Shown here: piece after piece, positions 1 to 64,000 of the stretch
How the letters are laid out: each line of letters begins with the position of its first letter
Numbering within the stretch: position 1 is the first letter of the stretch
From: an uncultured Nitrospiraceae bacterium
Lineage (GTDB): Bacteria > Nitrospirota > Thermodesulfovibrionia > Thermodesulfovibrionales > Dissulfurispiraceae
Length of the DNA: 64,000 nt
NCBI GenBank assembly: GCA_963705105.1
Contig: CAVPIW010000007.1
Span: 256,001-320,000, forward strand
Reading direction: 5' to 3'
The notes under the pieces: model-generated
The model's database searches: none
What the model saw: the letters and a program-made list of their open reading frames with translations, nothing else
Told to the model about the DNA's origin: nothing
Made by a program: the position numbers and the translations under genes

Positions 1-1
1 C

Positions 2-247
2 CTGTGGACGATCGATGATGCGCTGGACTCGCTGCCCGAGGTCCGGCTGAGCGGGAGCGACCTCAGGAAGGCGAAGAACGGCAACCCGATCAAGCCCCTT
101 CCTCCCGAGCTCTTCGTCATGGGCATACGCGGCGGTGTCCAATTGAAGGGGCAGCGGGTGCGCCTCAAGGACCCCGAGGGCCGCCTCTTTGGCATCGCGA
201 GGGCCGGCGCGGACGAGCTCCGGATCGAGCGGCTCTTCAACATGTAA
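2..247 (+). CDS. 3' end of a CDS entering from the left edge, probably tRNA pseudouridine synthase TruB C-terminus
   Basis: Frame 2 is open to TAA at 245-247: LWTIDDALDSLPEVRLSGSDLRKAKNGNPI...RVRLKDPEGRLFGIA...RIERLFNM, which resembles the TruB C-terminal PUA-like region. Confidence 0.5.
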   Translation: MWTIDDALDSLPEVRLSGSDLRKAKNGNPIKPLPPELFVMGIRGGVQLKGQRVRLKDPEGRLFGIARAGADELRIERLFNM

Positions 248-262
248 ATAAAGGCAGGCACG

Positions 263-940
263 ATGAACCTGACGACACAGAGGGCTCACATCGGATTCTG
301 GGACGCCTTTGCGCCCTGGTACGAGAAGTGGCTCTCCCGGACGGCATACCACCATCCTATCGTTCATGAGATAAGCGGCATGCTGGAGCCGGGCTGGAGT
401 GTCCTTGACATAGGCGCCGGGACAGGTGTCCTCTCCCTCCCATTGACCGCATTGGGGTGCACCGTCGAGGCCGTCGAGCCCTCGGAGGGCATGAGGCGGA
501 TATTCACGGAGAAGCTGAATTCGCTGAGGGTGACGGGCGTCGACATCTCTCCTGAGCGATGGGAGACCTATAGGCGGTCCGAAGGGAAGGCCCCGGACCT
601 CATCGTCGCCTGCAACAGCCTGCACCTCGTCGACGGTGGCATCATGGCGGCCATGGAGAAGGTGTTCGCCCAGGGAGCGGGCAACCTCTGCCTCGTCACG
701 GAGATCAACCTGGACAGGTTTGTCGACTTTAAGGAAATCGGGAGGCTGCAGAGGGATTACGACTTTCTGTACATAAAGAATTTCACCGTCGACAGCACCT
801 TCTACTTCGACTCCATGGACGAGGTGCCGGACCTGTCGGAACTCCTCGGCAGGAACATCGACGCGGTCACGACGAGAAACGCCGTCTTCGAGCGCGACAG
901 CACAGACATCGCCCTGCTGTGGTGGGAGAGGAGAACATAA
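263..940 (+). CDS. Class I SAM-dependent methyltransferase
   Basis: VLDIGAGTG motif I, VEPSEGM. Confidence 0.85.
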   Translation: MNLTTQRAHIGFWDAFAPWYEKWLSRTAYHHPIVHEISGMLEPGWSVLDIGAGTGVLSLPLTALGCTVEAVEPSEGMRRIFTEKLNSLRVTGVDISPERWETYRRSEGKAPDLIVACNSLHLVDGGIMAAMEKVFAQGAGNLCLVTEINLDRFVDFKEIGRLQRDYDFLYIKNFTVDSTFYFDSMDEVPDLSELLGRNIDAVTTRNAVFERDSTDIALLWWERRT

Positions 941-1135
941 CGCAGCAACCGGCTTGCACGTATATTAAAAGCGGGGCGGAGCGCCTCTGATTGCACTGCC
1001 CGTCAAGCCGGTTGTATTGCAGATCACATATTGCGCTGCAGTGGCATATGCAATATACTTAGACGGTGCGGGCTCCAGGCGCCGCCCGGTTCGTCCATCG
1101 GACGGACGACGACATCATTCAGCGAGGTGGAAACT

Positions 1136-1603
1136 ATGAAGCGCACAGTCGTGATCGTTCTTGTTCTGATGTCTGTCGCAATGATTCTTCCCTTTACCGC
1201 CCAGGCGGATGATCCAAACATCTGCATCAGACTGACGCCGGAGGCAAGTGCAGTGGGAGCTCCTGTGGTCATCCTTGACGTGTTCGCGAGCAACAAGGCC
1301 GGCAGCAGGGCCACGGTCTACGGTCTGAACGGGACCGCTTCGTCGACGATCCAGTCATCGAACCCGCCGACGGAGCTCTTTTACCTCCTGAGCGGCACTG
1401 CCTATGTCACGACGAGGACGACCATCGAGCTCTCCCTGACCGGCACTGCTGAAGACGAGACCTGCGACTGCATCAGGGAATCGGTTTTCCACGTCATATT
1501 TGACGGCAAGAACGACCGCTATTTTCAGACGATCAAAGGCGCCAGAAACGTCGTCGTCACCGGCACGGCGGACGTTTCGCGGGATTGCGGCAAGAAGAAG
1601 TAA
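1136..1603 (+). CDS. Secreted hypothetical protein
   Basis: GAGGTGG RBS, signal peptide MKRTVVIVLVLMSVAMILPFTAQA, several Cys. Confidence 0.7.
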   Translation: MKRTVVIVLVLMSVAMILPFTAQADDPNICIRLTPEASAVGAPVVILDVFASNKAGSRATVYGLNGTASSTIQSSNPPTELFYLLSGTAYVTTRTTIELSLTGTAEDETCDCIRESVFHVIFDGKNDRYFQTIKGARNVVVTGTADVSRDCGKKK

Positions 1604-1607
1604 GAAA

Positions 1608-1643
1608 AGGATTGCGGCGGAAGCGGGGAGGTGCCGCAATCCT
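1608..1643. terminator. Hairpin after the secreted-protein gene
   Basis: AGGATTGCGGC...GCCGCAATCCT 11-bp inverted repeat just after the stop codon. Confidence 0.55.
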
Positions 1644-1679
1644 CGTCATTAATCGCTATGTGAACAAGTAAGTACGGAC

Positions 1680-2045
1680 CTATGTTCGGCGCTTGAAAAG
1701 CACCCTTTTCCCGATAAGCATACTGACCTCGTGAAGCGTGTCGGGGTGGTTGAGCTCTTTCCAGTTCTTGTGAACAAACTTATCCTTCCAAAAGGTCTCC
1801 TGATGCCTGCCATACACCCATACCCCCTCCCTTGATGCCAAGACAAAGGTGCCTGATCTCAAGTGCAAGGCATATGACTTCGCCTAGTCGAAGGCGTCGT
1901 TAAGAAGCATATCTGTCCCATGGGAGTATTTCGCTTCCAGAACCATCCGGGCTGAGTCACCGTCGCGAGTGGTCACGTGGCCAAAAACGTAATCAGGGAT
2001 CATCCTTTCCCGGCGACCAAGATGGAGCCGAACTTGTAAATCATT
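1680..2045 (-). pseudogene. C-terminal fragment of a PD-(D/E)XK restriction-endonuclease (HsdR_N-like) protein with an internal stop
   Basis: Minus-frame translation ERMIPDYVFG...MVLEAKY...DAFD*AKSYALHL...WKELNHPD; TAG at 1884-1886 stands where the Q of QxxSY is expected; no 5' end. Confidence 0.7.
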
Positions 2046-2185
2046 TTACCCGAAAGTTTCTCGACTCCCTTCTTTCTTGCTTGACTCACTGCATTCTTTC
2101 CGAATAAGATGAGATACGATGAAATCGTAAATTGAAGAGTAATGGCTGGCAATAACAACGAAACACAGGATCAGTGAGGCTATAC

Positions 2186-2386
2186 ATGACAAGGGTACAG
2201 GAGATCGAGAAGACAATCCTTTCCCTCCCGAGAAAGGAATACGAGGAACTCAGACGTTGGTTCCTGGAAAGGGACTGGGACGAATGGGATCGGGACATCG
2301 AGAATGATTCAAGGACAGGAAAGCTCGATTTTCTGATACAGGAGGCAGCTGCGGCGAAGCGCAAGGGAAAGCTCCGCGATCTCTAA
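2186..2386 (+). CDS. Putative antitoxin
   Basis: 66 aa, WDEWDRDIEND...GKLDFL; directly upstream of a ParE/RelE-like toxin. Confidence 0.7.
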   Translation: MTRVQEIEKTILSLPRKEYEELRRWFLERDWDEWDRDIENDSRTGKLDFLIQEAAAAKRKGKLRDL

Positions 2387-2387
2387 G

Positions 2388-2672
2388 ATGCACCGAGCCA
2401 CAGAGCAATTCTGGGATCGTTACGGGCGATTACCTCAAGATGTCCGGGATCTTGCCGACAAGAGCTTTCAACTCTTAAAGGAGAACCCCGGACATCCATC
2501 TCTCCGGTTCAAGAAGGTCGGTGGGTTTTGGTCGGCGCGAGTCGGATTGGGGCACAGAGCTCTTGCGGTGGAGGACGGCTCTGACTTTATCTGGGTTTGG
2601 ATCGGCAATCACGACGAGTACGACGCAATGATCCGACAGCGCCCCGGCGGGCAAAGAGGCGTCAGACCTTGA
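2388..2672 (+). CDS. ParE/RelE-superfamily toxin
   Basis: NPGHPSLRFKKV...WSARVG...HRALA...WVWIGNHDEY. Confidence 0.8.
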   Translation: MHRATEQFWDRYGRLPQDVRDLADKSFQLLKENPGHPSLRFKKVGGFWSARVGLGHRALAVEDGSDFIWVWIGNHDEYDAMIRQRPGGQRGVRP

Positions 2673-2824
2673 ATTGTGACTTTATGCCATCAACCTTCTG
2701 GCCGCTCTACCATCCTTCACTTTGCGGGATTCAAAAGGACATATCTGCTCGCCTGCGAGACAGGCGTCCTTGTCAACGCCCCGGGGTATTCGATGCTTAG
2801 CGGCCTGCCCATGGGGTGATTTCA

Positions 2825-3113
2825 CCTCATCGTTGCAAAAACACTCCCAGGAAAGGCGGGGTGAATGCGCCGAAAACCTTGATGCGGTGACACCTTAACC
2901 TTCACAGAAGATAGCATGCAAGCCGATGGTCGATCACACATACAGTTGAATCCTGCAGGGGCCGTTCCCCGAACGGCCCGACATGAATGCCGCGCCCCAT
3001 ATGGATCATTTCAGGCAAAGGGCTGAACAAAATTAACCCTTTACGGACACTCACACTGACACTGACACTGTTTTTCAGAGTGCTTCGCTCCGCCTTTCAA
3101 TGTAGCTACCGGG
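2825..3113. mobile_element. Modular MITE copy 1 (long end-B ... REP-like insert ... A-short end)
   Basis: CCTCATCGTTGCA...GGAAAGGCGGGG left end, CCGCCTTTC...TACCGGG right end, perfect TTCA duplication at 2821-2824 and 3114-3117. Confidence 0.85.
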
Positions 3114-3128
3114 TTCACACCAAACGGT

Positions 3129-4580
3129 CTATATAACGTAGAGGTCCACGTACTCGTGCACCGGCATGACCTCCAGCCTGCCGCGGTCGAGCGACGCGTC
3201 CAGGATCGCCTGCTGCTGCTTCTGCGGGAAGCGCCGGGCAAGGTTGGTCCGGAACTTTTCCACCAGAACCGGCATGCCTTCCCCGCGGCGGCGGCGGTGG
3301 CCGATGGGGTACTCGACCACGATCTCCGGCAGCGCCGTTCCGTCGTTCAGTTCCACGGTCAGGCCGTTGGCAATGGACCGCTTCTCCGGGTCGTGGTAAT
3401 CCTTCGTGAATTGAGGGTCTTCGAAGCACGTAATCTTGTCGCGCAGCGCATCTATTCGGGGGTCCTCAGCAACGCTGTCCTCGTAATCGGCCGCGGTGAG
3501 TCTGCCGAAGAGGAGGGGCACCGCCACCATATACTGGATGCAGTGGTCGCGGTCCGCCGGGTTGTTGAGCGGCCCCTTCTTGTCGATGATGCGGATCGCC
3601 GCCTCGTGGGTGCGGATACTGATCTTCCTGATGTCCGCCGCGCTGCGGCCCATGCCCTTGAGCTTCTCGTGGAGGCTCATGGCGCATTCCACAGCGGTCT
3701 GGGAGTGAAACTCCGCAGGGAAGGAAATCTTGAAGAGCACATGCTCCATGACGTAGGAGCCGTAGGGACGCTGAAACGCAAAGGACTTCCCCTTGAAGAG
3801 CACGTCGTAGAAGCCCCAGCCTTTGGCGGTGAGGACGCCGGGAATGCCCATCTCCCCCTTCAGCGAGAAGTGCGCGAGCCGGACGGCGCGGCTCGTCGCG
3901 TCACCGGCTGCCCAGGACTTGCGGGAGCCGGTATTCGGCGCATGGCGGTAGGTGCGAAGCGACTGACCGTCGACGAAGGCCTGTGATACGGCGTGTATCA
4001 CCTCGTCACGCGTCCCGCCCATGAGCCAGGCGCAGACAGCGGCAGATGCGACCTTGACGAGCACCACGTGGTCGAGGCCGACGCGGTTGAAGGCGTTCTC
4101 CAGGGCTATGACGCCCTGTATCTCATGGGCCTTGATCATCGCCTCGAGCACGGTCTTCATGATGAGGGGGTCCTTTCCCTGTGCGACGCCGGTACGGGAA
4201 AGCCAGTCCGCCGTGGCAAGGATGCCCCCGAGGTTGTCCGACGGATGGCCCCACTCCGCCGCCAGCCAGGTGTCGTTGAAGTCAAGCCACCGGATCATGG
4301 CGCCGATGTTGAAGGCCGCCTGGACGGGGTCGAGCTGGAACTGCGTGCCAGGTACTTTCGCGCCGTTCGGGACGACGGTGCCCGGCACGACCGGGCCCAG
4401 CAGCTTCGTGCAGGCGGGATAGCCGAGCGCCTCCATGCCGCAGCCGATGGTGTCAATGAGGCAGTAGCGCGCCGTTTCATAGGCCTCGCCGGATGTGATC
4501 GTGTAATCCCTGACATAGTCGGCGATGTCGGCAAGCACTTTGTCGGGTTCGGGTCTGACGTTAGAGATGTATGAACTCAT
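3129..4580 (-). CDS. prpD: 2-methylcitrate dehydratase
   Basis: [45 protein letters not shown]. Confidence 0.97.
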
Positions 4581-4615
4581 TGTTTCTCATCCTTTCAACA
4601 GTCTGGAGCCTGTCA

Positions 4616-5785
4616 TTACCGGTCCTTGATCGGCACATACGACCGGTCGTCGGGGCCGGTGTAGTTGGCTGACGGCCGGATGATCTTGTTGTCCATGCGC
4701 TGTTCGATCGTGTGCGCGCCCCAGCCGGTGGTGCGCGAGATCACAAAGACCGGCGTGAACAGGGGCGTGGGGATGCCGAGCATATGGTAGGCCACGGCAG
4801 AGTACCAGTCGAGGTTCGCGAACATGTTCTTTTCGCGTTTCATGACCATTTCGATCCGGTCTGCGATGTTGTGGAGGTTCACGTTGCCGCCGTCCTCGCA
4901 CAGGCCCCTGGCGATCGCCTTGATGACGGGGTTCCGCGGATCGCTCACAGTGTAGACCGGATGGCCGAAGCCGATGACGATCTCTTTCCGGGCCACGCGC
5001 GCCATGATGTCAGCCTCCGCGTCGTCCGGCGTCCGGTAGCGCCGCTGGATCTCATGGGCCGCCTCATTCGCGCCGCCGTGCTTGGGGCCGCGCAGCGCAC
5101 CGATTGAGCCGGTGACCGCCGAGTAGATGTCCGACAGGGTCCCGGCGATGACACGCGTGGTGAACGTGGATGCCGCGAACTCATGTTCGGCATAGAGGAT
5201 AAGGGACTGGTCCAGCGCCTTCTGATGCAGAGCGGAGGGCTTCCTGCCGTGCATGAGGTGCAGGAAGTGGCCGGCCACGGTCTCGTCGTCCGTTTCAACC
5301 TCAATCCGGCGCCCGTTCTGGGAGAAGTGCCACCAGTAGAGCAGCATGGAACCGAAGGACGCGATCAGGCGGTCAACGATGTCCCGCGCGCTCTGTACGT
5401 TCTGGTCCTCCTTCTCGGGCAGGACCGTGCCGAGGGCGGAGCAGGCCGTGCGCATCACGTCCATGGGATGGGCCGCTGCCGGGATGTGCTCCAGGATGGC
5501 GCGCACATGGGAAGGAATGCCCCGGAGCTGAATCAGCTTCTTTTTATAGTCCTTGAGCTGCGACTCCGTCGGGAGGCCTTCGTGAATGAGGAGATGAGCC
5601 ACCTCCTCGAAGGTCGATTTCTTTGCGAGCTCAACGATGTCAAAACCCCGGTAGTGCAAGTCGTTCCCGGTGCGGCCCACGGTGCAGATCGCCGAATTGC
5701 CCGCAACCACGCCGGAGAGGACGACTGACTTCTTCACTTTTGGGGCAGCGGCGTCCGCTGCCGGTGTGCCTGTGCTGCTGCTCAT
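4616..5785 (-). CDS. prpC: 2-methylcitrate synthase
   Basis: Citrate synthase motifs GPKHGGANE and GFGHPVY; located between prpB and prpD. Confidence 0.93.
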
Positions 5786-6672
5786 GATTTTGCCTCCTTG
5801 GAAAAGATCGCATCGAGTTTTTGTTCATAGGCATGGTAGCCGAGATGATCGTAGAGTTCCTCGCGGGTCTGCATCAGGTCCACAACATTCTTCTGGGAAC
5901 CGTCCTTCCGGATCGCCCCATAAACCGCCAGGGCGGCCTTGCTCATGGCACGGAAGGCGGAGAGGGGGTAGAGGACGAGGCTCACGCCGGCGCCGCGCAG
6001 CTCTTCGACGGTAAAGAGGGACGTTGAGCCGAATTCCGTGATGTTGGCCAGGATAGGAACATTAACGGCCTGCGCGAACTGCCTGTACGTTTCCAAATCC
6101 TTCACCGCCTCAGGAAAGATCATGTCCGCGCCGGCCTCGACGCATGCAGCGGCCCGCGCGACGGCTGCTTCGAGCCCTTCGACGGCAATGGCATCTGTTC
6201 TGGCCATAATGACGAAGCCGGGGTCGGTCCGGGCATCAACGGCTGCCTTGACCCGGTCCACCATCTCCTCCTTCGGCACGATCGCCTTGCCCGGCCGGTG
6301 GCCGCATCGCTTCGCCTGGACCTGGTCCTCCATGTGGACTGCTGCGGCCCCGAACTTGATCATAGATTTGATCGTACGGCCGATATTGAATGCGCCGCCC
6401 CATCCGGTGTCGATGTCCACGAGAACGGGAAGGTCCGTGATGTCGGTGATGCGACGGACATCGGTCAGGACGTCATCCATGGTGCTGATACCCAGATCGG
6501 GGATCCCGAGGGAACTGGCGGCAACGCCGCCTCCCGACACATAGAGCGCCCTGAATCCCGAGTGTTCGGCAAGCCTGGCTGCATAGGCGTTCACGACGCC
6601 GACGACCTGAAGCGGCCGTTCGGCCTTGACGCCGGCGCGGAAGCGGGTGCCCGGTGAATTCTGCTGCGTCAT
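5782..6672 (-). CDS. prpB: Methylisocitrate lyase
   Basis: [25 protein letters not shown]; start MTQQ after GAGGTGAG. Confidence 0.96.
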
Positions 6673-6698
6673 GATACTCACCTCTTTGTCCGGATTAC

Positions 6699-6923
6699 CA
6701 TTAGTGTCCAAAATAACGTGGCACGAGGATAGGACGTGCTTTCTTGGCAAAATAGACATTGTCGTTGCATAGAAAGGCGGGGCGAAGCGCTCTGAAAAAT
6801 AGTGACAGTGACAGTGTGAGTGTCAGCATATTCCCACCTTTCTTATTATGGTACGGTGTCGCCGCATCAAGGTTTTCAGCGCACACACCCCGCCTTTCCA
6901 GAGTCCCTATCGCAACGACAAGA
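6699..6923. mobile_element. Modular MITE copy 2 (A+B, 6757-6923) inserted in an older H-type arm
   Basis: TTGCATAGAAAGGCGGGG...CCCCGCCTTTCC...CGCAACGACAAG; flanks match the H arm seen at about 48150-48220. Confidence 0.8.
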
Positions 6924-7128
6924 TCGTTTCCCTTTGTCACAAATTCTATCATTAACTTGATTCTAGTGCAAATAATCGATCAAAATACCGGCGTTGAGTA
7001 CAAGTGACGGACGGGTCACCTTGTAGATGAAGAGGGAAACATGCATGGCCCGCTTTTCATCCTGAATAATGAACATACTTTACCGGCCGGCGCCGACCGG
7101 CTGGATCACGATTGTAAGGAGTCCTGCC

Positions 7129-7668
7129 ATGGCGAATAAACCAGTGAAGAAGACCGTCGTGACAAAGAAGAAGGAGGTCGTGAAGAAAAGCGAGACGGCT
7201 CCGGCAAGGCGGACTGTGACTGCGAGAGCGGCCGCGCCGAAGAGGGGTGCCGCGGAGTTCAGCGTGAAAACCGGTATGGAGATCACTGCCATGTTCCCGG
7301 ACACCATTGGCCTGACCGCGAAGGTTGCCGAGGCAGTGGCGGCTGAAAATGTGAACATCCTTGCGGCTACGGGATATTCGGCCAGCGGCTTTCGCGAGAA
7401 GGCGACCTTCACGCTTGTCGTGGACGACTATGCCCGGGCCGAGCAGGCCCTGCAGCGCATCGGCGCCAACGAGATCCATCAGTCCACGGTACTGCTCGTG
7501 GAAACGCCGAACCGGGTCGGCGCGCTTGAACGCATCGCAAAGCTCATCGCCGGCGCGGGCATCAATATTTTCTATTTCTACGCCACCACCAGTTCGGGCG
7601 ACACGGCGACCACCGTCATGAAGACGGCAGACGACACGAAGGCGATCAAGGTGCTGAAGAAGGCATAG
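7129..7668 (+). CDS. Tandem ACT-domain protein with Lys-rich N-terminal extension
   Basis: PDTIGLTAKV...NVNILA and PNRVGALERIA...GINI ACT motifs; AAGGAG RBS. Confidence 0.85.
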   Translation: MANKPVKKTVVTKKKEVVKKSETAPARRTVTARAAAPKRGAAEFSVKTGMEITAMFPDTIGLTAKVAEAVAAENVNILAATGYSASGFREKATFTLVVDDYARAEQALQRIGANEIHQSTVLLVETPNRVGALERIAKLIAGAGINIFYFYATTSSGDTATTVMKTADDTKAIKVLKKA

Positions 7669-7672
7669 TGTA

Positions 7673-7884
7673 CCTTCCCGTTGCATGAAAAGGCGGGACA
7701 GAGTGCCTCAAAGCCTTGCTGACAGCGAGCATGATCATCTGAAATTGGACATTGGGGATTCCACCCTTTGTGTCATCAACCGTCATCCTGACATGATCCG
7801 TATGGAAAGGCAGAGGTTTCGCAGCACCAAGGCTTTTCGGCATCTTCGCCCCGCCTTTCCGGAGGCCCTATTGCAACGATAATG
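7673..7884. mobile_element. Modular MITE copy 3 (C+D)
   Basis: CCTTCCCGTTGCATGAAAAGGCGGG...CCCCGCCTTTCCGG...TTGCAACGATAATG; flanks TGTA/TTCA. Confidence 0.85.
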
Positions 7885-8014
7885 TTCAGCGTCCAGTGAC
7901 GTACTCTTGAGGATAATCCAAACAGGGGCCGCTCTCGGAAAAACGGAGGTCGTCCCACGCCGGAGACCTCCGCGTTTCTGAGATCAATCGGAACCTGACA
8001 GCCCTATTGCGGAA

Positions 8015-8413
8015 CTATTTTGCGAGTGCCTTTAACGCCTTGGCATCATCGGCCGTCGACAGGATGGCCGTGCAGGTCTTGCCGGTGAATGCCGTGCCGT
8101 ACGTGTAATTGATGTTGACACCCGCCGCGGCGATCTTCTGCGCGGCCTTCTGCATCTCTCCCGGCTTGTTCGACATCTCGAGGGCGATCACACTCTCTTC
8201 CTTCACGGCGGCGCCCATTTTTGCGATCGCCTTTTTCGCCTTCGCGTTGCCGTCGGTGATGAGCATGAACTCTGCCTTCCCATTCATCGCATAGGCGCAA
8301 CTGGCGACGATGTTCACCTTTGCGGCAGCGATTGCGGCCGCAATGTCGGACAGGAGACCGGGCCTGTCATCCATCACAAACTGGAGCTGTTTTTCCTTCC
8401 GAGCCTTTGCCAT
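8015..8413 (-). CDS. Tandem ACT-domain protein
   Basis: DDRPGLLSDI...VNI and NKPGEM...GVNINYTY; GGAGG RBS. Confidence 0.9.
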   Translation of the reverse strand: MAKARKEKQLQFVMDDRPGLLSDIAAAIAAAKVNIVASCAYAMNGKAEFMLITDGNAKAKKAIAKMGAAVKEESVIALEMSNKPGEMQKAAQKIAAAGVNINYTYGTAFTGKTCTAILSTADDAKALKALAK

Positions 8414-8707
8414 ACACCCACCTCCATCAGATTTTTCTTACATTAATATCAGAAAAGCGAGAGGAATTCAAGAATTATTTTTTCACATTGTGATTCATGC
8501 CCATCATCACATTTCCCCCCTTGTCAACAAATGCTTGGCACTCTTACTTCCCTCACCTGCCGATTCTATTACTTGATTGTTGCCTCAACATGTTGATATG
8601 CCGGTCTTTCTGTTGTCTTTCTGTTTGACATAACCTATCTTTTCCGATAAGATTTAAATGTCATCGATAGCCAATAAATAATGATAGACTGACAAAGACC
8701 CGAGCCT

Positions 8708-8944
8708 ATGTTCAGAAACCCACAGAATGCTTGGCTTCTTCTCGGTGATCAAGCATCGTACTTCACGCCCTCTGAATTACGAAAGGTCAGACGGCAAAAT
8801 GAAAAGGGGCGAATTGAATCGTGGACGTGTTCTCCGCGGGTCGAAGAGGGAGATCTCCTCTTCATCTATTTCACCTCTCCGCGAAGTGCTGTCCATTTCG
8901 TCTCGCGTGCGATATCACGACCGCATGTCGCTACCCACCACTGA
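8708..8944 (+). pseudogene. Truncated EVE/PUA-like N-terminal fragment, probably from a restriction-type protein
   Basis: AWLL...WTCSPRVEEGDLLFIYFTSPRSAV then an abrupt end; lower-GC context. Confidence 0.45.
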
Positions 8945-9096
8945 TGCTCAGAAACCTGACTTATTGAGTTTACTCCCATCGTCCGGTCGCGACTTGCCTT
9001 CAGCTCTCACTTGTGATAGCATCCATTAGAATGAGTGTTCTGCGGACAGCAACTGACATTTGCCAACTGTAGTATGACGATTACGGAGGGTAGTGG

Positions 9097-9402
9097 ATGA
9101 GGCCGGTTGTTCAGGATCGTGAAAGCGTTCTTGAGGTATTGAGAACATACAAACAAGAGTTTGAGCGGCTATATGGTATTACAGCAATAGGAGTATTCGG
9201 TTCAGTGGCCAGGGGCGAGACCTGTCAGGGCAGTGACGTGGACGTTGTTGTGCAAATGAGAGAGCCCAACCTTTATTACATGGTACACATCAAGGATGCG
9301 CTTGAAAAAGCATTCCACGTACATGTAGACATTATTCGTTACCGTGAAAAGATGAACCCCTTCCTGAAAAAACGAATCGATAGGGATGCGGTATATGTCT
9401 GA
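9097..9402 (+). CDS. MNT minimal nucleotidyltransferase antitoxin
   Basis: FGSVARGE...SDVDVVV motif. Confidence 0.9.
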   Translation: MRPVVQDRESVLEVLRTYKQEFERLYGITAIGVFGSVARGETCQGSDVDVVVQMREPNLYYMVHIKDALEKAFHVHVDIIRYREKMNPFLKKRIDRDAVYV

Positions 9403-9781
9403 CCCCAACCTGGCAATTGAGATTCTTGAGCAGATACTCGAAGCCACCCTCAGGATCGAGCGCCGCTTTGGTCCTATCCGTCAACCCGATGATTTCCTGG
9501 CCACCGATGAGGGGATTGATCGCCTCGACGCAATCAGCATGATGCTGATCGCCATTGGCGAGAGTCTGAAACACCTGGACCGGGTGACCAGCGGGGAACT
9601 GCTGCTGAAATATCCCGGCGTGGACTGGAAAGGCGCAAAGGGGGCGCGGGACGTCATCTCACATCACTATTTCGACATAGACGCTGAAGAGGTCTTCAAC
9701 ATCTGTCGGAATGATATTCCCGCATTGATCAGAACCGTTAAAGAGATGATTGAGGACCTGAAACGCGGTGCCACCTCCTGA
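9395..9781 (+). CDS. HEPN (DUF86/HepT-like) ribonuclease toxin
   Basis: IGESLK, RDVISHHY (Rx4H) motif; overlaps the MNT stop. Confidence 0.9.
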   Translation: MSDPNLAIEILEQILEATLRIERRFGPIRQPDDFLATDEGIDRLDAISMMLIAIGESLKHLDRVTSGELLLKYPGVDWKGAKGARDVISHHYFDIDAEEVFNICRNDIPALIRTVKEMIEDLKRGATS

Positions 9782-9819
9782 AATGCTCCGTGAAACCACG
9801 TGAACATCTCAGGAGGGCA

Positions 9820-9996
9820 TCACGGCGAGCTGCGAGCTGTCGTCGTCTTGTCCCGGAGCAGGAGCACCCCTTTCCTGATGAGAAAACCGACGGAGATGAT
9901 GGCGATGACGACGAGGAGGATAGACCCGAGGAAACCGACGGCGATGAGCATGACTGCGCTCAGGAGGACTTTCACGAACTTGCCGATTGCGCTCAT
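9820..9996 (-). CDS. Small 58-aa membrane protein (below the ORF-track cutoff)
   Basis: MSAIGKFVKVLLSAVMLIAVGFLGSILLVVIAIISVGFLIRKGVLLLRDK...; host-like GC3; TAAAAT 6 nt upstream of the ATG. Confidence 0.65.
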   Translation of the reverse strand: MSAIGKFVKVLLSAVMLIAVGFLGSILLVVIAIISVGFLIRKGVLLLRDKTTTARSSP

Positions 9997-10008
9997 GGTC
10001 AGATTTTA

Positions 10009-10070
10009 CCTCATCGTTGCAATACACTTTCAGGAAGGGCGGGGTGTATGCGCCGAAAACCTTGATGCGG
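10009..10070. mobile_element. Solo long end + B arm of the modular MITE
   Basis: TTTA|CCTCATCGTTGCAATACAC...GGCGGGGTGTATGCGCCGAAAACCTTGATGCGG. Confidence 0.75.
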
Positions 10071-10074
10071 ACGC

Positions 10075-10803
10075 TCAGGATGATGCGGGACCGTCGCCCT
10101 CTTCTCCTGTTTCCGGAGGGCCTGACTTTCCGGCGCTTCCTCCCAAAGTCTCTTCAAGCCTGATCGTCCTTTCGATCGCCCCGGAGAGATAGTCCCGGAA
10201 GCGTTCCGGGATGAGCCACTGGATGCCGAGCTTCTCGGCCCAGGCAATCAGTCCCTGGTCGGCGGTGACAAGGACCGCATCGAGCTCCCGGGCGAGGAGG
10301 AGAAGGTCCACATCCTCCCTGCTGTCGATGACTCCCTCCCTGAGGGCTTCCCTGTACTTTTTCCTCAGGTCCTGGATGATCTCGTCGGGCTTCCTCTGCT
10401 CGGCGGACCTGACGGCCTTCTCGGCGATGCGCAGCCCCTTGTTGACCCTGTCGCGCAGGTCCTCGATCAGCTCGTAGAGCACGAACCCGGGGATGGGTAT
10501 TTCATGCCTCCGCGGCGGCCGCTGGTGGAGAATGAGGAGGAGGTCGCCGGGTATGCGGCTCTTGTCGACGAAATTGAGGAGTTCGCTGAAGGTCGAGGGA
10601 GGCATATAAAATTCGAGCACGTGGATCTGCGACGCGAGAAAGAGAAAGGTCTCCAGGGCCTCCGTCGGCGTCGTTCCGAGGCTCATCCTGACGTCGGGAT
10701 TGACGAACAGGCTCGTGTCGAGGACCACCTTCCGGGGAGGAGGAAAGGGGGAATAGGTCCGCCGCGTATCGGGCGAAGTGTCTTCCCCGCCGGCTTCAGG
10801 CAT
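10075..10803 (-). CDS. RNA-free (protein-only) RNase P, HARP / Aq_880-like PIN-domain protein
   Basis: VLDTSLFVNPDVR, FYMPPS, RVNKGLRIAE, YREALREGVIDSREDVDLLLLARELDA.LVTADQG. Confidence 0.9.
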   Translation of the reverse strand: MPEAGGEDTSPDTRRTYSPFPPPRKVVLDTSLFVNPDVRMSLGTTPTEALETFLFLASQIHVLEFYMPPSTFSELLNFVDKSRIPGDLLLILHQRPPRRHEIPIPGFVLYELIEDLRDRVNKGLRIAEKAVRSAEQRKPDEIIQDLRKKYREALREGVIDSREDVDLLLLARELDAVLVTADQGLIAWAEKLGIQWLIPERFRDYLSGAIERTIRLEETLGGSAGKSGPPETGEEGDGPASS

Positions 10804-10827
10804 CGTTCGTTCCCTGCAGGTTCTCCA

Positions 10828-11268
10828 TCAGTGATGATATTCCATGCCTTTCTGTATCGTGAATGCCCTGTATATTTGCTCCAGGAGGACGAGCCTCGCC
10901 ATTTCATGGGTGAGGGTCATCCGGGATAGCGCAAGTATGGTGTCCGCCCTGTCACGGACTTCCCGGGAAACGCCGAAGGGTCCTCCCAGGACAAAATCAA
11001 TGGCAGGCCTTTCACCGAGAAGGGAGGCAAAACCGGGCGATGTGAGTTCATCACCTTTTTCATCGAGCAGCACAAATGACTGTGTCTGCCTGATGATCCT
11101 CGACCCCTCCGCTGCAAGGGCCTCTTCCCTGCTCTTCCCCCGCCCTTCCCGGACCTCGACGACGGAAACCCGTGCGAAGCGCCCCAGGAGTTTCAGGTAG
11201 TGATCGATGCCCTCAGTAAGATAACGCTCTCTGGTCCTGCCGGGCCAGACGATCCGGATCTTCATCAT
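10828..11268 (-). CDS. rlmH: 23S rRNA m3-pseudouridine1915 methyltransferase
   Basis: LLDEKG, FVLGGPFG, LTHEMARLVLLEQIYRA...YH. Confidence 0.95.
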   Translation of the reverse strand: MMKIRIVWPGRTRERYLTEGIDHYLKLLGRFARVSVVEVREGRGKSREEALAAEGSRIIRQTQSFVLLDEKGDELTSPGFASLLGERPAIDFVLGGPFGVSREVRDRADTILALSRMTLTHEMARLVLLEQIYRAFTIQKGMEYHH

Positions 11269-11605
11269 CGGCTGCGATTCTCGGGGCATCGAGCCAGAGC
11301 TTCTCCAGCTCATAGTATGATCTCGTCTCATCCTCGAAGATATGGATGACGACGTCGCCATAGTCCATAAGCACCCAGTGCGCGTACGTCATGCCCTCGA
11401 TGCTCAGCGGGGTGCAGCCGATTTTTTTCAGCTCTGATTCGATGTGTTCGGCGATAGCCCTGACTTGGGGGATGTTGTCACCGGAGCAGATGACGAAGTA
11501 GTCGGAAATAACGGTGAGACCCTTCAGTTCGAGGATCACGGTGTCTTTTGCCTTCTTCGCCCGGGAAGCCCGTGCCGCCTCCTGAGCCTTCTCTAAACTG
11601 TCTAT
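11213..11605 (-). CDS. rsfS: Ribosome silencing factor, apparent ATA start
   Basis: DYFVICSG, WVLMDYGDVVIHIF, YYELEKLW; AAGGAGG 7 nt before an in-frame ATA at 11605. Confidence 0.93.
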   Translation of the reverse strand: MDSLEKAQEAARASRAKKAKDTVILELKGLTVISDYFVICSGDNIPQVRAIAEHIESELKKIGCTPLSIEGMTYAHWVLMDYGDVVIHIFEDETRSYYELEKLWLDAPRIAADDEDPDRLARQDQRALSY

Positions 11606-11665
11606 GTGCCTGCCTCCTTTCAGAATGATGATTTATTATACCAGACCGTCGCCATCCAAAATAAT

Positions 11666-12087
11666 ATTTGTCGTTGCAATAAAAGGCGGGGCAAAGCGCC
11701 TCAGAGCCTCGCTGATAGCGAGCATGATCGTTTATTATGGTGTATCAGGAATTCACCCTTTGTGACATCGATCATGAGCCTAATGCCTTATCGTTGCAAT
11801 ACACTTCCGGGAAAGGCGGGGCGTATGCGCCGAAAACCTTGCTGCGGCGACACCATAACTCTCACGGAAGACAACCTTTCAAACCAATGGTCGACCACAC
11901 AAAGAGTGGAATCCTGAAAGACAAACCTGACGAGGCTTATCGTCGCCTTCAGCAAGGCTTGAGGCGTTTCGCCACGCCTTTCTATGCAAGGTAATAGTAT
12001 CTTTATGGGAAGGCAAAGGTCTCGCAGCACCGAGGCTTGTCGGCGCCTTCACCCCGCCTTTCCGGAGATCACATTGCATCGATAAGG
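11666..12087. mobile_element. Nested MITEs: outer C+D copy (11666-12087) containing an inner B+C' copy (11786-11991)
   Basis: Outer copy has a perfect TAAT duplication; removing the inner copy restores the C-D architecture of copy 3. Confidence 0.85.
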
Positions 12088-12150
12088 TAATCCGACACGA
12101 GGATTGGCCGGAATAATTCCGTTCACTCACACTGACACTCGCACTTTACA

Positions 12151-12936
12151 CTATCTTCTCTTTCGGCGGTCGTCCCAAAAGGCGTTCATTAGGGCCACGG
12201 CGACGATCGCCGCCGTCTCAGCCCTGAGGACCCTCCTGCCGAGGCTTGTTGCCACAAGACCGCACTCCTCTGCTCGCAGCACCTCCTGCTCCGTGAACCC
12301 CCCTTCGGGTCCGACGAGGAGATACACAAGCCCCGCGGCCGTCCTGGCGATACCATCGCCCGCAGGCTCCGCATCGGGCAGGCCCGGCAGAAGGCCGTCA
12401 AAGGCATCGGGAAAATCCCTTCCGCTTTCAGGCCTGAAAATGAGTCCCTTCAAAGCAGGACCGCCCTGCCGCACCACGGTCCCAAACAGCCGGGGCTCGT
12501 GGATACTCGGGATGACGGCGCCGCCGCACTGTTCGACCGCTTCTTCCGCGATTTTTCTCCACCTGCCGACTTTTCTCGTCTCCCTGACGAGGCACCGTTC
12601 GGTGATGACGGGTGCAAACTCCGAGATCCCGAGTTCCGTCGTCTTCTGGAGGACGACATCCATTTTCTCTCCCTTGAGAATCCCCTGGCAGAGCACGATC
12701 CTCAGGTCCTTCTCCGCGCCCCGTCCGTCCTTCCCTTCTCCCGCCATGGCGATCGTGACGGCATGCTTCGACGTCCCCGTCACGACAGCCCCATAAACCA
12801 TGCCCACGCCGTCGATGACGGTGATGTCCTCCCCCTTCTTCACCCTCAGGACCGAGAGGAGATAATGGGATTTCTCCGCAGGCAGGCTGATTTCTCCGCC
12901 CTTTGCGATCACCTCAGGGGGAAGGTAGATTCTCAT
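12151..12936 (-). CDS. rsmE: 16S rRNA m3U1498 methyltransferase
   Basis: QKTTELG, EAVEQC, VGPEGGF, LGRRVLRAETA. Confidence 0.95.
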   Translation of the reverse strand: MRIYLPPEVIAKGGEISLPAEKSHYLLSVLRVKKGEDITVIDGVGMVYGAVVTGTSKHAVTIAMAGEGKDGRGAEKDLRIVLCQGILKGEKMDVVLQKTTELGISEFAPVITERCLVRETRKVGRWRKIAEEAVEQCGGAVIPSIHEPRLFGTVVRQGGPALKGLIFRPESGRDFPDAFDGLLPGLPDAEPAGDGIARTAAGLVYLLVGPEGGFTEQEVLRAEECGLVATSLGRRVLRAETAAIVAVALMNAFWDDRRKRR

Positions 12937-12952
12937 GCCGGGAGGGGTTCGG

Positions 12953-14041
12953 TCAGGAGAAGAGGTCCTTCAGCTTGCTCGTGAACCCCTTGGCGTGATC
13001 GGGCGCAGGTTCGCCCGTTATCTTCGCTAACTCTTCCAGCAGTTCACGCTGACGCGGAGTGAGCTTCTTCGGCACCGCAACGGTAATGGTGACGAGCAGG
13101 TCTCCGCGGTGGCTCGTGCCGATTTTCGGCATGCCTTTGTTCTTGATGTGGAATACTTTTCCCGACTGTGTGCCGGCCGGTATTTTCAACGTCGACGGCT
13201 CGTCGAGTGTCGGCACTTCGATCTCTCCGCCGAAGACGGCCTTCGTGAAGGAAATGGGGATATGACAGGATATGCTCAGGCCTTCCCGCCGGAACACGGG
13301 GTGGTCCTCGACGGAAATGACGACATAGAGGTCACCGGGAGGACCGCCGAACGCTCCCAGGTCACCTTCGCCTGTCAGTCTCAAGCGTGTCCCCGTATCG
13401 ACTCCCGCCGGGACCTTTATGGAGATCTCCCGCTGGATCCGCACCCTGCCGCCGCCTTCGCAATCCTTGCATGGCGTCTGGATGATCTTGCCGCTGCCCT
13501 GACATTTCCCGCAGGTCTTGGAGACGCTGAAGAATCCCTGCTGGAACCTGACATGACCCGTTCCCTGGCAGGAAGGGCAGGTGACGGCCGATGTGCCCGG
13601 CGCTGCGCCCGTACCGCCGCATGTGGCGCATGACTGCCACCGGGGCACTTTGATCGTTTTTTCGAGCCCCGTCGAGGCCTCTTCGAGGGTCATCGTGAGG
13701 TTATACCTCAGGTCCGCCCCCTTGACGGGACGGTTCCTCCTCGACCCGCCGAAGGAACCGAAAAAGTCATCGAAGATGTCCTCGAAGATGTCCGAGAACC
13801 CGGCGCCCCCGAACCCCGCCCCGGCCCCTTCCGCCGTTCCGAAACGGTCGTAGTTCGCCCTCTTCTCGGGGTCGCTGAGGCAGGTATAGGCCTCGTTGAT
13901 CTCCTTGAACTTCTCCTCCGCCACCTTGTCGTCGGGATTTCTGTCAGGGTGATACTGCAGGGCGAGCTTCCGGAATGCCTTCTTCAGCTCTTCCTGAGAG
14001 GCGTCGCGGTTCACTCCGAGTGTGGCGTAGTAATCTTTCAT
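12953..14041 (-). CDS. dnaJ: Chaperone DnaJ
   Basis: J domain HPD, four CxxCxGxG repeats. Confidence 0.98.
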
Positions 14042-14060
14042 CGGTCAGCCGGTATGGTCA

Positions 14061-14351
14061 CCGTGCAGTTGTTTGAAAAGGCGGGGCGAAACGCCTCAAA
14101 GCCTTGCTGAAGGCGACGATACGCCTCATCAGCTTCGTGTTTCAGGATTCCACTCTTTGTGTCATCGACCATTGGCGTATAGTTCATCTCTCGTTTTGAT
14201 ACAGGTGTCGCCGCAGCAAGGTTTTCGGCGCATACACCCCGCCTTTCCGGAAAGCGTATGCAACGATAAGGTTATTATGTTACGGTGTCGCCGCATCAAG
14301 GTTTTCGGCGCATACGCCCCGCCTTTCCGGAGATCGTATGCGATTATAAAA
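14061..14351. mobile_element. MITE C'+B (14061-14271) followed by a second B arm and long end
   Basis: Two consecutive GGTGTCGCCGC.CAAGGTTTTCGGCGCATAC.CCCCGCCTTTCCGG blocks between dnaK and dnaJ. Confidence 0.85.
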
Positions 14352-14365
14352 CTCAGAGGCTGCAA

Positions 14366-14399
14366 CCGGCGGCCTCCCCATGCGGGGAGGCTTTGCCGG
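14366..14399 (-). terminator. GC-rich hairpin after dnaK
   Basis: GCCTCCCC-ATGC-GGGGAGGC stem with an extended CCGGC/GCCGG. Confidence 0.45.
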
Positions 14400-14421
14400 C
14401 CGCCATATCAGGGTGTGGCGC

Positions 14422-16332
14422 TTATTTGTTTTTATCGACGTCCTCGAATTCCGCTTCGACGACTTCCTCTTCACCGCTCTTCGGCTTTTCACCGGAGGCG
14501 CCGGCGCCGCCTGCAGACTGTCCCTGGGCCGCGCTGTACATGTGCTCGGCGAGCTTGTGAGAAGCCTTGGTCAGCTCGTCGACGGAGGACTTGATCTCCG
14601 CGGCGTCCTGGCTGGTGTCCTTCGCTTTTTTGCACTTTTCAAGGGCTGCCTGGATGGCGCTTTTTTCGGTCTCGCTCACCTTGTCACCGTACTCGCTCAG
14701 AGACTTTTCGACGGAATAGACGAGGGTGTCGGCATGGTTCCTCGCCTCAGCCAGTTCCTTCTTCTTCCTGTCCTCCTCGGCGTGGGCTTCGGCATCCCTC
14801 ACCATCTTCTTGATCTCTTCATCGGAAAGACCGCTCGATGCGGTGATCCTGATGGACTGCTCCTTGCCCGTTCCGAGGTCCTTCGCGGAGACGTGGAGAA
14901 TACCGTTCGCGTCGATATCAAAGGTCACATCGATCTGTGGGAGGCCCCGCGGCGCCGGAGGAATACCCACGAGCTCGAAGACGCCGAGGAGCTTGTTGTC
15001 CGCCGCCATCTCCCTCTCTCCCTGGAACACTCTGATGGTGACGGCGGGCTGGTTGTCCGAGGCCGTCGAAAAGACCTGGGATTTCTTCGTCGGGATCGTC
15101 GTGTTTTTCTCGATCATCTTGGTGAAAACGCCGCCGAGGGTCTCGATGCCGAGCGACAGGGGCGTGACGTCGAGGAGGAGCACCTCCTTGACCTCTCCCT
15201 TCAGAACCGCACCCTGGATGGCGGCGCCGACGGCCACGACCTCGTCAGGGTTCACCGTCTTGTTCGGCTCTTTGCCGAAATGGGACTGGACGACCTGCTG
15301 GACCTTCGGGGTCCTCGTCTGGCCGCCCACAAGGAGCACCTCGTCGACGTCAGAAGGCGACATGGCCGCGTCGCTCAGGGCGATCTTGCAGGGTTCAATG
15401 GTATTGCTGACGAGATCGTCCGTCAACTGCTCCAGCTTCGCCCGGGAGAGCTTCATCAGGAGGTGTTTCGGCCCGGAAGCGTCGGCCGTGACGAAGGGCA
15501 GGTTGATCTCCGTCTCCATGGCCGTCGAGAGCTCTATCTTCGCCCTTTCGGCGCCCTCCTTCAGCCTCTGCAGAGCCATCTTGTCCTGCCTGAGGTCGAT
15601 GCCCTGATCCTTCCTGAATTCTTCCACCAGCCAGTCGATGATCCGGAGGTCGAAGTCGTCACCGCCCAGGTAGGTATCCCCGTTCGTCGACTTCACCTCG
15701 ATGACGCCTTCGCCGATCTCAAGGATCGAGATGTCGAACGTGCCGCCCCCGAGGTCGTACACGGCGACCTTCTCCTCTTTCTTCTTTTCGAGGCCGTAGG
15801 CAAGGGCCGCGGCGGTCGGTTCATTGATGATCCGCAGCACGTTGAGACCCGCGATCTTTCCCGCGTCCTTCGTCGCCTGTCTCTGGCTGTCGTCAAAGTA
15901 GGCCGGCACGGTGATGACGGCGTCGGTCACGGTCTCACCGAGGTAATCCTCTGCGGCCTGCTTCAGTTTCTGGAGAATCATGGCGGAAATCTCGGGAGGA
16001 GAATATGTCTTTCCCCTTGCCTCGACGTGAGCATCCCCGTTGGAGGCCTCTACGATTTTATATGGAAGCCTTTTTCTCGCGTGTTCCACCTGTTTCGTAT
16101 TGAACTTCCTTCCCATGAGCCTCTTTATCGAAAAGATGGTGTTCTCGGGATTCGTTATCGACTGTCTCTTAGCGATCTGGCCGACGAGACGCTCACCCTT
16201 CTCTGTGAAGGCGACGACTGAGGGTGTGGTCCGCATACCCTCCTGGTTCGGTATAACAACGGTTTCTCCACTCATGACGACTGCAACGACCGAGTTTGTC
16301 GTCCCGAGATCGATGCCTACAGCCTTTCCCAT
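14422..16332 (-). CDS. dnaK: Chaperone DnaK
   Basis: [17 protein letters not shown], complete Hsp70. Confidence 0.99.
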
Positions 16333-16488
16333 TCTATCCTCCTTCGTAAAATATCAATTGTCATTAAGGTCCGGAATTGCCGGTACCCGATCATATATCT
16401 CTCTATTATACTCTTGTCTGAAACTGCTCTCGGTTAATCCCGGAAAAACGGGGACAGAGACCGGTTTCTGAAGCAGAATTCGCTTTTT

Positions 16489-17046
16489 TTACACCTTCTT
16501 GGACACAGAAACGAGGGAAGGTCTCAGCACCTTCTCATGGAACATGTATCCCTTTCTGAACTCTTCGACCACCATGTTACTCTCTGTTTCAGGCTTCTCG
16601 ACGACGGACATGGCGTGATGATAGGCCGGATCGAAGGGCCGGCCGAGGGCTTCGATCGGCTTCAGCCCGTTCTTTCCGAGGACACGCATCAGTTCCCTGA
16701 GGGTGTTCTCCACCCCCTCACGGAGGGCGAGAAAGGCGTCACCATTACCTTCGCTCGCATGGCTCAGCGCCATATCGAGGCTGTCGATCGCCGGCAGCAG
16801 ATCGTAGACCAGGCTTTCGTTGGCGAACTTGGCGAGCTCCTCCTTGTCCTTTTGCGTCTTCTTCCTGTAATTATCGAATTCCGCATAGAGACGCAGATAT
16901 CTGTCCTTCATTTCGTCGCGCTCACTGCGGATCATATCGAGTTCTGTCTCTCCCTGGCCGGTCCGGGAAGATGAAACCGGCTCAGGCGATTCTGTGCCCG
17001 ATGCATCCTCCGGGTTCACAGACGGCTCTTTATCTTCCAATATCAC
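16489..17046 (-). CDS. grpE: Nucleotide exchange factor GrpE
   Basis: AEFDNYRK, FDPAYHHAM, KGY...LRPSLV. Confidence 0.96.
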   Translation of the reverse strand: MILEDKEPSVNPEDASGTESPEPVSSSRTGQGETELDMIRSERDEMKDRYLRLYAEFDNYRKKTQKDKEELAKFANESLVYDLLPAIDSLDMALSHASEGNGDAFLALREGVENTLRELMRVLGKNGLKPIEALGRPFDPAYHHAMSVVEKPETESNMVVEEFRKGYMFHEKVLRPSLVSVSKKV

Positions 17047-17112
17047 AACCTCCTCCCTTGCAAAATCAGGTCCTGGCGCACAGGAACGGCACGGTCATCA
17101 GGCCGGTCCCGG

Positions 17113-18156
17113 TCAGCGCTCCTCCAGTCTCGTACTCACGAGTTTCGCCGCCATGTCCACGATGGAAATGGCTCTCCCGTAATTCATCCGCTTCGGTCCG
17201 ATCAGCGCGATTACGCCGATAGGCCTGTTTTTTTCCTTGTATGTCGAGGCGACGATGCTCAGGTTCTTCAGTTCTTCAACGGGGTTTTCAGCGCCGATGA
17301 CGATGTGCAGGCCCTCTTCCTCGGAGAGCTCGTTCAGCAGCTTCAGGATCGTGTGTTTTTCCCGGATTGCCTTCGCGAGCTCCTTGATCTTCGTAATATC
17401 CGAAAAATCGGGAAGGTTCATGGCATCGTAAAGGCCTGACACGAACAAATCGTCTCCGGTGAACGACAGCGCCTGATCACAGATCAGCAGCGCCCTGGAT
17501 ACGAGATTCTCGCAGAGCGATTTCTCAGACTGCATCCTTTTGATGAGAGCGCCCCGTATCTCGTCGATCGTGAATCCCGAGAACTGGCTGTTGAGATAAT
17601 CGGAGATCTCATTCAGATTCTTCTGGTTTACCCCGGATCCTCCCCGAAGGATCCTGTTCCGGATGATCCCTTCTTCCGTCAGCAGAATCGCCACGATCAT
17701 GTCATCACGGTATTTGATGAGGTCTATCCTGTTGAACGTCGTCTGCGCCGCCTTGGGCGCAAGGGCGACGCCGATGTAATTCGACATGACCGAGAGCGTA
17801 TTCGTAATAGTGAAGAAGAGCTCGTTGACATCATTCCTGATCTCTATCAGCCTGTTGCTGATCTGCTGAATGAACTCCCTCGTGAGGTCGCTGCTCGCGT
17901 CCCGGCGCACCAGCAGGTTATCCACATAGTACCTGTAACCCCTATCCGTGGGAATCCGGCCCGCCGATGTGTGGGGCTGGACGAGAAAGCCGAGGTCCTC
18001 GAGATCGGCCATGACATTTCTTATCGTCGCCGAGGATATGCCGAAAGGATACCTCTTCGTCAGGAAACGGGAGCCCACGGGCTCGAGCTTGTTGATGTAG
18101 CTCTCAACAATCGCCGAGAGGATATATCGGCTTCTCTCATCAAGGTTGTATAACAT
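17113..18156 (-). CDS. hrcA: Heat-inducible transcription repressor
   Basis: SSATIRNVMADLE...QPHTSAGRIPTD.GYR. Confidence 0.97.
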   Translation of the reverse strand: MLYNLDERSRYILSAIVESYINKLEPVGSRFLTKRYPFGISSATIRNVMADLEDLGFLVQPHTSAGRIPTDRGYRYYVDNLLVRRDASSDLTREFIQQISNRLIEIRNDVNELFFTITNTLSVMSNYIGVALAPKAAQTTFNRIDLIKYRDDMIVAILLTEEGIIRNRILRGGSGVNQKNLNEISDYLNSQFSGFTIDEIRGALIKRMQSEKSLCENLVSRALLICDQALSFTGDDLFVSGLYDAMNLPDFSDITKIKELAKAIREKHTILKLLNELSEEEGLHIVIGAENPVEELKNLSIVASTYKEKNRPIGVIALIGPKRMNYGRAISIVDMAAKLVSTRLEER

Positions 18157-18168
18157 GACAACACCCCT

Positions 18169-18195
18169 TTAGCACTCTCATGCCGAGAGTGCTAA
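18169..18195. promoter_or_regulatory. CIRCE operator
   Basis: Perfect TTAGCACTC-N9-GAGTGCTAA just upstream of hrcA. Confidence 0.97.
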
Positions 18196-18197
18196 TT

Positions 18198-18227
18198 AAT
18201 CTAACAGGAATTTCCCCGGTGTGTCAA
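18198..18227 (-). promoter_or_regulatory. Sigma70-type promoter of the hrcA operon
   Basis: Minus strand TTGACA-N18-TAGATT with a TG extension, abutting CIRCE. Confidence 0.7.
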
Positions 18228-18234
18228 CCTTCCG

Positions 18235-18655
18235 CTGCGGAACAAGACCACGAACACCCGGACGGAAGGCTGATGTAGTGAAAAGCCTTTCCGCTAAGAT
18301 ACCCTATTCATCACCGGACTACACCTTATCGTTGCAATAGGACATCCGGAAAGGCGGGGCGAAGATGCCTCTAAGCCTTGGTGCTGAGAAACCTATGCCG
18401 TCCCATACGGATTATTTCAAGCGTATGGTTGATCGCATAAAAGATGAGATCCCGAATGTCCCATTTCAAATGATCATGCTCGCTATCAGCAAGGCGTTGA
18501 GGCACTTTGTCCCGACTTTTCATGCAACAGAAAGGTACACTTTGCCGTGTCCATTCATAACAGATGCCCGTCAGGCACCAGGCGCCGAACACCTTGAGAT
18601 GTTTCATCATCGCATTGGAAAGGCTCAGAACCATGTCTGCCTTCCCGGCGACAGC
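18235..18655. mobile_element. Nested MITEs: D+C copy (18324-18535) inserted into an F-E internal module
   Basis: Perfect TACA duplication; the empty site (TCACCAGACCACACTTTGCC) is seen uninterrupted at about 27161-27180. Confidence 0.9.
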
Positions 18656-18690
18656 GTCGCGATATGCAAATTCAGAATGAGGCCGTCCCG

Positions 18691-19527
18691 TCACCACTGC
18701 AGCTCGCGTCTCATCAGCTTTTCGTACATCGCCGGTGGGAGAAAGGCCTGGGAGTGGATCTCGTCGCTGTAGTACCTCGTGCTGATCGCGCACTGCCTCC
18801 TCATCTCCCTTAATCCGTGCTTCTTCGACGCCGCTGAGAATGTCCACCAGTTGCCCGCGTAAGTCGCAAGGGGGGCGGTATAGAGATCGACGACGGGGAA
18901 GATGAGCTTCATCTCCTCCTGGACCTCGATAACCATCTCCTTATGGAAATGGAGGGACTCCGAAAGAGTGACGATCATACCCTCACCGGTGAGGGCATCC
19001 TTGACGGACTTGAAAAATTCCACGGTGAAGAGACTCTTTGCAAAACCGATGATGTCCGTCGAGTCGACAATGACGACATCGATGTCCCCGCTCCTGCCTT
19101 TCACGAATTCCGCGCCGTCCATGCACTTGATCTCGACGCGACCGTCGCCGACGCCGGATGAGACGGCGGGGAAGAATTCCCGCGAGACGTTGATGACCTG
19201 CTCGTCGATCTCGACGAAATAGACCTTTTCCACCGTGTCGTGCTTCAGGACTTCCCTGACGACGCCGCCGTCGCCGCCGCCGATGACGACGACCTTCCTC
19301 GGCGCCGGGTGGGCATGCATGGCGACATGGACGAGCATCTCATGATAGAAGAACTCGTCGCGTTCCGTGATCTGCACGACGCCGTCGAGGATGAGCATCC
19401 TGCCGAAATGGGGGTTCTCGATCACCATGATCTCCTGAAAGTCACTCCTGCTCTTGTGCAGGACCCTGTCGACGTCATAGACATACTGGATCGGGGCATA
19501 GGGGTCTCTCTCAAAAAACCTGATCAT
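18691..19527 (-). CDS. speE: Spermidine synthase (polyamine aminopropyltransferase)
   Basis: DEFFYHEMLVH, VIGGGDGG, VEID, VDSTD. Confidence 0.93.
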   Translation of the reverse strand: MIRFFERDPYAPIQYVYDVDRVLHKSRSDFQEIMVIENPHFGRMLILDGVVQITERDEFFYHEMLVHVAMHAHPAPRKVVVIGGGDGGVVREVLKHDTVEKVYFVEIDEQVINVSREFFPAVSSGVGDGRVEIKCMDGAEFVKGRSGDIDVVIVDSTDIIGFAKSLFTVEFFKSVKDALTGEGMIVTLSESLHFHKEMVIEVQEEMKLIFPVVDLYTAPLATYAGNWWTFSAASKKHGLREMRRQCAISTRYYSDEIHSQAFLPPAMYEKLMRRELQW

Positions 19528-19575
19528 ATCGCTGTCCTCCTTGACACACCGGCACGGAAACGCGCCGTCTTCGTT

Positions 19576-20709
19576 TTATATGAGAATCGTCTTCGGAATG
19601 GAAAACCCGTTGAACTCGGAAGCGTATGAGATGGTATAGGCCCCGCTCGACAGTATCAGGATGCGGTTACCGACCTCGGGCTCCGGCAAAAGCACATCCC
19701 GGTCGATCACGTCGAAGCTGTCACAGCTCGGCCCAGCGATCGTCCACCGGACCGGTTCGCTCCTGCTCCCCACGACATATTGGTATTTGATGCCCCCGAT
19801 GCTTTCCATGAGCCCGTTGAAGACGCCGACATCGATATACAGCCAGTTCTCATCGCCCCTCCGGGCTTTCCCGATGACCGTCGACACGAATATGCCGGCA
19901 TCACCGACGACGGACCTGCCGGGCTCGATGTGGATCTCCACATCATCGGGAAATTTCTGCGACAGCGACTTGCTGATCTTCTGCTCTATGTTTTCGACGG
20001 ATGCCACATTCTTGCGGTATCTGATCGGGTAGCCTCCCCCTATATTGAGGATCTTCAGCTTGAGACCCGTCCTTTCAACCGCTTCCCACACCTCTTTTGC
20101 CTTGTCGATTGCGGTGCTCCAGTTGTATACATTGTTGCATTGAGACCCCACGTGGAAGGTAATTCCCAGGGGGGCCAGTCCCCTGTCGCCCGCCGCGAGA
20201 AGGAGTTCCGCGGCCTCATCGGTCTCGACGCCGAACTTCTTGCTGAGCGGCCATTCACTCCCCTCATTCGGAACGGAGAGCCGCACATAGACGCCTGCGC
20301 CGGGTGCGTAACGCGCCAGCTTCTCGACTTCGGCGGCAGAGTCGAAAGCATAGGATTTCATGCCGTACGCGACAGCCTGCTCGAGAAACCGGGGACTCTT
20401 GACGGGGTTGCTCGTAATGATCCTCTCCGGTGCGACGCCGAGGGAGGCGAGGATGTCGAGCTCACCCTCAGAGGCGATTTCGAATCCGACGCCGAGGGTA
20501 TTGAGGAAGTCCACAATGGCGGCATCGGGATGGGCCTTGACAGCGTAAAAGACCTTTGAGTTCCTGATCTTCTTCCCGATGAGCAACACCTTCCCCCGGA
20601 CAATGTCCCTGTCGATGAGGAGATAGGGAGGCGCCAGATCACTCGATGCGATGTAGTCGAGCACCTTATGCCACGTCGTTTTACTGATCGATTCGGGTGT
20701 AATATGCAT
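19576..20709 (-). CDS. Fold-type III PLP ornithine/lysine decarboxylase
   Basis: FYAVKA, KFG, HVGSQ, NIGGG, EPGR, GPSCDSFD, GAYT. Confidence 0.92.
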   Translation of the reverse strand: MHITPESISKTTWHKVLDYIASSDLAPPYLLIDRDIVRGKVLLIGKKIRNSKVFYAVKAHPDAAIVDFLNTLGVGFEIASEGELDILASLGVAPERIITSNPVKSPRFLEQAVAYGMKSYAFDSAAEVEKLARYAPGAGVYVRLSVPNEGSEWPLSKKFGVETDEAAELLLAAGDRGLAPLGITFHVGSQCNNVYNWSTAIDKAKEVWEAVERTGLKLKILNIGGGYPIRYRKNVASVENIEQKISKSLSQKFPDDVEIHIEPGRSVVGDAGIFVSTVIGKARRGDENWLYIDVGVFNGLMESIGGIKYQYVVGSRSEPVRWTIAGPSCDSFDVIDRDVLLPEPEVGNRILILSSGAYTISYASEFNGFSIPKTILI

Positions 20710-20798
20710 ACGCTGCTCCGTTCAGACCCCTGTTTAGGGGCAAATTGGATAATAAAGGCTTTTCACTCACACTCACACTCACACTGTTTGAGGTTTAA

Positions 20799-20967
20799 CC
20801 CTGTAGTTGTATAAAAAGGCGGGGCGAAGCGCTCTGAAAAATAGTGACAGTGACAGTGTGAGTGTCAGCATATGCCCACCTTAATCTTATTATGTTACGG
20901 TGTCGCCGCATCAAGGTTTTCGGCGCATACGCCCCGCCTTTCCCGGAAGTGTATTGCAACGACAAGG
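20799..20967. mobile_element. Modular MITE (A+B)
   Basis: Perfect TTAA duplication at 20795-20798 and 20968-20971. Confidence 0.9.
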
Positions 20968-21011
20968 TTAATTATATATCAACGGGAGGCGCTCGTGCCC
21001 AAAGCGGCTTA

Positions 21012-21066
21012 CAGCGTGACATTGAAAACGAGGTTGAGGCATGGTTTCTGAAGCAAAATTCACGGG
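21012..21066 (+). repeat. Dispersed repeat J (inverted copy at 48524-48578, partial copy at 16463-16481)
   Basis: TTGAAAACGAGG...TGGTTTCTGAAGCAAAATTCACGGG shared between copies. Confidence 0.75.
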
Positions 21067-21138
21067 CACCTATCCTCGTGTCAGATCATCCTGGACATCA
21101 GGGAACGGGCGGGGGTCCGTAAAAGGCGGGACTGTGGC

Positions 21139-21178
21139 GTACCGGCGCCGCCGGACGACAAGCCTGCGGCGCCGGTAC
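21139..21178. terminator. Hairpin downstream of the NosL-like gene
   Basis: GTACCGGCGCCGC...GCGGCGCCGGTAC 13-bp inverted repeat. Confidence 0.5.
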
Positions 21179-21191
21179 AATTTGCCGATGA

Positions 21192-21710
21192 TTAGTGATG
21201 CTTGTGCTCGGAACCTTTCATTTTCATCATCTTTCTCTTCTCACGAATCATCTTCGAGTCTTCATACATATCCTCATAGGCAGCCTTGATCGCCTCGTCG
21301 AATGAGGAGATCTTTCCCCCGTTGTCCTTGACGAACTTCTCGGCGTCCTCTTTCTTCGCGAAGGCCCACTTGGCCCTTTTCGTCATCACGCCCATCTTGT
21401 TACCGCCGACGACCCAGACGGCCTTCTCGGCGTCGACGAGATCCTTCGTGTTGAAATCCGCGACCTTGATCTCCTTCGGATTCTTGTCGATGTTGAGGGC
21501 CAGATCAACTGCCGCGCAATGAAGACTGCAGAGGCCGACTTTCATGCCGTCATCATATTCGATGTACATACGGCTGTGCCCGAACTTTTCCCTGTCCATG
21601 CCGCAATACTTGCAGGACTGGATGCCTTCGACAGCCGCCTGTGCGACGGCGATGCCCAGGCAGAAGACCATCAGGAGAGCCGAAATCCCGAAAATTATCC
21701 TTTTATTCAT
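21192..21710 (-). CDS. NosL-family periplasmic copper-binding protein
   Basis: Signal peptide, CKYCGM, CSLHC, GVMT...WAF; Met/His-rich tail. Confidence 0.85.
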   Translation of the reverse strand: MNKRIIFGISALLMVFCLGIAVAQAAVEGIQSCKYCGMDREKFGHSRMYIEYDDGMKVGLCSLHCAAVDLALNIDKNPKEIKVADFNTKDLVDAEKAVWVVGGNKMGVMTKRAKWAFAKKEDAEKFVKDNGGKISSFDEAIKAAYEDMYEDSKMIREKRKMMKMKGSEHKHH

Positions 21711-21841
21711 GATTTCCTCCTTGTTTTTCTGACCGAAATAATGCGGACTGAACCATCGTTCCGCGATGCAAAGCACGGGAAAGATGGATTGCAGAAGGAC
21801 GACGCGGATGATGCACTCTCCGCCGGGTCACTTCCGCACCG

Positions 21842-22222
21842 CTAAGGATTTCTCAATGTGGTGTGACGGTTGTCGTCAGGCGGAGGCCTGTCGGGAGGGC
21901 TCCTGTATCCGCGCGCTTCCGAGTCGCTCAGAAAGACGCGCCTGTGAAACAATCCCGTGCTTCCGCCCAGCGATGCCGCAGGTTCGGAGAGAACCGGTTC
22001 GGCGGAAATTTTCTGATCGTCCTTGTCATAGCACGTGCAGAAGCTCACCGTTGCCGCGTGATTATGCGTGCGACCGCAGGCGCAGGCCGCTTTGCCGTTT
22101 CCGCAGCAGTGGCAGAGGACACCGGCGCTCTTGCACGCCGCAGGAGGGCTGTCAGCTCCAACGCCGCCCAGTGTCCAGATGTAAAACGCGATGAAGATCA
22201 GGATAAATCGCCGCTGGACCAT
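21842..22222 (-). CDS. Cys-rich exported hypothetical protein
   Basis: Hydrophobic N-terminus, CHCC, CAC, CTC, C-terminal PPDRPP. Confidence 0.55.
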   Translation of the reverse strand: MVQRRFILIFIAFYIWTLGGVGADSPPAACKSAGVLCHCCGNGKAACACGRTHNHAATVSFCTCYDKDDQKISAEPVLSEPAASLGGSTGLFHRRVFLSDSEARGYRSPPDRPPPDDNRHTTLRNP

Positions 22223-22366
22223 TTGGTTGTGTAAGTGTCCGTGTCAGTGGCCGTGAAAGGAAAACATTTCAAGTTCATGTCACGCAAAGTTCACTTACCG
22301 TCTCCACATGATAAAATATGACGCATGACAGAGGATTTGTCAATCTTTTCGGATTCGTAAAAAGTC

Positions 22367-22443
22367 GTCATACCCGCGAAAACGGGTATCCAGATTACAA
22401 TAAATGCATAAGAACCATGGATTTCCGTCTGCTCTGGAATGAC
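22367..22443. repeat. Palindromic REP/RPE-type element (GTCAT.CCCGCGAA...GGAATGAC family)
   Basis: GTCATACCCGCGAAAACGGGTATCCA...TGGATTTCCGTCTGCTCTGGAATGAC. Confidence 0.75.
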
Positions 22444-22553
22444 AGGCGAGGGCTGCGTTGGGCAGTTTAGGAGGTCGTCAATCTTCGTTCTTGGTTTCTG
22501 TGTCATTGTCGGTTCGAGAGGATCACAGGGTGAATCGTCACCGATTGCCCCGG

Positions 22554-23264
22554 TTAACGGGGCGTCGGGAATGTCTGCACATTCGAAGGTGCCGGCTGTC
22601 CGCCCGGCGGGGCGACAGGCATTGACCGGAACGGGATGACGAGGACCGTCGAGAATGCCCCTTTCTTCAAAGTCAGCCTCACCTTCTCCGGAATCGTCGT
22701 GTTATCGTCCCATTCTTCCACCCACTCACCTTCTTCCTCCGCGGGGGCTTTATAAAAGTACTCAAAAGACAGGATGTCGCAGCCTTCGAAAAGCGTCGTC
22801 GTCCTGTTCTCCTCGATCCCTATGGTGTTTTCCGAGAGGCGGAGGAAAAATTTACCGGCGCTGTCCGCCTCGACGTCATAAGAGACGGTGACGTATCCCC
22901 TCTGGCCCCCCCAGAGCGAATAATTGGAGGCAAACTGCATCGAGTTTTTTCCCCCCTGGAAAAAGTATTTCTGCTCGGCGTCCTCTTCATACGTCAGGGG
23001 CGCCTGTGACTGGATCTGTGCATCGATGACGGACAGGGAAGTCCTGAACCGTTCAAGGGCGTCGGCTTTTTGCTCGCCCGACTCGACGGAACGGGTGCTC
23101 AGCCGCAGGGCGCCGATGATGATGACGATGACAAGGGCGATGAGGGTTATGGAGAGGAGCAGTTCGAGAAGAGTGAACCCGCTGGACGGACCCCGCAGAG
23201 GGGCGGCCCGCAGGAGCAGCTGGAAACGACTCTGCCCGGCGCCGTGTATAGAACGTGTTTCCAT
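22554..23264 (-). CDS. T2SS minor pseudopilin, GspJ-like
   Basis: GFTLLELLLSI prepilin motif, C-terminal EW...IPEKV. Confidence 0.8.
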   Translation of the reverse strand: METRSIHGAGQSRFQLLLRAAPLRGPSSGFTLLELLLSITLIALVIVIIIGALRLSTRSVESGEQKADALERFRTSLSVIDAQIQSQAPLTYEEDAEQKYFFQGGKNSMQFASNYSLWGGQRGYVTVSYDVEADSAGKFFLRLSENTIGIEENRTTTLFEGCDILSFEYFYKAPAEEEGEWVEEWDDNTTIPEKVRLTLKKGAFSTVLVIPFRSMPVAPPGGQPAPSNVQTFPTPR

Positions 23265-23275
23265 CCCCCGGCTGC

Positions 23276-23668
23276 CTATATCTTTCGCTTGACGACCCTC
23301 ATGGTCCTCAGCGTGGTGCTTTTTTCCTGAAGCCCCTGAAGCCACCGGACGGTAAGGACGATCTCGTAGAGACGGACCTGGAGTCCTTCCGTCCGTTCTG
23401 CAAGGACTTCGGCAATGGAGACGTCCATCCTGTATCCCATTTCGTCGGTCTCGCTCCACGTCCTCTCCTCGATCTCCGACTCATCGAGGTCCAGGATCTC
23501 CCGCATCCACGACTCCGCCCTGACGACGCCGTTGACCTGTCCTTCCGACATCGAGAGGGCGCGCAGGTTGGCCGAGAAGAGCTGCATGATCACTGTCACG
23601 GCGATTCCGAGGAGTGACAGGGCGACGAGCACCTCGAGGAGGGTGAACCCGCTGTCCCGTGTTTTCAC
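23276..23668 (-). CDS. T2SS minor pseudopilin, GspI-like
   Basis: GFTLLEVLVAL. Confidence 0.8.
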   Translation of the reverse strand: MKTRDSGFTLLEVLVALSLLGIAVTVIMQLFSANLRALSMSEGQVNGVVRAESWMREILDLDESEIEERTWSETDEMGYRMDVSIAEVLAERTEGLQVRLYEIVLTVRWLQGLQEKSTTLRTMRVVKRKI

Positions 23669-24126
23669 CGGACCGACTCCTTCGTCACGACGGACCCGAC
23701 GACGGGATCGAGTTCGATCTTGACGGACCGTTTCTCCGTCGAAAGTATGATCGTCCCGCCCTCCACGCCCCCGCCCGCCCTGAAAAGGATCCGGTGGGTT
23801 CCTTTCAGCACCTCGCCTTCGTAGGGATCGATCACCCTGAGCTGGACCGGCGGAGGGATGACCTTTGTCCCCTTTCCTTCGAGGGTATAGGAGCGGCCGT
23901 CGATATCGATCGTGATCGTCTGGTCTTCACCATGGAGCCGGGCGAGGGCCCGCGCGTGCTTGATCGTTGCGGCGACCTCCCTGGCGGTGCTGCTGAACTT
24001 GCCCGCCGAAAGGGTATTGACGAAAAAAACGGTGACGATGCCGAGAATGATTGCGATGAGCAGCATCACGATGATGAGCTCGAGGAGGGTGAAGCCCCTT
24101 TCGTTTCCCTGTCCTCCCGGCGGCAT
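23665..24126 (-). CDS. T2SS minor pseudopilin, GspH/FimT-like
   Basis: GFTLLELIIVM. Confidence 0.8.
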   Translation of the reverse strand: MPPGGQGNERGFTLLELIIVMLLIAIILGIVTVFFVNTLSAGKFSSTAREVAATIKHARALARLHGEDQTITIDIDGRSYTLEGKGTKVIPPPVQLRVIDPYEGEVLKGTHRILFRAGGGVEGGTIILSTEKRSVKIELDPVVGSVVTKESVR

Positions 24127-24127
24127 G

Positions 24128-25321
24128 TCAGAAGGGGATTTCGGTGATGCTGAAGATCGCCATGAGCATCGACAGCACGATGAACCCGATGACCAGCCCC
24201 ATTCCGAGGATCATCGCCGGCTCGAGAAAGCCCATAAATTTCTTGATCGACACCCTGAGGCTCCTCTCGTAGGTCGTCGCGACGGTAAGGAGCATCGCAT
24301 CGAGCTGACCCGTCTCCTCGCCGACCTTGATCATCGAGATGGCGAGGGGAGGGAAAATCTGTGCGTTCGAAAGGGGAACGGCAAGACCCTTGCCTTCCTT
24401 CGCTCCCTTGGCGACGGCATCGATGGCCGACGAGAGGACCGTGTTCGTTATGACGTCTTTCGAGTTGTTCAGGGCCTGGAGCAGGGGCACGCCGCTCCGT
24501 AGCAGTGTGCCGAGGGTCCTGCAGAAACGGGCCGTCTCGAGTTTCGTGATCAGTTCGCCCATGAGTTTCAGCTTCAGGGCGTCCCAGTGTCGCCGGCCGT
24601 TTTCGCTCCTGATGTATTTGCTGAAGATGACGGAAAACGCCGCGGCCGCTCCGAGGACGAGCCACCAGTATGTCTTCATCCCGTCGCTGAAGGACAGGAG
24701 CAGCTGCGTCGGAAGGGGAAGGGAACCGCCGATTTCGGCAAAGATGACGGAGAACTTCGGCAGGACGTAGGTGAGAAGGATGATAATCGAAAGCCCGCCG
24801 GTGAGCATGAGAATAACGGGGTAGATCATTGCCGACACGACATGGTCCTTCAGTTCCTTTGACGACTCCAGGAACTCGTTCAGCTTGTCGAGGACGACGT
24901 CGAGCACTCCCCCGGCTTCGCCGGCCCTCACCATGTTGACATAAAGGCGCGGGAACACTTTCGGGTATTTCTGGAGCGCCTCCGAAAAAGAGCTGCCCTC
25001 ACGGATCGATTTCAGCACGCCCTGAATGACGTCTTTCATCTCGGGACTCTCGGAGATTTCGGTGAGGATATTCAGGCCCCTGTCGAGGGGGAGGCCGGCG
25101 GTCAGGAGAGCGGAAAGCTCCGTCGTGAAGGTCAGGAGGTCTGCCTTCGAAGAGCGGAGACTGAAGCGCTTCCCGAGACTCTCCTTCGTTACGGCGATCT
25201 TGATCGGGATAACGCCGGTGTTCTTCAGCCGGTCAACGGCCCCGGGCTCATCGGCGGCCTCGATGAATCCCTCGATGACGGCGCCTTCCCGTGTCGTCGC
25301 CTTATAGGAAAATATGGGCAT
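24128..25321 (-). CDS. gspF: T2SS inner-membrane platform protein
   Basis: AGEAGG.LD, YP, GEETGQLD, EP repeats. Confidence 0.9.
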   Translation of the reverse strand: MPIFSYKATTREGAVIEGFIEAADEPGAVDRLKNTGVIPIKIAVTKESLGKRFSLRSSKADLLTFTTELSALLTAGLPLDRGLNILTEISESPEMKDVIQGVLKSIREGSSFSEALQKYPKVFPRLYVNMVRAGEAGGVLDVVLDKLNEFLESSKELKDHVVSAMIYPVILMLTGGLSIIILLTYVLPKFSVIFAEIGGSLPLPTQLLLSFSDGMKTYWWLVLGAAAAFSVIFSKYIRSENGRRHWDALKLKLMGELITKLETARFCRTLGTLLRSGVPLLQALNNSKDVITNTVLSSAIDAVAKGAKEGKGLAVPLSNAQIFPPLAISMIKVGEETGQLDAMLLTVATTYERSLRVSIKKFMGFLEPAMILGMGLVIGFIVLSMLMAIFSITEIPF

Positions 25322-26859
25322 TAAAACTCCTGGGTCACCCTGAGGACCTCGCTCAATGTCGTCACGCCCTGCCTGATCTTTTGTGCGCCGTCCTCGAGGA
25401 GCGTTCTCATCCCGCTTGCCCTGGCGGCCTGCCTGATCTCGTTCGAGTCTGCGTTGGTGAGGATCATTTTCCTCATGGCGTCTTCGACGACAAGGAGTTC
25501 ATAGATGCCCAGCCTTCCGAAATACCCGGTATGGGCGCAGGTCTCACAGCCCCTGCCGCGATGAACAGGCACGTCCTTCCCGATCCCAAGGGAAAGCAGC
25601 TCCTCCCTCCCCGGCGGGTCCGGATCCACTTCCTTGCAGGCAGGGTCGATGACCCTCACGAGTCTCTGCGCCAGAATGCCCCTGACGGTAGATGAGAGAA
25701 GGAAGTTCTCGACGCCCATGTCGAGGAGCCTCGTGATCGCGCTCGGCGCGTCGTTCGTATGAAGGGTCGAAAAGACGAGATGACCGGTCAGGGCGGACTG
25801 GATGGCGATCTCGGCCGTCTCGAGGTCCCTGATCTCGCCGATCATGATGATGTCCGGGTCCTGCCTGACGATGTGCCTGAGCGTATTCGCAAAGTTCAGA
25901 CCGATCTGGGGCTTCACCTGGATCTGGTTGACTCCCTTGAGCTGGTACTCGACGGGATCTTCAACGGTGATTATTTTTCTGTCCGGCGAGTTGATTTTGT
26001 CGAGGGCGCCGTAAAGGGTCGTCGTCTTGCCGCTCCCTGTCGGGCCGGTGACGAGGATGATGCCGTTCGGTTTGTTGATGAGGGTATTGAAAGAGGTCAG
26101 CGTGTCGGGCGGAAACCCGAGCAGCTCGAGGTCGATGACGATCCCTTCCTTCTTGAGGATACGCATGACCACGCTCTCTCCGAACAGGACGGGTATCGTG
26201 GAGACCCTGAGGTCGATCTCGCGCTCGGAGACTTTGAGCCTGATGCGGCCGTCCTGGGGGAGCCTCCGTTCGGCGATGTTCAGTTTCGCCATGAGCTTGA
26301 TCCTCGACACAATCGCCGCCTGGAGCTTCTTCGGTATGGGCTCGATATCGTGGAGCACGCCGTCTATGCGGTACCTGACCTTCAGTTCGTCCTCAAAGGG
26401 CTCTATGTGAATGTCACTGGCGCGACTCTCGACGGCACGGGATATGATGAGGTTGACGAGCTTGATGATCGGCGCCTCGGCGGCGAGATCCTTCAGGTGC
26501 CCGATGTCCTCTTCCTCTTCGCGGAGGAACTCGATGCCCCCGCCGATATCCTCGATGATCCTGTTCATGTTTTGGGAGTCCTGGCCGTAGAACCGCGCAA
26601 GGTATTCGTTCACTGCATGGGGATCGACAGCGAATACGACGACGTCGGCGGAGAGGGCGACCTGCAGGGCGTCGATCGTTTCCTTGTCCTCCGGATCGGC
26701 CATGGCGACCTTGAGGACATTGTTCTTGAATTCAATGGGGACGACGCGGTTTTCCTGGATAAACCGCGACGAGACACCGTTGAGAACAAGGGGGACTTTG
26801 GGGAGGTCTTCGCCCTTGATAAAGGGGATTTCCCCGACGGAAGCTTCTCTGTCAGCCAT
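25321..26859 (-). CDS. gspE: T2SS ATPase
   Basis: GPTGSGKTT, EDPVE, RQDPD, GEIRD, STLHTN. Confidence 0.93.
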   Translation of the reverse strand: MADREASVGEIPFIKGEDLPKVPLVLNGVSSRFIQENRVVPIEFKNNVLKVAMADPEDKETIDALQVALSADVVVFAVDPHAVNEYLARFYGQDSQNMNRIIEDIGGGIEFLREEEEDIGHLKDLAAEAPIIKLVNLIISRAVESRASDIHIEPFEDELKVRYRIDGVLHDIEPIPKKLQAAIVSRIKLMAKLNIAERRLPQDGRIRLKVSEREIDLRVSTIPVLFGESVVMRILKKEGIVIDLELLGFPPDTLTSFNTLINKPNGIILVTGPTGSGKTTTLYGALDKINSPDRKIITVEDPVEYQLKGVNQIQVKPQIGLNFANTLRHIVRQDPDIIMIGEIRDLETAEIAIQSALTGHLVFSTLHTNDAPSAITRLLDMGVENFLLSSTVRGILAQRLVRVIDPACKEVDPDPPGREELLSLGIGKDVPVHRGRGCETCAHTGYFGRLGIYELLVVEDAMRKMILTNADSNEIRQAARASGMRTLLEDGAQKIRQGVTTLSEVLRVTQEF

Positions 26860-26982
26860 TTTTCATTATACCACAAGAACAGGACCGCGACCCTTCATCC
26901 CGGCTCCCTCCGGTCTTCTGCATGAGCATCCTCATCACTCTCCCTGAAATGTGGTGACGCTGCCTGCTGCGAAAAAGATTAA

Positions 26983-27368
26983 CCTTTCGTTGCAATACAC
27001 TCCCGGGAAAGGCGGGGCTGGGGTGAATGCGCCGAAAACGAGCGACGCCGTGACAGTCATTAAGTCATTAGCCGGCAGTCAAGCGTCGGAACAAGGCCAC
27101 AAGCATTGGGACGGGGAGGCTGATGTGGTGAAAAGCCTTTCCTCTAAGATACCTTATTCATCACCAGACCACACTTTGCCGTGTCCATTGATACGAAAAG
27201 CCCGTCAGGCAACAGGCGCTGAACACCTTGAAATGTCTCATCATCGCATTGGAAAGGCTTTGAACCATATCTGCCTCCCCGGCGAAACAGCATTTAGAAT
27301 GAAATGATCATCGTCGCCTTCAGCAAGGCTTTGAGGCGCTTTGCCCCCCTTTTCATACAGCTCAAAGG
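26983..27368. mobile_element. Long modular MITE (long end-G-F-E-C'-short end)
   Basis: Both terminal repeats present; flanks TTAA/TTAC. Confidence 0.85.
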
Positions 27369-27442
27369 TTACCTCTGCACGACGGTCGAGAAATCGAAAG
27401 AGGTGTACCTTTCACTGACACTCACACTGATACTGGGGTATA

Positions 27443-28399
27443 ATGACAGATATGTCCGGGTCTTCTTATTCCGTCAGCATCGTCATCCCCACGCTCAATG
27501 CCGAGCGGCACATCAGGAACCTCCTCGATTCGCTGCTGTCGCAGACCGTCCGTTCCGAGATCCTCGTCATCGACTCGTCGTCCGGGGACAGGACCGTTGA
27601 AATCGCGCAGTCCCTGCGGATCCGGACGGAGCTGATCGGGCGGGACGTCTTCGATCACGGCGGAACGAGAAACCTCGGAGTCGCCATGACATCGGGAGAC
27701 ATTGTCGTCTTCCTCACGCAGGACGTCGTTCCGGCCGGCAGGGACCTCATCGGGAATCTCGTTCAACCCTTTCAGGACGAGCGGATTGCCCTGAGTTACG
27801 GCCGGCAGGTAGCAAAAGCGGACGCCACACCGGTCGAGCGGTTCACGCGCTCCTTCAACTACCCCGGCGAGTCCCGTGTCAAGGGAAGAGCGGATGTGGA
27901 GAAACTCGGGATCAAGACGTTCTACTGTTCAAACGCCTGTTCAGCCGTACGGCGCCGCGCCTTCGACGAAGTCGGAGGGTTTCCGTCGCCCATCATCATG
28001 AATGAGGACATGATGATGGCGGCGAAACTCATAACCAGGGGGTACAGCATAGCCTATCAGTCATCGGCGGCGGTGTTTCATTCCCACAATTACTCGCTCC
28101 TGGAGCAGTGCCGCCGCTATTTCGACATCGGCGTTTCGCTGGACAGGAACAGGTGGGTCCTCGGGTATGCCAGGCCCGAGGGCGAGGGTCTCCGGTTCAT
28201 GCGCGAACAGGCCCGGTCCCTCCTTGGAACAGGTCAATGGTACTGGATACCATATGGCATCGCTGAAGGCATTGTAAAACTGCTCGGTTATCGATTAGGA
28301 TTGAATGAACGCCGGATACCACGCTGGATGACAATGGGCCTGACCATGCACCGCCATTATTGGAAAAACGGCGAGAGCCCGGAGCGCCCGGCCCGGTGA
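27443..28399 (+). CDS. GT2 glycosyltransferase, rhamnosyltransferase-like (true start may be 27452)
   Basis: IDSSSGD, FDHGGTRN, FLTQD, EDM, HSHNY. Confidence 0.9.
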   Translation: MTDMSGSSYSVSIVIPTLNAERHIRNLLDSLLSQTVRSEILVIDSSSGDRTVEIAQSLRIRTELIGRDVFDHGGTRNLGVAMTSGDIVVFLTQDVVPAGRDLIGNLVQPFQDERIALSYGRQVAKADATPVERFTRSFNYPGESRVKGRADVEKLGIKTFYCSNACSAVRRRAFDEVGGFPSPIIMNEDMMMAAKLITRGYSIAYQSSAAVFHSHNYSLLEQCRRYFDIGVSLDRNRWVLGYARPEGEGLRFMREQARSLLGTGQWYWIPYGIAEGIVKLLGYRLGLNERRIPRWMTMGLTMHRHYWKNGESPERPAR

Positions 28400-28444
28400 A
28401 AGGAATCGTGCGGAGGATCGTCCAAAAAGTGACTGAGGAGAGTC

Positions 28445-28990
28445 ATGCCGTTTAAATTTACGGAACTCGGACCTCCCGGTGTCATGCTCGTCGAGATCGT
28501 CGCCTTCGGCGACGACAGGGGTTTTTTCGCCGAGACCTACAAGATGAGCGATTTCGTGAAGGCGGGCATCGACCGGCCCTTTGTCCAGGACAACTATTCA
28601 CGGTCGGTAAAGGGCGTCCTCCGCGGGCTGCACTACCAGCTCGATCCTCAGGCGCAGGGAAAGCTCGTCAGGGCCGTCGAGGGTGAGATCTTCGATGTCG
28701 CCGTCGACATCCGGAAGGACTCACCGACATTCAGGAAGTGGATCGGCGTCGTCCTGTCCGGCCCGATGAAGAACATGCTCTGGATACCGGAGGGGTTCGC
28801 CCACGGCTTTGTCGTCCTGTCGGATCAGGCCGACGTCATGTACAAGACGACGGCCGAGTATGCCCCGTCGCTCGACCGGGGGATCATCTGGAATGACGCC
28901 GACATCGGGATCGAATGGCCGCTCGTCGATCCGACCCTCTCCCCCAAAGACGCAAAACTCCCCCCGCTATCAGAAGCCGAGATTTTCTGA
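28445..28990 (+). CDS. rfbC: dTDP-4-dehydrorhamnose 3,5-epimerase
   Basis: DDRGFF, GVLRGLHYQ, GFAHGF. Confidence 0.96.
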   Translation: MPFKFTELGPPGVMLVEIVAFGDDRGFFAETYKMSDFVKAGIDRPFVQDNYSRSVKGVLRGLHYQLDPQAQGKLVRAVEGEIFDVAVDIRKDSPTFRKWIGVVLSGPMKNMLWIPEGFAHGFVVLSDQADVMYKTTAEYAPSLDRGIIWNDADIGIEWPLVDPTLSPKDAKLPPLSEAEIF

Positions 28991-29006
28991 CCGGCACCAT
29001 ACTTTA

Positions 29007-29390
29007 CCTTAACGTTGCAATGGGACCTCCGGAAAGGCGGAGCGTATGCGCCGACAAGCCTCGGTGCTGCGAAACCTTTGCCTTCCCATACAGATCATGT
29101 CAGACAGATGGTGGATGACACGAACGATGAATTCCCGATACACCAATAATAAACGATCATTCTCGCTATCAGCGAGGCATTGAGGCGCGTCGTCCCGCCT
29201 TTTCATTGCAACTGGAAGGTTTACCTTATCGTTGCAACACACTCCCAGGAAAGGCGGGGTGTATGCGCCGAAAACCTTGATGCGGCGACACCGTAGCATA
29301 ATAAGAAAGGTGGGCATATGCTGACACTCACACTGTCACTGTCACTATTTTTCAGAGCGCTTCGCCCCGCCTTTCCAACCAGCCGAAAGG
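29007..29390. mobile_element. Tandem MITEs D+C (29007-29219) and B+A (29224-29390) sharing a TTTA target
   Basis: TTTA|element|TTTA|element|TCTA. Confidence 0.9.
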
Positions 29391-29411
29391 TCTATCCCCG
29401 AGCCGCCGGCG

Positions 29412-30860
29412 CTAATGGGCGCCCTCCCTCTTGAGGACGACACGCACCGTCTTGAAGAGGATGACGATGTCGAGCCACAGGTTCCAGTTCTTCACATACC
29501 AGGAGTCGAGGGCTATCCGGTAACTGTTGCTCGTGTTGCTCCTGCCCGAGACCTGCCAGAGGCCCGTGATGCCCGGCTTCGTCAGCAGGATTGCTTCACA
29601 TTGACCTCCGATCTCCCTGACCTCCCTCGGCAGATACGGCCTGGGTCCCACCAGGCTCATTTCGCCCCTGATCACGTTGAAGATCTGCGGCAGCTCGTCG
29701 AAAGACGTCTCCCTCAGGAACCTCCCGATCGCCGTGATGCGCGGGTCATCCCTGAGCTTCCAGTACTGTTCGAATTCCGTCCGTGCCCCGGCGTCCTTCT
29801 CGAGAAGCTCCGACAGCCTCTCCTCGGCGTCTCCATACATCGTCCTGAACTTGTAACACCGGAACGTCCTGCCTCCCTGCCCCACCCTCTTCTGGACGAA
29901 AATGGCCGACCCCTTCGAATCGAGCCTGATCAGCAGGGCGATCAGGAGCATCGGGACGAACAGCAGCGGAAGCAGAAGGATGGAAACGACGACGTCGAAA
30001 CAGCGTTTCACGAGGACATTGAGCGGCTTGGCGAGATTGTTCTTCACCTCGAGCACGATGGCCTGTTCCTGGAAGAAATGCTGGAGGCTCGTACCGAGAA
30101 CAGCGATGCCGTGCATGTCGGGGACGAAAAGGATGCGTTCCACCCTGTGCTGAAGACGGTTGATCAGGTCATGGAGCTTCTCCTTGTCCTCTCCCGGCAG
30201 GGCGATGAATACGTCTGAAATGGCGCATCTCTGCAGGTAGTTCATCACCTTGTCGAGACCGCGGCGGACCTTGATGCCGTCGATCCTCGTGCCGACGACA
30301 AGGGGATCATCATCCACGAAGCCGATGACCTCATACCCGTAATTCGGCTCCTTTTTCAGGGCCCTCATAACGAGTTTTCCCGTGTCCCCGGCCCCTATGA
30401 TAAGCACTTTACGCCTGAAAAGGCCCATCGATCTCAGGATCTTCTTCGACAGGATCCTGGCCAGCGGCAGCAGAGCGAACGCGACGCATCCCATGAGAAA
30501 AACGACGGTCCTCGAAATATGGCCGCTCAGTTGCCCGATCGAGACGATCGTGAATATCCCGATCGTCGAAAAGAAGGTCACCTTCCAGACGCCCTTGATC
30601 TCGTCCCAGAAGGAGAGGCGTTCCGTATAGAGGCCCTCGCGGTAGAAAAAGAAAAGCCATACAAGGAATATCCACCACGTCGTCATGAAACTGCCGAAGG
30701 GAAATTCCGGAGGGAAGTAGGGATAGACAAGGGGCAGGATAAAGGTTCTTATAAACACTGCGAGCTGGAAACTCATGAGGAGGCTGACGATGTCGACAAC
30801 GGCTATGGCTGCCACCTCAGAGATATACTGAAAGCGTGAGAATGCCTGAGTCTTCTTCAT
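29412..30860 (-). CDS. Undecaprenyl-phosphate hexose-phosphotransferase, WbaP family
   Basis: TM N-terminus, GAGDTG, KFRTM, DPRIT, DELPQ, GPRP, PGITGLWQ. Confidence 0.92.
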   Translation of the reverse strand: MKKTQAFSRFQYISEVAAIAVVDIVSLLMSFQLAVFIRTFILPLVYPYFPPEFPFGSFMTTWWIFLVWLFFFYREGLYTERLSFWDEIKGVWKVTFFSTIGIFTIVSIGQLSGHISRTVVFLMGCVAFALLPLARILSKKILRSMGLFRRKVLIIGAGDTGKLVMRALKKEPNYGYEVIGFVDDDPLVVGTRIDGIKVRRGLDKVMNYLQRCAISDVFIALPGEDKEKLHDLINRLQHRVERILFVPDMHGIAVLGTSLQHFFQEQAIVLEVKNNLAKPLNVLVKRCFDVVVSILLLPLLFVPMLLIALLIRLDSKGSAIFVQKRVGQGGRTFRCYKFRTMYGDAEERLSELLEKDAGARTEFEQYWKLRDDPRITAIGRFLRETSFDELPQIFNVIRGEMSLVGPRPYLPREVREIGGQCEAILLTKPGITGLWQVSGRSNTSNSYRIALDSWYVKNWNLWLDIVILFKTVRVVLKREGAH

Positions 30861-30970
30861 GGTCCTGAAAATGGAGGAGCCCGACAGGGCGCCTCCGGGC
30901 CGGAGACCCTGTTCAGCCTGCCGATTCGTCTGATGTGCTGCTGCCGGCACAGGTGTCCTGTTCAGGGAAA

Positions 30971-31951
30971 TTAACCGCCGATCTTCGACATGTCTTTCAG
31001 GTGCGAGAATCCATCCTCCCGGCCGATTGAGTGACCCTGGGGCTTGATTTCGACGGCGAGCCGGAGCATCCGCTCTATCTCCTCATCCGGGACGCCGCTC
31101 CGGAGCGGCGTCTTCAGGTCAATCTCCGTTTCAGAAAAAAGGCAGGGCCTCAGCTTCCCGTCGGCAGTCAGCCTCAGGCGGTTGCAGCTGCCGCAGAAGT
31201 GATGTGTCAAAGCGCTGATGAACCCGACGACCCCGCGGGCGTTTTCGAACCTGAAATACCGGGCCGGGCCGGCCTTGCGGACCCTGACCGGCATGAGGGG
31301 ACCGACACGGGAAAGCCTCTCCCTGATTTCCTCTATGGAGATGTATTTCTCCTCGCTCCAGAAATCGCGCGCCCCGATCGGCATGAATTCAATGAACCGG
31401 ACGTGATAGGGCAATGTCTTCGTCATGTTTGCGAAGTCCTCGATTTCATCATCGTTGAACCCGCGGATCGGGACCATGTTGATCTTGACCGGCATCAACC
31501 CCGACCTCTCCGCTTCGTCGATGCCTTCCATGACGAGGGACTTTTCCCCTCCCCTTGTCATCTCCCGGAACCGGTCGTCCCTCAGCGTGTCGAGACTGAT
31601 GTTCACTCTTCTCAGCCCTGCCGCGGCGAGGGGCCGTGCAAACTGCTTCAGGAGCATCCCGTTCGTCGTGAGGCTCACATCCTCGATGCCTTCCGTTGCA
31701 GAAACGGCTTCAATGAGGTGGACGAGATTTCGCCTGATGAGGGGCTCGCCGCCGGTGATCCGGATTTTTCTTACCCCCAGCCGGGCGGCGACGCGGACGA
31801 TACGGACGATCTCTTCATAGCTGAGGATGTGGCGATGGGAGACGGGCTTCACACCCTCGGAGGGCATGCAGTAAATGCACCGAAGGTTGCAGCGGTCGGT
31901 CACGGAGATTCTCATGTAGTCGATCACCCGCTCAAAGGAATCCCGTATCAT
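30971..31951 (-). CDS. moaA: GTP 3',8-cyclase
   Basis: CNLRCIYC, FCGSCNRLR, C-terminal IGG. Confidence 0.97.
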   Translation of the reverse strand: MIRDSFERVIDYMRISVTDRCNLRCIYCMPSEGVKPVSHRHILSYEEIVRIVRVAARLGVRKIRITGGEPLIRRNLVHLIEAVSATEGIEDVSLTTNGMLLKQFARPLAAAGLRRVNISLDTLRDDRFREMTRGGEKSLVMEGIDEAERSGLMPVKINMVPIRGFNDDEIEDFANMTKTLPYHVRFIEFMPIGARDFWSEEKYISIEEIRERLSRVGPLMPVRVRKAGPARYFRFENARGVVGFISALTHHFCGSCNRLRLTADGKLRPCLFSETEIDLKTPLRSGVPDEEIERMLRLAVEIKPQGHSIGREDGFSHLKDMSKIGG

Positions 31952-31994
31952 CGGCTTTCACCTCCGCTGGACCACTGGGTCCGCAACACTCTTC

Positions 31995-32954
31995 TCAGCT
32001 CTTCTTCTTCGGCTTCGCCTGGGGAGCGGCCTTCGGAAGGATTTCGGCGATCTTTTTCTCGGCCAGTTCAGCCTCGTGAGACTTCGGGTATTTCTCGATG
32101 AGCCGCTCGAGGATCACCTTTCCCGTCTTCTTGTCGCCCATTTCGATGAAGGAATACCCCTGCTTCAGCATGGCGCCCCTCGCCTTGTCATGGGAGGGGT
32201 ACTTCTTCAGGAACGTCTCATAGGCGAGAATGGCATCTTCATACTTCTTCTCACTGTAATACGTTTCGCCCGTCCAGAAATAGGCGTTCGGCGCCATGGC
32301 ATGCTTGGGATGGTCCTTCGTCAGTTTTTCGAATTTTGCACGGGCCTCTGCATATTTCTTGCCCTTTAAATCGGCATGGGCGTCGTCGTACATCTTCTGG
32401 GGGTCGGGCTGACCTGCGGGCGGTTTCGCCTTTGCCGCTTCACCCTCCTTGGGCTGAGGGGGCTCCGGCTTTGCCGGGATCTCCTTCTTGTCGGCCCCCG
32501 GTGCCGTCGTTCTTCCCTTGAGGTCCTTCACCTCGTTTTCGAGGGCCGTGATGCGCGACTGGTGAACATCACGCTCCGCAAGGAGCTCCTTGATGGTCTT
32601 GTCAATATAATAACGGTGCTCCTCGAACCTTCCCTTGAGGGCCTGGACCTCTTTCGAGAGGTCCGACGTTTGTGTCAGAATGTTTGATTGACCCTCTTTC
32701 ATCGCATTCAGGGAATACTCCTTTGCCACACCCTCGGTTCTTTCCTTCAGCGCGCTGATGTCCTTCGCCATGTCACGCTGGTTGTTCCTGAGCTGGGCAA
32801 GCTCCTTCTTCATCGCCTGGGACTCCACCTGGACGGACGACACGTTCGAACTGACGCTGTCCACATCGGACGTCGTGGCGCAGCCTGCCGTCATGACGGC
32901 CACCCCCAAGAGAACAAGCAGCATCAGGAAAGACCGTGAACGGACCAACGACAT
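31995..32954 (-). CDS. cpoB: Tol-Pal associated CpoB/YbgF
   Basis: Lipoprotein signal, coiled coil, C-terminal TPRs; downstream of pal. Confidence 0.88.
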   Translation of the reverse strand: MSLVRSRSFLMLLVLLGVAVMTAGCATTSDVDSVSSNVSSVQVESQAMKKELAQLRNNQRDMAKDISALKERTEGVAKEYSLNAMKEGQSNILTQTSDLSKEVQALKGRFEEHRYYIDKTIKELLAERDVHQSRITALENEVKDLKGRTTAPGADKKEIPAKPEPPQPKEGEAAKAKPPAGQPDPQKMYDDAHADLKGKKYAEARAKFEKLTKDHPKHAMAPNAYFWTGETYYSEKKYEDAILAYETFLKKYPSHDKARGAMLKQGYSFIEMGDKKTGKVILERLIEKYPKSHEAELAEKKIAEILPKAAPQAKPKKKS

Positions 32955-33559
32955 CAACGTCCCTCCTTCAGGATGACGAAATGGGCGCGGCGGTTCTTCG
33001 CCCAGCAATCCTCGGAAGCGGTGGTGCAGAAGGGTTTTTCCTCGCCGTAACTGACGGTCTCGATGCCGGCCGAGGGTATACCGAGAGCGACGAGGAACTG
33101 CTTCGCCGCCTGGGCCCTGCGGTCCCCGAGGGCGAGGTTGTATTCATTGGTCCCACGGTCGTCGCAGTGTCCTTCGACGACGACTTTCAGGCTCCTGTTC
33201 TTCGAAAGCAGAGATGCCAGTTCCTTGAGACCCGGCTTCGCATCCTCGCGGATGTCATACTTGTCATAATCGAAGAAGATGTCCTTCACCCTTTTCTGGA
33301 TTTCCTCCGGCGCTTCCTGGAGACCTTCCCGTTGGTCCGTCTGGAGCTGCCTCTCTCCTATGCCCTCCCGCTGCAGGTCCCTCGCCGTTCCCGTGTCTCC
33401 GGGAGCCGACTCTCTCCCCTCCTGTTTCATCCTGTCCGCATCCGTCTTGTCCTGAATAAGAGGCTGCTCGGGCGGCGAGGCGATCTTTCTCTGGGTGCAT
33501 CCCGTGATGATAAAAATACCCACAATGACCCAGACAATGGTAAGGAGATGTTTCATCAT
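32954..33559 (-). CDS. pal: Peptidoglycan-associated lipoprotein
   Basis: ITGC lipobox, EGHCDDRGTNEYNLALG, NRRAHF. Confidence 0.95.
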   Translation of the reverse strand: MMKHLLTIVWVIVGIFIITGCTQRKIASPPEQPLIQDKTDADRMKQEGRESAPGDTGTARDLQREGIGERQLQTDQREGLQEAPEEIQKRVKDIFFDYDKYDIREDAKPGLKELASLLSKNRSLKVVVEGHCDDRGTNEYNLALGDRRAQAAKQFLVALGIPSAGIETVSYGEEKPFCTTASEDCWAKNRRAHFVILKEGR

Positions 33560-33710
33560 TCATCCTCCGCGCTGTTTTGTTCCCGCATCGTGTCCTGAAA
33601 CACTGTGAACCGGCCGATCCGGGTGGTGCGTTATCAAGCTTAATTTAGCAGATATCACTATTCTGTGCAACAATTGACTCGTCCCAAGGAGTGAGGTATT
33701 ATTATCACAA

Positions 33711-34835
33711 ATGCACAGGAATTACCTGCATTCCCTTGTCGTCAAACTGATCCTGCTGATCGGCGGGATCATGCTCGTCGTCGGACTCGTCCTCACCTAT
33801 CTCTTTATGCGGCAGAACCCCGAGATCAGCCTCATGGAAGTGCTCCCCTACGGCATCCTGTTTATCGCAGCCCTGTCGGCCCTCCTCTGCATCGTGCTCT
33901 ATCAGGTCATCATGCGGCCCCTCGCCCTGCTCGTGGACGGGATGAACAGGCTTTCAAAGGGAGAACTCGATTACCGCATCCAGGCGGCGGGAAAAGACGA
34001 GATCGGCATGCTGGCCGAGTCGTTCAATGCCATCGCTGAACAGCTGAAACGCGACAGGGAAAAGATGGATTTCTGGACGAAGAGCCTCGAGGACGAGGTC
34101 CAGAGAAAGACCACGGAGATCGTCCGCGCCCAGGACCAGCTCATCAATGCCGAAAAGCTCGCCTCCCTCGGACGGATGGCCGCCGGCGTCGCTCACGAGA
34201 TCAACAACCCCCTGACGGGCATCATCACCTTTGCGCACCTGATGCTGAAGCGGACACCTCCCGAGAAAAAGGACGACATCGAGGACCTGGCCGTCATCAT
34301 TCAGCAGGCGGAACGGTGTTCAAAGATCATCAAGGGCCTCCTGGGATTCTCACGCAAAGCCGTCGCCGAAAAGAGGAGCGTCAGCATCAACGAGCTCATC
34401 GAAAACACCCTCACGATGGTCAAGAACCAGACGAAGTTCTACAACATCATCTTCGACATCAGGCTCGACAGGTCCCTCCCGGAGATCGTCGTCGATCCCA
34501 ACCAGATTCAGCAGGTTTTCCTCAACCTGCTTCTCAACGCCGCCGATGCGCTCGAGGAAAAAGGCACGATAACGATCGCATCGAGAGTCATTGTCGAGCG
34601 GAACAGCAGGCTGATCGAACTCGAATTCACCGATACCGGCCCGGGCATTCCGGAGGAGATACTCGGGAAGATATTCGAGCCCTTCTACACGACGAAGCCG
34701 ACGGGCAAGGGTACCGGTCTCGGCCTTGCCGTGAGCTATGGCATCATCCGGAAACACGGAGGCCAGATTTTCGTCAAGACGGCCCCGGGAAAGGGAGCGA
34801 GCTTCTTCATCCGCCTCCCCATGAGCTCCGAATAA
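33711..34835 (+). CDS. HAMP sensor histidine kinase
   Basis: TM-HAMP, AHEINNPL, N/G boxes. Confidence 0.93.
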   Translation: MHRNYLHSLVVKLILLIGGIMLVVGLVLTYLFMRQNPEISLMEVLPYGILFIAALSALLCIVLYQVIMRPLALLVDGMNRLSKGELDYRIQAAGKDEIGMLAESFNAIAEQLKRDREKMDFWTKSLEDEVQRKTTEIVRAQDQLINAEKLASLGRMAAGVAHEINNPLTGIITFAHLMLKRTPPEKKDDIEDLAVIIQQAERCSKIIKGLLGFSRKAVAEKRSVSINELIENTLTMVKNQTKFYNIIFDIRLDRSLPEIVVDPNQIQQVFLNLLLNAADALEEKGTITIASRVIVERNSRLIELEFTDTGPGIPEEILGKIFEPFYTTKPTGKGTGLGLAVSYGIIRKHGGQIFVKTAPGKGASFFIRLPMSSE

Positions 34836-34865
34836 TTTGATGTCCGCAGGACGGATGTGGTTTAA

Positions 34866-35065
34866 TCTCTCAGTCCTATGAGAAGGCGGGACAAAGTGCT
34901 CTGAAAAAAACAGTGTCAGTGTCAGTGTGAGTGTCAGCAGAAGGTTCACCTTTTTTTCAACCGTGAGCCTGACATGATCCTTATGGGAAGGCAAAGGTTT
35001 CGCAGCACCAAGACTTTTCGGCAGCTTCGGCCCGCCTTTCCGGAGTTCCCATTGCGGCAATCAGG
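34866..35065. mobile_element. Modular MITE (A+D) between kinase and response regulator
   Basis: Perfect TTAA duplication at 34862-34865 and 35066-35069. Confidence 0.85.
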
Positions 35066-35094
35066 TTAAAACCCTTCGGTGAGGTGGAACGACT

Positions 35095-35466
35095 GTGGAT
35101 AAGAAAATACGGGTGCTCGTCATCGACGACGAGGCGATCATACGCATGAGCTGCAAGAGGGCGCTCCCCAGCGATGAGTACGATGTGGATATCGTCGATT
35201 CCGGAGAGGCCGGAATCACCCTCTATGACACGCATCCCTACGACATCGTGCTCGTCGATCTCAAAATGCCCGGCATGGACGGCCTGCAGGTGCTCGAAAC
35301 GATCAAAAAGAAGAACAGCCGTCAGAAGGTGATCATTATGACCGGCTACAACACGGCCGAACTCATCGTGGAATCTCTCTCATCGGGGGCGTCTCATTTC
35401 ATCGAGAAGCCCTTTGCGCCCGATCTGCTCCATGACCGCATCAGGGAAGTGCTCGCAAGCTCGTAG
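35095..35466 (+). CDS. Single-domain response regulator
   Basis: VIDDE, DLKMP, KPF. Confidence 0.92.
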   Translation: MDKKIRVLVIDDEAIIRMSCKRALPSDEYDVDIVDSGEAGITLYDTHPYDIVLVDLKMPGMDGLQVLETIKKKNSRQKVIIMTGYNTAELIVESLSSGASHFIEKPFAPDLLHDRIREVLASS

Positions 35467-35491
35467 GCTTACCTTATGGTTAATGTATGGT

Positions 35492-35772
35492 TAATGGGGA
35501 CAGCGCCCTATTTATCTTGATCTGCAATGCACGTGATTGTTCATCAGGCAATAGGCCCAGATGCCCAGAGAATATTTCCGGCTGTATAGCGTCAGCCAAT
35601 CCAGATACCGGAGGAAATCGTCATCACTGTCAAAGACCCTCTGGCGGTAGTTGTCCCGCTGCGCGATGTGATGAGGATATCCGACTGCAACCGCTCTTGC
35701 TATTCTCGTTATGGTTCAATGCTATGGCACCACACCCCGTTTGTCAATAAATGGGCGCTGTCCCTATTTATC
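35492..35772 (-). mobile_element. Internally deleted (mini) derivative of the RAYT element
   Basis: Both end motifs of 36455-37200 present; the last few RAYT codons are fused directly to the 5' third. Confidence 0.85.
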
Positions 35773-35867
35773 CCAATGCGCGCGTGACGCGCCGCTTTTT
35801 GGCTGTTGGGGCGCGTCGTTGTCGTGGTGCAGGCAAAAAAGCGTTATTTTCGGCTTTGCAGCATTGA

Positions 35868-36152
35868 TCAAATGACACGCGGATCGCGAGCACAATGAAA
35901 GAGGCCCGCTACGATAATGTGGTCATTCTTTACCGTGAAGTAGACAGCGTAAGGGAATCTTCTGAGCAAACAACGCCGAAATTCATTATGAACTTTTCGA
36001 TAAAGGAGGGGCTGACGCGAGATATAACCGACGCAGGAATAGAACATGCGAAGGAAATCTTCGCCGAGTCCCGGTGCTTTCGTTTCGTACCAAGAAAAGC
36101 CGCTGATAGCATCATCTTCGACTTCAGGTAAGAAACGAAGAGTATATGTCAT
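35868..36152 (-). CDS. RelE/ParE toxin
   Basis: WYE...GLG.DF, RRFPYAVYF, HCARDP. Confidence 0.88.
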   Translation of the reverse strand: MTYTLRFLPEVEDDAISGFSWYETKAPGLGEDFLRMFYSCVGYISRQPLLYRKVHNEFRRCLLRRFPYAVYFTVKNDHIIVAGLFHCARDPRVI

Positions 36153-36370
36153 TTTCTCTCTTCGATTCTCGCACGAAGATCATCGAGGGAGAGGAGGATG
36201 CCAGGGACAGCCTCATATCGCTTAAGGCGTGCATCAAGCTCTGCTTTATGGCTTTCAGGCATGGGGATGGACGCTTCATCCGCAGAAATGCTATCCCACA
36301 GATCTTCGACCAGCAAAATTTTTTCAGGTATGCTCAGCTTTGAGATTTCAGGAAGGTCTTTTACTCGCAT
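36149..36370 (-). CDS. Addiction-module antitoxin
   Basis: EKILLVEDLWDSI...HKAELDARL; ATGA overlap with the toxin. Confidence 0.88.
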   Translation of the reverse strand: MRVKDLPEISKLSIPEKILLVEDLWDSISADEASIPMPESHKAELDARLKRYEAVPGILLSLDDLRARIEERK

Positions 36371-36475
36371 GAACACCTCCTTTGTTTTTATTATGTAATC
36401 CTATCATTTTGATGCTAAATTAACAACGGCTATGCGAACAGCGATCAACCGACATTAATGGGGACAGCGCCCTAT

Positions 36476-37141
36476 TTATCTTGATCTGCGCGGTCTGCCT
36501 CGCGGCAAGGCAGTCAACACCCGGCCGAGCACCTGCTCCATTTTCCTTTCAAACGCCTCATCCCCACAGGGACGACCTGTCCGTGTACACTGCCGTATCT
36601 CGTCAACTAATTCAGGTTCCTCCGTCTCCCTCAAGTATCCCGACCAATCTTTGATCCTCCCGACAAGATAGCAGTCATCAGAAAGCACAGGGTCAGCATG
36701 TCCCTTCACATGCGCCCCCGCGCTCGACCAGCGGTATTGATCCGCTTTTAAGACGATCCCGGCTTTCACCGGATTATTCTCCACATATCGCACAGCCGCA
36801 TAGAGATGCCGTTCATCCAGAACGCACGAGTAAAACCGCCCCTGCCAGAGATGTCCCCTTTGATCTTGCTTCGTGTTGATGTGCTGCGAATATCTCATAT
36901 GAAGTGTGTTGAAGGTCTTTGCCAGGGCATCATCTTCATGAGGGACGGCAATGAAGTGCACATGATTGTTCATCAGGCAATAGGCCCAGATGCTCAGAGA
37001 ATATTTCCGGCTGTATAGCGTCAGCCAATCCAGATACCGGAGGAAATCGTCATCACTGTCAAAGACCCTCTGGCGGTAGTTGCCCCGCTGCGTGATGTGG
37101 TGAGGATATCCGACTGCAACCGCTCTTGCTATTCTCGGCAT
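36476..37141 (-). CDS. REP-associated tyrosine transposase (RAYT, HUH Y1)
   Basis: HHITQRGN.RQ, AYCLMNNHVH, HLWQGRF, YVENNP, WSS; flanked by inverted GGGACAGCGCCC.ATTTAT repeats (36457-36479, 37177-37198). Confidence 0.93.
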   Translation of the reverse strand: MPRIARAVAVGYPHHITQRGNYRQRVFDSDDDFLRYLDWLTLYSRKYSLSIWAYCLMNNHVHFIAVPHEDDALAKTFNTLHMRYSQHINTKQDQRGHLWQGRFYSCVLDERHLYAAVRYVENNPVKAGIVLKADQYRWSSAGAHVKGHADPVLSDDCYLVGRIKDWSGYLRETEEPELVDEIRQCTRTGRPCGDEAFERKMEQVLGRVLTALPRGRPRRSR

Positions 37142-37206
37142 GGTTCAATGCTATGGCACCACACCCCGTTATGTCAATAAATGGGCGCTGTCCCTCTTTA
37201 TTCCCC

Positions 37207-37372
37207 GATACCGGAGGAAATCGTCATCACTGTCAAAGACCCTCTGGCGGTAGTTGCCCCGCTGCGTGATGTGGTGAGGATATCCGACTGCAACCGCTCT
37301 TGCTATTCTCGGCATAGTTCAATGCTATGGCACCACACCCCGTTATGTCAATAAATGGGCGCTGTCCCTAAT
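37207..37372 (-). mobile_element. Tandem partial duplication of the RAYT 5' end and end motif
   Basis: Near-identical to about 37033-37198. Confidence 0.85.
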
Positions 37373-37375
37373 TAT

Positions 37376-37431
37376 GCGCAGTCCCAAGCCAAGCTAGAAA
37401 TAAGTGATGCGAAGAATTGCAGCCAGTCCAT
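37376..37431 (-). pseudogene. Truncated gene-cassette ORF start
   Basis: MDWLQFFASLISSLAW begins about 20 nt after the attC core GTTAGGG and is cut by the RAYT end motif. Confidence 0.55.
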
Positions 37432-37451
37432 AGTATCCCCGTGTCTTTGGC

Positions 37452-37538
37452 CCCTAACGCAGAGTTGTGCCGCGCCGCCACCGCAACAACAGGAAACGGC
37501 GCGCCGTCCCCGGCGTCGGCACGAACGACGTGTTATGC
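37452..37538 (-). mobile_element. Integron attC site (87 bp)
   Basis: Minus strand GCATAAC-N5-GTTCGTGC...GCACAAC-N5-GTTAGGG with an extrahelical C; 3 nt after the cassette ORF stop. Confidence 0.9.
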
Positions 37539-37541
37539 CGC

Positions 37542-38111
37542 TTATTGACTTGGTTTACAGCGAGCATGCAGCGCCCTTAAGAATTTTCTTGCGCCTACCA
37601 AACAGTTCGCCACAAACTCTCGGTCAAGTTCATACCGCCCAAGAACGTTTTCTTTGCGCGGATCTTTGTATCCTTTTCGGTGTTTGAAAGCATTAATGGT
37701 TTTGCGGAGTTCCTCTACTTCCTTGCTACCGGGAAGCTCATCAAGCTTGATACTGTAGTGACTCTCTATCAGTCTGTGTAAGTCGTCTCGCTTTAAATCC
37801 CAAACCAACCGCAGTTTGTTCTTCTTCAATGGCTCCTTCGAGAAGGGCACCACTCCCAGACTGGATAGCTCCCACTCCACGAGGCTGTTTATTTCGTTTA
37901 AGGCGGCTCGCATTGCGAGACTTTCACTAGTTCGCGGACTGAAGAACGCATTGGCTTCTTCGTCTGGGTCTTTAAACCCTCCCGTTTGGGCACGCGAGAT
38001 CAGGTCTCCATACTCGCTGTCTACTGAACGGTACACCCGTTCGAGGAAGGACTTCATCTCGTTTAATTCGATATCAATTGAAATCAGCGATCCCATTTCA
38101 TGCTGAGGCAT
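37542..38111 (-). CDS. Gene-cassette ORF of unknown function, possibly HEPN-like
   Basis: Lower GC, ATG embedded in the upstream attC core (GTTATGC), LRKTINAFKHRKG motif. Confidence 0.75.
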   Translation of the reverse strand: MPQHEMGSLISIDIELNEMKSFLERVYRSVDSEYGDLISRAQTGGFKDPDEEANAFFSPRTSESLAMRAALNEINSLVEWELSSLGVVPFSKEPLKKNKLRLVWDLKRDDLHRLIESHYSIKLDELPGSKEVEELRKTINAFKHRKGYKDPRKENVLGRYELDREFVANCLVGARKFLRALHARCKPSQ

Positions 38112-38155
38112 AACAATGAGTTAAGCGGGTTCCCCGCTTGAACGATTGGTTGGGA
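38108..38155 (-). mobile_element. Minimal integron attC site (48 bp)
   Basis: Minus strand TCCCAAC-caatc-GTTCAAGC-ggggaaccc-GCTTAAC-tcatt-GTTATGC. Confidence 0.88.
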
Positions 38156-38209
38156 GTCACTCTGTCCGAATGTCAAGGGCTACCCCCTGTATTTTTCTCC
38201 TGCGGAGGA

Positions 38210-38461
38210 TCAGCGGCAAAAAGATGTTATTTGAAGTGCAGCCTCTATCGTGTCCGGCCCAAGGTCTTGACCCTCCGGCCAGCCGATACCGTTAAAGAAC
38301 AGACCCACTTGCCTGAAGTATGTCTCGTCTTCAAGTCGCTTGAAAAAATCACCTCTGATATAGGGAGTTACATCAAAGACACCGCAGACCCCGTCTGAAA
38401 AAACAATCTCGACTTTTTTCCCTTCAATGGGTTTTACGCTTGTCACTTTCTTCATCATCAC
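38210..38461 (-). CDS. DUF2442 protein (DhiA-like antitoxin)
   Basis: FSDG...FDV.PY, IGWPEGQDLGPDT. Confidence 0.85.
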   Translation of the reverse strand: MMMKKVTSVKPIEGKKVEIVFSDGVCGVFDVTPYIRGDFFKRLEDETYFRQVGLFFNGIGWPEGQDLGPDTIEAALQITSFCR

Positions 38462-38467
38462 TCCAAA

Positions 38468-38740
38468 TCACTCTAATGGTTTTATGGGCATAGGATTTTG
38501 CCCGCTCACCGCAAGGCGCCAATCTGTCATAAGGTCCTCCCGATGAATCTCAATCCACGCCTGAACCAGCCTCTGTTTGTTCTTGGGTATGCTTCCTTCG
38601 AGAACCTCACCATCTGCGATTGAAAAAACGGCGTCATCTTCTCCATAAGATGCGTGGAAATGCGGCAACTTGTGCTTCTTGTTGTCGTAAAAATACATAT
38701 AAATGATTATTCCGAAGAACATTGAGATTGTCGGCATCAT
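38468..38740 (-). CDS. DUF4160 protein (DhiT-like toxin)
   Basis: MPTISMFFGIII.MY...H.LPHFHA...AWIEIH. Confidence 0.9.
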   Translation of the reverse strand: MMPTISMFFGIIIYMYFYDNKKHKLPHFHASYGEDDAVFSIADGEVLEGSIPKNKQRLVQAWIEIHREDLMTDWRLAVSGQNPMPIKPLE

Positions 38741-38882
38741 TCTCCTTTTATCAATATTATACATGAGACCGTCGCTCTTCATATCACGCTGAAAGGTCAT
38801 GCTGTCCATCCATCGACGTCCGGACAAGTTGGTTTTATTGGCAACGTGGAAATCGAGCAGGGTTGCGACGACAGCGTGTCTG

Positions 38883-40189
38883 CTACGTGCTGTTTCTCGT
38901 CAGGTGCACGACCGATTCGACATGGTAGGTCTGGGGAAAGAAGTCGACCATTCTCGCCGATTGGACGGTGTAACGCACTGAGAGTTTCTTCAGGTCTCTT
39001 GCGAGTGTCGGGGGATTGCACGAGACATAGACGATCCTTTCCGGTTCCATGGCGAGGACTGTCTGTATGACACGCTTTGTGAGACCCGTCCTCGGCGGAT
39101 CGAGGATGAGCACATCAATCCCTTCGGGGACCTGAAGACTCTCTGCCGCAGTCCTGACAAATCTGCAGTTCCCGATTCTGTTTCGCCTGCAGTTTCTGCG
39201 GCCGTCCCCGACGGCTTGGCTGTTTTCTTCGACGGCGATGACACGCAGGGCCTCGCGGGAGAGGGGAAGGGAAAAATTCCCCGCGCCGGCGTAGAGATCG
39301 AGGACCGACTTGCCCGTGAGGGGAGACAATTCCTGCAGGAGCGTCCTGATGAGGTCCCCGTTGAGGTCCCAGTTGCTCTGAAAGAAGGCGGCGCCGGAAA
39401 ATGCGAAGACCAGCCCGTCCAGCCGGAGCTGCGATCGTTCCGCCCCGAGGGTCAGCCGATTACCGGCGGCGGTCGCGATCGTAACTCCCGCCAGGCCTGC
39501 GTCTATCAGACGGCGGGCCAGGTCCCTGAACATCGCCGGGATTGCACTGCTTTATCCGGCACTTTCAGGAAGCAGATGACTCCTTCACCCGCAGACAGGT
39601 GGAGTTCGAAGGGCGGGACGTCCCCTGTGCTCATCTCTTTGAGAACCGGTCCGACCACTGACAGAGAATCATTGATTTCGCGGCTCATGAGGAGACAGTG
39701 ACTGACCGGGACGAGTTCCCGTGTATTTTCTCGGAAAAAACCGATCTCGGCAGCGGCGGTCTTGAATTGACCACGGTACCGGTGATGCCACGGGGGACCC
39801 GTGAGGGAGGGTAAAAGCTCCGTATGGATGCCCGCGATCCGGGCGAGGCAGTCGCGCAGCACCTGCTCTTTCATCGCGACCTGCTCGCGATATTCGATAT
39901 ACTGAAACTGACAACCGCCGCAGATCCCGAAATAAGGGCAGGGAGGTGTGACCCTGAAGGGAGAGGCTTCGATGACCCTTGTCACCGTCGCCCGCGAAAA
40001 GTCCCTCCGCTCTTCATCGATCTCAGCTTCGACCGTTTCGCCGGGGATGGCCCCCCTTACAAGGATGACCTTGCCCCCCTTACGAAGCTGCGCCTGACCC
40101 CCACTGCCGTCAGGCGACCTTGCGAGGCAGTAGCCGCCGTAGACGGGGATTTCGGTCCTGACAGTCAGGAAGGGGTCATTTCCGCTCAA
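38883..40189 (-). pseudogene. TRAM-domain RNA m5U methyltransferase (RlmD/TrmA-like), split by one frameshift near 39535
   Basis: TRAM and CPYFGICGGC in 39506-40189; FFQSN, DLYAGAG, DPPR, YVSCNP, HVE in 38883-39533. Confidence 0.8.
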
Positions 40190-40526
40190 GAATCTGCTTG
40201 ATCGTCGCCTTGAGCTGCGTGAGGTCCGATGACTTCACGACGTAGGCATCGGATACCCAGACGGAGAAGTCGTCCCGGTAATCGTACGCGGTGAGCATGA
40301 TGATCGGCGTGGCGGCACGCTTTTCCTTCATCGCCCGGAGCACCTGGATCCCGTCCATTTCGGGCATCAGGATGTCGAGAGTCACGATGTCGGGATTTTC
40401 CCTGTCGAAGAGGTCAAGCGCCTCCAGCCCCGAATTGGCGGTGACGACCGTGTAGCCCTCATCCTCCAGCTCTGCCTTGTAAAGTTTCAGAATGTTCTTC
40501 TCATCATCGACAACAAGTACCTTCAT
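40176..40526 (-). CDS. Single-domain response regulator
   Basis: VVDDE, DILMP, VKSS; ATGA overlap with the kinase. Confidence 0.92.
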   Translation of the reverse strand: MKVLVVDDEKNILKLYKAELEDEGYTVVTANSGLEALDLFDRENPDIVTLDILMPEMDGIQVLRAMKEKRAATPIIMLTAYDYRDDFSVWVSDAYVVKSSDLTQLKATIKQILERK

Positions 40527-43084
40527 GCAGCAACCTCCTGTATCGGTAGATAGATCCTGAAAGTCGTCCCCTTGCCCCAGGTACTGGTCACGTCCATCCT
40601 CGCCCCGTGTTCCTCGACGATCCTCTTGGTGATGGAGAGACCAAGCCCCGTTCCCGTCGGCCTGGTCGTGAAAAAGGGATCGAAGATGCGGCACAGGTCG
40701 TCGGCCCTGATGCCGCACCCGGTGTCGGAGATTTCGATGACCGCCTCGGTCCGCGTAAAGTTGCCCGATCCGTTGCCGGCGACCCTGTCGGTGCGGTATG
40801 CGCTGATCGCGATGCGTCCGTTGTCCGTGGCCTGATTGGCGTTTGTCACGATGTTGATGATCACCTCCCTGAATCTGTCCGGATCGACGGACACGGTGAA
40901 TGTCCGGGGCACTTCCCCGACGAGGACGTTTCCCTTCTCATGCACTGCAGGTTCGAGAAGGTTGACGACATCATTGATGAAGCCTGCGACGTCCACGTCA
41001 CGGACCTGCATGCGCCCGCTCCTGACGAAACTGAGGGTATCATTCAGGATCCCCTCGAGGCGGGTGACCTCATCGACGACTATTTTCGCATACTCCCTGA
41101 GCTCCCTGTTGAGACTCCGTTCGAGTCTCCGGGCAAACCCCCCGATGGACAGGAGCGGGTTTCTGATTTCATGGGCCACCCGTGCCGCCATTTCGCCGAG
41201 GGCGGCCATCCTTTCGGCAGCGGCCACCTGTTCCCGCAGTTTCCTTATCTCCGTGACGTCGCGTACGATGTGGACGGTGCCTGTCAACTCGCCCGCCTTG
41301 CTGATGATCGGCGAGCTCGACACGAGATGCGTCTCGCCCGGGCGGATGAAGTCATCGACCTCCTCAATGAAGGGCTCCCTCATGGATATGGTCCTGAGGT
41401 GCGGGCAACGCTCCCAGGGTTCATGCAACCCGTGGAACACCTCGTAACATTTCCTGCCGATAATGTCTGATTCCTCCTTGCCGAGCCCCTCCAGCACGGC
41501 CCGGTTCACCTTCCTGATCGTGAAATCGGATCCGATGATGTAGACGAAATCCGAGATCGACTCGAAGATGTTTTCCAGCTCCTGCTCAGCCTGGGCAACC
41601 TGCTCGAAAAGGCGCGCGTTCTCGACGGCCGACGCGATCTGGTCGGTGAATCCCTTCAGGAACTCCATATCGTTGGCAGTGATCTGCCTCTTCGAGTAGA
41701 GATTGTCGACCCAGAGGATGCCGATCACCTTGTCCCGGGAGATAAGGGGAACGACTGCATAGGCTGTCGTCCCCAGATACTGGATCAGAATCCCGTCGGA
41801 GAAAGGCTCCGCATTGACGTCCGTCACATTGAAAGCCCTCTTCTCCCTTGCCGCCTTCGTGAGAATGGTATTTGTGTCGAGACCGATCTCCAGGGTACTG
41901 CACAGCCTTTCCATGAAGGAGTCCTTCCGGAGGGGGCTTCTTTCGATCTCCCTCATCAGGGAATGGAGGTCCTTCCTCTCCATGGACAAGCGCGACCAGA
42001 TCTCCCAGGCCTCTTCGTGACTCGACGGTCCGACCCCCATCGCCCCCCTGAGGATGCCCCTGCCCTCGTCGACGAGGAAAAGAATGGCCCTGTTGAACCC
42101 GAGACCGTCTCCCATGGTGACGGCCGTCAGCACCATTCTCAGGAGCTTGTCCAGTTCCAGCGTTCCCCTCATTGCCGATGCGATAAAGAAGAGCCTCGAG
42201 AGTTCGTCGCTCTTTCTCATCAACTCCTTTTCGATCCTCTTGCGCTCCGTGACGTCCCGGGAGATGCCGCTGATGCCGATAATCGCCCCCTGGGTGTTCC
42301 TGACCGGCGAGAGGGTCACGGTGACGTCGATAATCCTTCCATCGGCCGCTTTTCTGATCGTCTCGATATCCTTGATGACCTCTCCCCTGCTCACGCTCTC
42401 CATATATTCCCTTTCGACATCCATGATGAAATCGGGCACGAAGGGGAGAAATGTCCCGATGACCTCATCGGCCGCGAAGCCGTAGATCTTCTCGGCGCCC
42501 TTGTTCCAGGACGTGATGATTCCCGACAGGTCGCTCACGACGATGGCGTCGGCGGAGTTTTCGATGAGCCCTTCCAGGTATTTCTTCAGCTCCTCAACCT
42601 CTCTCCTTGCCTCGCCCGCTTCCTCCTCCCGCTTCTGAGACTCGGACCGTCGCACGCATCTGTCAGCGGCGAGGGCCGCGATCGAGGTCACGTCGCTGAG
42701 GACATCCATATCATCATCGGTGAAATCGAGGGGTGCGCCGTCAGGTCCCTTCCTGCCGGAGAGCTCAAGGGTGCCGGCGGTCCGATCACCGGCCTTCAGA
42801 GGCGCGCATACGCTGCCGCCGGATTTCACAACCGGTCCTTCGGTGCAAGCCGGGCCCTTTTCCTCCATATCTCCGGTGACGCCGAAGGACGCCCTGACTC
42901 TGAAGACATCTCCCTCGGCGACGCGGATTATGCATCCTGATGCGCCGAACAACGCCGCTGCTTCCATTGCCATTTTTCGGAGGGCTTCATCGGGGTCCGC
43001 CGCCTCGACGGCCAGGCGCACGAGACTGAGAAGCGCCGCAGTGCGGTTTTCGAGAGGCCCGCGCGATCCCCGGGAAGACTTCAT
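40523..43084 (-). CDS. GAF-PAS-GAF-PAS histidine kinase
   Basis: PAS WNKGAE, AHEIRNPL, G boxes; ATGA overlap with glgA. Confidence 0.92.
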   Translation of the reverse strand: MKSSRGSRGPLENRTAALLSLVRLAVEAADPDEALRKMAMEAAALFGASGCIIRVAEGDVFRVRASFGVTGDMEEKGPACTEGPVVKSGGSVCAPLKAGDRTAGTLELSGRKGPDGAPLDFTDDDMDVLSDVTSIAALAADRCVRRSESQKREEEAGEARREVEELKKYLEGLIENSADAIVVSDLSGIITSWNKGAEKIYGFAADEVIGTFLPFVPDFIMDVEREYMESVSRGEVIKDIETIRKAADGRIIDVTVTLSPVRNTQGAIIGISGISRDVTERKRIEKELMRKSDELSRLFFIASAMRGTLELDKLLRMVLTAVTMGDGLGFNRAILFLVDEGRGILRGAMGVGPSSHEEAWEIWSRLSMERKDLHSLMREIERSPLRKDSFMERLCSTLEIGLDTNTILTKAAREKRAFNVTDVNAEPFSDGILIQYLGTTAYAVVPLISRDKVIGILWVDNLYSKRQITANDMEFLKGFTDQIASAVENARLFEQVAQAEQELENIFESISDFVYIIGSDFTIRKVNRAVLEGLGKEESDIIGRKCYEVFHGLHEPWERCPHLRTISMREPFIEEVDDFIRPGETHLVSSSPIISKAGELTGTVHIVRDVTEIRKLREQVAAAERMAALGEMAARVAHEIRNPLLSIGGFARRLERSLNRELREYAKIVVDEVTRLEGILNDTLSFVRSGRMQVRDVDVAGFINDVVNLLEPAVHEKGNVLVGEVPRTFTVSVDPDRFREVIINIVTNANQATDNGRIAISAYRTDRVAGNGSGNFTRTEAVIEISDTGCGIRADDLCRIFDPFFTTRPTGTGLGLSITKRIVEEHGARMDVTSTWGKGTTFRIYLPIQEVAA

Positions 43085-44601
43085 GCTCCGGCAAGCCTCT
43101 GATAGAGATCTCCGTAGAGACGTGCCGAACGGGACCAGGAAAAGTCCTGATCCATGGCGTTCAGGACGATCTTCCGCCACGCAGGCCTCGCTTTTCTGAA
43201 GACACAGATCGCCTTTTTGACTGTCCCCAGCAGGGCCTCCGGGGCGTATTCCCTGACGAGGAACCCTGTCCCTTTCACGTCTTCGAACAGCTCATCACAG
43301 AAGAGAATTTCGGCCTGGCCCGACACATCGCTGATAGTGTCCGAGAGGCCGCCCGTCATCGTCGCCACCGGTATGGACCCGTACCTCATGGCGATGAGCT
43401 GACCCAGGCCGCAAGGCTCATAACGGGAGGGCATAAGAAAGATATCCGAGCCGGCGTAACAGAGATGGGCCAGCGGTTCATTGAATCCGAGAGACATGTG
43501 CATGGCGCCGGGGAATTTTTCGCTCAGATCTGCGAGCCGCCTCTGGTAGATGTCTTCTCCCTTGCCGAGCACGACGAACTGCGCTCCGGCCCGCATCAAT
43601 GCGGGCATGACATCGATCAGCAGCTCGATGCCCTTCTGACTCGAAAGTCTCCCGATGAAGCAGAGCAGGGGCCCCTCCGAATCCCTGAGACCGGTGCTCG
43701 CCCGGAGCTCCTGCCGGCAGGCTTCCCTGCCCGACAGGTCACCGGATGAAAAAGACGCCGGCAGGTGCGCATCCGTCAGCGGGTTCCATTCGCTGTCGTC
43801 GATGCCGTTCAGAATGCCCGTGAGCTCGCGGGACCTTTTTCTGAGCACCCCGTCGAGACCGAAGCCGAACTCGGGCGTCAGGATCTCCCGCGCATAGGTC
43901 GGGCTGACCGTCGTCACAGAGTCTGCCGCGACGATGCCCGCCTTCAGGAAATTGACGTTCCCGTAAAATTCGACCGCACCGGGGTGAAAGTGGTCCCAGC
44001 CGAGACCGGCGATATCCATGACCGACGGCGGGAACAGGCCCTGATACCCGAGGTTGTGGATGGTCATGACGGTCTTCGCCTTCCTGAAGGCGCCGTCACC
44101 GCGGTACGCCGTCTTCAGATAATAGGGGATGAGACCCGTCTGCCAGTCGTTGCAGTGGATGATGTGGGGGGAAAGGCGCAGTATCCTGCAGATCTCGAGG
44201 ACGCCCCGTGAAAAGACGATGAATCGTTCGGCATTGTCGGGGTAATCGCCGAGGGCCGTTCCGTAGAGCTCTTCCCTTCCGAAGAGATCGTCGTTTTCGA
44301 CAAAAAAGACGCGCCCGCCGACGATGGTCCCTTCGTCTGACGGGCCGGACCCGTACTTTTCGGTCCGCAGCGTGTAGACTCCGCACCGCCTCGTCACAGG
44401 ACCGGCAGGGATGTCAAGGGTGACACCCGTATCCCTGAGCCGGTCTCCGACGGCTTCCCTTGTCGATTTATAGAGGGGGACCATGAGGAACGCATCGAGG
44501 CCGGCTTTCCTGTATTCCCTGAAGAGAGTGCCCGCGACGTCTGCAAGGCCGCCCGTCTTCGAAAAGGGGACCGCCTCCGGGGAGGCGATGACGATTCTCA
44601 T
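43081..44601 (-). CDS. glgA: Glycogen synthase
   Basis: KTGGLADV, HCNDWQ, PSRYEPCGL. Confidence 0.95.
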   Translation of the reverse strand: MRIVIASPEAVPFSKTGGLADVAGTLFREYRKAGLDAFLMVPLYKSTREAVGDRLRDTGVTLDIPAGPVTRRCGVYTLRTEKYGSGPSDEGTIVGGRVFFVENDDLFGREELYGTALGDYPDNAERFIVFSRGVLEICRILRLSPHIIHCNDWQTGLIPYYLKTAYRGDGAFRKAKTVMTIHNLGYQGLFPPSVMDIAGLGWDHFHPGAVEFYGNVNFLKAGIVAADSVTTVSPTYAREILTPEFGFGLDGVLRKRSRELTGILNGIDDSEWNPLTDAHLPASFSSGDLSGREACRQELRASTGLRDSEGPLLCFIGRLSSQKGIELLIDVMPALMRAGAQFVVLGKGEDIYQRRLADLSEKFPGAMHMSLGFNEPLAHLCYAGSDIFLMPSRYEPCGLGQLIAMRYGSIPVATMTGGLSDTISDVSGQAEILFCDELFEDVKGTGFLVREYAPEALLGTVKKAICVFRKARPAWRKIVLNAMDQDFSWSRSARLYGDLYQRLAGA

Positions 44602-45596
44602 ATCTTCGCTTCTCTCATGAATTTCGTCGCCTCTTCCGGCGTGGTCGGGTTGATGTAGAAACCCGATCCCCACTCGAACCCGGCCATTCTCGTCAGCTTC
44701 GGCATGATCTCGATGTGCCAGTGGTAGTAGTCATTGATTTCGTCCTTGAACGGCGACGTATGGATGATGAAGTTATAGGGGGGAGCATCGAGCACCTTGT
44801 CGATCTGCCTGAGGACCCTCTGGAGAATCTCGGCAAGGCTGGTGAAACTCTTGTCCGGCGGCGAGAAGGAGGATTCGTGACTCTTCGGGAGAATCCACGT
44901 TTCGAAGGGTTCCCGGGGAGCGAAGGGCGATATGGCCACGTAGCGGTCGTTCTCGTAGATGACCCGTTTGTCCGCGCCCAGCTCCTGGCTGATGATGTCG
45001 CAGAAAATGCAGCGGTCCTTGCTCTCGAAATATTTCTTCGATGTCTCCATCTCGACCTGCACGATCCTCGGAACGATCGGCAGGGCGATCAGCTGGCTGT
45101 GCGTATGTTCAAGGGAGGAGCCCGCCACCTCGCCCTCATTCTTGAAGATGAGGACGTACTTCAGCCTGTTGTCCTTCTTGAGGTCCGTCAGTCTCTGATG
45201 ATAGGCCCAGAGCACGTCCTCGACGGCCCGCTGCGGCACCGTCGCAAGGGAGAGCTGATGATCGGGAGTTTCGATGATGACCTCATGGGCGCCGACGCCG
45301 TTCATCATGTCGAAGACGCCCTCGCCGCGCTTGCTCAGCTCCCCGTGTATCTGCAGGGCCGGGAATTTGTTGGGCACCACCCTGAGGGTCCAGCCCGGGG
45401 AATTGGGCGGTGTGCTCGCCGGCCTGAAGGCGACGATTTCGGGAGTCGTCGTATGTTCATTGCCCGGGCAGAAGGGACAGAAACCGCCGGCCCTCCTTTT
45501 CTGCGAGGGGGAGATGAAATCGGTCGGCCGCTTCCCGCGCTCGATAGAGATGATCACCCACCTTCCTGAAATCGGGTCTTTTCTCAGCTCAGGCAT
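44598..45596 (-). CDS. galT: Galactose-1-phosphate uridylyltransferase family
   Basis: CPFCPGNE, EHTHSQ, HWHIE. Confidence 0.9.
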   Translation of the reverse strand: MPELRKDPISGRWVIISIERGKRPTDFISPSQKRRAGGFCPFCPGNEHTTTPEIVAFRPASTPPNSPGWTLRVVPNKFPALQIHGELSKRGEGVFDMMNGVGAHEVIIETPDHQLSLATVPQRAVEDVLWAYHQRLTDLKKDNRLKYVLIFKNEGEVAGSSLEHTHSQLIALPIVPRIVQVEMETSKKYFESKDRCIFCDIISQELGADKRVIYENDRYVAISPFAPREPFETWILPKSHESSFSPPDKSFTSLAEILQRVLRQIDKVLDAPPYNFIIHTSPFKDEINDYYHWHIEIMPKLTRMAGFEWGSGFYINPTTPEEATKFMREAKI

Positions 45597-45726
45597 GTTT
45601 CCTCCTTGTATGAAGCCGCAGATCCATGTCGGTATTCATGACGTCCGGGATTGGGACGGCTTACAAAACCCGCCCGTTTTGGGTATTATTATAAGTCGGC
45701 TCTGAAATTCTAATAATTATACCACT

Positions 45727-46713
45727 ATGAAGCCAACTTTTCATGCGAACCCTGTGAACGATCCCTACGACGATCCGGCCGTTTTTGTCCGTATTTTGAG
45801 GGAGAAAAGGGCACTTCTCTTCGATCTCGGCGACATCGGGAGTCTCGGGCTCGGCCATATCCAGAAGATCACCGACATCTTCGTCACCCACATGCACATC
45901 GACCATTTCATCGGCTTCGACACCGTCCTGAGGGCGAACCTGAGAAGGACCGTCCCCCTCCGTGTCTACGGCCCTGACCCGATCATCGGCTGCGTCGCGG
46001 GGAAGCTGAAGGGCTACACCTGGAACCTGATCCGGGACTATCCCCTGAGGATCGAGGTCTTCGGGATCAGTCCCGGCATGCTGCATCACGCCGGCTTCCA
46101 TGCAGAGAATGCCTTCGAACAGGTCGACCATCCCCCGGTTCCTTTCGATGGGACCCTTCTGCAGGAGGTGATGTTCACCGTGAGAGGTCTCGTCCTGTCC
46201 CACCAGATCCCCGTTGTTGCCTATGCGATGGAGGAGGGATGCCACATCAACATCCACAAGGCGGCCCTCGACGAGATGGGCCTTCCCGTCGGTCCCTGGC
46301 TCTCCGATCTGAAACGGGCTGTCCGTGAGGGAGCGCCGGGAGACAGTACGTTCTTTGTGGACGGCAGGAGTCTCGCTCTCGATGCGCTGAGGCGCGTCGT
46401 CAGCATATCGAAGGGACAGAAGATCTCCTACGTCATGGATGTGTCGCCGACGGAAGAGAATATCGGCAGGATCATATCCTTTGTGCAAGGATCGGACATA
46501 CTCTTCTGCGAGGCCTATTTCCTTGGCAGGGACAGCGACAGGGCGATGGCGCGCCATCACCTGACAGCGGAGACAGCCGGGTGGATCGCCCGGAAAGCCG
46601 CCGTCGGATCGCTCGAAATCATGCATTTTTCTCCAAAGTACCGCGACTGCCCCGATGACATTTATGCCGAGGCGGAGAGGGCGTTCACCGGCAGCGCGGC
46701 GGAGGTCCGATGA
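45727..46713 (+). CDS. Ribonuclease Z-like metallo-beta-lactamase
   Basis: THMHIDHF, CEAYF, HLTA, HFSPKY. Confidence 0.85.
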   Translation: MKPTFHANPVNDPYDDPAVFVRILREKRALLFDLGDIGSLGLGHIQKITDIFVTHMHIDHFIGFDTVLRANLRRTVPLRVYGPDPIIGCVAGKLKGYTWNLIRDYPLRIEVFGISPGMLHHAGFHAENAFEQVDHPPVPFDGTLLQEVMFTVRGLVLSHQIPVVAYAMEEGCHINIHKAALDEMGLPVGPWLSDLKRAVREGAPGDSTFFVDGRSLALDALRRVVSISKGQKISYVMDVSPTEENIGRIISFVQGSDILFCEAYFLGRDSDRAMARHHLTAETAGWIARKAAVGSLEIMHFSPKYRDCPDDIYAEAERAFTGSAAEVR

Positions 46714-47465
46714 AAAGAGACGCCATTCTCGTTACAAATGACGACGGCGTGCATGCGCCGGGACTCATCGCCCTGTTCAAGGCGATGAAGGATCTCGGTG
46801 ACGCCTTCGTCGTCGCCCCCGACAGGGAGCGGAGCGCTGTCGGCCACGCCCTGACGCTCCACCGGCCCCTGAAGGCGGAGGAGCTCCGTGAAAACGTTTA
46901 CAGCGTCAACGGGACGCCGACGGATTGCGTCGCCCTCGGCATTCACAAGGTGCTCCCGCGGAAGCCCTTCCTCGTGGCCTCCGGCATCAACAGGGGTGCA
47001 AACCTGGGCGACGACATCACCTATTCCGGAACGGTCTCCGCCGCCATCGAGGGGACGATCCTCGGTGTGCCGTCCTTTGCCATTTCCCTCGTCGGGGACA
47101 AGCCCTATCATTACGAAACAGCCGTTCCCTATGCCGTTGAGGTCGCGCGCTACATCCTCGAAAAGTCCCTGCCCTTCGACACCCTGCTCAATGTGAATGT
47201 CCCGAACATCGCGAAGGACCAGGTGAAGGGCATCAAGTTCACGCGGCAGGGAAAGCGTGTCTACGATAACGCCATACAGGAGATCTACTCACCCTGGGGA
47301 GACAAGCACTATTGGATCGGCGGCGGCCAGCCGTACTGGGAGCAGGGCGAGGACATGGACATACAGGCCGTCCTCGACGGCTATGTCTCCATCACGCCGA
47401 TCCACCTCGACCTGACGAACTACGAGGCCCTGGAATACGTTTCGCGCACATGGAAGAGAGGCTGA
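46710..47465 (+). CDS. surE: 5'/3'-nucleotidase SurE
   Basis: TNDDG, GTPTDCV, SGINRGAN, YSGT. Confidence 0.97.
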   Translation: MKRDAILVTNDDGVHAPGLIALFKAMKDLGDAFVVAPDRERSAVGHALTLHRPLKAEELRENVYSVNGTPTDCVALGIHKVLPRKPFLVASGINRGANLGDDITYSGTVSAAIEGTILGVPSFAISLVGDKPYHYETAVPYAVEVARYILEKSLPFDTLLNVNVPNIAKDQVKGIKFTRQGKRVYDNAIQEIYSPWGDKHYWIGGGQPYWEQGEDMDIQAVLDGYVSITPIHLDLTNYEALEYVSRTWKRG

Positions 47466-47466
47466 T

Positions 47467-48111
47467 ATGGAAGATTACAGGAAGCTCCGGGACATCATGG
47501 TTGAGACCCAGCTCATTCCCAGGGGGATAAAGGATGCGAGGGTGCTGCAGGCGATGAGGAAGGTGCCGCGCCACCTCTTCGTCCCCGAGGTCTACCGCCA
47601 CAGCGCCTATGAGGACATGGCCCTCCCGATCGGGGAGGAGCAGACGATCTCACAGCCGTACATGGTCGCCGTCATGACGGAGCTTCTCGGACTGAAGGGA
47701 ACCGAGAAGGTGCTCGAAATCGGCACCGGCTCGGGGTACCAGGCTGCGATCCTCGCGGAGCTTGCCGGCACGGTCTACACGATCGAACGGCTCCCCGACC
47801 TCGCCGAGGAGGCACAGACGAGAATACGGTCCCTCGGATATGACAACGTGACGGTGGTGGCCGCAGACGGGACCAAGGGATACGAGCAGGAATCGCCCTA
47901 CGACAGGATCATCATCACCGCGGCTGCTCCCGCCATCCCGATGCCCCTCATCATGCAGCTTCGCGAGGACGGCGTCATCGTCGCCCCCGTGGGCGAGAGG
48001 TTTTCTCAGGTGCTCATCAGGGGCAGGAAAGAGGCGGGGAGTCTCGTCGAGGACTACCACACCCCCTGCGTCTTCGTCCCCCTCATCGGTGAGCACGGCT
48101 GGCAGAGATGA
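47467..48111 (+). CDS. pcm: Protein-L-isoaspartate O-methyltransferase
   Basis: QTISQP, EIGTGSGY, FVPLIG. Confidence 0.97.
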   Translation: MEDYRKLRDIMVETQLIPRGIKDARVLQAMRKVPRHLFVPEVYRHSAYEDMALPIGEEQTISQPYMVAVMTELLGLKGTEKVLEIGTGSGYQAAILAELAGTVYTIERLPDLAEEAQTRIRSLGYDNVTVVAADGTKGYEQESPYDRIIITAAAPAIPMPLIMQLREDGVIVAPVGERFSQVLIRGRKEAGSLVEDYHTPCVFVPLIGEHGWQR

Positions 48112-48117
48112 GATTAG

Positions 48118-48465
48118 CGATGCAGTCGCATGAAAAGGCGGGGCTGAACTTCATTGGTGTCCAAGGTAACGTAACACGAGGACAGGGCATGCTTTCTTCG
48201 CAAAATAAACTCCCTTTCCTCATGAGCATGTCTTTGTTTTGAAAACATGTGTCTTCACAGGTACACCTTTCTGTTGCATGGAAAGGCGCGGCGAAGCACC
48301 TCAAAGCCTTGCTGAAGGCGACGATGAGCCTCGTCAGCTTCGTGTTTCAGGATTCCACTCTTTGTGTCATCGACCATTGGCGTATAGTTCATGATACAGG
48401 TGTCGCCGCAGCAAGGTTTTCGGCGCATACACCCCGCCTTCCAGAAAGCGTATGCAACCATAAGG
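48118..48465. mobile_element. H-arm MITE unit (about 48118-48261) followed by a C'+B MITE (48266-48465)
   Basis: Second unit has a perfect TACA duplication (48262-48265, 48466-48469). Confidence 0.88.
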
Positions 48466-48645
48466 TACACAGTGCGGCTCCCGCTGCGGCTTGCGCCTTC
48501 GTCTACCGCCGCCGTGAACATTACCCGTGAATTTTGCTTCAGAAACCACACCCCGTCCTCGTTTTCAAGGTCTCGCTGCACAATATCTGGACAAAGGTGA
48601 GGGGTATACATTGCGGTTATCATGGGATGAAATCAGGAGGCAATC

Positions 48646-48915
48646 ATGGACGTCAAGATCGAGACACCGTCGGAGGAGATGATCAGGGAGCGTAATGTGA
48701 GGTCCTGGCCTATCTGGGAGAAAGGGGTCTCACGGTTCGGCTGGCACTACGATCAGACCGAGGAGTGTTTTCTCCTGGAAGGCAGGGTCGTCGTCGAAAC
48801 GAAGAACGGAGGCAGGGTCGAGTTTCAGAAGGGCGATTTCGTCACCTTTCCGAAGGGCCTCTCCTGCACGTGGGACATCAAGGAGCCGGTGAGAAAGCAC
48901 TACAACTTCCGGTAG
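48646..48915 (+). CDS. Cupin (DUF861 / cupin_3) protein
   Basis: W..W, F.WHY...E.C..LEG, GD.V.FPKG..CTW. Confidence 0.9.
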   Translation: MDVKIETPSEEMIRERNVRSWPIWEKGVSRFGWHYDQTEECFLLEGRVVVETKNGGRVEFQKGDFVTFPKGLSCTWDIKEPVRKHYNFR

Positions 48916-48982
48916 ACATATCGGGTCGCTCCGATATGGGTGGGACACCGCGATCACCCGTTCCGGCTGCCGGCAAAGCGCC

Positions 48983-49471
48983 TCAGAGGGTGTAGAGCGT
49001 TTCGTCCCTGAGAGGGGCTTTTCTCCGGCCTTTCGCGGCGATCTTCCGCTGCCTGAAGGGCATGTCCTCTCCTTCGAGGAGGTCCCCCATCTCCGCCTCG
49101 ATCTTGTCGGGGTCCTCCCCGGCTTCCATACGGCGGATCGCCTCCTCCATGCCCGATCCGAGATCGAGCCCCGTGGCGTCGCAGAGTTTTCGCATGAGAC
49201 GGGCGGCCTGTCTGGGGTCCTCATCGTTGATCCCCTGTGCTTCCCGTTCCAGGAGGGACATGGCTTTTTCGATCTTCGACTCGTCCAGGTCCGGCATACC
49301 CGCATCGTCAGACTCTTTCAGTCCTCTGAGAACGGAGACCCTCGAGACGAGACGCCCGATGGGGCCTTTCCCGCATTTCGGGCAGAGAGGGCGCTTCTCC
49401 GTGTTGACCCTGGCAGAGAAGAAATTAAAAATCGTATTGCAGTCGCTGCAGAAGAACTCATAGATCGGCAT
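48983..49471 (-). CDS. FmdB-family zinc-ribbon protein
   Basis: MPIYEFFCSDC...CPKCG, MEAGEDP. Confidence 0.88.
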   Translation of the reverse strand: MPIYEFFCSDCNTIFNFFSARVNTEKRPLCPKCGKGPIGRLVSRVSVLRGLKESDDAGMPDLDESKIEKAMSLLEREAQGINDEDPRQAARLMRKLCDATGLDLGSGMEEAIRRMEAGEDPDKIEAEMGDLLEGEDMPFRQRKIAAKGRRKAPLRDETLYTL

Positions 49472-49853
49472 GGTTCTTCCTCCGGCGGCTACTGTTCCTT
49501 CGGAGCCGGGGGCGCCTGTTCCTTCGGAGCCGGGGGCGCGCCGTTTCCTCCGCATCCTGTGAGGGAGGGGGAGGATCGATGTAGCGGGACGTGTATTCCC
49601 CGAGAGGGCGCTCAAAGGTGTAGTAAAAGGGTTTGCGGACGAGTTCATGGGCCGTCTTTTTTACGCTCCTGCTCGTTGCGGCGAAGGGCAGGGCAAGGAC
49701 AAAAATGGCAGCACCGGCGATTGTCGCGGCAATGCCGAGGGGCCGTGATACGACGAGATCGCCGATCATCTCCGGCGTTTTGTCCGTTGCAAAGGCGGGG
49801 ATTGCCGTCAGCAGGGTCACGAAACACATCAGGAGAGCAAGTCCCTTCATCAT
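49458..49853 (-). CDS. Small exported/membrane hypothetical protein
   Basis: Signal peptide, D..V.RPLG...LPF...P..YTF.RPLG; C-terminus built from a 24-bp tandem duplication (49492-49539). Confidence 0.75.
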   Translation of the reverse strand: MMKGLALLMCFVTLLTAIPAFATDKTPEMIGDLVVSRPLGIAATIAGAAIFVLALPFAATSRSVKKTAHELVRKPFYYTFERPLGEYTSRYIDPPPPSQDAEETARPRLRRNRRPRLRRNSSRRRKNHADL

Positions 49854-49912
49854 GATATATACCTCCTCACAAGGAACTTCTTTCTTTCCATTATACCCCA
49901 AAAACAGATTTA

Positions 49913-50107
49913 CTTTATCGGTGCAACACACTCCCGCGAAAGGCGGGGCGTATGCGCAGAAAACCTTGCTGCGGCGACACCGTAACTCTCACAGAAGACG
50001 ACCTTTCAAGCAAATGGCCGAAAAGTGAGCCTTTTTACTGACACTGACACTCACACTGACACTGTTTTTCAGAGCGCTTCGCCCCGCCTTTCCATGCAAC
50101 TGAAAGG
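49913..50107. mobile_element. Modular MITE (B+A)
   Basis: Perfect TTTA duplication at 49909-49912 and 50108-50111. Confidence 0.88.
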
Positions 50108-50180
50108 TTTAGTGACAGTGTCGGTGTGAGTGCCAGTCAAGGGAAGGTCCGGCCGTTCGGAGGAACGGCACCCGATATAA

Positions 50181-51008
50181 TCACTCGTCCACCCTTTCCC
50201 CCCAGACCTTCTGACTGCGGGCGATCTTCTTTTTCACCGTTTCCCAGGTTTTCGTCACCAGGAACGAATCGGGCCATCGCCCGACCATGCGGCTGTACAT
50301 CTCATAGGGCACGGCAAAGGTGATTTCATCGGGTTTCAGGAACTTACGGTCCGACGGGTCCCATCCGCCGATGACGGCCTTCAGTTTTCCCTCGGAGACG
50401 TACTTGAGCGGCCATGTGGCGATGTTCGTGCAACCCGCGCCGAACGGGGACATGACCGCCTCGAAGTCGTTCGTCACAAATGTGGCGAGCTGATTCAGGC
50501 CGGCGATGATCTCCCCCCTGGCGAAGAAGATGACCACTTCCGGCTGCTCGCCGTCGCTGAAGTGACTGACCGACTTGAACACGCAGTAACGGGCCGGCGC
50601 AGGCCGGGGATCGACGGTCCTGAAAAAGTCCCGCACCACATCGGGAGACGCGAGGTAATGCTCGCCCTCCATGACGCCCGGGATGCCGGAGGAGACGTAA
50701 TAGGTGATGAAATCGAGCTGGGGCTTCAGAAAACCGAGATAGAAAGCGCCGCCGAGGCAACCGAAGTGGTCGCGGTCGAAAAAGGCGGCGGTCTTCTTCC
50801 TCCGTGCAAGCCAGATCTTGCCGACGACGCAGGAGAAACCGGCAAAGAGGGCGTTGAAGTCGACCTTGCCCTGTTTTTCTTCTTCAGCCGACGGGAGGGT
50901 CCCCGGCTCGGGCAGGAACCCTTCTTCAGGCCGCTTATCCGTGTAGAACATGCCCATGGGCTCCTCCAGGAGACCAAGGGCGTCGAACAAACCTTTCGCA
51001 TTTTCCAT
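50181..51008 (-). CDS. DUF169 family protein
   Basis: GCLGGAFYLGF, PFGAGC, GGWDPSDR. Confidence 0.8.
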   Translation of the reverse strand: MENAKGLFDALGLLEEPMGMFYTDKRPEEGFLPEPGTLPSAEEEKQGKVDFNALFAGFSCVVGKIWLARRKKTAAFFDRDHFGCLGGAFYLGFLKPQLDFITYYVSSGIPGVMEGEHYLASPDVVRDFFRTVDPRPAPARYCVFKSVSHFSDGEQPEVVIFFARGEIIAGLNQLATFVTNDFEAVMSPFGAGCTNIATWPLKYVSEGKLKAVIGGWDPSDRKFLKPDEITFAVPYEMYSRMVGRWPDSFLVTKTWETVKKKIARSQKVWGERVDE

Positions 51009-51017
51009 AACAACCTC

Positions 51018-51176
51018 CCCCAAAACAAAGTGTCAGTGTGAGTGTGAGTGCCAGTGAAAGGAGACGTCATAAATAATTATCCCAAAAAAAAGTGTCAGTG
51101 TGAGTGTGAGTGCCAGTGAAAGGAGACGTCATAAATAATTATCCCCAAAAAAAAGTGTCAGTGACAGTGTGAGTGA
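51018..51176. repeat. Tandem repeat with 62-63 bp period (about 2.4 copies) containing the GTGTCA/GTGTGA hexamer satellite
   Basis: GTGTCAGTG blocks start at 51030, 51092 and 51155. Confidence 0.9.
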
Positions 51177-51177
51177 A

Positions 51178-51361
51178 CCTTAACGTTGCAATGGGACCTC
51201 CGGAAAGGCGGGGCGTATGCGCCACCCAATAAATTATTGAGTCATTGAGTCATTGAGTAATTGAGTAATTAAGTCATTGACGGCAGTCAACAGGCGCTGA
51301 ACACCTGGAGAAGTCTCATCATCGCATTGGAAAGGCTTTGAACCATATCTGCCTTCCCGGG
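51178..51361. mobile_element. Partial MITE (long end-G satellite-E)
   Basis: TGAA|CCTTAACGTTGCAATGGGACCTCCGGAAAGGCGGGG, (ATTGAGTC)n, E module. Confidence 0.8.
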
Positions 51362-51406
51362 GCAGAGCCGCTGCCGGCGATGGCATCCAGGAGCCTCGCC
51401 CCGCTT

Positions 51407-52492
51407 TTATCGGCTGCCGGCTGAGGGCGACCGGCTGTCTTTCGGCCTCTCTTTCGACTCGATGAAGATATCCACCTGCTGTCCGGCATAAACGGGAAAG
51501 TCGGGGGGAGTGAAACGGTAGATGACCTGGAGCACCCGGACGTCGACCCGCTCCGTCGTGTTGCCGGTGAGCTGTCTCTTGGGAATGATGTAGGGATCGA
51601 CGCGCTCGAATTCGAGGGGGATCTGCCTGTCCGTGTATCCCCGGAGGTAGGCGATGGCACGGGCGCCCTTCCGCACGTCCACCGCGTTGACCTCGTCGAT
51701 GTCCGCCCTGATCTGGAGGCGGTCCGTCCGTCCCATGAGAACAGGCGATTCAGCCTGACCCGGGGCGATCCACTCGCCGGGCCGCACGTTGATCTGGAGG
51801 ATGGCGCCGTCCTTCGGCGCACGCACGGTGTGCCACGAGAGGACCTGGGACGCCTCCTTCAGGGATGCCCTCTTTGCATTGAGTGCCGCTTCCTGCTCCC
51901 TGACCTCATATTCCCACGCGCCGGCTTTGACGGCGGCGAGGTTCGCCTTTGCCTCACCGAGGCTCGCCTCGGCGGCCTTGACCTGCTGACGCGTCTGATC
52001 GATGGCGTCCTGGCTGACCGATCCGGGATAGGCCTCCCAGGTCTTTTCGAGTCGCGCCAGCCGTGTTTTCAGGTCCGCCAGCTGCGCCTCCGCCCGCTCC
52101 ACAGCCTGTTCAAGGGGCACGACATTTTCCGGTCTCGGCAGGTGTCGCAGGAGGGCGAGCCGCTCTTCCGCGGCCTTGACCTCTGAGGTCAGCCGCTCGA
52201 CGAGGGCCTTCTGCGCACGGCCGTCAAGTTCGATCAGGGGGTCTCCCGTCCTGACCTGCTGGTTTCTGGACACGAAGATCTTCTCGACGAGGCCGGCCAC
52301 CTGGGACTGGACGCGCACATTCTCTTCGGTGGACTCGATGATGCCTGACCCGGCGACGGATACGGGGAAGGGGCTTGCCGAGGGCGCGTGGAGCGGCGGC
52401 GGAGGGGGCTGCGTTTTGCCGCCGACGACAACGCGGTAGATGCCGAAGAGGATGCCGATGATCGCCAGGACAAAAAGGGCCTTATACTTCAT
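51407..52492 (-). CDS. HlyD/DevB-like membrane fusion protein
   Basis: N-terminal TM, coiled coil, lipoyl half motifs, ERVDVRVLQV. Confidence 0.9.
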   Translation of the reverse strand: MKYKALFVLAIIGILFGIYRVVVGGKTQPPPPPLHAPSASPFPVSVAGSGIIESTEENVRVQSQVAGLVEKIFVSRNQQVRTGDPLIELDGRAQKALVERLTSEVKAAEERLALLRHLPRPENVVPLEQAVERAEAQLADLKTRLARLEKTWEAYPGSVSQDAIDQTRQQVKAAEASLGEAKANLAAVKAGAWEYEVREQEAALNAKRASLKEASQVLSWHTVRAPKDGAILQINVRPGEWIAPGQAESPVLMGRTDRLQIRADIDEVNAVDVRKGARAIAYLRGYTDRQIPLEFERVDPYIIPKRQLTGNTTERVDVRVLQVIYRFTPPDFPVYAGQQVDIFIESKERPKDSRSPSAGSR

Positions 52493-53199
52493 ACTGGAAC
52501 CTCCTGAGCCTTTTTATGACTGATTTCGGTGACGCGTCCGTCCACGAGATGGGCGATTCTGTCCGCATAGGGAATGATCCTGTTGTCATGGGTGACGACA
52601 ATGAGACACCGGTCGGGGCTGAGGGCCCGTTTGCGCATGAGATCCATCACTTTCTGGCCCGTTTCCGTATCGAGGGCTGCTGTCGGCTCATCGCAGATGA
52701 GGATCTGGGGTTCGTGCACGATGGCCCGCGTGAATGCGACCCTCTGTTTCTCTCCCGTCGAGAGGAGACCGATGGCATTGGACGCCCGCGCCTCGAGGCC
52801 CACTTCGCCGAGGTATTGAGAGGCCCTCCGGAGTGAGTCATCCCAGGGCCCTTCATTGATGAGGAGCGGTATGGCCACATTCTCCGCCGCCGTCATGTGG
52901 GGGAGAAGATTGTACTCCTGGAACATGAACCCGATTTTCTTCGCCCTCAGGGCCGTTTTGTCGGCATTCGAAAGGGCCGTTATATCCGTCCCGAGGACTG
53001 TGACCGTTCCCCTCGTCGGAGCAAGGACGCCGCCGATGATGCTCAGCAGGGTCGTCTTGCCGCTCCCGGAAGGACCCATGATCATGAAGAGCTCCCCGAA
53101 GTGGATGTCAAGGTTGACGTCTCTCAGCGCATGGATCGTCGCCTCTCCTCTGCCGAAGCTCTTGTTCACGCCCCGCAAGGCTATTGCGATGTCAGGCAT
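52489..53199 (-). CDS. ABC transporter ATPase (MacB/DevA-like)
   Basis: GPSGSGKTT, LSTGEKQR, DEPT. Confidence 0.93.
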   Translation of the reverse strand: MPDIAIALRGVNKSFGRGEATIHALRDVNLDIHFGELFMIMGPSGSGKTTLLSIIGGVLAPTRGTVTVLGTDITALSNADKTALRAKKIGFMFQEYNLLPHMTAAENVAIPLLINEGPWDDSLRRASQYLGEVGLEARASNAIGLLSTGEKQRVAFTRAIVHEPQILICDEPTAALDTETGQKVMDLMRKRALSPDRCLIVVTHDNRIIPYADRIAHLVDGRVTEISHKKAQEVPV

Positions 53200-53200
53200 G

Positions 53201-54341
53201 TCAACCCCGGAAAACGTCCGCCGGATCGATGCGGAGGACGCGGTTCAGGACGACGACGGCGGCGATGCCGCAAATGACGACGGTCATGACGAAGGAACCG
53301 ATGAGGACATGCGGAGGGGTGTATGCCGCGTAGTTGGGCAGATTCTCCAGCAGCACCTTCAGGAGGATGCTCGCAACTCCGACGCCTATGCCGTATCCCT
53401 GGATGCCGACGACGGCGCTCTGCAGGACCACCATGCGGACCAGCGTCCATGAATTCACCCCCATGGCCTTGAGGGCGGCGAACTGCTTGAGGTTCTCCAG
53501 TCCGAAGGTGTGGAAGGTCTGGCCGGTGACGGCGGCGCCGACGATAAAGCCGAGAAGGGTGATGATGCCGAAATTCATCCCGATGCCCGTCTGGGTGAGA
53601 TAATACCGGACCGTCATCCAGCTCAGTTCGTCCTTCGTCAGGGCGAGGAGACCCGTTTTCTGCCGTATTTCCTCCTTGAACTCAGCCATCCCGACGCCCT
53701 CCTTCGGCTTGAGCAGGACGAACGTGATCTGTTTCCTCTCGGGAGGCGTGAATTCGAGGGCCCTTTCGAAGGTCGTGAAGAGGATGGGCAGATCGAAGAG
53801 ACTCGTCTCGACGCTGACAGTCCCGGCGATCCGGGCCTGCCGGTCATTCATCTCGAAGGTATCGCCCACCTTCGGCATGCTGAGCTTGCGGAGCCCCCGA
53901 TCATTGACGAGGACGGCATTCGCCTGGTAGACATCATCTATTTTGCCGGAAAGGACCCGCGAAGGGACGGCCGACGAGGGATGCGCTGTCGAGGCCGAAA
54001 AGACGCACTGTCTGGAAGGACCCGTTCGGCAGTCGCGCCCTCAGGTTCCCGATGTAGAGGGGCACGGCCCAGTCGACGCCGGATATACTCCTGATCCTGC
54101 TCAGGGCGGCATTGGGAAGGGGCTGGACGTCATCGATGTACTTGATGCCGGGATCGGTCACCCAGACGGGCGCCCCGATCGTCCGGATGTCGGCCGTCGT
54201 CCTCCTGAGGATGCCGAGAAAGACGGACACCATCTGAACGACGAGGAAGACCGAGAAGGTGATGCCGGCGATGACGGCGAAGTATTTGGCCCTGTCTCCC
54301 ATGAGCATCTTGAGGGCCACACGATCCAGTCCCTTCATCAT
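53201..54341 (-). pseudogene. ABC permease (DevC/FtsX-like) split by a single-base insertion near 53965
   Basis: Removing one base from CGTCCCTTCG gives continuous RPSRVLSGKIDDVYQANAVLVNDRGLRKLSMPKVG. Confidence 0.8.
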
Positions 54342-54380
54342 GTTTCAGCATATCACAGGGACGGCGCCGTTTCAAATCAT

Positions 54381-57300
54381 TCATCCCTTTCCCCATCCGC
54401 CGCCGCCGGGTGTTTCGATCACGACGGCATCACCGGCCTCCAGCTCCAGTGTCACCCTGTGGGGCAGCCCGACGATGCGTCCGTCGGCCCTCCTGAGCAG
54501 GTTCATCCCCCTTGCTCCCGGCTGCCCTCCTTCAAGTCCGTACGGCTCAGTCCGTCTCCGCTCCGAAATGATCACCACCCTGGCGGGCTTGAGAAAAGCG
54601 ATCTCCCTCGCCAGGCCGTCACCGCCCGGAAAGAGTCCTCTCCCCCCGGACCCCCGTCGCAGCATGAACCTCTTCAGGAGCACGCCGGGATGGCGGTATT
54701 CAAGGATCTCCGGGTCCGTCATCCGGGTGTTCGTCATGTGCACCTGCACGCCCGATGCGCCGGCGCACCCCTCAGTAGCACCCGATCCCCCTGCAATCGT
54801 CTCATAGTAAGGGGTGTCCCCTTCGACCTGGAAGAGCAGGTTGTTCATGGTGCCCTGCGATGCGGCGGCGAGGCCGAGGGCACCGAGGAGGACATCGACG
54901 ATGCGCTGCGACGTCTCCACATTGCCCGTCGAAACGGGCGCGGGGAAACGCGGATTCAGGATGGTGCCTTCCGGGGCGATGATTCTGACAGGTCTCAGGC
55001 AGCCGCTGTTTAGGGGGATGTCCGTGCCGGCGATCGTCCTGAGCACATAGAGGACCGCCGAGCGGGTAACGGGAAGAGGCGCGTTCAGGCTGTCGGCGTC
55101 ATGCTGCGGCCCCGTGCCCGAAAAATCGATTGTCGCCTGAACGGTCCCCGGAGGGTCTGATCCTCCTGAAATAACGATCCTTACCATGATGGGGCTGCCG
55201 TCGTCGAGACGATCCCCGAAGGTCCCCTCGAAAATATTGCCCGGTCCGAGAAAGCGTGCAAGCCCCTGCCGGACCATCATGGCCCCGTTGTCCTGGATAT
55301 GTTTCATGTAGTGCGTCACCGTTTCAGTGCCGTATTTCGCGATCGCCCCGGCCAGGTCCCTCGCCCCTTTCAGGCACGCCGCCATCTGGGCCTGCACGTC
55401 GAGGAGCCGCTCGGAAATGTTCCTCGCCGGATAGGGGCTGTCCGTGAGGAGACGCGCGAGTCGCTCCGCGAAGAACGTGCCGCCGCGGGCGACGCGCATC
55501 GGGTCGATGAGAACGCCCTCTTCGTCGATATGACGGGCTTCCGGGAGGAGAGACCCCGGCACGATGCCCCCTATGTCGGCATGATGGCCCCGCGCGGCGG
55601 TGAAGGCCAGCGGTCCCTCGCCATCCAGGAAAAAGGGGCAGACCACCGTCATGTCCGGGAGGTGCGAGCCTCCGCGATAGGGGTTATTCGTGAGAAAGAG
55701 GTCGCCCGGCTGCATGTCGCTGCCGTATCGGGCCAGCACCGCCTTGACCGTATCGGCCATGGAGCCCAGGTGGACGGGGATATGGGGTGCATTGGCGACG
55801 AGGTCTCCCCGCCCGTCAAAGAGGGCGCAGGAGAAGTCGAGCCGCTCCTTGATGTTGACGGAGCAGGACGTGTTCCTCAGGACGTGTCCCATTTCCGAGG
55901 CGATGTTCATGTAGAGGTTGTTGAATACCTCCAGGAGGACCGGGTCAGGGGCCGCATGTTCCCGCAACGCCGTCACCGTGCCCTGTGCAACCATATCGAT
56001 CGTTATCATGGCTGATTCGTCGATCACGGCCGTGAAACCCGGATCGACGACAACGGTCGTATGCGCGTCGACGATGAGCGCCGGACCATTGATCGTCTCG
56101 CCGGCCGGCGCCGTTTCTCTGAGAAACACCGGGGCAAGGACCTCTCCTTCCGGGACGGCGACAGTCTGCCAGGTGACGGGACCCGCTCCTTCCCCTCCGT
56201 GCAGCCTGTCGTGGCGGTATGGCGGGAAGAACTCCTCCTCCGCCTCCAGCTCCACCCTGATATTCTCGACCTCGATCACACCGTCTCCGGGAGAAAAACC
56301 GAAGGTGCGGCGATACCGTTGCCTGAATGATTCAGCGGTCTGATCGTAGTCGCGGCATTCCACAGACAGGGACATGTCCGTCCCGAGAGGCCGGAGGTCA
56401 AGCATGCGCTTCCGGAGGAGTCTCCTTGCCGAAAGCCCGTGATCATTGACCATCGTCTCCTCAAGGGCCAGAAAAGACCGCGCAAGGTCGCCGTGACTCT
56501 GCGGCGTGTAGGGCCTGAGGACCGACAGGGAGGACGTCCAGGCCTGCTTTGCCAGGCCCATGCCGTAGGCGGACAACAGGCTTCCCAGGGGGTGGATCAA
56601 GATCCTCCTGATGCCCAGCGATGATGCGATGCCGCAGGCGTGCTGGCCTCCCGCCCCTCCGAAGCAGACGAGGACGTGCTTCGTCACGTCGTAGCCCTTC
56701 GAAACGGAAACCTCCCTGATCGCCATCGCCATCTTTTCATCGGCGATCTGCAGGAAGCCGAGGGCCGTCCCGACAGGGGTGTCAGACCTTCCCAGGTCCG
56801 TGTTGATACGGTCCGTCAGCTTTTGAAAGCCCTGACGGACGGCGGCGATATCGACAGGCGACTTCCTGTCTCTTCCGAAGGTCTTCGGAAAGAATTCCCC
56901 GGCGACCCTGCCGGTCATCACGTTCGCGTCGGTTATTGTGAGGGGGCCGCCGAAGCCGTAACAGGCGGGCCCGGGATCGGCGCCGGCCGATTCGGGACCG
57001 ACGCGCATCTTCTGTCCGTCGAACCAGAGGATCGATCCTCCACCTGATGCGACGGTATTGATGCCGAGCATCTCCGTCCGGAATTCCAAGCCTCCCAACA
57101 CCTGATCCGGGCGCAGCAGAAACTCGCCGTCGAAGCGTGACACGTCCGTCGATGTGCCTCCCATATCGAAGCCGATCGCCTCGCCGATGCCCCTCCGGCC
57201 GGCAATGCCCGCCACGGCAACGACTCCTCCCGCAGGCCCGGACAGGAGAGCCGCCTTGCCCCGGAAACGTCCCGCCCCGGTGAGCCTGCCGGAACTCTCC

Positions 57301-58004
57301 ATGAACTCGATCCTGATATTCCCCGTGCAGCGTTGGATGGATTCGGTGTAGAGGGCGATGGGCACGCTCAGATAGGCATCGATGACGGTGCTCTGTCCCC
57401 TCGTCACGATCTTGATGAGGCTCAGCGTCCGGTGGGAGAGAAAAACGGGGTTGAATCCACGCGCTTCCAGGAGCCTGCCGCAGAGGATTTCGTGGACGGG
57501 GTTCTTCCATGCGTGCATCGACACGACGGCAACGGCATCGATGTCCATCGTCCCGAGGCGGTCGATGTGGGTGATGATATTCTTTTCGTCAAGGGGCGTC
57601 ACGACGTCACCCTTGCCGTTGATCCGCTCATCCATCTCGAAGACGGCGGCATAGAGAGGCTCCGGCTTTCTGATGCAGAGACTGAACAGGTCCGGCCTCG
57701 TCTGATACCCGATATCGAGGATGTCCCCCAGTCCGGCGGTGATGAACAGGGCGACCCTGCTCCCCTTTCTTTCAAGGAAGGCGTTGGTGGCGACGGTCGT
57801 GCCGAACCTGATGGCTTCGATTTTGTCCTCCGGCAGCGGCTCGCCGGGGCTGGTGCCGAGGATGCGCCGGATGCCCTCTATGGAGGGGTCGCCGTACTCG
57901 GGGGATCGGGAGAGGAGCTTGAGGGTGTGATAGGAGCCGTCAGGATCGACGCCGATGATGTCCGTGAAGGTGCCGCCCTGGTCGACGGCGAATTTCCATT
58001 TCAT
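54381..58004 (-). CDS. Fused hydantoinase A/B 5-oxoprolinase
   Basis: DQGGTFTD, DMGGTSTD, GPESAGADPGPACY, HIPVHLGSM, TPGGGGWG. Confidence 0.95.
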   Translation of the reverse strand: MKWKFAVDQGGTFTDIIGVDPDGSYHTLKLLSRSPEYGDPSIEGIRRILGTSPGEPLPEDKIEAIRFGTTVATNAFLERKGSRVALFITAGLGDILDIGYQTRPDLFSLCIRKPEPLYAAVFEMDERINGKGDVVTPLDEKNIITHIDRLGTMDIDAVAVVSMHAWKNPVHEILCGRLLEARGFNPVFLSHRTLSLIKIVTRGQSTVIDAYLSVPIALYTESIQRCTGNIRIEFMESSGRLTGAGRFRGKAALLSGPAGGVVAVAGIAGRRGIGEAIGFDMGGTSTDVSRFDGEFLLRPDQVLGGLEFRTEMLGINTVASGGGSILWFDGQKMRVGPESAGADPGPACYGFGGPLTITDANVMTGRVAGEFFPKTFGRDRKSPVDIAAVRQGFQKLTDRINTDLGRSDTPVGTALGFLQIADEKMAMAIREVSVSKGYDVTKHVLVCFGGAGGQHACGIASSLGIRRILIHPLGSLLSAYGMGLAKQAWTSSLSVLRPYTPQSHGDLARSFLALEETMVNDHGLSARRLLRKRMLDLRPLGTDMSLSVECRDYDQTAESFRQRYRRTFGFSPGDGVIEVENIRVELEAEEEFFPPYRHDRLHGGEGAGPVTWQTVAVPEGEVLAPVFLRETAPAGETINGPALIVDAHTTVVVDPGFTAVIDESAMITIDMVAQGTVTALREHAAPDPVLLEVFNNLYMNIASEMGHVLRNTSCSVNIKERLDFSCALFDGRGDLVANAPHIPVHLGSMADTVKAVLARYGSDMQPGDLFLTNNPYRGGSHLPDMTVVCPFFLDGEGPLAFTAARGHHADIGGIVPGSLLPEARHIDEEGVLIDPMRVARGGTFFAERLARLLTDSPYPARNISERLLDVQAQMAACLKGARDLAGAIAKYGTETVTHYMKHIQDNGAMMVRQGLARFLGPGNIFEGTFGDRLDDGSPIMVRIVISGGSDPPGTVQATIDFSGTGPQHDADSLNAPLPVTRSAVLYVLRTIAGTDIPLNSGCLRPVRIIAPEGTILNPRFPAPVSTGNVETSQRIVDVLLGALGLAAASQGTMNNLLFQVEGDTPYYETIAGGSGATEGCAGASGVQVHMTNTRMTDPEILEYRHPGVLLKRFMLRRGSGGRGLFPGGDGLAREIAFLKPARVVIISERRRTEPYGLEGGQPGARGMNLLRRADGRIVGLPHRVTLELEAGDAVVIETPGGGGWGKG

Positions 58005-58020
58005 GGCATGAAACGGGAGG

Positions 58021-58914
58021 CTACACGAGTCTGCGGCTGATGAGGGGCTCGAGCGTAGCTATGATCTTTCCCTTGTTGAAAATGGACACCCTTCCGGTGC
58101 TCTCGGAAACGACGATTGCGACGGCGTCGGTGATCCGCGAAATGCCCGCGGCAGAACGATGGCGCGCGCCGAGTCCCCTCAGGCTTTTCGAAATATGTCC
58201 GGACACGTCGAGGTGACGCCCTGCCGCCTCGACAACGCCGTCATCGGATATGACGACAGCACCGTCGAGCTTGGAGAGCTCCTTGATGCTCTCGACGACC
58301 TCGGGCCGTGTGATCATGCGCTCGTCCCGGTCGTACCCTTTGAAGGGATTGAAGACGGTCTGATGAGACGATCTCATGACGTTTTCCGTATCGCCGATGA
58401 CGAAGGCGGTGCCGAGAGGCTTGCCTTCCCGACCCAGAGCCCCGATGTCGAGGGCGATGTCGACGACGGCCATGATCGTGTGAAAGGCCCTGTTTTCCAT
58501 GAGAGGCTGGACCTCGAAAGGAAACTCTTCGCTCCAGGAGTGGGCGAGGTCATGGATGGTGATGGTGTCGAGATGACATCTGCCGTACGGGCCAAGGACG
58601 CAGACGACCTTGCTGTCGGGCCTGATGATGCCGTGGAGAACGCCGTTCATAAATGCGTACTTGATCCGGGAAAACCTGCTCTGGTTCCCGGACCAGCTCT
58701 TCAGGACCGTGGCGCATTCCGGAATGGCTTCATTGCCTGTCAGGGTCAGATAGGTGGGGATGACGATGACGATGAGATCTTTTTCGATGATGCCGCACTT
58801 TATGAACCACCTGCATTCCGACGGGGTGCTCGTGAAAAGGAAGACCCTTTCGCACCCTGTCTTTTTCGCCAGGTCAAGAGCGCTCTCGATGATGAAAAGA
58901 CGCTGATCCTTCAT
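58021..58914 (-). CDS. Diadenylate cyclase, DacZ-like architecture
   Basis: REGKPLG, DGA and RHR motifs, VSES; soluble N-terminal domain. Confidence 0.88.
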
Positions 58915-59040
58915 GGTTTCTATGATACCACAGCACAGGACGGAATCCGCACTTTCCGCTCACTGACACTGACACTCACACTGTCACTGAATGCAGACTT
59001 GCGTGATGCCCCTGTCTTGAATTACATTTATAAAATAATT

Positions 59041-61734
<2,694 letters not shown>

Positions 61735-61739
61735 GAAAT

Positions 61740-62120
61740 CATCGTGGTTGCATGAAAAGGCGGGGCGAAGCATTCTGAAAACAGTGTGAGTGTGAGTGTC
61801 ACTGCCGCTGCCGACGGGAAGGCAGATATGATTCAAAGCCTTTCCAATGCGATGATGAGGCATCTCAAGGTGTTCGGTGCCTGTTGCCTGACGGACGTTT
61901 GTTTTCAATCGACACGGCAAAGGGTGGTCTGGGGATACAAGAGGGTATCTTAGCGGACAGGCTTTTCATCACATCAGCCTTCCCGTCGTGACGTACGTGG
62001 TTTTGTTCCCATTGTCGACTGTCGTTCAATGACTTAGTGACTTAATGACTCAATGACTTAATGACTTTTCTAGGTGGTCTTCACCCCGCCTTTCCGGAGG
62101 TCCTGTCGCACCGGTTAAGG
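61740..62120. mobile_element. Long modular MITE (short end-A-E-F-G-long end)
   Basis: Inverted relative to 26983-27368 but carries arm A instead of C'. Confidence 0.85.
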
Positions 62121-62220
62121 ATACTGAAAGACGGGGATTATTTTAAGAACCGATGATAAGCTATAATGAATGTCAGGCATTGTTGCCCCTGGCAAGAAGA
62201 ATATCCGATCGGAGGAAGGA

Positions 62221-62892
62221 ATGAAGGGAAAGACCATTTTGATTACCGGCGCCAGTTCCGGCATCGGCAGGGCGAGCGCACTCCGCTTCGCTTCGGAACG
62301 CGCGAACCTGATTCTCACCTATAAGAAAAAGAAGGTCGAAGGCGAGGACACGGAGCGGCGCTGCAGGGAGGCCGGTTCCTCGGAGACCCTCCTGCTGAAG
62401 ATGGATGCGCTGAAAGATGCGGACATCGCAGCGGCCGTTGAGGCGGTGAAGAAATCCTTCGGTACCGTCGACATTCTGATCAATAACGCCGGCACCAATA
62501 TCCTGAAGACCTTCAGTGAAATCACGGGAAACGACATTGAACTCCAGCTTCGCACGAACCTTGAAGGGCTGATCAAAATCACTCATGCCTTTCTCCCCAT
62601 CGTCAGAGAGGGGATCATAAATATCGGGAGTTTTCTCGGCAAGAATCCCTCCGAGGATTTTGCGGTCTACTGCGCGTCGAAATACGGTGTTCGCGGTTTC
62701 ACCCAGGCCCTTGCGCTGGAGTATCCCAAGCTGAAGATCTGCTGCTTCAACCCGGACATGACGGCGACGCCGCTGACGGGTTACCAGGGAAGATCGCCCG
62801 AGAAGGTGGCGGACCTCCTGTACCGGACCGCAGCAGGAGAAATAGCCTGTGCTGACGGCGGAGACGTCGACGTCTGGGTTTTGGATAAATAG
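62221..62892 (+). CDS. Short-chain dehydrogenase/reductase
   Basis: TGASSGIG, NNAG, YCASK. Confidence 0.93.
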   Translation: MKGKTILITGASSGIGRASALRFASERANLILTYKKKKVEGEDTERRCREAGSSETLLLKMDALKDADIAAAVEAVKKSFGTVDILINNAGTNILKTFSEITGNDIELQLRTNLEGLIKITHAFLPIVREGIINIGSFLGKNPSEDFAVYCASKYGVRGFTQALALEYPKLKICCFNPDMTATPLTGYQGRSPEKVADLLYRTAAGEIACADGGDVDVWVLDK

Positions 62893-62926
62893 GGTGCTGT
62901 TTATACACTCACAGAGTTGAAGTGTA

Positions 62927-63201
62927 CCTTTCTGTTGCATGAAAAGGCTGGGCGAAGCGCTCTGAAAAACAGTGTCAGTGACAGTGTGAGTGTCAGCAAA
63001 AGTTCACATTTTTTCAGCCGGCGGCCTGAAATAGCTTCATCGATGTCGGGCGTTCGGGGAACGGCCCCTACACTATTTCATCCTTATGTGTCATCGACCA
63101 TTGGCGTATAGTTCATCTCTCGCTTTGATACAGGTGTCGCCGCATCAAGGTTTTCGGCGCATTCACCCAGCCTTTCCCGCAAGTGCATTGCAACGATGAG
63201 G
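62927..63201. mobile_element. Modular MITE (A ... REP-like insert ... B)
   Basis: Both ends intact, flanks TGTA/TCTA; shares its internal module with copy 1. Confidence 0.88.
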
Positions 63202-63202
63202 T

Positions 63203-64000
63203 CTACCTGACGATGGGAGACCGGTCTGCGCTGAAGGGATTGAGCCGGACGGCGAGAGAGAAGAGATAGGGATAGTTTTTCTTGAGGTATTCCAGGTAAT
63301 CCACCCACTGTCGTGCCATCAGGCCGTAGACCCTCTTGACGTCATGGGCGAGATGATCGAGGTCGGTTTTCGGAAGATCCGAGAAATCGGACCGGTGAAT
63401 GAGCTCCTCCTTCAGGTGGAGCACCGCCCTCATCAGCTCCGAGAAGGCCTCGTGTTCGAGAAGATAGGGATTTTGAAGGATCCTGAGGAAGAGCGGTGTG
63501 TTGTCACGGAGAAAGGTGCGGAGATTCGGCATGTCGATGTGGCGGACATCGACTGTAAAGGAATGACCCTTCATCCTTGTACGCACCCTTTCGAAGTCCG
63601 CCTCTGACCACTGGGGTTTCACGCTGAGCTCTTCGCGGATGTCCTGCACGTGAAGGTCCGCCGCGGCAAAAGACGAGAGCAGGTCCGTGCCGACCTCGCC
63701 GTAAAACAGTTCGATCACCATGTTGATCTTCTCCCGCCTGAGCAGCCGCTCCCTCCGTTTCAGCAGCATGTCCGTCGTACTGGCAAAGAAGGCGAGGAAT
63801 GTGCCGACGCCGAGGATGATGACGAACATGGCAAGCAGCTTTCCTTCGCGGCTGAGCGGGTGAATGTCGCCGTACCCCACTGTGGCGAGGGTGACCACCG
63901 TGAAATAGACGGCATCGGCGGGATGGAGGTGCTCGATATAGGTGAAACCGACGGTGCCGATGAGCAGGATGGCGACCAGCAGGAGCGAGAATATCTTTAG
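63203..64000 (-). CDS. Two-TM potassium channel family protein (5' end outside the window)
   Basis: TLATVGYGD selectivity filter; frame open to the window edge. Confidence 0.88.
   Translation of the reverse strand, partial: LKIFSLLLVAILLIGTVGFTYIEHLHPADAVYFTVVTLATVGYGDIHPLSREGKLLAMFVIILGVGTFLAFFASTTDMLLKRRERLLRREKINMVIELFYGEVGTDLLSSFAAADLHVQDIREELSVKPQWSEADFERVRTRMKGHSFTVDVRHIDMPNLRTFLRDNTPLFLRILQNPYLLEHEAFSELMRAVLHLKEELIHRSDFSDLPKTDLDHLAHDVKRVYGLMARQWVDYLEYLKKNYPYLFSLAVRLNPFSADRSPIVR

Follow-up and report, generated by a model that had tools for sequence, protein, structure and literature searches.

Mosaic interiors, probably exchanged, in a gene-less MITE family with IS1380-type ends from a Nitrospiraceae genome

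A Nitrospiraceae genome carries about 600 copies of a small gene-less MITE with IS1380-type ends, which make up about 3% of the genome. We consider it probable that this is a non-coding, TNNA-duplicating element that was likely moved by a borrowed transposase and likely became mosaic by short, in-register exchange resembling gene conversion. A lineage of copies riding as passengers in a second MITE family shows that a copy can swap its interior while its flanks stay. The usual view of a bacterial MITE family is that it burst from a master copy, and an intact target duplication is commonly regarded as the stamp of transposition.

Ends, copy number and the IS1380 link

End profiles scoring above 14 bits gave 1,062 merged ends in the real genome and none in the reversed genome, so the MITE ends are not chance matches; the genome-wide end count was 1,271, and the family occupies about 2.9% of the genome. 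A short and a long end were combined in 346 of the 365 adjacent inward-facing end pairs less than 1 kb apart genome-wide, the modal length was 211-213 bp, and 379 clusters were simple two-end clusters. The paired ends enclose no transposase gene of their own. The elements are short and multicopy, with IS-like terminal inverted repeats and a target site duplication, as expected of MITEs. This duplication was exact at 4 bp in 93 of 183 cases genome-wide, compared with 2 at 3 bp and 4 at 5 bp, and an exact duplication was present in 92 of 173 cases against 12 by random pairing. Past movement was evident from near-identical copies at unrelated sites and from the region 11627-12158 of the window (the whole 64,000-nt stretch that was analyzed, to which all coordinates refer), which is present or absent between strains, contigs of runs X3 and X4 being without it. 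The mean distance within one MITE family was 18%. The MITE ends are of the DNA-transposon type, and one reverse transcriptase of the genome (514 aa) has no MITE end within 2 kb. An Rfam scan of the window gave no match at the gathering score.

The short tip corresponds to IRL and the long tip to IRR of an IS1380 subclade (L080) in related genomes, whose transposase matched NF033539 with 240.7 bits (cut-off, 180). In one relative, the related IS1380 element showed, by our reading, an exact TNNA duplication in seven of nine copies. The MITE and this subclade of the IS1380 family (NF033539, PF13701) thus have in common CC...GG ends, left and right tips, and a 4-bp TNNA duplication. In addition, the L080 leader is collinear with the short end plus C/C': 43 of 94 positions were identical to the short end plus C' without gaps, whereas shuffled sequences averaged 22.8 and none of 300 reached 43. 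The MITE differs in its lack of a transposase gene, its length of about 212 bp, and an additional copy of the inner left end that lies inverted next to its right tip. Ends and duplication type are therefore those of the IS1380 transposase clade, and the MITE may have been moved in trans by a borrowed IS1380 transposase.

Searches of the genome with PF13701 and with the L080 protein (E ≤ 1) gave no match; markers put the completeness of the genome at 99.4%, but some repeats may be missing from the assembly. Transposases of PF01609, PF13751, PF13546, and PF01797 were rejected as the autonomous partner because their ends differ among the matches listed, and in a PF13843 profile search of the genome the controls had no match. 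One IS1634-like copy sits inside a MITE. The exact long-end pattern occurred in none of 150 other genomes of the class, in no plasmid, and in none of the matches listed from a wider genome collection; two metagenome matches were dismissed, as both lie inside an unrelated gene.

Copies in the window and their arm pairings

The sixteen elements described in an earlier note on this DNA were all found at their starts with the pairings given there, and the motifs of arms A, C/C', B, and D were present in the assigned copies with 0 to 4 mismatches. The order short (IRL) end, A, D-type middle, REP-like palindrome, B, and long (IRR) end is seen at positions 2825-3113 (minus strand; exact TTCA duplication) and 62927-63201 (plus strand; one mismatch in the duplication). 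Short-form A+B copies lie at 6757-6923 (plus; duplication unmatched), 20799-20967 (plus; exact TTAA), and 29224-29390 (minus), the last standing in tandem, across one TTTA, with the C+D copy at 29007-29219 (minus; exact TTTA). The first of these adjoins one end of the second MITE family, the carrier with a 9-bp duplication (6699-6752, minus; limits approximate). In a 195-bp A+B copy at 49913-50107 (minus; exact TTTA), the in-register junction of A falls near position 103 of the 212-bp frame, and A+D is represented at 34866-35065 (plus; exact TTAA). Other C+D copies are a 212-bp copy at 7673-7884 (plus; duplication with two mismatches), a copy at 18324-18535 (minus; exact TACA), and a 422-bp host at 11666-12087 (plus; exact TAAT). 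In the 18324 copy, a short part of the D arm matches the C arm of the same copy. Nested in the 422-bp host is a C'+B copy with a shortened short-end tip (11786-11997, minus), whose TAAT repeat is offset by one base. Another C'+B copy, with a short internal deletion, lies inside a copy of the second MITE family (48266-48465, plus; exact TACA). Between dnaK and dnaJ, a C'+B copy (14061-14271) is followed by a second short B plus long end, up to 14351 (plus); the outer end yields a duplication with one mismatch, and 14061-14351 is a possible alternative-end unit.

The remaining features involve the G-F-E core, the satellite, or a solitary end. A G-F-E core with no recognizable tips (18263-18646, minus; limits approximate) is split by the 18324 copy. 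The whole core is followed by a satellite linker and a long end both at 26983-27368 (minus; one mismatch in the duplication), where it is preceded by a short end and C', and at 61740-62119 (plus), where a short end and A precede the core (61816-61984); contigs of runs X3 and X5 have the A arm on this flank too. The six-base satellite composing arm A also forms free-standing arrays at 51023-51177 (plus), next to a long end, satellite linker, part of G-F-E, and decayed short end at 51178-51410 (minus; right limit approximate). A solo long end with part of B lies at 10009-10075 (minus; right limit approximate), and in runs X3 and X4 the strains carry a different stretch of 130 letters instead of 9988-10149.

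Arm pairings were far from random. The 340 simple copies included A+B (90), C'+B (123), A+D (18), and C+D (48), with a single C'+D and no C+B; likewise, the 242 collinear copies included 141 C'+B, 87 C+D, and 1 C'+D. The proposed free mix-and-match assembly of arms does not hold at these ratios (123:1:0:48). In contrast, B, C, and D had been correctly seen as diverged homologues of an inverted repeat: the pairs that align are C with D and C' with B, forming the inner inverted repeat. C'+B and C+D are collinear frames 30% apart. A shared block lies between the halves of C'+B and C+D, yet C'+D and C+B are nearly absent. A hairpin penalty was discarded as the cause of this scarcity because the energy difference is too small (means of 40 each: half-swaps, -77.9 and -67.6; within-family, -82.0 and -67.4). 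The pair table of the tip-swap analysis was left out, since its arm classifier calls many C arms C'. A and C are unrelated blocks within one frame, and A, the promiscuous part of the element, likely originated as a captured satellite patch. G-F-E, previously taken for a long-end arm, turned out to be a core of 168 bp that has two arms of its own; it is probably a sister lineage of the entire core, lacking tips, and an initial reading of it as a foreign element was abandoned after further comparison.

Recombination signal and the passenger lineage

Linkage decay and half-tree incongruence bore out the view that the elements form a population that recombines and are not the product of a single master copy. 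The r2 between sites dropped with distance from 0.109 to 0.020 and was flat in two clonal simulations. Trees of the two halves were incongruent (z of -5.6, -3.6, and -4.6, against -0.3 and 0.1 in clonal simulations). A two-parent gain of at least 8 was found in 23 of 242 copies, compared with 2 to 5 in five permutations. Switches between arms are in register and keep the length, and A joins at frame positions 100-109 in 50 of 108 A copies. Tips were swapped at 23 ends, 4 of them within copies with exact duplications, and one clean inversion of a copy has an exact duplication. Paired sites in C+D showed long-range linkage with an r2 of 1.0, which is confounded with two sub-lineages. Identity tracts at the junctions, examined for microhomology, had a median of 4 against 8 expected, and 7 of 23 were longer; this measure is biased and noisy, the true parents being gone. 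Such short tracts do not favor long-homology recombination. MutS and MutL genes are present in the genome, and loss of mismatch repair was therefore rejected as the background to exchange between diverged copies.

Patch exchange is indicated by a tip-damaged copy that rides in the second MITE with either an A or a C interior on the same flanking haplotypes. Among the 24 passenger loci, 15 had A, 8 had C, and 1 had another interior. Each of the two interiors occurs with either tip haplotype (A, 3 and 9; C, 2 and 6; one site), and exact 9-bp carrier duplications accompany both (2 A and 4 C of 12 measurable). The A patch has two shared bases at its right junction. The passenger exchanges could have taken place while the carrier itself transposed. 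Two comparisons with contigs of other strains showed no interior swap at the same locus among the listed placements, the contigs mostly ending inside repeats, so that exchange in place is suggested rather than directly observed.

In the window, the 4-bp duplication is exact in 8 of 16 copies (2825, 11666, 18324, 20799, 29007, 34866, 48266, and 49913), with one mismatch in three and two or three mismatches in five. Chimeric copies had been said to keep matched duplications; this was exact in four of nine supposedly chimeric copies and not in the rest. Mismatches were even over the four bases and rose with copy age, which argues against rearrangement between loci as the main source of mosaics, and in a mixture fit about one quarter of the copies fit unrelated flanks. 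It had also been concluded that chimeras formed and then moved as units. Spread as units is supported, as 10 of 33 motif-defined A classes have at least two copies with exact duplications. The order of events does not follow, because patch exchange in place also keeps duplications, and the passenger A and C patches share flanking haplotypes.

Origin of the mosaics and relation to known elements

The ancestor may have consisted of the IS left end and leader with an inverted copy of the inner part joined to the right tip, and C'+B, C+D, and G-F-E would be old sister lineages of this frame. A would have been born when a free satellite displaced the C segment and would then have moved onto several right halves. 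Exchange was presumably common among close copies but seldom bridged the 30% divergence of C'+B from C+D; transposition may then have multiplied new mosaics, and larger forms may have arisen by nesting and capture of other small repeats. For the exchange itself, RecA-type conversion at resident copies is suggested rather than copy choice in transposition, although the data do not separate them. Template switching during transposition or donor-site repair, instead of conversion of quiet resident copies, seems unlikely to us. It agrees with the very short junction tracts, the two shared bases of the passenger A patch, and the presence of mismatch repair genes, and tip swaps with exact duplications would need one switch if made in a moving intermediate. 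However, the same patchwork occurs in a lineage moved by a different element, and in old copies the inner arms persist as the tips decay, a pattern that calls for a process at work after insertion. Selection by the host for an inner RNA or DNA stem, with the apparent modules being what selection leaves, would explain why positions 31-60 and 146-170 of C'+B copies are near 1% diverged and the tips 17-30%, and why the arms change together over five genomes in 11 of 22 predicted pairs (one row of the alignment being without the left arm). It accounts for conservation and not for mosaicism, A copies are numerous without a C arm, the covariation term is only -0.14 with few lineages, and conversion between copies or arms predicts the same pattern; as the origin of the modules, we find it scarcely credible. 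A broader idea is more tentative than the exchange reading and in our judgment doubtful: resident copies would form a genome-wide conversion network that outlives mobility, shuffles interiors even into passengers of another family, and preserves a co-evolving inner inverted repeat of 40 bp, with its spacing fixed, in different genera of one order long after tip decay, through unrecognized short-homology or hairpin-templated copying despite MutS/MutL, or through a host need of the stem.

The generator suggested earlier was insertion of one element into another with subsequent use of an alternative end, and excerpts of a study of the IS1380-family member ISEcp1 describe 5-bp duplications and DNA capture through imperfect, alternative right ends (PMC12589106). 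The genome has 13 nested and 17 three-end clusters, and 14061-14351 fits with one mismatch. Nevertheless, an internal tip is kept in none of the 340 simple copies, the switches are in register with length kept, and duplications at the outer end only were found in 2 of 17 three-end clusters, at chance level (about 1 expected, about 7% per pair). An alternative-end origin of the A/B/C/D combinations is therefore largely refuted; as the main generator it is very improbable, and ISEcp1-like capture is not the main process in this MITE. Marginally less probable still is a merely apparent mosaicism, produced by deletions and recurrent point mutations in the descendants of one or a few master copies: clonal simulations reach four-gamete rates as high as those observed, age and noise affect many copies, and C'+B and C+D are internally separate lineages, but linkage decay and incongruence are absent from clonal simulations, and A and C remain unrelated blocks in one frame. 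We give hardly any weight to artefacts of assembly or polishing. The assembly is of the metagenome type with about 600 similar repeats, known here from assembled contigs and not raw reads; however, the family, together with the passenger C junction and the A-to-B and A-to-D junctions, is also present in run contigs of other studies, such contigs likewise show the unique flank of 61740 with its A arm, and exact duplications stand at unique sites.

Among known elements, Correia elements (CREE) of Neisseria and other bacterial MITEs are described, in the portions consulted, as having hundreds of intergenic copies with inverted ends and target duplication and without coding capacity; their end variants are found on every length type, paired symmetrically or asymmetrically, and a role as recombination hot spots has been proposed (PMC2649163, PMC3184786, PMC10969869). 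The present family resembles them in these respects and differs from Correia elements in its IS1380 ends, in TNNA instead of TA, and in exchanged interior blocks and deep sister lineages rather than mainly deletions of one core. For ISWpi1 of Wolbachia, an excerpted account reports TIR-TIR exchange, with conversion, within about 23 bp of homology between one element's ends (PMC3004938). The clean inversion and the 23 tip-swapped ends resemble this, whereas that account concerns two loci of an autonomous IS5 element; the copies described here are non-coding, number in the hundreds, and exchange mainly with one another. Tn3-derived TIMEs and BIME/NIME are, according to extracts, likewise mosaic non-autonomous units or clusters of small repeats (PMC4133298, PMC3184786); TIMEs are composite transposons flanked by two elements and BIMEs are REP clusters, in contrast to a mosaic inside one fixed-length frame. 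A literature search, largely of open-access main text, found no IS1380-derived MITE with exchanged interiors.

With several hundred diverged copies, a recombination map can be measured inside a 212-bp element. If exchange occurs in place, ages and family trees drawn from MITE sequences would mislead, and the family would offer a countable natural assay of short-tract exchange between repeats 5-30% diverged in the presence of mutS and mutL.

Catalogue of the element and its IS1380 ancestry

The 16 elements placed in the window by the earlier note were all confirmed in position and motifs. Profiles of both end types located 1,062 ends genome-wide and none in the reversed genome, and an indel-tolerant search gave 1,271 ends (647 short and 624 long). 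The genome contained 686 end clusters, including 379 simple long-plus-short pairs, and multi-end clusters covered 2.9% of it. Identical copies with identical flanks (contigs C15 and C5 near 217841; C9, 37420 and 38948) are segmental or tandem duplications, counted twice in the catalogue. The commonest 20-mers genome-wide were TC/GA dinucleotide runs (347 each). Contigs C1 and C3 (GC, 45.5% and 67.2% versus about 57% elsewhere) had no element cores and are probably foreign contigs in the bin.

The TNNA target duplication is 4 bp long, with an exact match in 93 of the 183 CC-tipped pairs (3 bp in 2 and 5 bp in 4). Mismatches were distributed evenly across the four bases, and exact duplications among C'+B copies dropped from 23/28 to 6/28 with rising distance from the nearest relative, thereby indicating that the mismatches are mostly decay after insertion. 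A mixture fit left about one-quarter of the copies with unrelated flanks.

The paired ends enclose no transposase of the element's own, and this genome yielded no IS1380 gene. Thirty IS1380 loci were retrieved in a search across 401 genomes of the phylum, and the ends of two resembled those of the element. One of the two, L080 in a related genome (IS1380 by NF033539, 240.7 bits), led to a subclade with TNNA duplications whose left tip is the same as the short end and whose right tip is the same as the long end. The L080 leader was collinear with the short end and C' (43 of 94 positions matching ungapped beyond the tip; 22.8 in shuffles), which was the strongest of 56 comparisons and suggests that C/C' is likely the ancestral interior. 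B/D would likely be an inverted copy of this interior fused to the right tip; alignments bore out the earlier note's view of B, C, and D as homologous. By every feature that could be tested here, the element is a MITE, and it derives from IS1380. At locus L001, an ORF between two element ends (362-1825, minus strand) presumably encodes a nitrogenase alpha-chain-like protein, judged by eye.

Pairing of arms and probable exchange between copies

Among 340 simple copies, the pairings were C'+B (123), A+B (90), C+D (48), A+D (18), C'+D (1), and C+B (0). The mix-and-match of interchangeable arms proposed in the earlier note is thus not free: C' with D and C with B are nearly absent. A, which occurs with several right halves, is the promiscuous part of the element. 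The 242 collinear copies of 206 to 216 bp comprised 141 C'+B, 87 C+D, 1 C'+D, and 13 unclassified copies. The C'+B and C+D consensuses were 70% identical, collinear interiors painted as either one or the other, and exchange was mostly in the outer long-end spacer. A was joined to right halves in register, at frame positions 100 to 109 in 50 of 108 cases. The 132 A copies fell into 33 motif-defined classes, and because 10 of these had two or more copies with exact duplications, A chimeras did spread as units.

In the 123 C'+B copies, r2 fell from 0.109 at 1 to 5 bp apart to 0.020 beyond 120 bp (0 of 1,000 permutations as strong), whereas it was flat with distance in two clonal simulations given the site rates of the data; four-gamete rates alone did not tell the data from clonal simulation. 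Trees of the element halves, the comparison proposed in the earlier note, were incongruent (random splits as short, 0/30, 0/30, and 0/40; z, -5.6, -3.6, and -4.6), and no such incongruence appeared in two clonal simulations. Two parents fitted better by at least 8 sites in 23 of 242 copies, compared with 2 to 5 after column permutation. Whole tips were swapped at 23 ends, including four copies with exact duplications, one of them a clean inversion. MutS and MutL are encoded in this genome.

The earlier note also proposed nested insertion followed by use of an alternative end, and ISEcp1, of the IS1380 family, uses imperfect right ends according to the retrieved part of PMC12589106. Nesting is real (13 nested four-end clusters). 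However, in 17 three-end clusters the duplication matched at the outer end alone in 2, the inner alone in 2, both in 2, and neither in 11, and none of the 340 simple copies kept an internal tip. Nesting explains the compound forms but not the pairings of arms.

C'+B copies grouped by duplication decay (54 exact, 21 with one mismatch, and 34 with more) diverged to 17 to 30% at the tips, figures that tip misplacement can inflate, compared with near 1% at positions 31 to 60 and 146 to 170 and 4 to 8% in the middle; the contrast was smaller in C+D. This inner-arm conservation is predicted alike by selection on a stem and by conversion, be it from copy to copy or from arm to arm. Across lineages of the core, 11 of 22 predicted inner-arm pairs changed on both sides, in 11 rows from few lineages with one row incomplete and the structure drawn from the same rows; the covariation term was -0.14. 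The inner arms contain a motif that we take to resemble the IHF consensus.

Contigs of sequencing runs from other studies contained related strains with the family. Window positions 11627-12158 were absent in two, and two ran into the 11666 copy. The A-to-B, A-to-D, and passenger junctions were present in several, and the A arm lay on the unique flank of 61740 in two. No same-locus interior swap between strains was seen in these contigs, which mostly end within repeats. Contigs of runs X2, X3, and X4 skipped 8475-9823, which holds a nucleotidyltransferase and HepT-like pair (MNT-HEPN type; 9097-9781).

Probable sources of A and G-F-E

The A-type satellite also stands free, with no end within 260 bp for 126 of 329 arrays, and flanks a four-helix-bundle gene (C9:319898-320341), which suggests that A is likely a captured satellite patch. 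A second such gene (C6:828429-828917) has short tandem satellites alongside, and MITE-derived 3' sequence provides its stop codon. A REP-like palindrome ending in CTAC is part of about 18 A+B copies genome-wide, including those at 2825 and 62927, and is also present away from the elements. An IS1634-like element (C10:240792-243138) sits within the satellite of an A+G-F-E copy. The window also carries a Y1 (IS200-like/RAYT-type) transposase gene (36476-37141, minus strand), bounded by short inverted repeats, with partial duplicates of its 5' part at 35523-35741 and 37126-37344; three further Y1 genes lie elsewhere in the genome. A lone 514-aa reverse transcriptase gene (C14:277935-279479), presumably defence-type, lies amid non-housekeeping genes.

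G-F-E, present in 96 full copies, had been read as a long-end arm. G-F-E and C'+B were searched against 316 further genomes of the order, giving weak matches in 6 and 3 genomes, respectively. Of 11 loci read, six were 209- to 219-bp elements with IS1380-type tips and the same inner inverted repeat (L131, L135, L139, L140, L141, and L145; genomes G433, G579, G578, and G447), five with an exact 4-bp duplication; some bear left and right tip types on opposite spacers. G-F-E and these cores aligned over their full length (z, 9 to 12); alignment of G-F-E to C'+B and C+D was weaker (z, 5 to 7; middles alone, ≤4). These alignments argue against an arm and point to G-F-E as a probable old sister lineage of the entire core, lacking tips and nested within younger ends. 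A reading of G-F-E as foreign, bounded by inverted repeats of its own, was dropped on these results. Within each lineage, the two inner arms were more alike than arms across lineages.

Patch exchange in the passenger lineage

A second family of MITEs, which have CA...TG ends and a length of about 245 bp, occurs at window 6699-6752, around 48118-48560, and genome-wide. Its 9-bp duplication was exact in 22 of 55 copies, it shows block-like variation of its own, and its ends may resemble those of IS4-family elements; the analysis found no long element that combined such ends with a matching duplication. At 24 loci it carries an element copy, the passenger, whose short tip has lost CC and whose interior is A (15), C (8), or other (1). 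Both interiors occurred on both tip haplotypes (A, 3 and 9; C, 2 and 6; one site, 21 aligned rows), and three copies had the rarer alleles to the left and right of the patch but differed in interior. Exact 9-bp carrier duplications were found with both (2 A and 4 C among 12 measurable). To explain this set, two or more patch exchanges are required that preserve both flanks and make no use of the IS1380 ends.

The earlier note took matched duplications as proof that chimeras formed before moving. Duplications were exact at 8 of the 16 window elements and at 4 of the 9 called chimeric, the other 5 not being exact. Because passenger exchanges keep the flanks, a matched duplication does not establish that the chimera arose before it moved; transposition as units stands for the 10 A classes, but the order of events does not follow.

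In a literature search of partial coverage, no paper described exchanged interiors in a MITE derived from IS1380. In the retrieved parts of the sources, the element resembles ISWpi1 in tip swapping and inversion (PMC3004938), Correia elements in mixed end variants (PMC2649163), and TIMEs in mosaic non-autonomous structure (PMC4133298), and reviews call MITEs recombination hot spots (PMC3184786, PMC10969869).

Follow-up and report, generated by a model that had tools for sequence, protein, structure and literature searches.

An abundant orphan MITE family in a Nitrospiraceae genome and its likely mobilisation by one IS1380 clade

A 64,000-nt stretch of DNA from an uncultured Nitrospiraceae bacterium (hereafter the window) carries the same short repeat in gap after gap, which raises the question of what these repeats are and which enzyme could have spread them. 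A first-pass annotation of the sequence had read them as a heavily amplified, non-autonomous MITE family with CC...GG ends. Here, we argue that the copies are very probably type II MITEs inserted at AT-rich TNNA sites with a 4-bp target duplication, likely moved in trans by one clade of IS1380 elements.

Copies in the window

All 16 loci named in the first-pass annotation are present, and we count 16 paired units and four solo ends (10009, 14351, 48118 and 51178):

2825..3113, minus strand: paired unit, long end left and short end right, 289 bp, TTCA duplicated; interior with a REP-like palindrome and a hexamer tandem repeat
6757..6923, plus strand: paired unit, tandem-repeat subtype, 167 bp, without duplication (TAGA/TCGT)
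7673..7884, plus strand: paired unit, subfamily B, 212 bp, flanks TGTA/TTCA
10009..10070, minus strand: solo long (right-type) end, truncated, inner boundary approximate
11666..12087, plus strand: outer unit, subfamily B, host of the nested unit, 422 bp, TAAT duplicated
11785..11991, minus strand: nested unit, subfamily A, short end shortened, 207 bp, TAAT duplicated
14061..14271, plus strand: paired unit, subfamily A, 211 bp, flanks GTCA/TTAT
14272..14351, plus strand: extra partial long end in tandem, solo
18324..18535, minus strand: paired unit, subfamily B, 212 bp, TACA duplicated, 99.1% identity to a copy on contig C12
20799..20967, plus strand: paired unit, tandem-repeat subtype, 169 bp, TTAA duplicated
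26983..27368, minus strand: long mosaic unit with an older cassette within, 386 bp, TTAA/TTAC
29007..29219, minus strand: paired unit, subfamily B, 213 bp, TTTA duplicated, 99.5% identity to a copy on C12
29224..29390, minus strand: paired unit, 167 bp, TTTA/TCTA, directly after the duplication of unit 29007..29219
34866..35065, plus strand: degenerate paired unit, 200 bp, TTAA duplicated
48118..48150, plus strand: degenerate solo short end, absent from the earlier list, inner boundary approximate
48266..48465, plus strand: paired unit, subfamily A, 200 bp, TACA duplicated
49913..50107, minus strand: paired unit, 195 bp, TTTA duplicated
51178..51365, minus strand: solo long end, then an octamer tandem repeat and part of an older cassette, inner boundary approximate
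61740..62119, plus strand: long mosaic unit with degenerate ends, 380 bp, AAAT/GATA
62927..63201, plus strand: paired unit with a tandem repeat and a REP-like palindrome, 275 bp, TGTA/TCTA

The unit interiors follow no single sequence; subfamilies and nested cassettes are combined in them as a patchwork. The eight perfect 4-bp duplications reported earlier were read correctly (TTCA at 2825; TAAT at 11666; TACA at 18324 and 48266; TTAA at 20799 and 34866; TTTA at 29007 and 49913), and the nested unit adds a ninth; flanks nearly match at 26983, 29224 and 62927. The footprint, previously put at 4.4 kb, comes to ~4.7 kb with fragments and nested repeats included. The repeats had also been said to occupy most intergenic gaps, which holds for window gaps of at least 180 bp (15 of 21) but neither for all window gaps (15 of 52) nor genome-wide, where 578 of 1423 long gaps (~40%) contain a MITE. 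That they never lie in a CDS is nearly true: against gene positions from a crude gene caller, 6 of the 1058 ends in the genome fall inside genes, versus 754 for random positions.

Sharp ends, 4-bp duplications and single-copy empty sites across the genome

The host assembly (G000) contains 536 short and 522 long ends, with none in reversed sequence at stricter cut-offs; strict end motifs find 346 short and 380 long ends, versus 0 in locally shuffled sequence. A motif-free inverted-repeat finder regained the same ends at 25 of 40 loci (counted by eye). The 1058 ends are dispersed and mostly intergenic, and the units have a modal length of 211–213 bp, a 13-bp terminal inverted repeat, an inner repeat of ~45 bp and no transposase gene, all as in type II MITEs. 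This corresponds to ~530 ends per type (~125 per Mb) or 356 short–long pairs (84 per Mb), and repeat plus cargo make up 2–4% of the genome. The earlier guess of hundreds of non-autonomous copies is thus supported (~500 copies of ~200 bp). Among 71 non-modal lengths, a helical-phase rule for unit length found no support.

Perfect 4-bp duplications flank 148 of the 356 pairs, compared with a permutation mean of 16 and a maximum of 27 in 2000 permutations, so that the flanking matches first seen in the window exceed chance genome-wide. Other lengths are rarer (2 bp, 24 pairs; 3 bp, 10; 5 bp, 6; 6 bp, 0). The duplicated target is TNNA, most often TTAA (23 of 120), TTTA (22) or TAAA (14). A reading as a 2-bp duplication with terminal A/T is contradicted: among cases with matching central bases and a flank other than T..A, both copies are alike in 19 of 42 and 19 of 43, and empty sites are consistent with a single 4-mer.

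These empty sites are of two kinds, and both retain the single 4-mer copy predicted for them. At 21 of the 148 duplicated junctions, the flanks match elsewhere without a gap and with one 4-mer copy kept, whereas two copies fit in 3 cases and none in 1. In the window, unit 18324..18535 sits within an older terminus-less cassette that has 77 empty paralogues, and unit 48266..48465 lies in another repeat that has 20 with one copy. A first placement of run contigs was swamped by repeats and gave no clear orthologous empty site; contigs of runs X1 and X5 skip the nested unit 11785..11991, with four letters fitting either side. One X5 contig, with a 30-letter short side and from a strain ~94% alike, gives an orthologous empty site at G000:C6:338596, where TACA stands once. 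The copy present at this position in the host is identical over 212 bp to one at C12:280739, and since the flanks of the two are unrelated, this indicates recent movement. Furthermore, four runs from four studies have contigs that stop at identical element borders. As a side observation, four RNA runs contained 5–9% of the words.

One IS1380 clade as the likely mobiliser

CC...GG ends and 4–5 bp duplications are traits of the IS1380 family, and the first-pass annotation had named this family on these grounds. The guess holds for one clade in particular, which agrees with the MITE in ends, polarity, TNNA target and co-occurrence. In a quick tree, this clade (SH-aLRT 100; 9 of 46 rows) combines CC-N5-GTTGCA ends with the same target. 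Its members are ~1.5–1.7 kb long with a single transposase ORF (PF13701/NF033539), and 3 of 3 clade proteins exceed the NCBIfam IS1380 cut-off (NF033539). The MITE end matrices score -0.9 to -28 against seven other IS1380 end types, except one weak +2.6. Polarity is preserved at both ends: the left-end matrix is the better fit for 402 of 457 short ends and the right-end matrix for 445 of 462 long ends, as scored at positions other than those that found the ends, and flank profiles agree. One genome (G227) carries a clade IS together with a collinear 208-bp MITE that has a 16-bp identical end and a duplicated TTTA, and mini-elements of 36 and 60 bp with clade ends and perfect duplications occur in L335 and L333.

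The likeness is confined to the termini. Shared MITE–IS sequence stops at 13–16 bp, with nothing beyond ~23 positions, as in type II MITEs; most IS ends have an ATAAA run after GTTGC, which is absent from the host's ends, and the inner GGCRGGGC motif, strongly kept in the host, occurs at 0 of 134 autonomous-type ends. Perfect 4-bp duplications flank 12 of 56 metagenome IS copies, a low rate that likely reflects chimeric flanks, and most IS copies in the well-assembled genomes G245 and G476 have them.

The transposase had been placed outside the window, which is supported; it is missing from the whole assembly (99% complete, 19 contigs), where PF13701 and tblastn searches found none and the clade profile gave nothing below E 13. 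Searches of five other MITE-bearing genomes (fragmented MAGs, some of which may be one genome twice) gave no clade transposase either. In the host, 22 candidate transposase ORFs flanked by matching ends included no cognate IS, and two of them are one IS1634 inside a MITE. The host's PF01609 loci and its multi-copy IS families were rejected for their different ends, and the IS1380 of genome G004 for belonging to a different clade. The MITE sequence has no match in plasmids or IMG/VR, the latter of which holds one clade transposase. The clade shares only ~22–26% identity with other IS1380 groups and with the ISEcp1/ISSsu5 types found on plasmids, and none of the 120 closest proteins listed has an ISfinder-style name.

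Taken from ends, polarity, target and co-occurrence, this clade is the likely mobiliser. Its transposase would recognise the outer 13–15 bp of the MITE, bind and pair a short (left-type) and a long (right-type) end, and integrate the unit with a 4-bp stagger. The source of the enzyme might be an IS that has since disappeared, a stretch missing from the assembly, or a transient plasmid or phage. Genes would be purged of insertions, so that copies accumulate in gaps and inside other repeats. Nesting, deletion and inter-copy recombination may generate the mosaic interiors.

Other genera of the order (likely Thermodesulfovibrionales) also carry homologous MITEs of ~210 bp, whose inner inverted repeat covaries, is offset by ~10 bp at one end and has no counterpart in the IS. 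This repeat is passed on within the MITE lineage, and movement probably does not depend on it.

A true MITE could instead be moved today by an enzyme of the host (IS1634, IS1182, IS4, IS256, IS3, IS481, ISL3 or an unrecognised protein that binds the inner repeat), its IS1380-like ends being a relic or convergent. Recent identical copies in an assembly without the clade transposase fit this, as does an inner motif kept in the host and missing from IS ends. We consider it improbable, because the multi-copy IS and ten inspected DDE_Tnp_1 loci carry other termini, the IS1634 inspected has a 5-bp duplication, the inner repeat changes in sequence between families, and the youngest copies retain both 4-bp TNNA duplications and the correct left/right polarity. 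Selection for structured RNA or single-strand hairpins, with ERIC- or REPIN-like roles in mRNA stability or termination and mobility secondary, seems less probable still. The long stem (z -3.86 for 14061-14271) would suit it, and so would the length of 208–216 bp that holds across genera while centres diverge, the 49 of 371 units that adjoin a stop codon, and the 13 of 28 pairs that change on both sides among 13 copies chosen by hand from six genomes or records; the rows of this last test are related, however, and its structure derives from the same alignment. Units are oriented without bias relative to neighbouring genes (109 vs 123), Rfam gives 0 matches in the window at the gathering score, the two strands fold to about the same extent, A-C mismatches and G-U pairs have similar frequencies, as for a DNA inverted repeat, and a copy is absent in the related strain. 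Arms of inverted repeats can, moreover, homogenise by template switching. To chance repeats or an assembly artefact we give next to no credence, given the zero or near-zero controls, the shared contig borders and the homologues in other genomes.

Relation to known elements and significance

With Correia/CREE, ERIC and QMITE, the family shares the traits given for type II MITEs in the available part of a review (PMC10969869): it is short, non-coding, intergenic, multi-copy and stem-loop-forming, duplicates its target, resembles an IS only in its terminal repeats, shows a gradient of size and sequence, and is a landing pad for other elements. It differs from them in sequence, 4-bp TNNA duplication, asymmetric ends, 10-bp-offset inner repeat and IS1380 link, and 'IS1380' and 'TTAA' do not occur in that review (PMC10969869). 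With the IS1380 elements IS1247, ISPme1 and ISEcp1 it has CC...GG ends, short inverted repeats and 4–5 bp duplications in common (IS1247: 1672 bp, IR 16/13, DR 5 in the available text of PMC3281130), but it lacks a transposase, and neither it nor the host assembly provides an autonomous member. Nor is there an excess of gene-capturing composites (14 of 267 vs 9.5), unlike the ISPme1/ISEcp1 TMos as covered in the accessible portion of PMC9330008.

The earlier remark that TTAA targets recall piggyBac stands in part. PiggyBac and its MITEs likewise have CC(C/T)T-like, asymmetric ends and TTAA as the commonest target, and IS1380 is the outgroup in piggyBac trees (PMC10813416, part of the text). 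The family's TNNA target makes it piggyBac-like without TTAA specificity: the near-exclusive TTAA use of piggyBac is not found, and the enzyme would be a bacterial IS1380. REP/REPIN elements, mobilised by RAYT, have GTAG-palindrome ends and no 4-bp DDE-type duplication; here, ends are CC-N5-GTTGCA with such a duplication, and GTAG palindromes appear only as cargo or hosts. A MITE census gives a top bacterial load of 468 per genome and 123 per Mb in its available text (PMC11602168), the same order as here; as counting methods differ, we place the load near the top of the range and claim no record. 'Nitrospir' and 'IS1380' are absent from the census main text, and its supplement may list the family unnamed (PMC11602168).

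We describe a new type II MITE family, and an IS1380-linked MITE appears to be without precedent in the literature searched. A far-reaching picture, which we offer as speculation and think unlikely to hold in full, is that an unnamed, widespread, TTAA-leaning and piggyBac-like IS1380 clade, for which 16-bp ends suffice, feeds an ancient order-wide MITE lineage. Selection would maintain its fixed ~212-bp length and covarying inner hairpin for a separate function, in synapsis geometry or as RNA, and the lineage would still be jumping wherever a host can borrow the enzyme from passing mobile elements.

The family is an orphan, very abundant bacterial MITE tied to a specific transposase clade, and this tie makes mobilisation directly testable. 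IS1380 chemistry is, to our knowledge, poorly known; a TTAA-leaning clade, natural mini-elements of 36–60 bp and hundreds of mapped insertions together form a data set on end and target needs. At 2–4% of the genome, cargo included, and with a copy in ~40% of long gaps, the repeats can reshape promoters and mRNA ends and offer a landing pad.

A dense MITE family in the window and genome

The motifs and loci described by the first-pass annotation are present in the window, where a position-matrix scan resolves 15 paired units and four solo ends; beyond these 15, one further paired unit at 34866-35065 is degenerate. The eight perfect 4-bp duplications listed in that annotation were all recovered, and nine window units have one in total. 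MITEs were also said to occupy most intergenic gaps, which holds in the window for gaps of at least 180 bp (15/21), not for all gaps (15/52), and fails genome-wide, with MITEs in 578 of 1423 long gaps; all gap and gene figures, in the window and genome-wide, rest on a crude gene caller.

Hundreds of copies had been thought possible, and the whole assembly (4.23 Mb, 19 contigs) contains them. Strict motifs detect 346 short (left-type) and 380 long (right-type) ends, with none in shuffled sequence, while a matrix scan detects 536 and 522, its reversed-sequence control giving 1 match at the loosest cut-off and 0 at stricter ones. Inward-facing ends form 371 pairs, 356 of them made up of a short end and a long end. 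Paired units make up 2.0% of the genome, or 4.1% including fragments and nested repeats. Called genes contain 6 of the 1058 ends, versus 754 for random positions, and no orientation bias toward flanking genes was found in the assembly (109 versus 123). A published MITE census (PMC11602168) gives bacterial maxima of 468 copies in one genome and 123 per Mb; this load, counted by a different method, is near the top of that range.

Both ends consist of a 13-bp terminus (CC-N5-GTTGCA) followed by an inner inverted repeat of ~45 bp, which begins at offset 19 in short ends and at 28-29 in long ones. The commonest forms are two subfamilies of 211-213 bp (113 and 39 copies); no helical phasing was found among non-modal unit lengths. 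Other units contain tandem repeats of hexamers or octamers, or else a GTAG palindrome, or a ~170-bp cassette, which is bounded solely by inner-type repeats, lacks transposon termini and is akin to the body of a family in a related genome (G004). Genome-wide, the cassette has 43 matches inside paired units and 95 outside, and hexamer repeats (AGTGTC/AGTGTG) have 148 and 276, with octamer and heptamer repeats distributed likewise. The REP-like GTAG palindrome is matched 73 times; another palindromic repeat, in which MITEs are often inserted, is matched 91 times.

Repeats and other features in the window
About 18270-18650, 27120-27285 and 61810-61985: ~170-bp cassette
20760-20790, 27410-27435, 51020-51170 and 58955-58990: tandem repeats
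About 2955-2985 and 63050-63075: GTAG palindrome
35523-35741 and 36952-37344: 219-nt direct repeat, three copies, unrelated to the MITE, in a 3.4-kb stretch without called genes (crude gene caller)
10075-10803 (minus strand): ORF matching PRK04358/TIGR03875, which we take to be a family of RNA-free RNase P (HARP)

Evidence of transposition

Genome-wide, a perfect flanking 4-mer accompanies 148 of the 356 short-long pairs, well above chance (permutation mean 16, maximum 27). Insertions target TNNA (n=120: TTAA 23, TTTA 22, TAAA 14). Vacant paralogous sites hold a single 4-mer: junctions with one copy match gap-free for 21 of the 148 units (596 matches), versus 3 units with two copies and 1 with none. 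Duplications are kept in 46/57 young copies (nearest-neighbour identity at least 96%) and 17/93 old ones (below 85%). The copy at C6:338596, which separates two genes in an ABC-transporter operon, has an identical 212-bp counterpart at C12:280739, and the flanks of the two are unrelated. At the C6 site, one contig from public run X5 crosses an orthologous empty site with a single TACA, its short side being just 30 letters, and an X3 contig is compatible with an empty site, not decisive. Contigs from four runs in four studies diverge from the reference at identical element borders.

This pattern is a transposon footprint. The repeat is a genuine, new family of type II MITEs that is very abundant, has moved recently and is ordinary in kind. 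No account of it, or of an IS1380-linked MITE, was found in the literature covered; ISfinder, most subscription papers and the census supplement lie beyond that scope and may hold them. Elsewhere (C10:240792-243138), an IS1634 copy sits within a MITE unit that retains its TTAT flanks.

An IS1380 clade as candidate partner

The transposase had been placed outside the window, and the IS1380 profile PF13701 indeed has no match in the whole assembly, whose remaining IS elements have ends unlike those of the MITE. Across the order, 111/317 genomes carry PF13701. A quick tree of 46 transposase rows (rows <330 aa excluded) contains a clade of 9 (SH-aLRT 100) with ends CC-N5-GTTGCA; all three clade proteins that were checked score above the NCBIfam cut-off for IS1380. 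One viral locus, together with the best 80 among 430 metagenome relatives, supplied 71 left ends, which give CCNNNYAGTTGCATAAA, and 70 right ends, which give CCYNAWCGTTGCATAAA. Because these ends had been located with a MITE-derived motif, a motif-free inverted-repeat check was made, and its top pair is identical to the motif-found ends in 25/40 loci.

The IS1380 affinity suggested earlier gains from this end match and its polarity: scored on positions 3-8 alone, 402/457 short ends favour the left matrix and 445/462 long ends the right. Forty short ends are identical to a clade left 13-mer and none to a right one, and the flank profiles agree. In one genome (G227) a clade IS occurs alongside a MITE of 208 bp that is collinear with this family, and IS and MITE have a 16-bp end in common; in another (G054) a clade IS occurs alongside a different MITE, of 192 bp, with clade-type ends. 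Against the partnership, profile search and tblastn recovered no clade transposase in the assembly, nor was one found in five other MITE-bearing genome entries; the inner motif GGCRGGGC occurs in 0/134 autonomous-type IS ends, and perfect duplications surround just 12/56 metagenome IS copies. Judged from sequence, this clade is a well-supported candidate partner. Its DDE enzyme would very probably recognise the outer MITE ends in trans and integrate the element with a 4-bp stagger at TNNA.

Three mini-elements, L335 (G227:C30; 36 bp), L333 (60 bp) and L334 (58 bp; both in G196), contain little beyond two clade ends. Perfect TTAA and TTCA duplications flank L335 and L333, respectively, which suggests that the MITE interior is dispensable. 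The predicted stem (z -3.86) may have a putative effect on transcripts.

Relatives across the order

G004 holds a homologous, older family of at least 40 copies, and homologues also occur in G177, G254, G124 and G227, as well as in three records, two of them titled Thermodesulfovibrionales and the third Chloroflexota. The order is probably Thermodesulfovibrionales (Nitrospirota): G113, which belongs to it, has a transposase that carries a Nitrospiraceae label. Exact terminal patterns number 121 in G141, 77 in G124, 75 in our assembly and 54 in G115 (controls 0-3). G141, G124, G115, G059, G196, G228, G222 and G254 each have dozens of ends that are exactly of the clade type (examples were looked at only from G124, G196 and G254), which points to several further bursts of MITEs within the order. 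An other-clade IS1380 lies within an element whose ends are clade-type and which is flanked by TTAA on either side (L146, G104:C55), and the related MITEs in the Thermodesulfovibrionales records have short hairpins inserted in them, as well as nested palindromes that are long and perfect (L128, L108, L102).

The aligned families are all collinear (208-222 bp), and their inner repeat covaries on both arms at 13/28 pairs, in 13 hand-picked, related rows with the structure taken from the same alignment. The left-type terminus lies at the short-spacer end in our assembly and G004, and the arrangement is reversed in G124, G227 and the Thermodesulfovibrionales records. The family is of moderate interest, for its partner assignment and an architecture conserved order-wide.
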